A stretch of DNA of 24,356 nucleotides from positions 1 through 24,356 of the forward strand of contig MWEV01000010.1 in the NCBI GenBank assembly GCA_002071245.1. Reading direction: 5' to 3'. The DNA comes from Deltaproteobacteria bacterium ADurb.Bin026 (lineage in GTDB: Bacteria > Desulfobacterota > Syntrophorhabdia > Syntrophorhabdales > Syntrophorhabdaceae). The position numbers and the translations under genes were made by a program. Below, in pieces: positions 1 through 24,356 of the stretch. The notes below the pieces were generated by a model. It was not told where the DNA came from and made no database searches. It saw nothing but the letters and a program-made list of their open reading frames with translations. Numbering within the stretch: the first letter of the stretch is position 1; every line of letters starts with the position of its first letter.

Positions 1-1
1 G

Positions 2-532
2 TTGATCGCAGCAACAACCGATGTTGCACTTGAAATAATAAAGGCCTTTCGTAACGATAATAAGGTATTATTTTGTGGCAATGGAGGAAGTGCAGCAGAT
101 GCACAGCATCTTGCGGCAGAGCTTTCTGGTAGATTTTATATTGATAGACCTCCACTGTTTGCAGAAGCGTTGCATGTAAACACATCTTATCTTACGGCTG
201 TTGCAAATGATTACTCATTCGATGAGGTATTTTCCAGACTGGTAAAAGCAAAAGGGAGAGCTGGCGATATTCTGGTGGGCATATCTACTTCCGGCAAATC
301 TAATAACATTATTAATGCCCTTATGACAGCGAAAGATGTGGGTATTGTAACGGTAGGTTTTTGTGGAGCGTATAGCTATGTAATGAGGAATTTTTGTAAA
401 TATGTTATCAGCATTCCTGCAGAGGATACACCAAGGATTCAAGAGGCGCATATCCTTATAGGACATATTATTTGCGAGATTGTAGAAAGGGATTTATTTG
501 GTGATGGAAAGGCCAGCAATTTTTCTCGATAG
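2..532 (+). CDS. gmhA: Sedoheptulose-7-phosphate isomerase (SIS domain), probably 5'-truncated by the window edge
   Basis: Motifs CGNGGSAADAQHLAAE, NDY, GISTSGKS and RIQEAH are typical of GmhA. The frame is open from the window start and looks short at the N-terminus. Stop TAG at 530-532 overlaps gmhB. Confidence 0.93.
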   Translation: MIAATTDVALEIIKAFRNDNKVLFCGNGGSAADAQHLAAELSGRFYIDRPPLFAEALHVNTSYLTAVANDYSFDEVFSRLVKAKGRAGDILVGISTSGKSNNIINALMTAKDVGIVTVGFCGAYSYVMRNFCKYVISIPAEDTPRIQEAHILIGHIICEIVERDLFGDGKASNFSR

Positions 533-1052
533 GGACGGGGTAATAAACAAAAAAATGTCGGAAGGAGACTATGTTAAAGACTGGAATGAATTTGAATTTT
601 TACCTGGTGTCATAAATGCTCTATGGAAATTGAAAAGGTCTGGATACATTATTATAATTGTTACGAACCAAAGATGTATAGCGAAAGGTATTATGGATGA
701 AAATAAGCTGCGAGAGATACACTCAAGGATGATCGGTCATTTTAAAAAAAATGGTATTGAAATAGATGGTATTTATGTCTGCCCCCATGATGAACCTGAT
801 AATTGTGATTGCAGAAAACCAAAGCCTGGTATGATTTTGAATGCAATAGATGATTTTAGAAACAAAGGGATAATAATCGACATCAAAAAGAGCTATATGA
901 TCGGTGACAGCGAAAAGGATATACTCGCTGGAAAGGCAGTCGGTTTGAAAACGATACGAATTGCAGAGGATATAATGGCTGATAACTGTTTGGTGAAAGA
1001 GAGCCTGTTGAGTGCAGTCACAGCAATAATTACCATGGAGGCAAGGGCTTGA
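504..1052 (+). CDS. gmhB: D,D-heptose-1,7-bisphosphate phosphatase (HAD family)
   Basis: HAD motif FLDRDGVIN, TNQ, Zn-binding CPH...CDCRKPKPGM and IGDSEKD. ATG at 504 is preferred over the TTG at 498. Confidence 0.92.
   Translation: MERPAIFLDRDGVINKKMSEGDYVKDWNEFEFLPGVINALWKLKRSGYIIIIVTNQRCIAKGIMDENKLREIHSRMIGHFKKNGIEIDGIYVCPHDEPDNCDCRKPKPGMILNAIDDFRNKGIIIDIKKSYMIGDSEKDILAGKAVGLKTIRIAEDIMADNCLVKESLLSAVTAIITMEARA
1037..1041 (+). promoter_or_regulatory. Shine-Dalgarno site for the hddA TTG start
   Basis: GGAGG lies 7 nt upstream of TTG 1049, which overlaps the gmhB stop (TTGA). Confidence 0.6.
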
Positions 1053-2041
1053 TAATAACAAGAACTCCCTTCAGAATCTCTTTTTTTGGAGGTGGAACAG
1101 ATTTGCCTGCATGGTACGAAGAAAACGGCGGAGAAGTATTATCTGTAGCCATAGATAAATATTGTTATATAAGTTTACGAAGACTTCCGCCTTTTTTTGC
1201 GTATAAACATAGGATTGTTTATTCCAAACATGAGACCGTTAACGAGATTGATGAGATTGTGCACCCCGCTGTAAGAGAGGCATTCAGATTTATGAAGATA
1301 AACGAAGGCCTTGAGGTTCATCATGACGGTGATTTACCGGCAAAATCCGGGCTCGGGTCAAGTTCGTCCTTCACGGTAGGGCTGTTGCATGCACTTTATG
1401 CCCTGCAGGGAAAAATAGTAACTAAAAGAAGGCTGGCACTCGAGGCCATACATATTGAACAGGATTTGATCAAAGAAAATGTTGGCTCTCAGGATCAGGT
1501 GGCCGTTGCTTTTGGGGGTCTTAATAAGATTACATTTAAGGGAAGGCACGATATAGATATTGTCCCAATAACCATCAACCGGCAAAGAATAGAGGAACTC
1601 CAAGATCATCTTTTGCTTTTTTTTACTGGTTTTACAAGGTATGCGGACAAGATTGAGGGTGAAAAGATAAAGCAGATGCCAATGAAAAGCGTGGAATTCG
1701 AGAGAATGAAAAGGATGGTAGATCAGGTGATAGAGATTCTAAACGGAAATGGAGATCTGATTGATTTTGGCAGGATGCTCAATGAAAGCTGGAAATTAAA
1801 GAAAAGTCTTTCAAGTCTTGTGACAACACCCCAGATAAACGATATCTATGAGCAGGCCATCAGACATGGTGCAGTAGGAGGAAAAATATTGGGAGCTGGA
1901 GGCGGAGGGTTTATTCTCTTTTTTGTTAAACCTGAAGACAGAAACAGGATTATTGGTGCACTGGCACCGCTTCTTTACGTTCCTTTTCGTTTCGACTTCC
2001 TCGGAAGCCAGGTTATATTTTACAGTGAAAGCGGGGTTTGA
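1049..2041 (+). CDS. hddA: GHMP-family D-glycero-alpha-D-manno-heptose-7-phosphate kinase
   Basis: MIITRTPFRISFFGGGTDLP, GHMP ATP loop DLPAKSGLGSSSSF, GSQDQ and GGKILGAGGGGF. It is flanked by gmhA, gmhB and an hddC-like gene. Confidence 0.88.
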   Translation: MIITRTPFRISFFGGGTDLPAWYEENGGEVLSVAIDKYCYISLRRLPPFFAYKHRIVYSKHETVNEIDEIVHPAVREAFRFMKINEGLEVHHDGDLPAKSGLGSSSSFTVGLLHALYALQGKIVTKRRLALEAIHIEQDLIKENVGSQDQVAVAFGGLNKITFKGRHDIDIVPITINRQRIEELQDHLLLFFTGFTRYADKIEGEKIKQMPMKSVEFERMKRMVDQVIEILNGNGDLIDFGRMLNESWKLKKSLSSLVTTPQINDIYEQAIRHGAVGGKILGAGGGGFILFFVKPEDRNRIIGALAPLLYVPFRFDFLGSQVIFYSESGV

Positions 2042-2044
2042 TTT

Positions 2045-3247
2045 ATGATTAGAATTCCTTTTGGTACGATAGCGGTTACAGATAGGTCAAAAGAGATTAT
2101 ATCGGAAATCCTCGACACAAAAAGGTTGTCTACCGGAAAATATGTAAGGGAATTTGAAAAGAGATTTGCAGCGCTTATCGGAGCGGAAGAAGCCGTTGCG
2201 GTTTCAACCGGCACTGATGCGGATGCGCTGGCTCTTGCTGTGCTCTATGATTTTGGTGCAGTTAGGGGTGATGAGATTATCGTGCCTGCACTTTCATTTG
2301 TAGCAACAGGCAATGCTGTTTTGCAGGCAGGGTTCACGCCGGTTTTTGTTGATATTGACAGGAAAACCTTGAATATTGATGTTGCAAAGATAGAAGAAGC
2401 AATCACAAAGAAGACTAAGGCGATTATGCCAGTTCATCTGATGGGCAAACCGGCTGATATGGACAGTATCAACAGGATTGCGCAGCAATACGGACTCTAT
2501 GTCATTGAAGATGCGGCAGAGGCTCACGGAGCTTCATATAAAGGAAAAAATGTGGGCACTCTTGGCGATATGGCAGCTTACAGCCTTTATGTCGCACATA
2601 TCATTACAACAATTGAAGGTGGTATTGTTGTAACAAACAGAACTGACTTTGCAGAGATATTAAGGTCATTGAGAAGCCACGGAAGGGCATGCAAGTGTGA
2701 AAGCTGTGTTTTAAATACAAGTTCGTCATATTGTCCTAAAAGATTCAGTCTTGGCGACAAGTCGGATATAAGGTTTATATTTGAGCGAATTGGATTTTCA
2801 TCGAAAATGAATGAGATCGAGGCTGCTGTGGGTATAGGTGCCCTCGATGTATTTAATGATGTGTTGAAAAAACGCAGAGAAAACCTTTATTACCTTATGG
2901 ATAAGTTTAGCAGGTTCGAACCATACCTGACTACTATAAAAAAGGAACCTTATGAAGACATAGGCCCTCATGCACTGCCTATTATAATAGAAGAAGATTC
3001 GCCTTTTACAAGGAACCAACTTGTCGATTTCATGGAAAAGAATGGCATCGATACAAGGAGTCTTTTCCAGTCGATGCCAACGCAATGCCCTGGATTTGCT
3101 TTCCTCAAAGCGAAAGCAAGTGGTTTTCCTAATGCAGAGTATATAGGCAACAATGGGCTACATGTAGGTGTTCATCAGGATTTGGGTTTAAAAGAATGTG
3201 ATTACATACTCGATACAATTCAGATATTCCTGAAAAAAAATACATAA
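2045..3247 (+). CDS. DegT/DnrJ/EryC1/StrS-family PLP/PMP enzyme with His at the catalytic Lys position; candidate nucleotide-sugar 3-dehydratase (RfbH/E1- or ColD-like chemistry)
   Basis: Family motifs VSTGTDA, GDEIIVPALSFVAT, PVHLMG and IEDAAEAHG. The active-site loop reads YSLYVAHIITTIEGG (His185, CAT at 2597-2599). A Cys-rich segment GRACKCESC...YC follows. The family call is secure; the reaction is inferred. Confidence 0.85.
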   Translation: MIRIPFGTIAVTDRSKEIISEILDTKRLSTGKYVREFEKRFAALIGAEEAVAVSTGTDADALALAVLYDFGAVRGDEIIVPALSFVATGNAVLQAGFTPVFVDIDRKTLNIDVAKIEEAITKKTKAIMPVHLMGKPADMDSINRIAQQYGLYVIEDAAEAHGASYKGKNVGTLGDMAAYSLYVAHIITTIEGGIVVTNRTDFAEILRSLRSHGRACKCESCVLNTSSSYCPKRFSLGDKSDIRFIFERIGFSSKMNEIEAAVGIGALDVFNDVLKKRRENLYYLMDKFSRFEPYLTTIKKEPYEDIGPHALPIIIEEDSPFTRNQLVDFMEKNGIDTRSLFQSMPTQCPGFAFLKAKASGFPNAEYIGNNGLHVGVHQDLGLKECDYILDTIQIFLKKNT

Positions 3248-3252
3248 AACTT

Positions 3253-3966
3253 ATGGTAGACGGCATAAAGACGGTCATTTTAGCGGGTGGCAAAGGTTCA
3301 CGCCTTCATGATGTTGTAAAGGATATTCCGAAACCTATGGCTCCTGTGATGAAAAAACCTTTCCTTGAATATATTATTTTACAAATATGCAGATGGGGCA
3401 TCAAAGAAATCATCATATCAGTCGGCTATAAAAAAGAGGTGATACGGGAATATTTTGCTGACGGCAGAAAATGGGGTGTTGACATAGTATATTGTGTGGA
3501 AGATGAGCCTTTAGGCACGGCAGGTGCTATAAGAAAGGCAATTTTATCATCAAATGCAAATCGTTATATAGCAATGAACGGGGATTCTTTTTTTGATATA
3601 GATATAAACAGGTTGATACGATATCATGAAGAAAAAAAGGCGGTGTTTACTATCGGGCTTGTGCATGTAGAAGATACGGGAAGATTCGGAAAGGTATTGA
3701 CAAGAGATAACGGAGAGGTTTTTGAATTCATTGAGAAGGGATGTAACGGCCGCGGAAACATAAACGGAGGGATATATGTCTTTGAGAGAGATATAGTCGA
3801 TTTTATTCCTGAAGGCATATGTTCTCTTGAAAATGATGTGTTGCCTAAACTGGTCAGTAAAGGCCTATACGGGATGGAAACAAAGACCTATTTTATCGAT
3901 ATTGGAATCCCAAAAGAATATGAATCTCTTTTCAACGATCCTCAACAGCTTTACGGAAGGATTTGA
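3253..3966 (+). CDS. hddC: Sugar-1-phosphate nucleotidyltransferase; probable heptose-1-phosphate guanylyltransferase
   Basis: ILAGGKGSRL...PKPMAPV, EDEPLGTAGA, NGDSFF, INGGIYVF and FIDIGIP. 237 aa with no C-terminal hexapeptide domain. It completes the gmhA/hddA/gmhB set. Confidence 0.82.
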   Translation: MVDGIKTVILAGGKGSRLHDVVKDIPKPMAPVMKKPFLEYIILQICRWGIKEIIISVGYKKEVIREYFADGRKWGVDIVYCVEDEPLGTAGAIRKAILSSNANRYIAMNGDSFFDIDINRLIRYHEEKKAVFTIGLVHVEDTGRFGKVLTRDNGEVFEFIEKGCNGRGNINGGIYVFERDIVDFIPEGICSLENDVLPKLVSKGLYGMETKTYFIDIGIPKEYESLFNDPQQLYGRI

Positions 3967-3975
3967 TAAGTAATA

Positions 3976-6552
3976 TTGGGTTTTTTAAAAATATTAAAAG
4001 ATTGTATAGGGGCATTTTCAGACAAGACTGACTACTACAGAATATGCTGGTATTTTGCAGGGCTAGCCCTGTTTTTTTATATCGATAAGATTTTTATGGG
4101 GTCTTTTGCCTTTGTAAGACTTCATGATGTTTTTGACTCCGATTACTCAAGGTATAAAATACTCGGAGAACTTTTTTATAAAAATGGTTTTTTTTCATGG
4201 TACCCTCACTATCTGGGGGGTCTGCCAGCATATGCATGGCACCACACACCCTTTTATATTTTATGTCTTGTGTCTTTGGTTGTGCCGTTATGGTTTATAT
4301 ATTCATTTCTTTGCTGTATGTGGATGTTTTTGGCAGGTTTTGGATTATTCAGGCTATTGAATGAATACCTGGGCATACCCAGGAAGTTTTCATTAGTTGC
4401 AGGATTGTTTTATTCAACAATTGTACAAATTCAACCGAATAGTATACCGCAGGTTGTATTCAATTATGCATTCCCTGTTTTCCTTGTATGGTTCCTCGAT
4501 CTGTTTAAAAATGTTTCAATAAGAAAGAAGATCATTCCTCTTGCAGGGCTCAACTTTTTATTATTGATTTCTTATCCTGTCCTGACTCTTCCTTATTATC
4601 CCTTGTTACATGTTGCAATGATTTTGTTTGTAGTGGATCCGGATAAATTACCTGCAGAAAGAAAATCGCTTGTAATAAAATCGTGTATTGTTTGGTTTGG
4701 ATACATCTTGATGAATCTCCCTGTTCTGTATAGCCTTTGGGATTATATACCATTGGCGGTGAAAAAAGTGGACCAAACTGTCCATATACAAACAAGTTTT
4801 GCAGGGATGCTTAAAGATTTTGTAGCACAGTCGTTTAACGGATTTTCGGAGGTAATGTCGAGAACACTGATGTTGATCCCGTTTGTAAGCGGCATTGCAT
4901 TTTTTTCTGTATCAAAAAATTTAAGGAATCTTTATATTCTATGGTTTGCAGTTTTTTTTGTAACAACATTTTTCACATCGAAAATATCTCTTATTTTAAA
5001 AGACAGTATTTTTTTAAAGATGGATCTCAGCCATTTCTCATGGACACTGCCGTTTTTGTCAATGTTAATTGCGTCTTTGAGTATCAATATGATAATCGAA
5101 AAGCAGAAGTCTTCTGCTTCATATAATATATTTTTGGTAACTGCTTTTCTTGTTTTATGTGCTATTGTGTTTTTATTGAATCTGCCGGTCTATTTGTTTA
5201 TAGCAAACATATATATCCTGATTATCATTATGTTGTTTTTAAGGTGTGTAAAATATGGAAAGCATCTTGACCATGCGATAAATATTGTACAGACAATAGC
5301 TCCAAAAAAGTTTATGCTGTGTTTGGTCATATCGATTTTTGCTCAAATAGCTATCATTTTGTTATTTTTTAAACCAAGGGCATATATGCTTATCAACATG
5401 GCGGTGTTTGTTGTTCCGATTGTGATGATGTTTGTCGTTGTGTCAGGACATATTAAGCATGGCATAAAAATGGCGAAGCCTGCGTGGATAAGGACGTTTT
5501 ACATTGCGACCCTGGTAAGCCTGTGTATGTTTTTGGTTTTACAGATAAGGATTGTGAGATTCAACGGCATGGAACCCGAGAAGTATTCATACAAACTTCT
5601 CGAAAGTTATACGGTACTCGATAAGATCAAGAAGAAGGAAACCGGTATTTACAGGATTGGAGCGGTCGGTGGCATACCTCACGTGGTGTTGGCTAACCAT
5701 GGGTTTGAGAGTATCGACGGACGGGGACCTATATCCAACCGTTATTTCAAGGATTATTTCAAATTGATCGTAAAGCCGCAACTGGCAGAAAAGAAGGATG
5801 AGTTGTTTTTCGATTCGTATTGGTATAATCTCTTTTTGACATGCGGAAGCGGTGATCAGAATTTTAACTATCCTCTTTTATCCCTTGCAAACGTAAAGTA
5901 CCTTGTATCATCCGATAACAGCCAGAAGGCTAAAGATTTATCTGATGTTGTAATGAAAGAGAGGAAATATCTTAACAATCTGTTTTACGATATTTTAAAT
6001 CCACCATTTGTCGGTAGTGACAACATGCTCAATATAAATGTATATAGGTTAAAAGAAACATTCGAAAGATGGTATCTTGCCAGTACACCGGTGATTGCGG
6101 TAAACCGCGACCAGACTCTGGATTTGCTCCTATCACAATCCGGCGACACCTTAAGAAATAATGTTATCTATGCACAGCCTGATATTGAAAAAGGTTATTT
6201 TGATAAATATGCACCGAAGAACGATCCAAGCGGAAAGATCGAATTATTGTCATATTCACCGGACAGGATAGTTTTGAATACAACAATTGCTGCACCAGCA
6301 ATAATGGTTATAACAAACAATTATGATAAAAGATGGGCCGCATATATCAACGGCGTAAAGACAAAGATTGTAAGGGCAAACCATGCCTTTCAATCCTTTC
6401 TGTTGGATAAAGCAGGGTCTCATAAGGTCGACATAAGATTTGAAGATAAATTGCTTTGGATGCTTCATTATGTGATGATATTCGGTTTTATTCTTTTAAA
6501 CGTTACATTGCTTCTAAATAGGTCAATTATGCCTTCAGGATCAGGAAAATAG
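3976..6552 (+). CDS. YfhO-like polytopic membrane protein (putative GT-C glycosyltransferase), copy 1
   Basis: 858 aa with many hydrophobic segments over about the first 530 aa. The early loop has acidic HDVFDSD and WYPHYLGGLP. The soluble C-terminal domain has YSPDRIVL...NNYDKRWAAYING...RANHAFQS, as in YfhO-family C-termini, and a final TM helix. The TTG start is uncertain. Confidence 0.72.
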   Translation: MGFLKILKDCIGAFSDKTDYYRICWYFAGLALFFYIDKIFMGSFAFVRLHDVFDSDYSRYKILGELFYKNGFFSWYPHYLGGLPAYAWHHTPFYILCLVSLVVPLWFIYSFLCCMWMFLAGFGLFRLLNEYLGIPRKFSLVAGLFYSTIVQIQPNSIPQVVFNYAFPVFLVWFLDLFKNVSIRKKIIPLAGLNFLLLISYPVLTLPYYPLLHVAMILFVVDPDKLPAERKSLVIKSCIVWFGYILMNLPVLYSLWDYIPLAVKKVDQTVHIQTSFAGMLKDFVAQSFNGFSEVMSRTLMLIPFVSGIAFFSVSKNLRNLYILWFAVFFVTTFFTSKISLILKDSIFLKMDLSHFSWTLPFLSMLIASLSINMIIEKQKSSASYNIFLVTAFLVLCAIVFLLNLPVYLFIANIYILIIIMLFLRCVKYGKHLDHAINIVQTIAPKKFMLCLVISIFAQIAIILLFFKPRAYMLINMAVFVVPIVMMFVVVSGHIKHGIKMAKPAWIRTFYIATLVSLCMFLVLQIRIVRFNGMEPEKYSYKLLESYTVLDKIKKKETGIYRIGAVGGIPHVVLANHGFESIDGRGPISNRYFKDYFKLIVKPQLAEKKDELFFDSYWYNLFLTCGSGDQNFNYPLLSLANVKYLVSSDNSQKAKDLSDVVMKERKYLNNLFYDILNPPFVGSDNMLNINVYRLKETFERWYLASTPVIAVNRDQTLDLLLSQSGDTLRNNVIYAQPDIEKGYFDKYAPKNDPSGKIELLSYSPDRIVLNTTIAAPAIMVITNNYDKRWAAYINGVKTKIVRANHAFQSFLLDKAGSHKVDIRFEDKLLWMLHYVMIFGFILLNVTLLLNRSIMPSGSGK

Positions 6553-6573
6553 GACGGATAATTTAAAATAAAG

Positions 6574-7248
6574 ATGAAATACGGTAAGCTTATTGCGATA
6601 GCAGTGCTTTTTCTAATTATGGTAGCCCTGTTCTTTTTGAGAAGACACGGTTACGTTGCCCCTGATAAAATATTTGAGTTCTTGAGGCTACATCCAATAT
6701 TGGCACCTTTTTTATTTATAATTATTTTTATGCTGCTGACGCTGTTTTTAGTGCCTACGCTTCCTTTAAACCTTGGCGCCGGTTTTTTATGGGGCCCAGT
6801 ATGGGGTACTGTTCTTACAATAATAGGCGCGACATTAGGGGCAATATGTTCATTTGGATTGTCAAGGTATCTTATAAAAGATTATTGCGGGGAAAGATTC
6901 CGTCATGCAATGTGGCTGCACCTCAAAGATTATATATCAAAATACAACTGGAAGGTAATCGCATTTGTGCGGATTGATCCGGTTTTTGCATCAGGACCTC
7001 TAAACTATTTTTTTGGTGTTACCTCGATAGCCTTTTCCACTTTTATCTGGTCTACCGCCCTTTTTTTTATACCACCAGCGTTTCTTTTTGCTTCTATAGG
7101 CAGTATCTTTGGATGGGTGGCAATCCAGGGGAATGCCTCCGATCTCATACGCAGCATCATTCTAGTTAGTGCCGGTGCCACGATTGTATGTCTGTTTCTT
7201 TTCCTTGCCAGGAAATGGGCGAGGAAGAATAGCAAGATTGATATATAG
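6574..7248 (+). CDS. DedA-superfamily TVP38/TMEM64 (VTT domain) membrane protein
   Basis: VPTLPLNLGAGFLWGPVWGTVLTIIGATLGAICSFGLSRY and RIDPVFASGPLNYFFGVTSIAFSTF...IP match the YdjX/TVP38 pattern. Confidence 0.85.
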   Translation: MKYGKLIAIAVLFLIMVALFFLRRHGYVAPDKIFEFLRLHPILAPFLFIIIFMLLTLFLVPTLPLNLGAGFLWGPVWGTVLTIIGATLGAICSFGLSRYLIKDYCGERFRHAMWLHLKDYISKYNWKVIAFVRIDPVFASGPLNYFFGVTSIAFSTFIWSTALFFIPPAFLFASIGSIFGWVAIQGNASDLIRSIILVSAGATIVCLFLFLARKWARKNSKIDI

Positions 7249-7258
7249 AGAGGAGCAT

Positions 7259-7963
7259 TTGAAGACAACATTATTAGTGATGACGCTTAACGAAATTGAT
7301 GGAATGAAGGCCATTATGCCGCGCATTAAAAGAGAATGGTTCGATCAGATAATCGTTGTCGACGGTGGTTCTACTGATGGGACAATAGAATATGCCAAGC
7401 AAGAAGGATATTCTTTTTATGTTCAAAAAAGGCAAGGCTTCAGGCATGCTTATTTTGAAGTTATGCCTCTTGTAGAGGGTGATGTAATAGTTACATTCAG
7501 TCCTGACGGTAATTCTATCCCGGAATTAATCCCTGAATTGATCGAGAAGATGAGGGAAGGGTACGATATGGTGATCGTGTCCCGATATCTCGGCAAAGCA
7601 AAAAGCGATGACGATGATTTACTTACAGGGTTCGGCAATTGGCTTTTTACCAAAACGGTGAATATCCTTTTCAAGGGTGACTATACAGATGCAATGGTCA
7701 TCTATAGAGCTTACAAAAAAAGCCTTATATATGATTTGGAGCTCGATAAGGACAAATGGTATACAACGCCTGAAAAACTTTTTTCGTGCAAGATAAGCTG
7801 GGAGCCTATGCTCTCTGCCAGGGCCGCAAAAAGAAAGCTAAGAATAGCTGAGATTCCCGGCGACGAACCACCTCGAATAGGTGGCGAGAGAAAGTTGCTT
7901 ATATGGCGTTGGGGCGCATCATACTATTTCCAGTTCTGGCGAGATTTTTTTATCTGGCACTGA
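7259..7963 (+). CDS. GT2 glycosyltransferase, DPM1/polyprenol-phosphate glycosyltransferase-like
   Basis: TLLVMTLNE, IIVVDGGSTDGT, FSPDGNSIPELIP, YDMVIVSRY and EIPGDEPPRIGGERK. The start is moved from the track's 7169, which overlaps the DedA gene, to TTG 7259 after GAGAGGAG (7248-7255). Confidence 0.85.
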   Translation: MKTTLLVMTLNEIDGMKAIMPRIKREWFDQIIVVDGGSTDGTIEYAKQEGYSFYVQKRQGFRHAYFEVMPLVEGDVIVTFSPDGNSIPELIPELIEKMREGYDMVIVSRYLGKAKSDDDDLLTGFGNWLFTKTVNILFKGDYTDAMVIYRAYKKSLIYDLELDKDKWYTTPEKLFSCKISWEPMLSARAAKRKLRIAEIPGDEPPRIGGERKLLIWRWGASYYFQFWRDFFIWH

Positions 7964-7997
7964 ATATGTCGTCAAATAATAAATAATGGATTGAACA

Positions 7998-9821
7998 ATG
8001 TGCGGGATTGCAGGATATATTGGAAAACAGATTCCCAATGAATCAATGATAGCGGAAACGCTACGCCTTATGAGGAACAGGGGCCCGGATCACCAGGGTT
8101 ATGTTTTGTTCAAAGATAATTCAGTCAATGTAGCACTACTTCATGCACGTTTGAAGATTATAGATCTCGATGAAAGGTCAAATCAGCCTTTTTCAATAGG
8201 TGATTCAACGGTTATTTATAATGGGGAAATATATAATTATATTGAGTTAAGGGAAAAACTCGAAAAGAAAGGCATAATCTTTCATACAAAATCGGACACA
8301 GAAGTTCTCCTCCAGTATTACATAAACTTTGGGGAGAGATGTGTTGATTTTTTTGAAGGAATGTGGGCGTTTGCGGTATATGATAAAAACAAAAAACATC
8401 TATTCATCTCAAGGGATCGTTTTGCGGAGAAGCCAGTGTTCTATTGTCAATCTCCTGATGGATTTTTCTTTGCATCTGAGGTCAAGTTCCTGCAGGAGTT
8501 GACAGGCAGAAAATTCGATGTGAATGTGAGCCATATTGCAAGGTATCTTGTGAACGGATATAAATCGCTATACAAAACGGAGGAGACCTTTTTCAAGGAC
8601 ATACATGAAATTCCATATTCTACGAACGCTGTAATCGACAGCAGGCTAAAACCTAAATTCTATCGTTACTGGCAGCCGCAATGCGAAATTAACGAAAATA
8701 TGAAACTGGAGGAAGCGATAGAAGGGGTAAGACAAAGGCTTCTCGAAAGTATGCGCATTCGTCTTCGTTCTGATGTTCCACTTGCTTTTTGCCTGAGCGG
8801 CGGCATTGATTCTGCATCTTTGACGTCGATAGCTTCCAAAGAATTTGGATATAATGTTGCGACATTCTCTATCATAGACAAGGATGAGCGTTATAACGAA
8901 TATGATAACATAATGGCAACAGTAAACGATTTAGGGTGTGAACACACGCTGATAGAGATATCGCCGGATAATTTTTTTGAAAGGCTCGAAACGCTTATCG
9001 GTTATCATGATTCCCCTCTTTCCACAATATCTTATTATGTGCATTCATTTCTATCCGAGGCTATTTCAAAATCGGGTTATAGGGTGGCTGTTTCTGGCAC
9101 GGCTGCGGATGAATTGTTTACGGGTTATTACGATCATTTCAACCTTCATCTTTATGAGGTACAAAAACAGCCTGATTTTGACAAGTATTTGAACGATTGG
9201 AACAGGCATATCAGTGACATAGTTAGAAATCCATATCTACAGAACCCTAAATTGTATTTTAAAGACCCAGACATAAGGAAGCACATTTACTTGAATAACG
9301 ATCTTTTTGCCGGGTGTATTAATATCGAATTCATGGAGCAGTTTGATGAAACACAGTATTGTAGTTCGTTGTTGCGTAACCGCATGATGAACGAACTGTT
9401 CCATGAGGCAATCCCCGTTATCCTGCACGAAGATGACCTCAACTCCATGCGTTATTCGGTCGAAAACAGAAGCCCTTTTCTTGATCTTCCTTTGTTTGAA
9501 TTTGCATATTCGATTCCAAGCAGGTATCTGATTAGCAACGGATTCGGAAAGTTCATTCTGAGAGAAGCAGTCAAAGGCATACTTAATGAAAAAGTAAGGC
9601 AGGACAGGAAGAAGATAGGATTCAATGCATCGATCAATTCATTGATTGATTTCAACAATCAGGAAAGCCGTAATTATCTTCTGGGTGAAAGCCCGGTATT
9701 TGATATTGTAAATAAAAAAAAGGTATCAGATATGATGAGGATCAACCCTATGCCTAACAGTTACAGCAAGTTCATTTTTAATTTTATCAATACAAAGATT
9801 TTTCTCGAGAAGAACAGGTAA
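7998..9821 (+). CDS. asnB: AsnB-family glutamine-hydrolysing amidotransferase, copy 1 (probably acting on a glycan)
   Basis: Ntn N-terminus MCGIAG, RGPD, HARLKIID, NGEIYNY, SDTEV, PP-loop LSGGIDS, AADELFTGY and ENRSPFLD. Confidence 0.9.
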   Translation: MCGIAGYIGKQIPNESMIAETLRLMRNRGPDHQGYVLFKDNSVNVALLHARLKIIDLDERSNQPFSIGDSTVIYNGEIYNYIELREKLEKKGIIFHTKSDTEVLLQYYINFGERCVDFFEGMWAFAVYDKNKKHLFISRDRFAEKPVFYCQSPDGFFFASEVKFLQELTGRKFDVNVSHIARYLVNGYKSLYKTEETFFKDIHEIPYSTNAVIDSRLKPKFYRYWQPQCEINENMKLEEAIEGVRQRLLESMRIRLRSDVPLAFCLSGGIDSASLTSIASKEFGYNVATFSIIDKDERYNEYDNIMATVNDLGCEHTLIEISPDNFFERLETLIGYHDSPLSTISYYVHSFLSEAISKSGYRVAVSGTAADELFTGYYDHFNLHLYEVQKQPDFDKYLNDWNRHISDIVRNPYLQNPKLYFKDPDIRKHIYLNNDLFAGCINIEFMEQFDETQYCSSLLRNRMMNELFHEAIPVILHEDDLNSMRYSVENRSPFLDLPLFEFAYSIPSRYLISNGFGKFILREAVKGILNEKVRQDRKKIGFNASINSLIDFNNQESRNYLLGESPVFDIVNKKKVSDMMRINPMPNSYSKFIFNFINTKIFLEKNR

Positions 9822-9835
9822 CGACAATATTTATC

Positions 9836-9842
9836 AGGAGGT
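9836..9842 (+). promoter_or_regulatory. Shine-Dalgarno site for the carbamoyltransferase TTG start
   Basis: AGGAGGT lies 6 nt upstream of TTG 9849. Confidence 0.7.
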
Positions 9843-9848
9843 AGAGTT

Positions 9849-11642
9849 TTGATTATCCTTGCTATGCAGGAGGCACATGACGCATCGGCTGCATTAATGA
9901 AAGATGGAGAGATTATTGCAGCGGTGCAGGAGGAAAGGTTTACAGGTCTAAAGGGTGATTACGGTTACCCAGAGAGATCTATCGAATATATGCTGAAAAC
10001 ATTTAATATCAACCCGTCGGAGATTGATGAAGTTGTGCTTGCTTCTCATAATTGGAATCCTGTACTCACAAAGATAAAGAGGAATGCAAATTTTTCAGTT
10101 GATGACTGGGTTTTAGAACAGCACGAATTTTGGAAGCCGAAGTTTTTTGAAAACCGCCAGGTTTCATATTATGAAATATACAAAGGAAGGGCTGATTTTC
10201 GTTATGATAACACATATCCTATGGACCATCTTCTGAAAGGCTATATGGCACCAGAGGAAATGGCGGAGATGGCGAAGATCCGTAAAAGTACAATCAGTAA
10301 AAAGCTGGGTGTTCCAATTGAAAAGATAAGGACAGTTACTCATGAGGATTGTCATGTTTTTTATGCCTATTTTGGAAGTCATATAAGAGGAAAGGCTCTG
10401 ACATTAACATCAGAAGGCATCGGTGATTATTCAAATGGAACCGTCTGGGAGTTTACTGAAAGCGAAAGAAAAGAATTGGCCCGCACTGGAGAGAATCATT
10501 TAGGCCATATATATCAGTATGTGACCCTTATCCTTGGTATGAAACCGGCTCAGCATGAATATAAGGTGATGGGGCTTGCCCCTTATGCAAACGAAAAAGA
10601 ACTGCAAAAAAGCTATAAAGTTTTTGAAAATATCCTGAAAGTTGAAGGCTTGAATATTGTCTTCGACAAGAGGCCAAAGGATCTGTATTTTCACTTCCTA
10701 GAAGCACTAGAGGGGCACAGGTTTGACGGTATTGCAGGGGCAGTACAGAGATTCCTTGAAGATATATTATGCAAATGGGTTAAAAAATGTATAGATGAGA
10801 CTAATCTGAGGCATGTCGTATTCGCCGGAGGGGTTGCACAGAATATAAAGGCATGCAAAAGTATCACGGAATTGACCGACCTGGAAGATTTTTTTGTCTG
10901 CCCTGCAGCCGGGGACACCTCTTTGCCTATAGGCGCGTGCTATTTTGCAATGTGGGAGCATCTCAAAAAAAATAATCTACCCTTCGATGCAATAAAACCG
11001 TTGGATGACATTTATCTTGGCCCTCAATTTTATAATGAGCAGATATTGGAAACTATTAATAGAGAAGGGCTCGACTCAAAATGCAAATTGACGACAGGGG
11101 TTGGCCCAGAAGAGATTGCAAGTCTGCTTTCCGAAGGTAAGATAATCGCCCGTTGTTCTGGCAGGATGGAATTTGGATTAAGAGCCCTTGGTAACCGCTC
11201 TATATTGGCCGACCCGAGAAGGCCTGATACTGTCCGGAAGATAAACCAGGCGATAAAATTCAGGGATTTCTGGATGCCGTTTACACCTACGATTCTTGCA
11301 GAGCGTCAGCATGATTATATTATAAATCCGAAGAGCCTAAAAAGCCCTTTCATGACGATGGCGTTTGATTCGACTGAGTTGGCAAGAAAAGAGCTTGTGG
11401 CCACGCTCCATCCGGCGGATCTTACTGCTCGTCCTCAAGTGCTTGAAGAAAAAAGAAATCCCGAATATTACTCAATAGTGAAGGCCTTCGAAAAGATCAC
11501 TGGGGTAGGGGGTGTATTGAACACAAGCTTTAACCTGCATGGTTATCCGGTAGTGTTAGGGCCTGAAGAGGCCATATTTACTTTCGAAAATTCGGAGCTT
11601 GACGGTCTTTTAATGAACGATATTTTGATTATGAGAGGATAG
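9849..11642 (+). CDS. NodU/CmcH/TobZ-family O-carbamoyltransferase
   Basis: HDASAALMKDGEIIAAVQEERF, HEDCH, EYKVMGLAPY, AGGVAQN, PAAGD, EFGLRALGNRSILADPR and NTSFNLHG. Both the Kae1-like and YrdC-like domains are present. Confidence 0.9.
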   Translation: MIILAMQEAHDASAALMKDGEIIAAVQEERFTGLKGDYGYPERSIEYMLKTFNINPSEIDEVVLASHNWNPVLTKIKRNANFSVDDWVLEQHEFWKPKFFENRQVSYYEIYKGRADFRYDNTYPMDHLLKGYMAPEEMAEMAKIRKSTISKKLGVPIEKIRTVTHEDCHVFYAYFGSHIRGKALTLTSEGIGDYSNGTVWEFTESERKELARTGENHLGHIYQYVTLILGMKPAQHEYKVMGLAPYANEKELQKSYKVFENILKVEGLNIVFDKRPKDLYFHFLEALEGHRFDGIAGAVQRFLEDILCKWVKKCIDETNLRHVVFAGGVAQNIKACKSITELTDLEDFFVCPAAGDTSLPIGACYFAMWEHLKKNNLPFDAIKPLDDIYLGPQFYNEQILETINREGLDSKCKLTTGVGPEEIASLLSEGKIIARCSGRMEFGLRALGNRSILADPRRPDTVRKINQAIKFRDFWMPFTPTILAERQHDYIINPKSLKSPFMTMAFDSTELARKELVATLHPADLTARPQVLEEKRNPEYYSIVKAFEKITGVGGVLNTSFNLHGYPVVLGPEEAIFTFENSELDGLLMNDILIMRG

Positions 11643-11647
11643 CGCAT

Positions 11648-12769
11648 ATGAAGTATTGCAAAAAGTGCATTATGCCGGATACAAAACCATATATAACCTT
11701 TAACTCATCAGGTGTATGCAGTGCCTGTCTGGCCCATGAAAGCAAACAAAAATCAACAGCGGGGATTGACTGGAATGCAAGAAAAGATGAGTTCGAGGCT
11801 ATTATTCAGAAGACCCTTAAACAAAAAGCTCCAAATTATGATGTCGTTGTCCCTGTGAGTGGCGGCAAAGACAGCATTACCCAAGTGCATAGAGCGCTTC
11901 AATATGGAATGAGGGTTCTTGCGGTCAATGTGGATTATGGTATCAAAACGGAAGTAGGTATGCATAATCTCAACCTTGTAGCTGAAATGGGAGCAAATTT
12001 GCTTATATACAGACCTGAGCAAAGGCTGCATAAAAGGTTGATTAAGATTGGTTTTGAAGATTTTGGTGATCCTGATCTTTTGAGCCACACATTGCTGCAT
12101 GCGTATCCTTTATGGGCTGCCTTGAAATTTGAAGTTCCTCTTGTTCTGCTCGGTGAAGATTCTTCATTTGAGTACAGCGGGGAGAAGGGATCAGGCGGTA
12201 AAAAGCATATTACTCGTGAGTGGTTTTCCCGTTATGCTGCGAACAGCGGTTATGATGCAAAGTTTGTAGCGAAGAATTATGGCATACCTTTTGAATCATT
12301 GAGATTTTATGATTTTCCTGACGGCTTCGAGAAATCTTCAATAATTGCTGTTTTTATGAGCCATTATTTTTACTGGGATTCTGAAGAGCATCTCAGGATA
12401 GCTAAAAAGTACGGCTTCAAGACTCTTGATCGCAACAGAGAAGGTACATACAGGAACTATGTAGGCATTGATGAAAAAATCAACAGGATTCACCAGTATA
12501 TGAAAGTATTAAAGTTTGGATATGGAAGGGCGACAGACCATGCATGCGAAGATATACGGAATGGTCGAATTACAAGAAACAAGGCGAAAGAACTTGTCAG
12601 GCAATATGATACCGATGAGCTGTCGGATTATTATGTAGATGACTTCATTAAATATTTAGGTTATACGAAAAAGAAATTTTATTCAATTCTCGAGAAATTT
12701 AGAAACAAGACGATATGGAAGAAAACAGGGGATGGCAATTGGTATATCCAAGAATACTTAGAGGAATGA
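11648..12769 (+). CDS. N-acetyl-sugar amidotransferase (WbpG/WbuX/PseA-like ATP-pyrophosphatase family)
   Basis: N-terminal MKYCKKCIMPDTKP...GVCSAC (two CxxC), PP-loop VPVSGGKDS and KFGYGRATDHACEDIRNGRITR. Confidence 0.85.
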   Translation: MKYCKKCIMPDTKPYITFNSSGVCSACLAHESKQKSTAGIDWNARKDEFEAIIQKTLKQKAPNYDVVVPVSGGKDSITQVHRALQYGMRVLAVNVDYGIKTEVGMHNLNLVAEMGANLLIYRPEQRLHKRLIKIGFEDFGDPDLLSHTLLHAYPLWAALKFEVPLVLLGEDSSFEYSGEKGSGGKKHITREWFSRYAANSGYDAKFVAKNYGIPFESLRFYDFPDGFEKSSIIAVFMSHYFYWDSEEHLRIAKKYGFKTLDRNREGTYRNYVGIDEKINRIHQYMKVLKFGYGRATDHACEDIRNGRITRNKAKELVRQYDTDELSDYYVDDFIKYLGYTKKKFYSILEKFRNKTIWKKTGDGNWYIQEYLEE

Positions 12770-12770
12770 T

Positions 12771-13115
12771 ATGAAGCTGAACGTTAAAGAACATCCACGG
12801 GAATTCAACGCCTCGGGGATTACAATAAAAGACTATGGTAAGATAGAATTGAATGAAAACGATATGATAACGCTGATTACAGAAAGCGGCAAAGAATGTG
12901 ATATAACGGCCAAAGAATGGGGTTTTTACCTCGCACCATCACTAAACGCAAGGTTGAGACAAAATGGATTCAAGGTTGCGTTGGTGAGGAATCAAGAGGG
13001 CAAGCTGTTTATAAATGCAGTGGAAATTGACAAAACAGTTCAGTTCATAGAATATCTGAGTGCAAATCAAGATAGCAGAATATTATGCTGGCTTGATGAT
13101 TGGCCTTCGCAATAG
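12771..13115 (+). CDS. Small soluble protein of unknown function (114 aa)
   Basis: ATG lies 1 nt after the upstream stop and 5 nt after GAGGA (12761-12765), and the ORF fills the gap exactly. The core KEWGFYLAPSLNARL resembles an uncharacterised family I recall from glycan loci; this is unverified. Confidence 0.75.
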   Translation: MKLNVKEHPREFNASGITIKDYGKIELNENDMITLITESGKECDITAKEWGFYLAPSLNARLRQNGFKVALVRNQEGKLFINAVEIDKTVQFIEYLSANQDSRILCWLDDWPSQ

Positions 13116-13121
13116 AGTCAA

Positions 13122-15629
13122 TTGTTCAGTATGGGTTTAATGTTCACTGACAAATTGTTGTCATGTTGTGATGCAAAACAGGCGAAGCGGGTTTCAGTTA
13201 ACAATCTGTTTGCATTTGTTTGCTATGTGTTTGTTGGATTAATCTATCTTACACCCGTTTTTTTCTTTGGGAAAAGCTTATTGATTGATGCCTGGGACCA
13301 TGTCCCTACATATGTAAGAATGGTTGACAGGGCCCAATGGCTATCCCAACTCATGATTCCTTTATGGGATCCTAAAACCTTCTCTGGACTGTCATTTGTC
13401 GACAGTGTTCCTACTACACACATTCTTAATTTACAGCCATGGATAATGGCCTTTGCTGGTAATCATACTGGCTACGCGATCTGCATTTTTATGTTCATAA
13501 CATTTGGTGCATATGGCACCTATCTGCTCTGCTATCGGAAACTGCAGATCAATTGGGGATTGTCATTATGCGCAGGCAGCACTGTAGTGTTTGGTCCATT
13601 TATCGGCAATGCGTATTCGAGCGTCTTTGTCTTTTTTCCGTTTATAAGCTTCTACTTCTATAATTTCATGAACATTTTTGAGAAAAGCAGTATCCGTAGA
13701 ATATTGTATAACTCAATACTTGCTTCTTTTCCTGTTGTGCTGTGCATGTATACCCAGGAGCCAAGATTCATTGAATTCATTTTTTACAGCAGTATCCTTT
13801 ATTTTATTACCATGATCTTTGTAAATAACGACAGGAAGGCCTTGATCTTCAAGCAGACCGTTCTTTTTGCTCTTTTTGCAGGCGTTTTATGCGTCCTTAT
13901 GTCAGGACCCATGATATTTCCTATGGTTCTGGAGGTGTTTAAGCAGCAAAGGATTGGAGCAGGTGAGATACTTCCACGAATTATCTCTTTTCCACCATGG
14001 CTGTATCTTTTAAATGTTGTTGTGGGCAATTTATATCCTCTAAATCTTACGGTATTACATGATACCCTCAGAGTCAAATTATTAGGGAGTTATTTTACGC
14101 TCTATTTTGAGTTTGTTCATATACTGTTTTATGCGGTGCTCTTTGTGTCTATCAAGTTTCTCCATAAATTCAGTACAGTGGAAAAAAGTATAATTCTAAG
14201 CGCTATAGTTTTGAAAATAATTATTGCAGTGCATGCTTATGTGCCAGGATTTATGTATTTTTGGACACTGATATTCAAAACAGGACGATTTCTGGAAAAC
14301 GATACATCATTTTTCTTTAGCGCTCTTATGGTATTTATTGTGCTAAACAAGATTATAAAAGGGGATATTACTTTGGAAGGTAAGCTGCACACTTTTTCAA
14401 GCTGGCTTATCAGTATTCAAATATTGATTTCGGTTGTATTAATTGTTTTTCTGATTTACCTGAGATTCTTTTTTGATGTTAATATGTTGCTTGAAGTTGC
14501 CGGAATGCAGCATTATCTGAGTTATCTCGGCGACGTAAACCTGTTGATGGATTCTTTCAAAAGCAGATTTCCTTATCTGATACCAGGATTGGTTTGCATA
14601 ATTATTCAATTATCGATTTTCAGAGAATTAATGAGGAACAAAAGTATTGCACGGTACAAAATCAGCCTTTTCATGGTAATGCTTTTTTGTACACCGTTAT
14701 TTCTATCGAAGGCTTATTGGCCGTTTAACAATATCGTCGAAAGGGATAAGATAGAAACACCCGACAGACAGTTTTTATCATCCCTAAACATTCTTGACAG
14801 AGTAAACAACGTTGATCATGATGCAAACAAACTTAGCGAGGGTATGAAGACAAAAATCATATCTATTCACTCAAATGAGTCTTTGGAATGGGCAATAAAA
14901 TGCTATCCACCGGCTATGATGTCGTTTATACATCATTTTATACCCGTTGATATGTATAAGTATTTCAATTATATGTACAAAGACGAGAAAAGCATAAAAA
15001 GCCCCTATCAGCGTTTTTATTTCTATCCTCAAGACAACAATCTCTTCCATTTGCTTGGAATAAACTATTTCTTTTCCGAATTGCCTGTCCATGACAGCCC
15101 TTTTGAAGCGTCTGGAAGATTTGGCAATTACTTTGTATATAAGAATCCGCACGCTTTTCCAAGGTTCTATTTTGCAGATTCAGTCTTTTTTATTGAAGAC
15201 AATGATTCTATTTTAGGTAAGTTGTATTATACGCCAATTAAGAAGTTGAAAACAGAGGTGTTTGTGAACGCCGTGGGCAGAGGAGATGGGGAGCAGTTTT
15301 TCAGCAATAAAAAAAGGGATGTTTCCCTTATCATGTATTCTCCTAATAAAATCACCCTTAAAACCGAATCTCCCGGCAGGCAGTTTTTGGTGTTGACAGA
15401 TACTTTTGACAAAAGATGGAATGCATATATCGATAAAAAACAAATCAATACATACAAGGCTAACTTTTTGTTCAGAGGTGTTATGATTCCTCCTGGTATC
15501 CATACGGTCGAGTTCCAGTACTGTTATCCTGAATTCAAGATTTATGTTTTAATTGCTGTTTTGACTTTTTTATCATGTATATCGATTGTCTGTATTGTTA
15601 ATAAATATAACGATGTTCCAACAGGATGA
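13122..15629 (+). CDS. YfhO-like polytopic membrane protein (putative GT-C glycosyltransferase), copy 2
   Basis: 835 aa and highly hydrophobic. The early loop has DAWD...LWDPKTFSGLSF. The C-terminal domain has YSPNKITL...DTFDKRWNAYID...KANFLFRGVMIPPGIHTVEFQY and a final TM helix. The start could be TTG 13122 or ATG 13131. Confidence 0.75.
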   Translation: MFSMGLMFTDKLLSCCDAKQAKRVSVNNLFAFVCYVFVGLIYLTPVFFFGKSLLIDAWDHVPTYVRMVDRAQWLSQLMIPLWDPKTFSGLSFVDSVPTTHILNLQPWIMAFAGNHTGYAICIFMFITFGAYGTYLLCYRKLQINWGLSLCAGSTVVFGPFIGNAYSSVFVFFPFISFYFYNFMNIFEKSSIRRILYNSILASFPVVLCMYTQEPRFIEFIFYSSILYFITMIFVNNDRKALIFKQTVLFALFAGVLCVLMSGPMIFPMVLEVFKQQRIGAGEILPRIISFPPWLYLLNVVVGNLYPLNLTVLHDTLRVKLLGSYFTLYFEFVHILFYAVLFVSIKFLHKFSTVEKSIILSAIVLKIIIAVHAYVPGFMYFWTLIFKTGRFLENDTSFFFSALMVFIVLNKIIKGDITLEGKLHTFSSWLISIQILISVVLIVFLIYLRFFFDVNMLLEVAGMQHYLSYLGDVNLLMDSFKSRFPYLIPGLVCIIIQLSIFRELMRNKSIARYKISLFMVMLFCTPLFLSKAYWPFNNIVERDKIETPDRQFLSSLNILDRVNNVDHDANKLSEGMKTKIISIHSNESLEWAIKCYPPAMMSFIHHFIPVDMYKYFNYMYKDEKSIKSPYQRFYFYPQDNNLFHLLGINYFFSELPVHDSPFEASGRFGNYFVYKNPHAFPRFYFADSVFFIEDNDSILGKLYYTPIKKLKTEVFVNAVGRGDGEQFFSNKKRDVSLIMYSPNKITLKTESPGRQFLVLTDTFDKRWNAYIDKKQINTYKANFLFRGVMIPPGIHTVEFQYCYPEFKIYVLIAVLTFLSCISIVCIVNKYNDVPTG

Positions 15630-17071
15630 AAATGAAAGCAAATCAAAACGCTTTTGAGAGATATCAGAAGAAAAGACAATCTCATTGGGACGACATTGCT
15701 CTTAGAATGGATGATTCGAAAAGCATGGGTTCTTATTATCACAGGAGATTGGAGCAGGTATATAGGTTTCTTGTTCATCCAGGACAAAAAATCCTTGAGA
15801 TAGGTTGTGGACAAGGCGATCTGCTTGCATCCTTGAGCCCGCAGATAGGGGTTGGAATTGATTTTTCTATTAATATGATAAATAGAGCAAGTCAAAGATA
15901 CCCCCAACTCCGGTTTATAAACATTGATGCATACGATCTTGATCTGAATGATACATTCGATGCCATCATCCTGTCTGATATTGTCAACGATCTTTGGGAT
16001 GTACAGACTGTTTTCGAAAAGATAGCCAAGCATACAACACCAGAGACAAGGATTATTCTTAACCTGTATAGCCATTTATGGGAACAACCCTTGACGCTTG
16101 TACAGAAACTTGGCTTGGCAACACCAACCCTTCCCCAAAACTGGCTGACCGTGGAAGACATATGCAACCTTTTTTATTTGACAGGTTTTGAGATTATCCG
16201 TCACTGGGAGGAAGTTCTCTGGCCCCTTGATACCCCTGTTTTATCATCGTTTTTCAATCGTTACGTCGCAAAGTTGTGGCCTTTCAAGAAACTTGCCCTC
16301 ACAAATTTTATATTGGCACGTCCGAGTCCGAGAGAGCCTGAAATGAACAAGGAAAAGAGCGTATCTATTATCGTGCCTGCACGCAATGAGGCGGGGAATA
16401 TCGAAAGCATACTCGAAAGAACCCCGAAGATGGGCAGAGAAACAGAGATAATCTTTGTAGAAGGTCACTCTAAAGACAATACTTACGAAACCATTGAAAA
16501 GGCAATTGCAAACAGTTCGCTGCATAAATGCAAACTTTTCCGACAGACAGGCAAAGGCAAGGGTGACGCCGTAAGGCTCGGTTTTGAAAAGGCAAGTGGG
16601 GATATTTTGATGATACTTGATGCAGACATGACGGTGCCACCAGAAGACCTCCCGCGTTTCTATGAGGCTTTAAGATACGGAAAGGCGGAATTTGTAAACG
16701 GTGTTAGGTTAGTCTATCCGATGGAAAAACAGGCGATGCGTTTTTTCAACCTTCTTGGGAATAAATTTTTCAGCATAGCTTTCTGCTGGCTTTTAGGACA
16801 GCCGCTCAAGGACAGCCTTTGCGGAACCAAGGCCCTTACCAAAATAAATTATAATAAGATCGTGGAGAATAGGTCATATTTCGGCGACTTTGATCCATTC
16901 GGCGACTTTGATCTTATTTTTGGTGCAGCGAAATTGAACTTGAGGATTGTCGATATGCCGATACGTTATAGGGAGCGTGTTTACGGGGAGACGCAGATAA
17001 GCAGGTGGAGACATGGATGGTTACTTCTCAAGATGGTTGTTTTTGCAGCCTGGAGAATCAAATTTGTATGA
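15626..17071 (+). CDS. Bifunctional class I SAM-methyltransferase-like / GT2 glycosyltransferase fusion
   Basis: N-terminal SAM motif ILEIGCGQG. C-terminal GT2 with SIIVPARNEAGNI, FVEGHSKDNT, GKGDAV, ILDADM and LKDSLCGTK. ATGA overlap with the upstream stop. Confidence 0.87.
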   Translation: MKMKANQNAFERYQKKRQSHWDDIALRMDDSKSMGSYYHRRLEQVYRFLVHPGQKILEIGCGQGDLLASLSPQIGVGIDFSINMINRASQRYPQLRFINIDAYDLDLNDTFDAIILSDIVNDLWDVQTVFEKIAKHTTPETRIILNLYSHLWEQPLTLVQKLGLATPTLPQNWLTVEDICNLFYLTGFEIIRHWEEVLWPLDTPVLSSFFNRYVAKLWPFKKLALTNFILARPSPREPEMNKEKSVSIIVPARNEAGNIESILERTPKMGRETEIIFVEGHSKDNTYETIEKAIANSSLHKCKLFRQTGKGKGDAVRLGFEKASGDILMILDADMTVPPEDLPRFYEALRYGKAEFVNGVRLVYPMEKQAMRFFNLLGNKFFSIAFCWLLGQPLKDSLCGTKALTKINYNKIVENRSYFGDFDPFGDFDLIFGAAKLNLRIVDMPIRYRERVYGETQISRWRHGWLLLKMVVFAAWRIKFV

Positions 17072-17847
17072 AATTGATGCTCCAATCATTGCTCCAACAC
17101 CCTTTGACGAAAGGGCTTAACATAGATGACCCGGATACTACACGGCTTAGACGCAGTATTATTCAAAAAAAAATTTTTTTAAAAAAGATTTATGAGGAAT
17201 GGTATACGCTTCTCGATGATTCCTTACCAGCAGATCTTGCTGGCAGTATATTGGAGCTTGGTTCGGGAGCAGGATTTTTAAAGGAGATCATGCCGGATGC
17301 TATTACTTCTGAAATATTTTATGTTTCAGGAATTGATGTAGTGCTGGATGGGTGTGAATTACCTTTCAAAGAGGAAACATTATCCGGGATCCTTATGACC
17401 AATGTGTTTCATCACCTGACGGATATAAAAAGTTTTTTGAAGGAATCTAACCGTTGCGTGAGACAAGGTGGTATTATTGCAATGATTGAGCCATGGGTAA
17501 CCCCTTTATCCATGTGGGTATACAGGAATCTTCATCATGAGCCTTGCGAAATGGAGTCAAAAGAATGGGGTTTTCAAGGGAAAGGCCCACTGTCGTGTGC
17601 AAACAGTGCTTTAGCCTGGATTATTTTCCAGCGTGACAAAAAAATATTTGAATCCGAGTTTCCACAGTGGAAGATCCAAAAAATAGAACCAATAATGCCT
17701 TTTCTCTACTTAATATCTGGCGGTATTTCTCTAAGAAGCCTCCAACCGGGATGGAGCTATTGTTTTTGGCGCCGAGCGGAAAATATTTTTAAACCTGTAT
17801 GGAACAAAATGGCTATGTTTGCGCTTATTATATTAAGGAAGAATTGA
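17068..17847 (+). CDS. Class I SAM-dependent methyltransferase
   Basis: ILELGSGAGFLK, LPFKEETLSGILMTNVFHHL and GGIIAMIEPW. The start is moved from 17005 to ATG 17068, which gives an ATGA overlap with the upstream stop. Confidence 0.85.
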   Translation: MKLMLQSLLQHPLTKGLNIDDPDTTRLRRSIIQKKIFLKKIYEEWYTLLDDSLPADLAGSILELGSGAGFLKEIMPDAITSEIFYVSGIDVVLDGCELPFKEETLSGILMTNVFHHLTDIKSFLKESNRCVRQGGIIAMIEPWVTPLSMWVYRNLHHEPCEMESKEWGFQGKGPLSCANSALAWIIFQRDKKIFESEFPQWKIQKIEPIMPFLYLISGGISLRSLQPGWSYCFWRRAENIFKPVWNKMAMFALIILRKN

Positions 17848-17851
17848 AAAT

Positions 17852-19297
17852 ATGCAGAATATCGTACTCATAAACCCTTTTCCAGTGGGGCAAGGTCTCA
17901 ATGATGCCACGGTGGAGCCGCCGCTCGGTTTATGCTATATAGCGGCAGTTCTTGAGAAAAACAATTATGTTTGTTGTATTATAGATGCAAATGTAGAGCG
18001 CCTGAGTAACCGAGACATCATAAACAGGATAAAAGAGAGTCCTTCTGTCATAGGAATTTATCTTAATTCATTTCTTTTCAGTGTGTCTAAAGATTTATGT
18101 GCGGAAATCAGGAAAAAATTTCCAGACAGCCTAATACTTCTTGGCGGTCCCCTGGCAAGTACTATTCCAGAGGTTCTTTTAGACGAGTTTTTATGTGACG
18201 GGATCATAAAGGGAGAGGGCGAATATGCTGTTCTCGGAATTATGAATAATATTTCGGCAGGTAAGCCAGCATTTGATGAGACAATATCCGGTGCTGTTTA
18301 TAAGCTGAAAGATGGCAACATTCGTTACAACGATTTGAAGAGGATTGTTGATCTGGATGAACTACCTTTTCCTGCATTGCATTTGTTGCCCAAATTAAAG
18401 GCATATAAGTCAAGAAGTCGTAAAAAACCGATAGCTCCAATTATAACAAGCCGAGGATGTCCTTATGGGTGCAGCTTTTGCAGTAAAGATATCTTTGGGA
18501 GAAAGATTACCATGCGAAGCGCAAATAATGTCCTGGACGAGATAGATTTTCTAGTTGCGAAGTACGGAGTCAAGCAAATAGATATTCTCGATGACAATTT
18601 TGCCCAGAACAGGCAGCGTCTTATCGATATCTTGGATGGTATAATTGTACGCAATTATAACCTTGCTATCAATCTTCAGTCAGGTGTGCGTATCGAGAAT
18701 ATCGATGAAGAAATATTGGTAAAGATGAAGCAAGCAGGGGTTTATAAGATTGCTTTTGGTGTTGAGACCGCTGATGAGAAGTTGCTTGAAATACATAATA
18801 AAAAGCTGAATCTGAAGAAAATGGAAGAGGTTGTCTCTTTATCTAAAAGGTTAGGTTTTTTAACTTACGGTTTTTTTATAATAGGTCTTTTGGGAGAAAC
18901 CGATAAAGAATTTGATCAGACGATGAGATTTGCCAAAAAAATTGATTTTGATGTAGCTAATTTTTGTATGGCCATACCATTTGTGGGTACCGATCTATTT
19001 AGAATGGTTGAGGCAGAGGGCAAGTTTTTGATCGACACAAGAAAAAATATTGACTCAGGGTTTTATGACGGTAGGGTATTCTATGAATACGGAAATCAAA
19101 AGGGGGAGGATATTCTTGCAAGGTATAATCGTGCGTATAAAGAGTTCTATTCAATAGGAAAAAAGATAAAGGTTTTTCTTGCAATACGCTCTTTCAGTGA
19201 ATTGGCCTGGCTTATTGATGCAGTCTGGTTTGTTATTAAAGGTATGATAAAAAAACGTCAAGCAAAAGTTAAACCGGATATAAGGTCAAGGGATTGA
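17852..19297 (+). CDS. Cobalamin-binding radical SAM protein (class B-like), copy 1
   Basis: N-terminal B12-binding-type domain (PPLGLCYIAA...LLGGPLAS...KGEGE), CxxxCxxC in RGCPYGCSFC (18458-18481), DDNF, GVET and FIIGLLGET. Confidence 0.88.
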   Translation: MQNIVLINPFPVGQGLNDATVEPPLGLCYIAAVLEKNNYVCCIIDANVERLSNRDIINRIKESPSVIGIYLNSFLFSVSKDLCAEIRKKFPDSLILLGGPLASTIPEVLLDEFLCDGIIKGEGEYAVLGIMNNISAGKPAFDETISGAVYKLKDGNIRYNDLKRIVDLDELPFPALHLLPKLKAYKSRSRKKPIAPIITSRGCPYGCSFCSKDIFGRKITMRSANNVLDEIDFLVAKYGVKQIDILDDNFAQNRQRLIDILDGIIVRNYNLAINLQSGVRIENIDEEILVKMKQAGVYKIAFGVETADEKLLEIHNKKLNLKKMEEVVSLSKRLGFLTYGFFIIGLLGETDKEFDQTMRFAKKIDFDVANFCMAIPFVGTDLFRMVEAEGKFLIDTRKNIDSGFYDGRVFYEYGNQKGEDILARYNRAYKEFYSIGKKIKVFLAIRSFSELAWLIDAVWFVIKGMIKKRQAKVKPDIRSRD

Positions 19298-19300
19298 AGT

Positions 19301-20299
19301 TTGTTGAATAAAAAACATTGGCTTGCTATAGCTGGATTTGGCATCAGTCTTGTCTTTTTGTTTTTGATATTCTCCAGGATAGATTGGATTGTATTCCTTG
19401 ATACTCTGGAGAGGATATATGTGCCGTGGTTGTTTATTGCTTTAGCTTTTACCGCGATAGCAATTATGGGACGTGCATTGAGATGGAACCTGATTACCGG
19501 ATTAAAGATAAACCATTATCCTTATTTCTGGAGAGCTGCAAGCATAGGTTATCTCGGTAATATTATTTATCCGGTTAGGACTGGAGAAATTCTGCGTATA
19601 TACACAATAAGCCGTTCTGCAAAGATTCCTATGGGTCAGGCAATATCGAGCGTAATAGTGGACAGAATTGCTGATGGGATATCTATGGGATTATTTATGC
19701 TGTTGGTGATTGCTCAAAACAGTATTAATGTTCTGGGAGGTAAAGCGGTTACATGCGTAATTGGCTTATTTGCAGTTAGTACCATCTTAGTCGTAGTGTT
19801 TGTTCATTGGGGGGATAAGGGCCGGAACTTGATCATGGGGTTGGGAGACGGTAGATTCTATCGTCTGAAACAAAAACTACTTTTATGGTATAATCAGGCA
19901 TTTGAGGGCATGCAGGTTCTGCGCAACAAAAAGCGGATTGTTGCAATAGGTTTTTTGGGTATGTTTATTTTCATTATAGACTCAATAGTTGTGTGGTTTA
20001 TCATAATGGCTTTCGGATGGCAATTACCATTTTTTGCTGCAATAACCCTTGCCGTGTTTATTGAGGCAGGAAGTTCTTTGCCATCTGCACCAGGTTATAT
20101 TGGGATATTCCAGATTGCCTGTGTTCTTGCGTTAAAAATATATTCTGTTGATGAATCAAGCGCTGTGGCCTTTTCTGTTGTATTCCAACTGCTTACCTTT
20201 ACATTGATTTTTTTTCAGGGTATCTTGGCGGCTATTCAAAATTCTTTCGGAATATTATCTGCAATGAGAGTTGTGTCTAGAAAAGTACCAACTGAATGA
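19301..20299 (+). CDS. Stand-alone LPG-synthase transmembrane-domain (UPF0104/AglD2-like) protein; putative flippase
   Basis: All-membrane 332-aa protein with RALRWNLI, IGYLGNIIYPVRTGEILR, SVIVDRIADG and LPSAPGYIGIFQ. It has no MprF synthase domain. The start is TTG 19301 or 19304. Confidence 0.82.
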   Translation: MLNKKHWLAIAGFGISLVFLFLIFSRIDWIVFLDTLERIYVPWLFIALAFTAIAIMGRALRWNLITGLKINHYPYFWRAASIGYLGNIIYPVRTGEILRIYTISRSAKIPMGQAISSVIVDRIADGISMGLFMLLVIAQNSINVLGGKAVTCVIGLFAVSTILVVVFVHWGDKGRNLIMGLGDGRFYRLKQKLLLWYNQAFEGMQVLRNKKRIVAIGFLGMFIFIIDSIVVWFIIMAFGWQLPFFAAITLAVFIEAGSSLPSAPGYIGIFQIACVLALKIYSVDESSAVAFSVVFQLLTFTLIFFQGILAAIQNSFGILSAMRVVSRKVPTE

Positions 20300-20347
20300 C
20301 CTTTTAATATCTTTGACCAATTATATTTTGTATAGAGGCGATTGAAT

Positions 20348-22258
20348 ATGTGTGGAATAGTTGGGTTTTGCTCATATCGCAGTGACAAGTTGATTAGCAA
20401 AGACATGCTGTATACAATGACAAATTCTATGTCGCATAGAGGACCTGATGATTCAGGATGTGTCTTGTTGGAAAAAGAAAACAATATCTTTTACCCATTC
20501 AAAAACATGGCTGATGCGACCAAAATTGATAGTGGCATTGTGGGGCTTGGCCACAGGCGACTCAGTATCATTGATCTCTCAAATCGAGGACATCAGCCTA
20601 TGTCAGATGAGTTGAATCTTGTGTGGCTGATATATAACGGGGAGGTTTATAATTACATAGAATTAAGAGAAGAGCTTAAAGACAAAGGATACAAATTTAA
20701 TTCTACAACCGATTCCGAGGTTGTGTTGAAGAGCTATCTTGAATGGGGTGCTGATTGTTTTCGAAGATTCAACGGTATGTGGGCTATTGGTATCTATGAT
20801 ATGAGAACCGGCAACATTATACTGTCAAGGGATCGTTTTGGGAAGAAGCCCCTTTATTATTTTAAGAATAGTGATTTTTTGCTCTTTGCATCTGAGATTA
20901 AGGCAATATTGATGCATCCTGCTGTAAGCAAAGCGATGAATATGAAGAAAGTGGCTGATTATGCAGGTCGTCATTATAGATATGTTGATTGTGATAATGA
21001 GAGTTTTTTTAAAGATATATTTCAAGTTCCCAAAAGCACGTACATGATTTTTCAGAAAACAGGTGACATCTCAGTTCATAAATATTGGGATCTTAAAGAG
21101 GTGTTGTTGCTAAGAGTTGCAATGTCCGAAGGTGAAACTGTGGAACAGTTCAGGTGGCTTCTGAAAGATGCGGTGAAAATACGTCTGAGAAGCGATGTCC
21201 CTGTAGGATGTATGCTGAGTGGGGGGCTCGACTCTGGTTCGATAACGTGCGTTGCCGCCTCACAGAATAATGATTTTATAACATTCTCAGGAATCACAGG
21301 GGAAGGATATTATGATGAATCTGAATACATCAAAGAAGTCATAAAACATACCGGTGTTAAATCGAGATTTATTTACCCTGACGCTAGTGCATTGTTCCCC
21401 ACGCTAAAAGAGATGCTCAATTTTCATGACGAACCGGTATGCACGGTTACGTGGTATTTAAACTATATTATCACCAGGCAAATTTCTCAATATCATGTGC
21501 CCGTTGTTCTGACGGGACATGGCGGAGACGAACTACTTGCCGGCTATTGGGATCATTACCATTATAATTTCAGTGACATGCGGATGAATGGTGAAGACGA
21601 CTCTGGGGAATTTAACCTATGGCTGCATAATCATAATCGTCCGGTAAACGAATACGATAGAGAAAGGGAATATATAGAAAAACTTCGCAACAACAGCAAC
21701 ATGGAAGTGGATAAATACTCACAATATCTTTCTGCCCTTTCGCCTGGTATGCTTCAATATCCAATTAGCAGCATTTTTTATTCCCCATTCAAAGGGGATC
21801 TTGTACGACGTTTATATCTTGAACTGTTTTATGAAACCGTTCCCCCTTCTTTGAGGGCTGAAGACCGCAACATGATGGCGTTTTCAATAGAGAACCGCTT
21901 ACCATTCCTGGATTACCGGCTGGCTGAATTTTCATTCAAGCTTGATAATAAATATAAAATCAGGGACGGCCTAGGAAAATGGCTTCTGCGTGAGGCAATG
22001 AAGGGGATTATGCCTGACAAGGTAAGGCTCAGGAAGGATAAAACGGGCTTTAATGCGCCTTTCGATGAATGGATAAGAAATGAAAACAAAAAACAACTTG
22101 AGGATGTTATTTCTTCAAAATCTTTTATGAATACAGAAGTATACTCAATCAACAGGGTAAAAGACCTTTTTGATGAACACATGAACGGCAGAAACCATTA
22201 TATGTTTTTCTGGCAATATATAAATCTTAATCTTTGGTATGAGCAGTATTTTAAATAA
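20348..22258 (+). CDS. asnB: AsnB-family glutamine-hydrolysing amidotransferase, copy 2
   Basis: The start is set at ATG 20348 to give the Ntn N-terminus MCGIVG. Motifs HRGPD, GHRRLSIID, NGEVYNY, RDRFGKKPLYY, LSGGLDS, GHGGDELLAGY and ENRLPFLD. Confidence 0.9.
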   Translation: MCGIVGFCSYRSDKLISKDMLYTMTNSMSHRGPDDSGCVLLEKENNIFYPFKNMADATKIDSGIVGLGHRRLSIIDLSNRGHQPMSDELNLVWLIYNGEVYNYIELREELKDKGYKFNSTTDSEVVLKSYLEWGADCFRRFNGMWAIGIYDMRTGNIILSRDRFGKKPLYYFKNSDFLLFASEIKAILMHPAVSKAMNMKKVADYAGRHYRYVDCDNESFFKDIFQVPKSTYMIFQKTGDISVHKYWDLKEVLLLRVAMSEGETVEQFRWLLKDAVKIRLRSDVPVGCMLSGGLDSGSITCVAASQNNDFITFSGITGEGYYDESEYIKEVIKHTGVKSRFIYPDASALFPTLKEMLNFHDEPVCTVTWYLNYIITRQISQYHVPVVLTGHGGDELLAGYWDHYHYNFSDMRMNGEDDSGEFNLWLHNHNRPVNEYDREREYIEKLRNNSNMEVDKYSQYLSALSPGMLQYPISSIFYSPFKGDLVRRLYLELFYETVPPSLRAEDRNMMAFSIENRLPFLDYRLAEFSFKLDNKYKIRDGLGKWLLREAMKGIMPDKVRLRKDKTGFNAPFDEWIRNENKKQLEDVISSKSFMNTEVYSINRVKDLFDEHMNGRNHYMFFWQYINLNLWYEQYFK

Positions 22259-22299
22259 CCTTGCATATGTACTCGGCAAGGGATTGGCAGGTCAGAGAA

Positions 22300-23673
22300 A
22301 TGAGAATTGTATTTATTAACCCTTCACTTCGTCCGGATGCAAAAAGGAGACAATTACCCGTTGGACTTGCATATATAATGACGGCAGTCAAAAGGGCTGG
22401 TTTTGAGTTTGATTTGATTGATATGGATATTAATGACCTGTCGATGCAGGACCTCGAGGATATGCTTGGCAAGACAATGTACGATGTCTATGCTTTTGGA
22501 TGTATAGTTACGGGGTTTAGGCTTGTGAGACAGATCGCAGAGATTATAAAAACCGTGAATCCAGTATCGACTGTTATTGCAGGAAATTCTGTAGCAACAT
22601 CAGTGCCGGAGATCCTTCTGCAAAACACAAAGGTTGATATAGCGGTGATGGGCGAAGGAGATGTCACCATTGTGGAATTACTCAAGGCTATTGAAAACGG
22701 TAAAAATATTGAAGAAGTTCAGGGAATTGCCTTTAATAGAAATGGAAAGATAGTTTATACGCTTAAGCGTTCTGTTATACCTAAACTTGATGATATAGGG
22801 TTTCCAGACTGGGAACTGTTTGATCTGGATAAATACTATGAGTATTCAACAGCGAATGTTAATGTTTTTTCCAGAGATAATGTCATCTCGTTCCCACTCA
22901 ATTCTGCCAGGGGATGTCCTTACAGATGTACATTCTGTTATCATGTGTTTAAAGGTGAAAAATACAGGAAATATTCCGCTGGAAAGATTGTCGAAGAAAT
23001 TAATAGACTCCACAATAAATACAACTGCGATTTTATATCTTTTTGGGATGAACTAACCTTTCCCAGCATCAAAAGCGTTGAATTACTGGTAGATGAATTG
23101 AACGGACTCGATTTTCAATTCAGTTGGGATGCCCCTGTTAGGGGGGATTTGTTGAAAATGGAGCATGTCGGATTGATACGAGAACTGAAAAACGTTGGCT
23201 GTGATAATCTGGCATTTTCACTAGAGAGTGCAAGCCCTGAAATACTTATTGCCATGAATAAGAAATTGCGTGTATCACAATTTGTTGAACAGGCAAAAGC
23301 CCTATGGGAAGGAGGCGTGACCCCACTAACCAGTATTGTCTTTGGGTATCCGCAGGAGACACCGGAAACGATAAAGCGTACTCTTGATGTATGTGAAGAA
23401 TGCAATATTTACCCGAGTGTAGGTTTTTTGCTGCCCTTACCAGGTACACCCATATATGAATGGGCAAAGGATAAAGGGCATATCAATGATGAAATTGAAT
23501 ATCTTTCAAGGATAGGTGATAGGCAGGATTTCCATATCAATCTGACGTCAATGTCGGATGATGAATTTGTTGACTTGGTAACAAATGGCCTGCAAGAGCT
23601 TGCGAGAAAATTGGGGCTTCAGCTCGAATCGGTTTACAAAACAGGTACTTATAAAGCGCCCGAAAAGAGATGA
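22300..23673 (+). CDS. Cobalamin-binding radical SAM protein (class B-like), copy 2
   Basis: MRIVFINP...LPVGLAYIMTAV...AGNSVAT...MGEGD (B12-binding-type domain), CxxxCxxC in RGCPYRCTFC (22915-22938), WDELT, SLES and IVFGYPQET. The start is moved from 22261 to ATG 22300. Confidence 0.88.
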   Translation: MRIVFINPSLRPDAKRRQLPVGLAYIMTAVKRAGFEFDLIDMDINDLSMQDLEDMLGKTMYDVYAFGCIVTGFRLVRQIAEIIKTVNPVSTVIAGNSVATSVPEILLQNTKVDIAVMGEGDVTIVELLKAIENGKNIEEVQGIAFNRNGKIVYTLKRSVIPKLDDIGFPDWELFDLDKYYEYSTANVNVFSRDNVISFPLNSARGCPYRCTFCYHVFKGEKYRKYSAGKIVEEINRLHNKYNCDFISFWDELTFPSIKSVELLVDELNGLDFQFSWDAPVRGDLLKMEHVGLIRELKNVGCDNLAFSLESASPEILIAMNKKLRVSQFVEQAKALWEGGVTPLTSIVFGYPQETPETIKRTLDVCEECNIYPSVGFLLPLPGTPIYEWAKDKGHINDEIEYLSRIGDRQDFHINLTSMSDDEFVDLVTNGLQELARKLGLQLESVYKTGTYKAPEKR

Positions 23674-24356
23674 AAAAGGCTATAATACTCAATTCGGTTG
23701 AAGATGCTGTCCATTGTATCGAAAATGGTTTAGCTTCCGGTTGCATTCTTTTTTCTACTCACTCAGGTATAGATGTTTATTTAAAAGAAAATTATGGCTT
23801 GAACTGTCGGTGCCTGAGTTCTTTTTTAAGTGATGATAAAACCATTTTGAATAAAAGCTATGTTGCTGAATTTATAGATAATCTATTAGACGATCTGGAT
23901 AAAAATGTATCTATCGAAATCAACAGACAAATAAAAACTGAAATGAAATGGTTTGCCCCACTTTATTCATATATTGGGAAGCAACACTATCTTGGATATA
24001 TATCTTTTGCAGCAGCAGTAAGGAATGCGATAGATAGCAACAGACTTGAAAGTATAGCTGCATACAACAGGAAACTGGATTTCTATCTTGATACTGGCTC
24101 TGATATTTACACTTTGCTGCATACCAAATTCGACAATATGCAGATTGAGTTTATTAAATTAGATGTGCATGAAAAAGATACCATTAACAAAACCCTTTGG
24201 AGAAAGATAATTCAAAACAATCCTCTCTATTCAATTGCCAAAGGCAAGGAATACCTTTTTGATTTTTTAAGGCAATATGGATTTTCCGGGAAAAGGAGGA
24301 CTGTTTTTACAGATGAACTTTCTTATAATTTAAAGTTCTTAAAGCAATATTTAAAC
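23670..24356 (+). CDS. Hypothetical protein, 3'-truncated by the window edge (absent from the supplied ORF track)
   Basis: ATGA overlap with the radical SAM stop. Manual translation (MKKAIILNSVEDAVHCIENGLASGCILFSTHSGIDVYLKENYG...) stays open for 229 codons to the window end. No family recognised. Confidence 0.75.
   Translation, partial: MKKAIILNSVEDAVHCIENGLASGCILFSTHSGIDVYLKENYGLNCRCLSSFLSDDKTILNKSYVAEFIDNLLDDLDKNVSIEINRQIKTEMKWFAPLYSYIGKQHYLGYISFAAAVRNAIDSNRLESIAAYNRKLDFYLDTGSDIYTLLHTKFDNMQIEFIKLDVHEKDTINKTLWRKIIQNNPLYSIAKGKEYLFDFLRQYGFSGKRRTVFTDELSYNLKFLKQYLN

What the first reader, a model, noticed from the sequence alone, without database searches (positions are those of the whole stretch)
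2..7963. Complete GDP-alpha-heptose pathway directly upstream of a GT-C / DedA / DPM1-like GT2 trio: possible polyprenyl-phosphate-heptose route
Seen: gmhA-gmhB-hddA-(PLP enzyme)-hddC is followed after 9 nt by the YfhO-like gene, then DedA and GT2. No GT4/GT9-type cytoplasmic heptosyltransferase is recognisable in the window. Established: GmhA/HddA/GmhB/HddC make GDP-D-glycero-alpha-D-manno-heptose for S-layer glycans and capsules, and DPM1-type GT2s use GDP-mannose. Inference: the GT2 could load a GDP-heptose derivative onto a lipid carrier. I know of no well-characterised polyprenyl-P-heptose donor.
Basis: inference. Interest (0 to 1): 0.62.

Follow-up and report, generated by a model that had tools for sequence, protein, structure and literature searches.

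The report
Lipid-carrier route for a modified heptose
The genes that make and reshape an activated seven-carbon sugar (GDP-heptose) sit directly beside a small enzyme of the kind that loads single sugars onto a membrane lipid carrier. The two travel together in bacteria of many phyla, which points to a lipid-linked heptose donor for cell-surface glycosylation that I found no description of in the searched literature and that nobody has tested biochemically.

Summary
Window 2-7963 encodes GmhA, GmhB, an HddA-like kinase, a His-type (E1/ColD-like) PMP 3-dehydratase and an HddC-like guanylyltransferase. Nine nucleotides later come a GT-C-fold membrane protein, a DedA protein and a 234-aa GT2 whose model is closest to ArnC, DPMS and GtrB.

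The GT2 is 62-80% identical across many phyla. Of 79 loci, 41 carry cassette genes in cis: HddA, HddC, a Cj1427-like GDP-heptose C4-dehydrogenase, a 3-dehydratase, a ThDP enzyme and a B12-radical-SAM enzyme. Of the 38 genomes without it in cis, 33 have the Cj1427-like gene elsewhere and 4 more have an HddA-like gene. The background in the same phylum is 2.5% and 11%.

The contig that joins upstream holds no heptosyltransferase. It holds the missing tailoring genes.

The GT-C partner changes family between loci while the GT2 stays constant, which favours "same donor, different acceptors".

The sugar is probably a 3-deoxy, possibly C-branched heptose, not plain heptose. There is no biochemistry. 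In Planctomycetota a GT4 follows the cassette and is a rival consumer. This scan has proposed the same idea before on other DNA.

The parts
2..532 (+). gmhA (sedoheptulose-7-P isomerase), 5'-truncated by the contig end; its start codon lies on contig C244 (L003:170, minus strand)
   Evidence: SIS_2 83 bits. TIGR00441 186 bits and NF010546 179 bits over profile positions 31-195. The 75-nt in-frame overlap with C244 supplies the missing N-terminus. It is the only gmhA found in the MAG.
498..1052 (+). gmhB (HAD-IIIA heptose-1,7-bisphosphate 7-phosphatase)
   Evidence: NF006506 165 bits, TIGR00213 132 bits, NF050049 (alpha-anomer GmhB domain) 118 bits.
1049..2041 (+). HddA-like GHMP kinase (heptose-7-P 1-kinase)
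   Evidence: The best NCBIfam hit is NF049969 HddA, 147 bits, below its cut-off of 600. The best PDB hits are the heptose kinases 3k85, 4usk and 4n3o, E 1e-34 to 1e-37. Orthologues of 50-66% identity lie in the cassette of other phyla.
2045..3247 (+). PMP-dependent sugar 3-dehydratase (E1/ColD type), not an aminotransferase
   Evidence: DegT fold 333 bits. The best PDB hits are E1 3bcx at 207 bits and ColD at 192-197 bits. His185 sits at the Lys position, as in 40 of 40 cassette homologues. The CxCxxCx8C cluster is shared only with the window-type subset.
3253..3966 (+). HddC-like sugar-1-P guanylyltransferase
   Evidence: NF049965 HddC 178 bits (cut-off 300) and Man-1-P guanylyltransferase 190 bits. 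The best PDB hit is Yersinia HddC 5xhw/6jq8, E 7e-38.
3976..6552 (+). GT-C-fold membrane glycosyltransferase candidate with a YfhO-like C-terminal beta domain
   Evidence: No Pfam hit. The AF2 model has pLDDT 88.6. Foldseek top hits are AftD, AftA, AglB, STT3, ArnT and PglB. VIA gives Z 16.0 to AftD (573 aligned) and 12.3 to STT3, and the top 28 rows are all GT-C. D37 and D51 just after TM1 are near-invariant in 54 homologues. The C-terminus is 28% identical to the window's YfhO protein.
6574..7248 (+). DedA/VTT-family membrane protein (carrier-lipid flippase or recycler candidate)
   Evidence: PF09335 69 bits, with only a weak UptA hit of 19 bits. A DedA homologue sits next to the GT2 in 17 of 79 loci from different phyla.
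7259..7963 (+). 234-aa GT2, candidate polyprenyl-phosphate (modified heptose) synthase
   Evidence: PF00535. The best NCBIfam hits are AglJ, Dol-P-hexose transferase, ArnC and PpgS. The best PDB sequence hits are PfDPMS, ArnC and GtrB. The AF2 model has pLDDT 93.8 with a C-terminal aromatic amphipathic helix at 215-232. Foldseek top hits are ArnC, DPMS (TMq 0.78) and GtrB. It is 62-80% identical across phyla and linked to the heptose cassette in cis or trans in 78 of 79 genomes.

Best explanation
Window 2-7963 is the downstream half of a conserved, horizontally spread cassette.

The proposed pathway has three stages.

1. Sugar activation. [quoted passage not shown] This is inferred from family membership.

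2. Tailoring. Genes on the joining upstream contig and in the window then modify it.
- A Cj1427-like SDR oxidises C4.
- The His-type PMP enzyme (2045-3247) removes the 3-OH.
- A split transketolase-type ThDP enzyme and a B12-radical-SAM enzyme probably add carbon.
- An Fcl-like SDR epimerises and reduces.
The order of these steps and the final structure are inferred.

3. Transfer. The 234-aa GT2 (7259-7963), a membrane-peripheral relative of DPMS, ArnC and GtrB, transfers the finished sugar from GDP to polyprenyl (undecaprenyl) phosphate. After flipping, the GT-C protein (3976-6552) uses this lipid-phosphate-sugar to glycosylate an envelope acceptor outside the cytoplasm. DedA (6574-7248) either flips the loaded carrier or returns free polyprenyl phosphate.

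What is shown here: the folds, the family placements, and the conserved linkage between the GT2 and the cassette. What is not shown: the donor sugar, the lipid acceptor and the final acceptor.
For: GDP-heptose logic:
- HddA and HddC have heptose enzymes as their best solved relatives.
- The upstream SDR2 matches PDB 6vo6/6vo8 at 403 bits over its full length. From memory, that entry is Cj1427, the GDP-heptose C4-dehydrogenase. Its function is documented in PMC10680097 and PMC7949155.
- SDR3 is Fcl-like at 401 bits.
- The PLP enzyme has the His-for-Lys dehydratase signature in 40 of 40 cassettes.
- Cj1427 plus a C3-dehydratase makes GDP-3-deoxy-4-keto-heptose in vitro (PMC10680097).

GT2 as a lipid-phosphate sugar synthase:
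- Its top sequence and fold matches are only DPMS, ArnC and GtrB.
- It ends in an amphipathic aromatic helix.
- 48 of 79 loci have a protein of at least 450 aa with at least 7 TM segments within 5 kb, and about 30 of these lie directly downstream.
- The window's partner has a GT-C fold.

Linkage:
- The cassette is in cis in 41 of 79 loci.
- It is in trans in 33 of 38 further genomes, and an HddA-like gene is present in 4 of the remaining 5.
- The background in the same phylum is SDR2 in 5 of 197 genomes and HddA in 22 of 197.

Donor rather than acceptor:
- The GT2 is 62-80% identical across phyla, while its membrane partner changes family: GTC1, DUF6311, DUF6798, YfhO-like and several unnamed families.

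No other consumer:
- No Leloir GT4, GT9 or GT1 lies in the 39 kb of window plus upstream contig.
Against: - There is no biochemical datum for any member of this GT2 clade.
- The GT2 lacks transmembrane helices.
- It has SPDGN where DPMS has DADLQ: only the second Asp of the DXD motif is kept.
- In Planctomycetota and Omnitrophota the cassette is followed by a GT4, a 280-aa GT2 and a deacetylase, while the conserved GT2 sits elsewhere. A cytoplasmic GT could therefore consume the GDP-sugar there.
- Co-occurrence alone cannot separate 'the heptose is the donor' from 'a heptose-containing glycan is the acceptor'.
- The window has a second DPMS-like GT2 (15626-17071) that could be the heptose loader instead.
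- One GT2-positive assembly (L010) shows neither HddA nor SDR2.
- Genomes are related and the cassette is mobile, so the counts are not independent.
Confidence: 0.6

Rival explanations
1. The trio is an ordinary three-component decoration system. The GT2 loads a common sugar (Man, Glc or similar) onto undecaprenyl phosphate. The GT-C adds it to a glycan that happens to contain the modified heptose, which cytoplasmic GTs encoded elsewhere put in place. The genes then co-occur because the heptose glycan is the acceptor, not the donor.
For: - DPMS, GtrB and ArnC-type enzymes with known substrates use hexose, HexNAc or pentose donors (PMC11127046).
- In Planctomycetota a GT4 and a second GT2 directly follow the cassette.
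- The MAG is only 87% complete, so other GTs may be missing from the assembly.
Against: - The GT-C partner, which should recognise the acceptor, belongs to different families in different loci, while the GT2 is 62-80% identical. That is the reverse of what an acceptor-based link predicts.
- A GT2 using a universal donor would not need to track HddA in 78 of 79 genomes.
- In many loci the GT2 is the last gene of the sugar operon.
- No cytoplasmic GT lies in the 39 kb here.
Confidence: 0.2
2. The GT2 does use the modified GDP-heptose, but as a peripheral Leloir enzyme. It transfers the sugar directly to a non-polyprenyl acceptor on the cytoplasmic face, such as a glycolipid, a lipid-linked oligosaccharide or a small molecule as with GpgS. 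The GT-C and DedA genes act on something else.
For: - It has no TM helices and is only 234 aa.
- GpgS and MpgS (soluble GT-A enzymes) form the second tier of fold hits.
- The DXD motif is atypical.
Against: - The top 18 fold matches are exclusively polyprenyl-phosphate GTs. DPMS aligns over the whole length, including its interface helices (TMq 0.78).
- A large polytopic protein is a recurrent immediate neighbour, and DedA is adjacent in 17 loci.
- From my knowledge, short TM-less polyprenyl-P GT2 enzymes exist, such as human DPM1 and M. tuberculosis PpgS. PpgS gives only a weak NCBIfam hit here.
Confidence: 0.12
3. The heptose genes and the trio are unrelated neighbours in a large mosaic glycan locus, and the adjacency has no functional meaning.
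For: The 39-kb operon mixes several pathways: nonulosonic acid, amidotransferases, a carbamoyltransferase and a second GT2/YfhO module.
Against: The same adjacency recurs in Desulfobacterota, Verrucomicrobiota, Omnitrophota, Planctomycetota, Cyanobacteria, Proteobacteria, Nitrospirota and Saccharibacteria. Whole-genome co-occurrence is near complete.
Confidence: 0.03

Closest known systems
Three-component extracytoplasmic glycosylation systems: GtrA/GtrB/GtrC (Shigella, Salmonella), CsbB/GtcA/YfhO (Bacillus, Listeria), and the polyprenyl-phosphoribose synthase/MATE/GT136 system (PMC11127046)
   Same: A GT2 or other synthase charges undecaprenyl phosphate with one sugar, a flippase exports it, and a GT-C enzyme transfers it outside the cytoplasm. 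The GT2 fold and the GT-C fold are both found here.
   Different: - The inferred donor is a GDP-heptose derivative, not UDP-Glc, UDP-GlcNAc or PRPP.
- The GT2 has no TM helices.
- There is no GtrA, SMR or MATE flippase. A DedA protein sits in that place.
- The sugar-synthesis genes are in the same operon.
Arn (pmrHFIJKLM) pathway: ArnA/ArnB tailoring of a nucleotide sugar, ArnC loading onto Und-P, ArnE/F, ArnT
   Same: One operon joins SDR and DegT-fold tailoring of a nucleotide sugar to a DPMS-like GT2 and a GT-C enzyme. ArnC is among the top structural matches of the GT2, and ArnT is among the matches of the GT-C. From my knowledge, DedA proteins are needed for Ara4N modification in several species.
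   Different: - The starting sugar is GDP-heptose, not UDP-glucuronate.
- The DegT-fold enzyme is a 3-dehydratase (His for Lys), not a transaminase.
- ThDP and B12-radical-SAM steps are added.
- The acceptor is unknown, and lipid A is not implied.
Campylobacter jejuni capsular GDP-heptose modification pathways: GmhA/HddA/GmhB/HddC, Cj1427 C4-dehydrogenase, PLP C3-dehydratase, C4-reductases (PMC10680097, PMC7949155)
   Same: The enzyme families are the same. SDR2 scores 403 bits to 6vo6, which from memory is Cj1427. The 3-dehydratase is of the ColD/E1 type. An Fcl-like reductase is present.
   Different: - In C. jejuni the GDP-heptoses are used by cytoplasmic capsule glycosyltransferases.
- Here the cassette ends in a polyprenyl-phosphate-type GT2.
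- It also carries ThDP and B12-radical-SAM enzymes that the C. jejuni pathways lack.
Polyprenyl/dolichyl-phosphate mannose synthases (Pyrococcus DPMS 5mlz; actinobacterial Ppm1; human DPM1) with GT-C mannosyltransferases
   Same: The donor is GDP-linked and manno-configured. The fold match is the best of all: TMq 0.78 over 244 columns. From my knowledge, human DPM1 also lacks TM helices.
   Different: Sequence identity is only about 23%. The motif is SPDGN instead of DAD. The genomic link is to heptose genes, not mannose genes.
Yersiniose-type branched 3,6-dideoxy sugar synthesis (E1/E3 3-deoxygenation followed by the ThDP enzyme YerE); comparison drawn from my own knowledge
   Same: A His-type PMP 3-dehydratase is paired with a ThDP-dependent C-C bond-forming enzyme acting on a 4-keto nucleotide sugar.
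   Different: - The ThDP enzyme here is a split transketolase or a PDH-E1 alpha/beta pair, not a YerE-type flavoenzyme.
- The nucleotide is GDP and the sugar is a heptose.
- The branching itself is only inferred.

Membership tests
Polyprenyl-phosphate glycosyltransferases of GT2 (DPMS/GtrB/ArnC type) | GT-A fold closest to solved members of this group | tested here: met
   The model has pLDDT 93.8. Foldseek ranks 1-18 are ArnC, DPMS (TMq 0.78) and GtrB. GpgS follows only after them.
Polyprenyl-phosphate glycosyltransferases of GT2 (DPMS/GtrB/ArnC type) | Metal-binding DXD (DAD) motif | tested here: inconclusive
   The aligned motif is S81-P-D83-G-N85, against DADLQ in PfDPMS. P82, D83, G84 and N85 are invariant in 35 homologues. 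The first Asp is missing.
Polyprenyl-phosphate glycosyltransferases of GT2 (DPMS/GtrB/ArnC type) | Membrane-interface amphipathic helices after the catalytic domain | tested here: met
   Helices 166-191 and the aromatic and basic C-terminal helix 215-232 (LLIWRWGASYYFQFWRDFFIW) are present. The alignment to DPMS spans 244 columns.
Polyprenyl-phosphate glycosyltransferases of GT2 (DPMS/GtrB/ArnC type) | C-terminal transmembrane helices (present in GtrB, ArnC and PfDPMS; absent from human DPM1 and PpgS, from my knowledge) | tested here: not met
   The protein is 234 aa and ends after the amphipathic helix, with no hydrophobic span. This feature does not define the whole group.
Polyprenyl-phosphate glycosyltransferases of GT2 (DPMS/GtrB/ArnC type) | Transfers a monosaccharide to polyprenyl phosphate | not testable with these tools
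   This needs an enzyme assay with C55-P and candidate nucleotide sugars.
GT-C glycosyltransferases | GT-C membrane fold | tested here: met
   The model has pLDDT 88.6. VIA gives Z 16.0 and rmsd 5.2 over 573 aligned residues to AftD, and Z 12.3 over 443 aligned to STT3. The top 28 rows are all GT-C. The Foldseek top hits are GT-C only.
GT-C glycosyltransferases | Conserved acidic residue(s) in the first extracytoplasmic loop | tested here: met
   D37 and D51 (motif RxHDxFD) are at least 90% conserved in 54 homologues and follow TM1, which spans 20-34 in the model. That the loop faces outward is inferred from the fold, not computed.
YfhO family (PF09586) | Match to the Pfam YfhO model | tested here: not met
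   There is no Pfam hit even at E 0.1. Only residues about 675-822 resemble the C-terminus of the window's YfhO protein: 28% identity by BLASTP, hhalign probability 98.5%.
[quoted passage not shown] | All four enzyme families present and adjacent | tested here: met
   HddA and HddC score below the NCBIfam equivalog cut-offs, but heptose enzymes are their best solved relatives.
[quoted passage not shown] | A downstream enzyme specific for GDP-heptose | tested here: met
   The upstream SDR2 scores 403 bits over its full length to PDB 6vo6/6vo8. The mapping of that entry to Cj1427 is from memory. The enzymology is in PMC10680097.
[quoted passage not shown] | Product is GDP-heptose (substrate specificity of the kinase and the nucleotidyltransferase) | not testable with these tools
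   This needs enzyme assays. An octose or another sugar is not formally excluded.
E1/ColD PMP-dependent sugar 3-dehydratases | His replaces the PLP-binding Lys of DegT aminotransferases | tested here: met
   VAHIITT aligns with PAHHIT of E1 and GNKIITT of an aminotransferase. His is found in 40 of 40 cassette homologues, and Lys in the two true DegT controls.
DedA/VTT family; UptA-type undecaprenyl-phosphate transporters | VTT domain; match to the UptA equivalog | tested here: inconclusive
   PF09335 scores 69 bits, so the domain is present. NF052604 UptA scores only 19 bits against a cut-off of 250. There is no solved relative.

The most novel reading that the evidence does not exclude
The 234-aa GT2 clade is the synthase of a so far undescribed lipid-linked donor: polyprenyl-phosphate carrying a 3-deoxy, probably C-branched or C-methylated heptose made from GDP-heptose. 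This donor module has spread by horizontal transfer through more than ten bacterial phyla. It is plugged into interchangeable GT-C enzymes (GTC1, DUF6311, DUF6798, YfhO-like) to decorate different envelope acceptors, and DedA serves as its carrier-lipid transporter.
Probability: 0.5. Interest if true: 0.75.

Novelty: new variant of a known kind. Interest (0 to 1): 0.64.

Why it matters
From my knowledge, all characterised polyprenyl-phosphate monosaccharide donors carry hexoses, HexNAc, pentoses, Ara4N or uronic acids. A full-text search for undecaprenyl- or polyprenyl-phosphate-heptose terms found nothing.

A lipid-linked heptose would add a sugar class to extracytoplasmic glycosylation. It would also give a function to several parts that currently have none:
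- a very widespread and very conserved orphan GT2;
- several orphan membrane families (DUF6311, DUF6798 and the GTC1 family);
- a ThDP, B12-radical-SAM and 3-dehydratase cassette that should make an unknown higher sugar.

It would also offer a genetic handle on what DedA proteins transport. Some orthologue-bearing genomes are isolate assemblies, not MAGs: Methylobacter tundripaludum, Brucella endophytica, Spirulina sp. and Gemmata sp.. The idea should therefore be directly testable.

Tried and rejected
Contexts came from the search for related loci and the genome search instead.
- Profile-to-single-sequence hhalign of the GTC1 family against the other large neighbours (DUF6798, DUF6311 and f30 proteins) gave nothing. 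That they are GT-C enzymes is therefore assumed only from size, TM count and position, and was not shown.
- The 114-aa ORF at 12771-13115 was checked as a possible GtrA flippase. It is soluble and was rejected.
- I considered that the split transketolase merely supplies sedoheptulose-7-P. In other loci the same slot is filled by a PDH-E1 alpha/beta pair, which favours C-C bond formation on the nucleotide sugar. This is not proven.
- I considered that the PLP enzyme is a transaminase making an amino-heptose. The His at the Lys position rejects this.
- I considered an E1-type Fe-S cluster as a general feature. The Cys motif is confined to the window-type subset.
- The PDB code 6VO6 could not be tied to Cj1427 in the held literature. 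The mapping is from memory.
- Literature searches for DUF6311/DUF6798 and for HddA + HddC + radical SAM + transketolase found nothing relevant.
- The sequencing-run and read-laying tools were not used.

Full report
**Observation**

The window is a whole contig (C10) of a 1.85-Mb, 87%-complete MAG. RNase PH on the adjoining contig is 82-85% identical to Syntrophorhabdaceae proteins. LpxC is present, so the organism is probably a diderm Desulfobacterota relative.

All genes in the window run on the + strand. Positions 2-7963 encode, in order:
- GmhA, which is cut by the contig end;
- GmhB;
- an HddA-like GHMP kinase;
- a DegT-fold PLP enzyme;
- an HddC-like nucleotidyltransferase;
- after 9 nt, an 858-aa polytopic protein;
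- a DedA/VTT protein;
- a 234-aa GT2.

HddA and HddC score below NCBI's equivalog cut-offs. Their best solved relatives are nevertheless heptose-7-P kinases (3k85, 4usk, 4n3o) and Yersinia HddC (5xhw/6jq8).

**Upstream of the window**

Contig C244 (14.7 kb) overlaps the window start by 75 nt in reverse orientation. It supplies the missing 31 N-terminal codons of gmhA in frame.

On it the same operon continues upstream, after an HTH regulator:
- a cytidylyltransferase;
- a GFO/IDH/MocA oxidoreductase;
- a PseC-like DegT aminotransferase;
- an SDR;
- a GNAT acetyltransferase;
- a NeuB-type synthase;
- SDR2;
- SDR3;
- a split transketolase;
- a B12-binding radical SAM enzyme, whose stop overlaps the gmhA start.

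No GT4, GT9 or GT1 is present.

SDR2 matches PDB 6vo6/6vo8 at 403 bits over its full length. [quoted passage not shown] Its enzymology is described in PMC10680097 and PMC7949155. SDR3 is Fcl-like at 401 bits.

The PLP enzyme in the window has E1 (3bcx) and ColD as its closest solved relatives and carries His at the catalytic Lys position. It is therefore a PMP-dependent 3-dehydratase, not a transaminase. PMC10680097 shows that Cj1427 plus a C3-dehydratase yields GDP-3-deoxy-4-keto-heptose in vitro.

The sugar made here is therefore very likely a tailored GDP-heptose: 4-oxidised, 3-deoxygenated, and then modified by the ThDP enzyme, the radical-SAM enzyme and the Fcl-like reductase. The last three steps are inferred.

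**The trio**

The GT2 model is confident (pLDDT 93.8). Its best structural matches are exclusively polyprenyl-phosphate glycosyltransferases: ArnC, Pyrococcus DPMS (TMq 0.78 across the whole protein) and GtrB. GpgS follows only after them. Sequence searches agree.

The GT2 has no transmembrane helix. It ends in an aromatic, basic amphipathic helix. Its DXD motif is reduced to SPDGN, which is invariant in the clade.

The 858-aa protein has no Pfam hit. Its model (pLDDT 88.6) matches only GT-C enzymes at the top of both Foldseek and VIA-align, with Z 16.0 to AftD and 12.3 to STT3, and 28 GT-C rows before anything else. Two Asp residues directly after TM1 are near-invariant in 54 homologues. Only its C-terminal beta domain resembles YfhO.

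The trio is therefore a lipid-carrier glycosylation module of the Gtr/Arn type, with DedA in the place where a flippase is expected.

**Comparative test**

The GT2 has more than 7,500 homologues. The best 120 are 73-81% identical and come from very different phyla.

In species-representative genomes I obtained 79 loci at 62-76% identity. They come from Desulfobacterota, Omnitrophota, Planctomycetota, Verrucomicrobiota, Cyanobacteria, Proteobacteria, Nitrospirota, Saccharibacteria and others.

BLAST of all locus ORFs against the window and upstream proteins shows a recurrent cassette immediately upstream of the GT2: SDR2, HddC, HddA, SDR3, a ThDP enzyme, the PLP enzyme, the B12-rSAM enzyme, and sometimes NUDIX and DedA. 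The ThDP enzyme is either a split transketolase or a PDH-E1 alpha/beta pair.
- 41 of 79 loci carry at least one marker.
- 30 of 79 carry at least two.
- 23 of the 40 loci with full 10-kb flanks carry at least two.

The His-for-Lys signature is present in 40 of 40 cassette PLP enzymes. 3-Deoxygenation is therefore a constant feature.

gmhA and gmhB are in the cassette only in a minority of loci. This is as expected if most diderms share them with ADP-heptose synthesis. In this MAG the window's gmhA is the only copy found, and an RfaE-like gene lies next to a GT9 elsewhere.

A second context class is found in Planctomycetota and Omnitrophota. There the GT2 is followed by a 630-aa membrane protein with a DUF6798 C-terminus, then by housekeeping genes. 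In these genomes the cassette exists at another site.
- 22 of 22 genomes tested have a Cj1427-like gene at 49-70% identity.
- The 12 fetched regions show the cassette around it.
- Of the remaining 16 genomes without a cis cassette, 11 have the Cj1427-like gene.
- 4 of the other 5 have an HddA-like kinase.
- One assembly has neither.

In a 201-genome sample of the window's own phylum:
- the GT2 occurs in 4 genomes;
- the Cj1427-like gene occurs in 8, including 3 of those 4;
- HddA occurs in 26, including all 4.

The background among GT2-negative genomes is therefore 2.5% for the Cj1427-like gene and 11% for HddA. These genomes are not independent and the cassette is clearly mobile, so I give no p-value. 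The association is far beyond what adjacency in one mosaic locus could give.

**Donor or acceptor?**

Co-occurrence alone would also arise if the module decorated a heptose-containing glycan with an ordinary sugar. Two observations argue for the donor reading.

First, the GT2 is the most conserved gene of the set, while its large membrane neighbour changes family between loci: GTC1, DUF6311, DUF6798, YfhO-like and unnamed families. 48 of 79 loci have a protein with at least 7 TM segments within 5 kb. In three-component systems the GT2 fixes the donor sugar and the GT-C fixes the acceptor.

Second, in the window and in many other loci the GT2 closes the sugar operon and no cytoplasmic GT is nearby.

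Against the donor reading:
- In Planctomycetota the cassette is directly followed by a GT4, a 280-aa GT2 and a deacetylase, which could consume the GDP-sugar in the cytoplasm.
- The window holds a second DPMS-like GT2, fused to a methyltransferase.

**Literature and the scan's earlier notes**

The held literature gave no paper on undecaprenyl- or polyprenyl-phosphate heptose. It gave none on DUF6311/DUF6798 or on the HddA, HddC, radical SAM and transketolase combination. The closest described systems are the three-component systems reviewed and extended in PMC11127046.

Within this scan the same proposal has been made repeatedly on other DNA. Those notes are not independent evidence. My tests here agree with them. 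They add the cis and trans co-occurrence counts for this particular GT2 clade and the upstream contig of this genome.

**Verdict**

I put the lipid-linked modified-heptose reading at about 0.6. The alternatives are:
- an ordinary-sugar decoration of a heptose glycan, at about 0.2;
- a direct, non-polyprenyl transfer, at about 0.12.

It is a new variant of a known kind of system. The orthologues in isolate genomes make it directly testable.

Noticed in passing
L003 (contig C244) 5316-11059, minus strand; joins upstream of window position 1: A nonulosonic-acid-type gene set starts the same operon: a cytidylyltransferase, a GFO/IDH/MocA oxidoreductase, a PseC-like DegT, an SDR, a GNAT and a NeuB-type synthase at 292 bits. 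No sialyltransferase-like or Maf-type transferase is visible in the 39 kb.
   Followed up: partly
window 13122-20299: A second lipid-carrier module is present: a YfhO protein, a methyltransferase fused to a DPMS/ArnC-like GT2 (62 bits to 5mlz), a methyltransferase, a B12-rSAM enzyme and an LPG_synthase_TM protein. Homologues of the MT-GT2 fusion and the MT follow the conserved GT2 in L028 and L063.
   Followed up: partly
window 2681-2734 (PLP enzyme residues 216-233): The CxCxxCx8C cluster aligned with the Cys-rich segment of E1 is conserved only in the window-type subset of cassette dehydratases (for example L004, L019, L025, L030, L074, L098, L099). It is absent or deleted in the ColD-like and planctomycete versions.
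   Followed up: partly
L012, L044, L046, L068, L069: Two paralogues of the conserved GT2 (56-75% identical to the window's) lie in the same locus, sometimes separated by a radical SAM gene.
   Followed up: no
L039, L045, L047, L048, L054, L057, L060, L070, L079 and others: In Planctomycetota and Omnitrophota the GT2 and a DUF6798 membrane protein sit at a fixed site upstream of gpsA, a PilZ gene, hom, thrC, a DFP-domain gene and apgM. The heptose cassette lies elsewhere and is followed by a GT4, a 280-aa GT2 and a TPR-deacetylase.
   Followed up: partly
L007, L008, L023, L073, L040, L056, L061, L097: NUDIX hydrolase genes recur inside or next to the cassette. They are possibly GDP-sugar hydrolases of the Gmm/WcaH kind.
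   Followed up: no
cassette slot between hddA/SDR3 and the PLP gene, many loci: The ThDP enzyme is a split transketolase in some loci and a PDH-E1 alpha/beta pair in others, at the same position. L044 and L068 carry two TK pairs.
   Followed up: no
G069:C9:12489-13475 (same family as the MAG): The closest HddA orthologue (67% identity) is read through one in-frame TGA. G103 shows the same.
   Followed up: no
L003 13853-14584: RNase PH has a 95% identical relative labelled Prolixibacteraceae, while all other named relatives (82-85% identical) are Syntrophorhabdaceae. That record is probably mis-binned or mislabelled.
   Followed up: no
window 23670-24356: The last ORF of the contig (229 aa, open at the 3' end) has no significant family hit. 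The operon probably continues beyond the window, and no overlapping contig was found.
   Followed up: partly

Follow-up and report, generated by a model that had tools for sequence, protein, structure and literature searches.

A DegT-Fold Protein with Histidine at the Position of the Catalytic Lysine, a Probable Sugar C3-Dehydratase, in a GDP-Heptose Operon of a Syntrophorhabdaceae Bacterium

Results and Discussion

A gene of Deltaproteobacteria bacterium ADurb.Bin026 (Desulfobacterota; Syntrophorhabdaceae) encodes a protein of the DegT fold, designated P0001, in which the catalytic lysine of the sugar aminotransferases is replaced by a conserved histidine; therefore, the protein most likely removes the 3-hydroxyl group of a GDP-activated heptose. 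The original prediction had suggested that it may be a PMP-dependent sugar C3-dehydratase and not an aminotransferase, and this is still the most likely assignment. The window, i.e., the whole stretch of DNA which was analyzed, comprises 24,356 nucleotides and spans the whole of contig MWEV01000010.1; its relevant features are collected in Table 1.

Table 1. Genes, motifs and single residues in and around the gene for P0001.
Feature	Position	Strand	Basis
gmhA, sedoheptulose-7-phosphate isomerase, 5' end cut by contig end	2..532	+	TIGR00441, 186 bits (cut-off 209)
gmhB-like heptose-1,7-bisphosphate phosphatase	498..1052	+	NF006506, 165 bits (cut-off 178)
HddA-like GHMP kinase	1049..2041	+	NF049969 (HddA) best, 147 bits full-length (cut-off 600)
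His-type DegT-fold enzyme gene (P0001), 400 aa, predicted PMP-dependent sugar C3-dehydratase	2045..3247	+	ORF and translation
Asp156-Ala157-Ala158 of EDAAEAHG	2510..2518	+	alignment; EDCC of E1 corresponds to EDAA
Active-site loop YSLYVAHIITTIEGG, residues 179–193, flagged in the original prediction	2579..2623	+	in-frame translation of ORF 2045–3247
Codon CAT, His185, at Schiff-base Lys position of aminotransferases	2597..2599	+	sequence, alignment
Four-Cys loop C216-x-C218-xx-C221-x8-C230, candidate Fe-S site	2690..2734	+	sequence, alignment with E1 loop RDCYCAPGCDNTC
Cys codons C216, C218, C221, C230	2690–2692, 2696–2698, 2705–2707, 2732–2734	+	sequence
Cys348 (motif PTQC), fifth conserved Cys	3086..3088	+	orthologue conservation
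HddC / mannose-1-phosphate guanylyltransferase-like nucleotidyltransferase	3253..3966	+	NF052502, 190 bits; NF049965 (HddC), 178 bits

Active Site

Alignment with HMMER placed SLYVAHIITTIEGG of P0001 opposite SFYPAHHITMGEGG of E1 and opposite the loops FSFNGNKIITTGGGG and FSFFGNKIITTGEGG of aminotransferases. The histidine which had been predicted at the position of the catalytic lysine was confirmed by its codon, by the alignment and by its conservation: His185 was invariant in 18 homologues from several phyla with identities of 72–77%, and it was present in 81/81 orthologues from GTDB species genomes. Neither a lysine at position 185 nor any other lysine aligned to the Schiff-base position was found in a homologue, and the refuting conditions which had accompanied the prediction did not overturn the assignment as a dehydratase; in the same column of the alignments, 33/33 Lys-type relatives possessed lysine. 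Since His185 is invariant in both sets, a degenerate allele or a sequencing error as its origin was ruled out; a base-call error had already been thought unlikely, CAT being two positions away from AAA and from AAG. Against structures with active-site point mutations named by the depositors, the scores of P0001 were about 3 to 5 bits lower than against the wild types, i.e., 202.7 bits for the E1 mutant H220K (3bb8) versus 206.8 bits for E1 (3bcx), and 194.2 and 192.4 bits for the ColD mutants H188N and H188K/S187N, respectively, versus 197.3 bits for ColD (2gms).

The residues assigned to cofactor binding from the alignment and from the general features of this fold, namely Asp at the pyridine nitrogen and Ser/Thr at the phosphate, are kept in P0001. 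Asp156, which we take to be the ligand of the pyridine nitrogen of the cofactor, occurred in 81/81 orthologues and was also invariant among 120 diverse relatives. Ser180, Tyr182 and Gly56 were each found in 81/81 orthologues, Glu191 and Thr57 each in 80/81. Ala158, which is aligned with the second Cys of the EDCC motif of E1, was likewise present in all 81 orthologues.

Fold and Family Assignment

P0001 matched the Pfam family DegT_DnrJ_EryC1 (PF01041) with 333 bits over residues 15–392, and its AlphaFold2 model had a mean pLDDT of 97.4. The TM-scores of this model in Foldseek were 0.82–0.90 to PerA, E1 and ColD, and therefore Foldseek had no power to discriminate between them; the closest structures included two enzymes acting on GDP-sugars, perosamine synthase, which ranked first, and ColD. 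By sequence, the top match among solved structures was E1 (3bcx; residues 7–396, E = 4.7e-60), and ColD also matched over the full length (E = 3.5e-57). Both aligned to P0001 end to end as a single stretch (HMMER), whereas the match to aminotransferases was strong over residues 13–214 alone, with a second, weak stretch in the C-domain. Within residues 13–214 the best scores, 178–180 bits, were obtained with perosamine synthase.

The motifs STGTDA, PALSFVAT and EDAAEAHG had been described as resembling those of aminotransferases. They are indeed nearer to the counterparts in perosamine synthase (NNGTTA, PSLTYIAS, EDAAEAVG) than to those in E1 (TSGSSA, AAGFPTT, EDCCDALG). GDP-perosamine synthase (PerA, 3bn1/3dr4), and with it the Lys-type DegT aminotransferases, thus resembles P0001 in fold (TM-score 0.86–0.87), in these N-domain motifs and in showing the highest identity (34–35%); the differences are the Schiff-base lysine, the lack of a Cys loop, the weak match of the C-domain and the separation from P0001 by the Lys/His branch (see below).

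The top NCBIfam match was RfbH (NF011936), with 285 bits and thus under the cut-off of 423; with this score, and with its family outside the E1 subclade, P0001 was rejected as an E1/RfbH equivalog. All aminotransferase models of NCBIfam also gave scores below their cut-offs, and His185 replaces the lysine of the S-x-x-x-x-K loop; membership in the sugar aminotransferases PerA, PseC, ArnB and WecE was therefore rejected. Neither does P0001 belong to the ColD-type GDP-4-keto-6-deoxymannose 3-dehydratases, since its family is placed elsewhere on the tree and carries the Cys loop. The original prediction had expected a miscall by automatic annotation, and the source annotations of the homologues do read aminotransferase or transaminase.

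Phylogenetic Position

Maximum-likelihood trees were constructed with 12 and then with 33 Lys-type relatives; the 33 Lys-type rows of the second tree were drawn from several subfamilies, and a mixture model was used for the tree of 96 rows. Mapping of the Lys/His state on a phylogeny, as had been proposed together with the prediction, yielded one Lys/His branch on both trees (SH-aLRT 96 and 97). Since this branch separates every Lys-type row from the His-type rows, a single change suffices for the observed distribution. Grouping of the P0001 family with the Lys types was rejected by an AU test (lnL difference 86.9, p-AU 0.00018), which was run on 49 rows under LG+G4, a simpler model and more prone to long-branch artefacts. 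His was found in 126 of the 150 nearest representatives of 50%-identity clusters. The prediction had assumed an independently derived dehydratase; this part did not stand, as the two trees and the AU test point to a shared origin with E1 and ColD. Judged from these sequences, the P0001 family is an uncharacterised, widespread sister branch which has one origin with both enzymes.

The family was placed outside the E1/ColD subclade (SH-aLRT 99–100), inside which the ColD-like representatives (loop HGWIRD, no Cys) formed a supported group of their own. The label E1 on the tree refers to sequence P0267, which gave 413 bits to 3bcx and 591 bits with the RfbH model (cut-off 423), and the label ColD-like refers to P0159, with 283 bits to 2gms. 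Function is thus carried across a deep node, since the subclade contains all characterised 3-dehydratases and P0001 shares 29% identity with E1 and 32–33% with ColD. About 1.1 substitutions per site separated the P0001 family from the basal node of the His clade, compared with 1.9 for the E1 orthologue; the aminotransferase-like N-domain motifs, which are real, fit such a slowly evolving branch of this clade.

The Four-Cysteine Loop

The Fe-S loop of E1 is matched in P0001 by a Cys-rich loop at the same position. Here, C216 and C218 correspond to the first two Cys of the E1 motif RDCYC, and C230 corresponds to the last loop Cys of E1 only when the KRF motifs are set in register. The cluster motif of E1 is C-x57-C-x-C-x7-C, and the ligands of its [2Fe-2S] cluster are reportedly C193, C251, C253 and C261 (attributed to Agnihotri et al., 2004). 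E1 (AscC/DdhC/RfbH; CDP-6-deoxy-L-threo-D-glycero-4-hexulose 3-dehydrase of Yersinia and Salmonella) shares with P0001 the DegT fold, the replacement of Lys by His, membership in the His clade and the location of this loop; P0001 differs in having Ala158 instead of the second Cys of EDCC, an additional in-loop Cys221 and the spacing CxCxxCx8C. From the alignment, Cys221 could be the fourth cluster ligand in place of the EDCC Cys. The loop might also be occupied by Zn or by a [4Fe-4S] cluster.

All four Cys of the loop were kept in 57/57 loop-bearing orthologues, with identities of 60–77%. The loop was deleted in 24 of 81 orthologues, which occupy the same cassette of genes, and the cluster is thus dispensable for the step carried out there. 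Cys348 was Cys in 56/57 loop-bearing and also in 17/24 loop-less orthologues and therefore does not track the loop. Loops of the type CxCxxC...C were found in several deep lineages of the His clade. Cys158 was present in 5/5 loop-bearing representatives without Cys221 versus 11/30 with Cys221; this covariation was not counted as evidence, since the five rows represent one or two small, related E1-like groups and Cys158 is common in His types without a loop.

Operon and Conserved Cassette

In the window the order of genes is gmhA, gmhB, an hddA-like kinase gene, the gene for P0001 and an hddC-like guanylyltransferase gene, and the GDP-heptose operon which had been predicted was thus found. The end of the kinase ORF is separated by 3 nt from the start of the gene for P0001, and the end of the latter by 5 nt from the start of the guanylyltransferase gene. 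The window contained no enzyme forming a 4-keto group and no E3 (AscD-type) reductase or ferredoxin.

The neighbourhoods of 80 orthologous loci were surveyed within about 10 kb of the His-DegT gene. A GHMP kinase was found in 64/80 loci, a nucleotidyltransferase homologue in 65/80 and a B12 radical-SAM enzyme also in 65/80. The SDR most often linked was similar to GDP-L-fucose synthase (Fcl-like; 40/80 loci); GMD-like SDRs were present in only 13/80 loci, and RmlB-like SDRs in 7 more. Taken together, the cassette consists of an HddA-like kinase, a guanylyltransferase, a GDP-fucose-synthase-like reductase, a thiamine enzyme, which is either a split transketolase or a pair similar to PDH-E1, and the B12 radical-SAM enzyme. 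It occurs in many phyla, among them Nitrospirota, Omnitrophota, Planctomycetota (including Brocadia), Elusimicrobiota, Desulfobacterota and Bacillota; the hosts are mostly from anaerobic lineages, in which ferredoxins are plentiful. In the genome from which the window originates, another contig (C244) carries genes for a split transketolase and for an Fcl-like enzyme (401 bits), as well as a gene for a B12 radical-SAM enzyme which reaches the contig end.

A GMD equivalog was not recognised in this metagenome-assembled genome, which is 87% complete. Matches to PF16363 were considered as possible sources of the 4-keto group, i.e., GalE-like, LegB/RmlB-like and ArnA-like SDRs as well as those on contig C244, and none was a GMD equivalog. 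All ORFs neighbouring the gene at the 80 loci were grouped into clusters, and no E3-like reductase or ferredoxin was present among the recurrent clusters which were labelled or annotated, annotation covering part of the clusters. The annotated recurrent clusters which otherwise had no label were glycosyltransferases (GT2, GT4, GT9, MGDG-synthase-like), ManC, UDP-glucose dehydrogenase and a cytidylyltransferase. Ordinary Lys-type aminotransferases share loci with the His-DegT gene and serve amination there. Literature searches yielded no publication on the P0001 subfamily or on the cassette. The probable product of the cassette is a cell-surface heptose of the deoxy type, perhaps also branched, which has not been described before.

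Comparison with Known Systems

The characterised His-type members E1, ColD and SpnQ are C3-dehydratases, in which the histidine is the catalytic base (PMC8987622). ColD has no cluster, and its PMP is regenerated from glutamate (PMC8987622). ColD (WbdK; GDP-4-keto-6-deoxy-D-mannose 3-dehydratase) is similar to P0001 as a His-type DegT protein with a full-length match, and the substrate of P0001 is probably also a GDP-sugar; moreover, the pairing of His-DegT and Fcl-like genes mirrors that of ColD and ColC. ColD belongs to a different subclade, however, and lacks the Cys loop which P0001 possesses. A precedent with ColD-type enzymes acting on heptoses in Campylobacter had been cited in the prediction and is real: the C3-dehydratases of Campylobacter jejuni HS:5/HS:11 are 62–67% identical to ColD, act on GDP-6-deoxy-4-keto-heptose and require only PLP and Glu (PMC10440746).

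E1 acts on a CDP-sugar, whereas the nucleotide for P0001 is probably GDP, and E1 has a dedicated partner, E3 (AscD), whereas no such gene was found near members of the P0001 family. In this latter respect P0001 would resemble SpnQ (dTDP-4-keto-2,6-dideoxyglucose 3-dehydrase of the forosamine pathway of spinosyn), although SpnQ is an actinomycete enzyme for a dTDP-sugar. SpnQ is a His-type 3-dehydratase with an Fe-S cluster and without a dedicated reductase, which uses general ferredoxin/flavodoxin systems and transaminates when a reductase is absent (PMC8987622).

The coupling of His-DegT and thiamine enzymes in the cassette has a parallel in other pathways. In yersiniose biosynthesis, E1/E3 are followed by the thiamine enzyme YerE, which branches the 3-deoxy-4-keto sugar, and C-branching of the type AviB1/AviB2 is also known. 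The cassette differs by other families of thiamine enzymes, by a probable GDP-heptose instead of CDP-hexose and by the additional B12 radical-SAM enzyme.

Proposed Reaction and Alternatives

P0001 is probably a dimeric-type, PMP-dependent, Fe-S-assisted C3-dehydratase of a GDP-4-keto-heptose, on a separate, slow branch of the His clade. Of this, the fold, the histidine, the place in the His clade, the conserved Cys loop and the conserved cassette were observed, and the state of the cofactor, the Fe-S cluster, the substrate, the reductive step and the dimer are deduced. By homology, PMP would be joined as a ketimine to the 4-keto group of GDP-4-keto-heptose, and His185 would take the C4' proton of PMP, with loss of the 3-hydroxyl group and formation of a 3,4-ene intermediate. 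An Fe-S cluster on C216, C218, C221 and C230 would then give two electrons to the 3,4-ene, as in E1 and SpnQ, the source of the electrons perhaps being a general ferredoxin or flavodoxin. GDP-3,6-dideoxy-4-keto-heptose should be released, with restoration of PMP. Further conversion of this product would fall to other enzymes of the cassette, namely the epimerase/reductase of the Fcl (ColC) type, the thiamine enzyme and the B12 radical-SAM enzyme.

The most serious competitor, which we consider rather improbable but of some weight, is chemistry of the ColD type, i.e., C3 dehydration and hydrolysis of the enamine, with PMP supplied from glutamate and with a loop that binds Zn, or has a structural or regulatory role, and transfers no electrons. 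A GDP-sugar, the probable substrate, is also used by ColD and by the C3-dehydratases of Campylobacter acting on heptoses, which require only PLP and Glu. The lack of a recurring reductase partner in the cassette and Ala in place of the second EDCC Cys would fit as well; the 24 loop-less orthologues presumably perform the same step without a cluster. On the other hand, all loop-bearing orthologues kept the four Cys at the identities given above, and the loop aligned with the Fe-S loop of E1. In addition, the hosts are mostly from anaerobic lineages rich in ferredoxins, and SpnQ also uses general reductases.

Chemistry other than C3 dehydration is unlikely; this could be a PMP-dependent transamination without a Schiff-base lysine, as in the side reaction of SpnQ, or an epimerisation, or else the protein could act together with the thiamine or radical-SAM enzyme on a different carbon or on a non-nucleotide substrate. 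Such activities are suggested by the position of the family outside the sole characterised subclade, by the large His-type clades without known function, by the transamination by SpnQ without reductase and by the lack of an enzyme forming the 4-keto group in the window and of a recognised GMD equivalog in the 87%-complete genome. They are opposed by the C3-dehydratase activity of all His-type members characterised, by the Fcl-like enzyme as the SDR most frequent near the gene, its substrates in the pathways described being GDP-4-keto sugars, and by the ordinary aminotransferases which cover amination at these loci. The notion that an aminotransferase lineage gained His by itself, without common descent with E1 and ColD, is very improbable: it would account for the N-domain motifs and scores similar to perosamine synthase and for the top rank of the latter in Foldseek, but the single Lys/His branch on two trees, the AU test, the frequency of His among the nearest representatives, the match of C-domain and Cys loop to E1 and the small divergence of the family from the base of the clade all speak against it.

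A more far-reaching reading could perhaps be entertained, which we put forward tentatively. The P0001 family might be the least-diverged survivor of an ancestral sugar 3-deoxygenase whose Fe-S ligands, all four of them, lay in a single loop; E1, in which one ligand would have shifted to EDCC, and ColD, which lacks a cluster, would both be later derivatives. It might then be the first 3-dehydratase of the Fe-S type acting on a GDP-sugar and might feed a 3-deoxy-4-keto-heptose to the thiamine and B12 radical-SAM enzymes, which would convert it to a branched or extended sugar, not described so far, on the surface of many uncultured, mostly anaerobic phyla.

Implications

Only three His-type DegT enzymes, E1, ColD and SpnQ, have been characterised, all of them in one subclade, and annotation pipelines name members of the His-type clade aminotransferases. 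Since 126 of the 150 nearest clusters are of the His type, most of them without known function, the label of 3-dehydratase spans a far larger clade, most of which is unexplored. Neither the type of enzyme nor the chemistry likely for it is new, and the P0001 branch extends existing knowledge without a new principle. With its full Cys loop, its aminotransferase-like motifs and its loop-less orthologues in the same cassette, the branch should provide a natural system for comparing reductive (E1) and hydrolytic (ColD) C3 deoxygenation.

Identity of the active-site residue

P0001, the DegT-fold protein encoded in the window, matched the Pfam model DegT_DnrJ_EryC1 with 333 bits. Its top NCBIfam model was RfbH (285 bits; cut-off 423), which outscored every aminotransferase model. 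In sequence searches of solved structures the 3-dehydratases E1 (RfbH; PDB 3bcx) and ColD (PDB 2gms) matched as single full-length stretches, from residues 7-396 (E 4.7e-60) and 1-391 (E 3.5e-57), respectively; perosamine synthase and a related aminotransferase matched strongly only over residues 13-214 (178-180 bits), whereas a second stretch, in the C-domain, was weak. The AlphaFold2 model of P0001 was very confident (pLDDT 97.4) and superposed equally on perosamine synthase, E1 and ColD (TM 0.82-0.90); thus, the fold by itself cannot discriminate between an aminotransferase and a dehydratase.

Features of the window, of orthologous loci (L0xx) and of contig C244 (L092) from the same MAG
Feature	Position	Strand	Basis or remark
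P0001 gene, 400 aa	2045-3247	+	ORF
Active-site loop YSLYVAHIITTIEGG	2579-2623	+	in-frame translation of P0001 ORF
His185 codon CAT	2597-2599	+	sequence
Loop C216-x-C218-xx-C221-x8-C230	2690-2734	+	sequence; directly after RSLRSHGR
ORF of 858 aa	3976-6552	+	starts 9 nt after guanylyltransferase ORF end
Loop-less orthologue, example	L068:9923-11107		others within L065-L091
GT9-family gene, example	L081:16363-17451		downstream of cassette
Thiamine-dependent slot	L009:1266-3269		compared with L092:1641-3423 and L011:2783-4554
Fcl-like SDR, split transketolase, B12 radical-SAM gene	L092:167-4373	-	contig C244
SDR, candidate maker of 4-keto substrate	L092:4360-5298		contig C244
SDR, candidate maker of 4-keto substrate	L092:7114-8127		contig C244

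In the HMMER alignments the active-site loop paired with SFYPAHHITMGEGG in E1 and, in two sugar aminotransferases, with the loops FSF..NKIITTG.GG, placing His185 in the column of the E1 His and the aminotransferase Lys, as the original prediction had stated. Mutant PDB entries served as internal control: the score of P0001 dropped from 206.8 bits with wild-type E1 to 202.7 with the H220K mutant, and from 197.3 bits with ColD to 194.2 with H188N and 192.4 with H188K/S187N. Since the scores fall against mutants of the His position, the mutated position is the one aligned to His185. All 18 homologues compared at 72-77% identity (from Nitrospirota, Omnitrophota, Phycisphaerales, Syntrophorhabdaceae and further groups) and 81/81 orthologues from GTDB species genomes have His here, which rules out both an erroneous base call and a decaying allele. 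Ordinary Lys-type DegT aminotransferases are also present in the same loci, so that His is specific to the cassette enzyme.

Origin of the histidine

It had been proposed that the window family (P0001 and its orthologues) acquired His independently, on an aminotransferase scaffold. The motifs behind this proposal are real, since STGTDA, PALSFVAT and EDAAEAHG resemble perosamine synthase, unlike E1; the independent gain itself is rejected by two maximum-likelihood trees and an AU test. When 1.84 billion cluster representatives were searched exhaustively with HMMER, 126 of the 150 nearest clusters had His at this position. In a tree of 120 full-length rows a single branch (SH-aLRT 96) separated all 12 Lys-type rows from the others. 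When 28 Lys-type paralogues of several subfamilies from 13 related genomes were added and the set was thinned to 96 rows, the split (33 Lys, 63 His) was again a single branch with one change (SH-aLRT 97). Grouping the window family with the Lys types was rejected in a 49-row subset (lnL difference 86.9, p-AU 0.00018). Divergence from the base of the His clade, in substitutions per site, was about 1.1 for the window family, 1.9 for the E1 orthologue and 1.6-2.1 for ColD-like representatives (clade median 1.7). The window family is a slowly evolving branch with retained ancestral features, and this slow divergence is the simpler cause of its aminotransferase-like motifs.

Within the His clade, P0267 (E1 orthologue; 413 bits to 3bcx, 591 bits to the RfbH model) and P0159 (ColD-like; 283 bits to 2gms) shared one subclade (SH-aLRT 99-100). 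The window family lay outside it, in a neighbouring lineage with the four-Cys proteins P0126, P0127, P0137 and P0140 and loop-less His-type groups, which have no known function; it is thus a His-clade member, yet neither an RfbH/E1 equivalog nor ColD. Its nearest relatives outside the family, P0123 (615 aa) and P0125 (624 aa), with 50-51% identity and the four-Cys loop, are fusions, each with about 230 extra C-terminal residues. Two large His-type clades have no known function so far: one with the loop HGRDSIYLSIDDDD (22 representatives, among them P0144, P0151 and P0161), and one with a short HGRP-type loop (about 25-30, among them P0135, P0148 and P0153), for which three scanned proteins gave no NCBIfam match at E 1e-60.

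Four-cysteine loop

In E1 and SpnQ, four Cys near the cofactor hold a [2Fe-2S] cluster, which ColD lacks (review PMC8987622). The Cys loop of P0001 aligned with RDCYCAPGCDNTC of E1. The cluster ligands of E1 were reportedly identified by Agnihotri et al. in 2004 as C193, C251, C253 and C261. Compared with E1, the window family has an additional in-loop Cys221 and, at the position of the second Cys of EDCC, Ala158 (Ala in 81/81 orthologues). All four loop Cys were kept in the 57/57 loop-bearing orthologues. Loops of the form CxCxxC...C are found in several deep lineages of the His clade, so this form may be the older one.

In 24 orthologues of 54-60% identity from Omnitrophota and Planctomycetales the loop is deleted entirely, with HGIVN, HGMVD or the like in its place. 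They occupy the same kinase, guanylyltransferase, thiamine enzyme and radical-SAM cassette, and in most cases a Lys-type DegT and a GmhB-like phosphatase come after them; thus, a cluster, if present, is not indispensable for the pathway. Loop-bearing and loop-less orthologues parallel the known dichotomy of E1 and ColD.

Gene neighbourhood

In the window the His-DegT gene starts 3 nt past the end of an HddA-like GHMP kinase ORF, an HddC/mannose-1-phosphate guanylyltransferase-like gene begins 5 nt beyond its end, and gmhA and gmhB lie upstream. The 858-aa ORF that follows matched neither Pfam nor NCBIfam models at the applied thresholds. Within about 10 kb in 80 orthologous loci of many phyla, the neighbours included a GHMP kinase (64/80), a nucleotidyltransferase (65/80), a B12-binding radical-SAM enzyme (65/80), a GDP-L-fucose-synthase-like SDR (40/80; 378-472 bits, cut-off 500), a GMD-like 4,6-dehydratase (13/80) and an RmlB-like SDR (7/80). 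A TK_C-type thiamine-enzyme subunit (PDH-E1 beta-like query) was found in 46/80 and is replaced in other loci by a split transketolase; the slot thus holds a PDH-E1 alpha/beta-like pair or a split transketolase, depending on lineage. Among the recurrent neighbour clusters of these loci that were labelled or annotated, none was an E3-like reductase (the partner of E1) or a ferredoxin.

The pairing of His-DegT with an Fcl-like enzyme follows the same logic as ColD with its reductase ColC. A GDP-sugar would account for the guanylyltransferase and the Fcl-like enzyme, and a heptose for the HddA-like kinase, for gmhA/gmhB in the window and for the GT9 heptosyltransferases of some loci. GT9-family (heptosyltransferase-type) genes recur downstream of the cassette in 14 loop-less loci, which fits a heptose-derived product entering a lipopolysaccharide-like glycan.

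The window contig begins inside gmhA. C244 carries genes for an Fcl-like SDR (401 bits) and for both halves (N and C) of a split transketolase, together with a B12 radical-SAM gene that extends to the contig end; all are oriented towards that end. Thus, the remaining cassette is present in the same genome, and this end is probably adjacent to the truncated gmhA. Upstream on C244 are a NeuB-like gene, two more SDRs and a PseC-like Lys-type aminotransferase. Nowhere in the window or the whole 87%-complete MAG was an equivalog of GMD, or of a 4,6-dehydratase for GDP-mannose or heptose, recognised; two SDRs of C244 are candidates for making the 4-keto substrate.

Proposed function

P0001 is very likely a C3-dehydratase of the His clade. 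GDP-heptose is its probable substrate, and an Fe-S, reductive type is somewhat favoured over a ColD type. The sequence features, phylogeny and gene context were observed and are best read as those of a PMP-dependent enzyme for C3 deoxygenation of GDP-4-keto-heptose; its cofactor state and cluster, its substrate and product, and its electron donor we infer. His185 would act as the base triggering loss of the 3-hydroxyl, and a predicted Fe-S cluster in the four-Cys loop would reduce the 3,4-ene intermediate; as for SpnQ, a general ferredoxin or flavodoxin would supply the electrons. This would yield GDP-3-deoxy-4-keto-heptose, in which the 6-hydroxyl may or may not be present, for the Fcl-like, thiamine and radical-SAM enzymes. 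GDP-6-deoxy-4-keto-heptose is a substrate of a His-type C3-dehydratase in Campylobacter jejuni HS:5/HS:11; the enzymes there are ColD orthologues (62-67% identity to ColD) using PLP and glutamate (PMC10440746).

This kind of enzyme is already known. New are the branch outside the characterised subclade and the cassette, the predicted ligand arrangement with all four Cys in the loop and Ala where the EDCC motif of E1 has its second Cys, and, probably, the GDP-sugar specificity of a putative Fe-S type; a literature search for the window subfamily found no paper. Judged by its three characterised enzymes alone, the diversity of the His clade would be greatly underestimated.

Follow-up and report, generated by a model that had tools for sequence, protein, structure and literature searches.

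The window analysed here is an entire contig of 24,356 nucleotides (24 kb), which forms the middle part of a ~57-kb, single-strand superlocus in an uncultured sludge Syntrophorhabdaceae bacterium (Desulfobacterota), an organism with two membranes. Domains of the window proteins were called with Pfam and NCBIfam profiles. All 15 genes are found on the + strand at the coordinates given in the first-pass annotation, separated by gaps of 1–42 bp or joined by short overlaps. The gene content of the two blocks described there (block 1, 3976–13115; block 2, 13122–23673) is confirmed by the domains, with P1 identified via its fold and the start of GT2a revised. The features are the following:

2–532 (+), GmhA (NCBIfam gmhA, 186 bits)
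498–1052 (+), GmhB-type phosphatase (NCBIfam GmhB, 165 bits)
1049–2041 (+), HddA-like GHMP kinase (NCBIfam HddA, 147 bits, under the equivalog cut-off)
2045–3247 (+), DegT-fold PLP enzyme of the E1/RfbH/ColD type (best NCBIfam match RfbH, 285 bits)
3253–3966 (+), HddC-like sugar-1-phosphate guanylyltransferase (NTP_transferase, 131 bits; HddC, 178 bits, under cut-off)
3976–6552 (+), P1, GT-C glycosyltransferase of YfhO/DUF6044 architecture, 858 aa (AF2 model, fold matches, family members)
6574–7248 (+), DedA/VTT-domain membrane protein (VTT_dom, 69 bits)
7259–7963 (+), GT2a, DPM1/ArnC-like GT2 free of TM segments, with an aromatic amphipathic tail (GT2 domain, 51 bits)
7998–9821 (+), AsnB1 (AsnB domains)
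9849–11642 (+), NodU-type carbamoyltransferase (Carbam_trans_N and C)
11648–12769 (+), WbuX-type N-acetyl-sugar amidotransferase (TIGR03573, 293 bits vs. a cut-off of 203)
12771–13115 (+), soluble 114-aa protein (unnamed clusters; no family match, no TM segment)
13122–15629 (+), P2, YfhO-family GT-C glycosyltransferase (PF09586 (YfhO), 39.6 bits over residues 730–811 only, i.e., ~80 residues at the C-terminus; AF2 model; fold matches)
15626–17071 (+), methyltransferase-GT2 fusion, MT-GT2 (Glycos_transf_2, 82 bits; Methyltransf_25/11)
17005–17847 or about 17017–17847 (+), class-I methyltransferase (methyltransferase domain)
17852–19297 (+), B12-binding radical SAM enzyme 1, probable methylase (B12-binding and Radical_SAM)
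19301–20299 (+), PF03706 membrane protein, MprF-flippase-like, PplT/AglD C-domain family (LPG_synthase_TM, 134 bits; TIGR00374, 77 bits)
20342–22258 (+), AsnB2 (Pfam/NCBIfam domains)
22261–23673 (+), B12-binding radical SAM enzyme 2 (Pfam/NCBIfam domains)
23670–24356 (+), LIC12162-family protein, N-terminal 229 of 590 aa, cut by the contig end (PF27859, precomputed on the full gene)

The superlocus, whose pieces were found within the same genome, is an operon-like, very large surface-glycan gene cluster. It also encodes a nonulosonic-acid (NeuB) pathway, located upstream of the AsnB1/WbuX stretch, as well as Wzx, a PglC-like initiating transferase, two Leloir glycosyltransferases and a third GT-C. 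The LIC12162-family protein, in whose 229-aa part no TM segment is found, is followed on longer contigs by a Polysacc_synt/Wzx gene, which lies ~2 kb past the window end on near-identical contigs; with 99% identity, this gene is also present on C8, another contig of the genome. The earlier statement that no wzx is in the window is, therefore, true of the window, but only because the window comprises the whole contig. The first-pass annotation had named a conventional Wzx/Wzy or ABC pathway in the flanks, using all tailoring enzymes and lacking modular conservation, as evidence that would speak against it. Since both blocks lie inside one superlocus with Wzx, the PglC-like transferase, the Leloir enzymes and the third GT-C, such a pathway is found in part, which speaks to that extent against the proposal. 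Paired genes of the two blocks have little in common, with identities of 24% for the GT2s, 31% for the AsnBs and 25% for the radical SAM enzymes, while P1 and P2 share only a C-terminal stretch of 150 aa with 28% identity. The pairs are ancient and diverged rather than the product of recent duplication.

The assignment of both large proteins as YfhO-like GT-C glycosyltransferases is supported by their structural models. P1 comprises ~13 TM segments, an outer beta-rich domain and a C-terminal TM segment. Its AF2 model (pLDDT 77.6, pTM 0.82) has B. subtilis YfhO as best Swiss-Prot match (E 4.8e-12, TM 0.55), and so does that of P2 (pLDDT 75.9, pTM 0.81; E 3.9e-14, TM 0.59), for which other gene calls place the start 9 nt downstream, resulting in 832 aa. 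In a Foldseek-independent search of the PDB, the top 11 solved chains for P1 and the top 12 for P2 are all GT-C, in each case led by AftD (Z 12.7 and 14.8, respectively). P1 has no Pfam match of its own, with its C-terminus reaching 21.4 bits on the YfhO profile, under the cut-off; the label “YfhO-like” is used because of its fold and its family members, PF09586 and PF19510 being carried by P1 relatives. The acidic first external loop anticipated by the first-pass annotation was found in both families, with D37 and D51 invariant in that of P1 and D59 and D83 in that of P2.

Considering that AglB, PglB and STT3 score nearly the same as ArnT in the fold search, P1 and/or P2 might instead be a polymerase, ligase or oligosaccharyltransferase acting on undecaprenyl-diphosphate oligosaccharides of the Wzx unit, while the GT2s and the tailoring enzymes would build a conventional repeat unit in the cytoplasm. 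The Wzx gene and the PglC-like transferase of the superlocus, none of whose genes has a Wzy/WaaL Pfam match, are in line with this, as is the presence of only two Leloir enzymes against a very large tailoring set. However, YfhO, which both proteins match best in fold over the full length, represents a monosaccharide transferase family, Wzy_C-family genes are present elsewhere in the genome, and P1 relatives are often found outside any Wzx locus, accompanied only by a kinase, a nucleotidyltransferase and a dehydrase. Given also the translational coupling or adjacency of the DPM1/ArnC-type GT2s to these proteins—the start of MT-GT2 and the stop of P2 share 4 nt, with spacings of 21 nt for P1–DedA and 10 nt for DedA–GT2a—we regard such a role as unlikely.

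Both GT2 enzymes are, by profiles and solved relatives, closest to polyprenyl-phosphate sugar synthases (DPMS, ArnC, GtrB), which agrees with their previous description as DPM1-like; neither reaches an NCBIfam equivalog cut-off. The start of GT2a is at 7259 or 7238, not at 7169, according to gene calls on near-identical contigs. Its best NCBIfam matches are AglJ, Dol-P-hexose transferase, ArnC, PgfS and PpgS, and its best solved relatives are PfDPMS (5mlz), ArnC and GtrB. The DxD motif of GT2a is missing its first Asp, the family having S/T-P-D-G-N at the place where DPMS has D-A-D. GT2a is probably a polyprenyl-phosphate (heptose-type) sugar synthase. For MT-GT2, the corresponding scores are 104 bits for AglJ and 54 bits for ArnC among NCBIfam profiles, and 62 bits for DPMS and 54 bits for ArnC in the PDB.

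Of the two unrelated flippase candidates proposed previously, both are present, but the DedA protein more likely serves another step. It has ~6 hydrophobic segments, scores 19 bits on the UptA equivalog (cut-off 250) and is a candidate translocase for either the return of polyprenyl phosphate or the loaded sugar. Return of the free carrier lipid seems likelier than flipping of the loaded sugar, the established role of DedA proteins being the return of free undecaprenyl phosphate and not loaded-sugar flipping (PMC12826051). Among the loci sampled, DedA occurs only at the window locus and beside no P1 relative, and no flippase candidate is kept with the P1 family. The PF03706 protein is a flippase candidate whose gene adjoins a GT2 gene in loci L013, L078 and L097, and the combination of GT2, PF03706 and GT-C recurs in relatives. 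This trio is already predicted in archaea, where PF03706, an AglD-like GT2 and a PMT-STT3-like protein are neighbours (PMC5898192). Flippase families vary, and auxiliary enzymes are able to act on the lipid-linked donor (PMC11127046).

The genes upstream of P1 encode, by prediction, the first steps to GDP-alpha-heptose (GmhA, the GmhB-type phosphatase, the HddA-like kinase). The translation of the DegT-fold enzyme reveals a His where a Lys is usual and, after it, a Cys-rich insert; the probable function of this enzyme is 3-deoxygenation of the GDP-sugar. In 10 of 18 genome loci, orthologues of the HddA-like kinase (~400 bits) adjoin P1 relatives, and HddC-like and DegT genes are often beside them, too. 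In L025 and L031, DegT-fold orthologues (560–615 bits) have both P1 and GT2a relatives as neighbours. GT2a orthologues (210–430 bits) are found no more than 10 kb from P1 relatives in L013, L025, L026 and L031, which include the closest loci available, and directly next to them in L025 and L026. The order in L013 is GHMP kinase, GT2, PF03706, P1 relative and B12-radical-SAM, while in L093, a different YfhO-like gene is joined to GmhA, GmhB, HddC, HddA and GT2. No GT2 is near P1 in the Magnetominusculus P1 loci. The conserved partners of P1 are the upstream HddA-, HddC- and DegT-like genes together with GT2a.

These boundaries bear on the proposal of the first-pass annotation that the two blocks are self-contained parallel lines, each with its own GT2, flippase (DedA or PF03706) and private tailoring, delivering an amidated and carbamoylated versus a methylated and amidated sugar. 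Each block does hold one GT-C, one DPM1-like GT2, one polytopic membrane protein and one AsnB, and L078, from another Desulfobacterota family, clusters a carbamoyltransferase, GT2s, PF03706, B12-radical-SAMs and several GT-Cs. However, none of the sampled P1-family loci contains AsnB1, the carbamoyltransferase, WbuX or DedA, whereas the HddA-, HddC- and DegT-like genes, which lie outside block 1, are conserved with P1. The blocks are, moreover, adjacent stretches of one superlocus, unbroken between 13115 and 13122, with gaps of 1–42 nt throughout, and the NeuB pathway of this Wzx-containing locus offers a conventional substrate for WbuX and AsnB. Together with the established role of DedA, this renders two independent lines improbable. 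For AsnB1, the carbamoyltransferase, WbuX and the 114-aa protein, a nucleotide (CMP)-activated nonulosonic acid is a likelier tailoring target than the donor of P1. In the P0023 locus, NeuB is followed by AsnB and then by genes of 372 aa and 120 aa, an order that matches the window, the latter two being equated with WbuX and the 114-aa protein by size and order only. For the carbamoyltransferase, this assignment is weak, because the GT-C-rich L078 also holds one.

In block 2, the idea of dedicated tailoring enzymes fares better: the conserved companions of P2 are a class-I methyltransferase, present in three of the four other P2-family loci, and a B12-radical-SAM enzyme, present in all four. 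An orthologue of radical SAM 1 (544 bits) is two genes from a P2 relative in L045, and in P0023, a P2 relative is followed by a B12-radical-SAM gene and then AsnB. In L013, the gene immediately after the P1 relative is an orthologue of radical SAM 2 (441 bits), and a GT2-methyltransferase fusion with a domain order opposite to that of MT-GT2 adjoins YfhO genes in L078.

Alternatively, the product made by the GT2 of block 2 and flipped by the PF03706 protein could be a glycosylated membrane lipid (diacylglycerol, phosphatidylglycerol or hopanoid type; cf. GpgSDF, HexSDF, HpnI/J/L), with the methyltransferases and B12-radical-SAMs modifying the head group and P2 not being the consumer. PF03706 is the MprF flippase domain family, linked to phospholipid and glycolipid flipping as well, and GpgF is the predicted GlcN-PG flippase (PMC12713373; bioRxiv 10.1101/2022.03.11.483950). 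On HpnJ, radical SAM 1 reaches 159 bits and radical SAM 2 128 bits, and on HpnL, the PF03706 protein reaches 32 bits; all three scores are under cut-off. Phosphoethanolamine N-methyltransferases and a cyclopropane-fatty-acyl-phospholipid synthase are among the best solved relatives for the methyltransferase domain of MT-GT2. However, GpgS is a GT4 and not a DPM1-like GT2 (PMC12713373), MT-GT2 is translationally coupled to P2, GT2 and PF03706 are directly beside GT-C genes in L013, L078 and archaea (PMC5898192), and the neighbouring genes are all glycan genes, so that a lipid product appears very unlikely.

We lean, by a narrow preference, towards a main glycan assembled via the PglC-like transferase and Wzx, accompanied by two side-branch modules using polyprenyl monophosphate sugars. 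This conclusion draws on folds, family affinities, gene order, cross-genome linkage and the wider locus, from which we infer what substrates are used, how the sugars are flipped, where they are attached and in which order tailoring proceeds. The main glycan, probably containing nonulosonic acid modified by the AsnB1–WbuX set, would be started on undecaprenyl diphosphate by the PglC-like transferase and exported by Wzx. For module 1, GmhA, GmhB, the HddA-like kinase and the HddC-like transferase would provide GDP-heptose, to be deoxygenated by the E1-like dehydrase. At the inner face, the soluble, DPM1-like GT2a would transfer the sugar to polyprenyl phosphate; the lipid-linked sugar would then be flipped, and P1 would move it to a periplasmic acceptor, with the released polyprenyl phosphate most likely brought back by the adjacent DedA protein. 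For module 2, MT-GT2 would put a sugar on polyprenyl phosphate and probably methylate the same sugar, the PF03706 protein would flip it, and P2, as a YfhO-type GT-C, would transfer it outside; the class-I methyltransferase and the B12-radical-SAM enzyme probably modify this sugar as well. In this organism, two gene sets would, thus, probably each charge a membrane lipid with single sugars for attachment outside the cytoplasm, representing a variation of a known strategy, three-component extracytoplasmic glycosylation, rather than a new type of system.

The 24,356-bp window constitutes a complete contig (C10) of a metagenome-assembled genome (1.85 Mb, 307 contigs, 87% complete). For three proteins encoded on other contigs, cluster mates of at least 90% identity bear the names Syntrophorhabdaceae or Syntrophorhabdus, which places the host among the two-membrane Desulfobacterota of anaerobic digesters. 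The genes are all on the forward strand, spaced by 1–42 nt or with short overlaps. The gene list of the first-pass annotation was confirmed by Pfam and NCBIfam with three corrections, which concern P1, lacking a Pfam match of its own, the start of GT2a, probably at 7259, and the 114-aa ORF. The genes discussed here are as follows.

2–2041, forward: GmhA/GmhB/HddA-like genes
2045–3247, forward: DegT-fold enzyme
3253–3966, forward: HddC-like transferase
3976–6552, forward: P1, large protein (858 aa)
6574–7248, forward: DedA protein
7259–7963, forward: GT2a
7998–9821, forward: AsnB1
9849–11642, forward: carbamoyltransferase
11648–12769, forward: WbuX
12771–13115, forward: 114-aa ORF
13122–15629, forward: P2, large protein
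15626–17071, forward: MT-GT2, methyltransferase–GT2 fusion
17852–19297, forward: radical SAM 1
19301–20299, forward: PF03706 protein
20342–22258, forward: AsnB2
22261–23673, forward: radical SAM 2

That both large proteins are GT-C enzymes with YfhO architecture, as initially proposed, was borne out by AlphaFold2 models, searches against Swiss-Prot models and solved chains, and invariant acidic residues. Among 5.8 billion proteins, 17 close homologues of P1 and 15 of P2 were found; these carry PF09586 (YfhO), those of P1 also PF19510. The models built from family alignments (P1: pLDDT 77.6, pTM 0.82; P2: pLDDT 75.9, pTM 0.81) can be considered usable, and for both the top Swiss-Prot model is that of Bacillus subtilis YfhO (TM 0.55 for P1, 0.59 for P2), aligned over residues 17–856 of P1 and 28–834 of P2 at 11–12% identity and followed in rank by YkoS, llmg_1573, AftD and ArnT. 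A Foldseek-independent search of 48,161 solved chains returned only GT-C enzymes among the top 11 for P1 and the top 12 for P2, including AftD, AglB, ArnT, AftA, Pmt1/2/4, DPY19, STT3, PglB, ALG9/12 and EmbA. Foldseek against the PDB alone gave weak GT-C matches for P1 (E 1.4e-3), and its assignment needed the Swiss-Prot models and VIA-align in addition. According to the predicted secondary structure, both proteins consist of an N-terminal bundle of about 13 transmembrane helices, a large outer β-rich domain and a C-terminal transmembrane helix; the first outer loop contains two invariant acidic residues per family (D37 and D51 in P1, D59 and D83 in P2).

Relative to the PF09586 gathering score of 28.5, P2 reaches 39.6 bits over residues 730–811 only, and P1, with 21.4 bits, stays under the cut-off. 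With the P1-family profile, 513 cluster representatives are recovered at E ≤ 1e-30, rising to 17,334 at E ≤ 1e-10, and of 401 Desulfobacterota genomes sampled, 90 encode YfhO-like C-terminal domains; hence, the superfamily is common in two-membrane bacteria, while the P1 and P2 subfamilies are small. Relatives of the locus are found in Nitrospirota, Elusimicrobiota and Desulfobacterota. A third YfhO-like gene of the same genome (PF09586, 61.8 bits) is located on a 2.4-kb contig (C173). Similarity between P1 and P2 is confined to a 150-aa C-terminal stretch, and the other pairs of the window share 24% (GT2s), 31% (AsnBs) and 25% (B12-radical-SAM enzymes) identity; judged from their sequences, the paired genes are anciently diverged.

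The assignment of both GT2s to the polyprenyl-phosphate type held at the level of sequence, through NCBIfam models and PDB relatives. The top NCBIfam models for both are AglJ, haloarchaeal Dol-P-hexose transferase, ArnC, PgfS and PpgS, all scoring under the equivalog cut-offs, and the nearest solved relatives are the Pyrococcus furiosus DPMS (5mlz), ArnC and GtrB. Both enzymes are devoid of transmembrane segments and end in an aromatic, amphipathic tail. In the GT2a family, the motif S/T-P-D-G-N takes the place of the D-A-D of DPMS, with the second Asp alone retained; S/T-P-D-G-N is conserved in GT2a and its orthologues from four loci of other genomes (L013, L025, L026, L031), as opposed to the D-x-D of DPMS, ArnC and GtrB. 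We infer that both GT2s use polyprenyl phosphate. One of them is physically fused to a methyltransferase (MT-GT2), and the occurrence of such fusions in both domain orders—that of the window and the reverse one in L078, a locus of another Desulfobacterota family—argues that methyltransferase and GT2 act on the same molecule.

A set of 18 P1-family loci in GTDB genomes, originating from Magnetominusculus and other Nitrospirota, Elusimicrobiota, one deltaproteobacterial MAG and Omnitrophota, was searched with the window proteins. In 10 of the 18 loci, the P1 relative has an HddA-like kinase (~400 bits) next to it, usually accompanied by the HddC-like and DegT-fold genes. GT2a orthologues (210–430 bits) are encoded no more than 10 kb from the P1 relative in L013, L025, L026 and L031, a set that includes the closest loci available, and directly adjoin it in L025 and L026; none was found in the Magnetominusculus P1 loci. 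No counterpart of AsnB1, the carbamoyltransferase, WbuX, the 114-aa protein or DedA turned up in any of the 18 loci. L013 has the order GHMP kinase, GT2, PF03706 protein, P1 relative, radical SAM 2 orthologue, and in a further locus (L093) another YfhO-like gene adjoins GmhB, GmhA, HddC, HddA and a GT2. Based on this conservation, module 1 is best drawn as 2–7963; the block 3976–13115 delineated in the first-pass annotation does not stand as the module of P1, since the HddA/HddC/DegT genes upstream of it are conserved, whereas the AsnB1–WbuX stretch and DedA are absent from the P1-family loci searched.

In the DegT-fold enzyme (2045–3247), the catalytic Lys is replaced by His and a Cys-rich insert is present, as is typical of the E1/RfbH/ColD 3-dehydrases. 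Together with two GDP-mannose-dehydratase-like genes further upstream, these features suggest a 3,6-dideoxy-heptose-type product, and a deoxygenated GDP-heptose derivative is the likely cargo of module 1. The L031 locus (7039–18434) of the deltaproteobacterial MAG contains three tandem P1-like GT-Cs and, after them, a fourth gene that is YfhO-like and more distantly related; adjoining them on the opposite strand are orthologues of GT2a, of a B12-radical-SAM enzyme and of the E1-like DegT enzyme.

For P2, four other loci were available (L045, L053, L054 and the P0023 locus), and a narrower P2-family alignment search added L045 as the only new informative locus. A B12-radical-SAM gene is present in all four, the L045 copy being orthologous to radical SAM 1 (544 bits); three (L045, L054, P0023 locus) contain one or more class-I methyltransferases, and three of the four lie in a nonulosonic-acid context (NeuB or CMP-transferase genes). 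A co-occurrence of GT2 and GT-C across genomes could be traced in part: it was seen at P1-family loci L013, L025, L026 and L031 and at two of the four P2-family loci (L053, P0023 locus), and not in Magnetominusculus, L045 or L054. Among YfhO-like flanks sampled in the phylum, 8 of 20 have a detectable GT2 homologue within 10 kb. The L078 locus (G074:C18:17500-37499) assembles four GT-Cs, two YfhO-like and two PMT_2, within 20 kb, accompanied by the reverse-order GT2–methyltransferase fusion, two B12-radical-SAM enzymes, a MiaB-like radical SAM enzyme, a carbamoyltransferase and a GT2/PF03706 pair. In the metagenome relative L045 (5642–12949), the glycan locus stops right after the P2 homologue, beyond which an MmeI-type restriction-modification enzyme, an integrase and a RecD2-like helicase are encoded; this suggests a mobile or variable border.

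Near-identical metagenome contigs prolong the window on both sides with the following features.

Upstream, after a MarR gene: nonulosonic-acid pathway (CMP-sugar synthetase, oxidoreductase, DegT, dehydratase, GNAT, NeuB)
Upstream: two GDP-mannose-dehydratase-like genes, split transketolase, B12-radical-SAM gene
Downstream: remainder of a LIC12162-family gene, then Wzx (Polysacc_synt)
Downstream: second aldolase and CMP-transferase set
Downstream: further B12-radical-SAM gene, DegT, GT2, epimerase, GT4, AlgX-like protein
Downstream: PglC-like Bac_transf, PglD-like acetyltransferase, third GT-C (PMT_2)

Blocks 1 (3976–13115) and 2 (13122–23673) belong, side by side, to a single operon-like array of about 57 kb. 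Parts of this superlocus are present in the same genome, on contig C244 (100% match, overlapping the start of C10) and on C8 and C210 (99%); C10 and C8 are separated by an assembly gap of 1.2 kb. A promoter and terminator scan, otherwise uninformative, revealed no terminator-like site at the 13115/13122 junction. Two "metatranscriptome" runs contain the whole region as 31-kb contigs of flat depth, which look like DNA in the library. Two random-primed digester RNA runs yielded short, low-depth contigs scattered over both blocks, some of them spanning the junction; they are compatible with low transcription and prove neither transcription nor a single transcript.

The statement that no wzx is present holds for the 24,356-bp contig and not for the locus: Wzx (Polysacc_synt, 31.6 bits versus a cut-off of 28.2), which is present in the same genome, is encoded beyond the contig end, so that its absence from the window is a contig-end effect. 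Of the other components of a conventional Wzx/Wzy-dependent O-antigen or capsule locus, the initiating Bac_transf enzyme was seen on a near-identical contig. No Pfam match to Wzy or WaaL was obtained among the called genes of the superlocus, and the Wzy_C-type genes of the genome reside on other contigs.

Further features of the superlocus concern the near-identical contig L055. Downstream of Wzx, at 4962–11773 (partly C8 of the same genome), a second possible ulosonic-acid route comprises an HMGL-like enzyme, a Fer4/LdpA_C protein, a HAD phosphatase, an HpcH/HpaI aldolase and a CMP-transferase. It is followed by a 590-aa unnamed protein of the same size as the LIC12162-family protein after radical SAM 2. 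At the superlocus end (18841–21659), the PglC-like Bac_transf, the PglD-like acetyltransferase and the PMT_2-type GT-C form an arrangement reminiscent of loci for bacillosamine-initiated glycans or protein glycosylation. The ~57-kb superlocus contains at least four genes for B12-binding radical SAM enzymes (13663–15132 of the second near-identical contig, L056; 17852–19297 and 22261–23673 of the window; 11807–13285 of L055).

A GtrA/GtcA-type flippase (PF04138) was matched neither in the window genes nor in the whole genome (87% complete). The 114-aa ORF, considered as a GtrA-like flippase, was ruled out because it is soluble and has no hydrophobic segment; its Atlas clusters are all unnamed. 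The candidates of the window are, instead, the PF03706 protein and DedA. The former matches PF03706, the MprF flippase domain, with 134 bits (cut-off 33.4) and TIGR00374 with 77 bits (cut-off 43.2), and is polytopic with about 8–9 hydrophobic segments. By sequence, it is a member of the MprF-flippase-like (PplT/AglD C-domain) family and a putative flippase. Its gene adjoins a GT2 in L013, L078 and L097, and not in L098, where a close homologue is found outside any glycan context. A Rosetta-stone search for PF03706–GT2 fusions returned none; all 65 homologues are single-domain. The family also includes predicted flippases for glycolipid systems (PMC12713373) and for phospholipids (bioRxiv 10.1101/2022.03.11.483950).

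The window DedA contains a VTT domain (69 bits versus a cut-off of 33.9) and scores 19 bits against the UptA equivalog (cut-off 250). DedA proteins bring free Und-P back to the inner leaflet, and Ara4N- and teichoic-acid-type pathways release Und-P outside (PMC12826051); for this reason, a role of the window DedA in carrier recycling fits better than forward flipping of the loaded sugar, for which it had earlier been named a candidate. Its closest relatives in the phylum (L100 1151–4114, L102 1859–4494, L103 1456–3378) are 560–640-aa fusions of a 4Fe-4S/CCG (heterodisulfide-reductase-like) domain with a C-terminal DedA domain. Two of these three loci have a small GT2 next to the fusion gene, one also a DUF2064/CofC-like gene.

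The logic of the window matches that of three-component systems (Gtr, Arn, CsbB/GtcA/YfhO, Citrobacter pentofuranose), with substrates, flippases and acceptor all predicted. It departs from these systems in having no GtrA-type flippase, in its MT-GT2 fusion, B12-radical-SAM companions and DedA within the module, and in a probable heptose donor.

CsbB/GtcA/YfhO of B. subtilis and GtlA/GtlB of Listeria load the sugar on C55-P, flip it and transfer it outside (PMC5836110, PMC7389260). The window shares with these teichoic-acid glycosylation systems a DPM1/GtrB-like GT2 encoded beside a GT-C of YfhO architecture and the predicted load–flip–transfer logic, and the YfhO model is the best structural match of both P1 and P2. 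However, its host is two-membraned and has neither teichoic acids nor a GtrA/GtcA-type flippase in its genome; its GT2s lack transmembrane segments, one being fused to a methyltransferase, and the module 1 donor is probably a heptose derivative. With GtrA/GtrB/GtrC O-antigen glucosylation and the Citrobacter pentofuranose systems (GT136), the window would share a GT-C that uses an undecaprenyl-phosphate sugar to decorate, in the periplasm of a Gram-negative bacterium, a glycan exported by Wzx or an ABC transporter. Flippases of such systems belong to differing families (SMR or MATE), and their lipid-linked donor can be a target of auxiliary enzymes, as Kelly et al. 2024 (PMC11127046) show; the GT-C may bear an extra outer sugar-binding domain. 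The window differs in its flippase candidates (PF03706, DedA), in a YfhO/DUF6044-like rather than GT136-type GT-C, in a predicted donor supplied via the GDP-heptose route or the MT-GT2 fusion instead of UDP-Glc or PRPP, and in its B12-radical-SAM companions.

With the lipid A aminoarabinose pathway (ArnC/ArnEF/ArnT), the window has in common ArnC among the best relatives of both GT2s and ArnT among the top fold matches. In that pathway, Und-P is released outside and flipped back by DedA/DUF368 proteins (PMC12826051); unlike there, ArnA/B/D-type genes are absent here, and the DedA is encoded inside the module and is not an UptA equivalog. In archaea, the neighbourhood of an AglD-like GT2, a PF03706 protein (arCOG00899) and a PMT/STT3-like protein is a predicted glycosylation module, with a predicted flippase role for PF03706 (Makarova et al. 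2015, PMC5898192). Block 2 presents the same family trio (DPM1/AglD-like GT2, MprF-flippase-like protein, GT-C). The archaeal case, in contrast, is dolichol-based and often fused as AglD, whereas the window is bacterial, with separate genes, a YfhO-type GT-C, a methyltransferase fusion and B12-radical-SAM enzymes; flipping is a prediction in both. A glycosyltransferase encoded with a PF03706/YbhN-type predicted flippase is also known from GpgSDF (Pseudomonas aeruginosa GlcN-phosphatidylglycerol) and HexSDF (Clostridioides difficile glycolipid) (PMC12713373). There, glycerolipids are glycosylated by a GT4 and a deacetylase without a GT-C, whereas in the window a polyprenyl-phosphate-type GT2 is coupled to a GT-C.

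Three-component extracytoplasmic glycosylation is established for glucose, GlcNAc, galactose, aminoarabinose and pentofuranoses. In the literature searched, we found no report tying GDP-heptose to polyprenyl-phosphate donors or GT-C enzymes, and no description of lipid-linked sugar tailoring by radical chemistry. That the B12-radical-SAM enzymes and methyltransferases travelling with P1- and P2-type GT-Cs act on the polyprenyl-phosphate-bound sugar is a conjecture to which we give rather low odds. If true, C- and O-methylated sugars, including deoxy-heptoses, would be built on the lipid carrier and exported via YfhO-like enzymes in a tailoring pathway that uses radical chemistry, with a carrier-recycling DedA encoded in the same module.

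The window and its relatives provide concrete, testable enzyme sets: the GDP-heptose route combined with DPM1-like GT2 and GT-C enzymes; MT-GT2 together with the PF03706 protein and a GT-C of YfhO type; and the B12-radical-SAM companions. These touch on the questions of which proteins flip polyprenyl-phosphate sugars where GtrA is absent, whether DedA proteins serve as dedicated recyclers for polyprenyl-phosphate-sugar modules, and what role the many B12-radical-SAM genes play in the glycan loci of anaerobes. Since the host is an abundant uncultured digester syntroph, its surface glycan could, speculatively, matter for granule formation and phage recognition.
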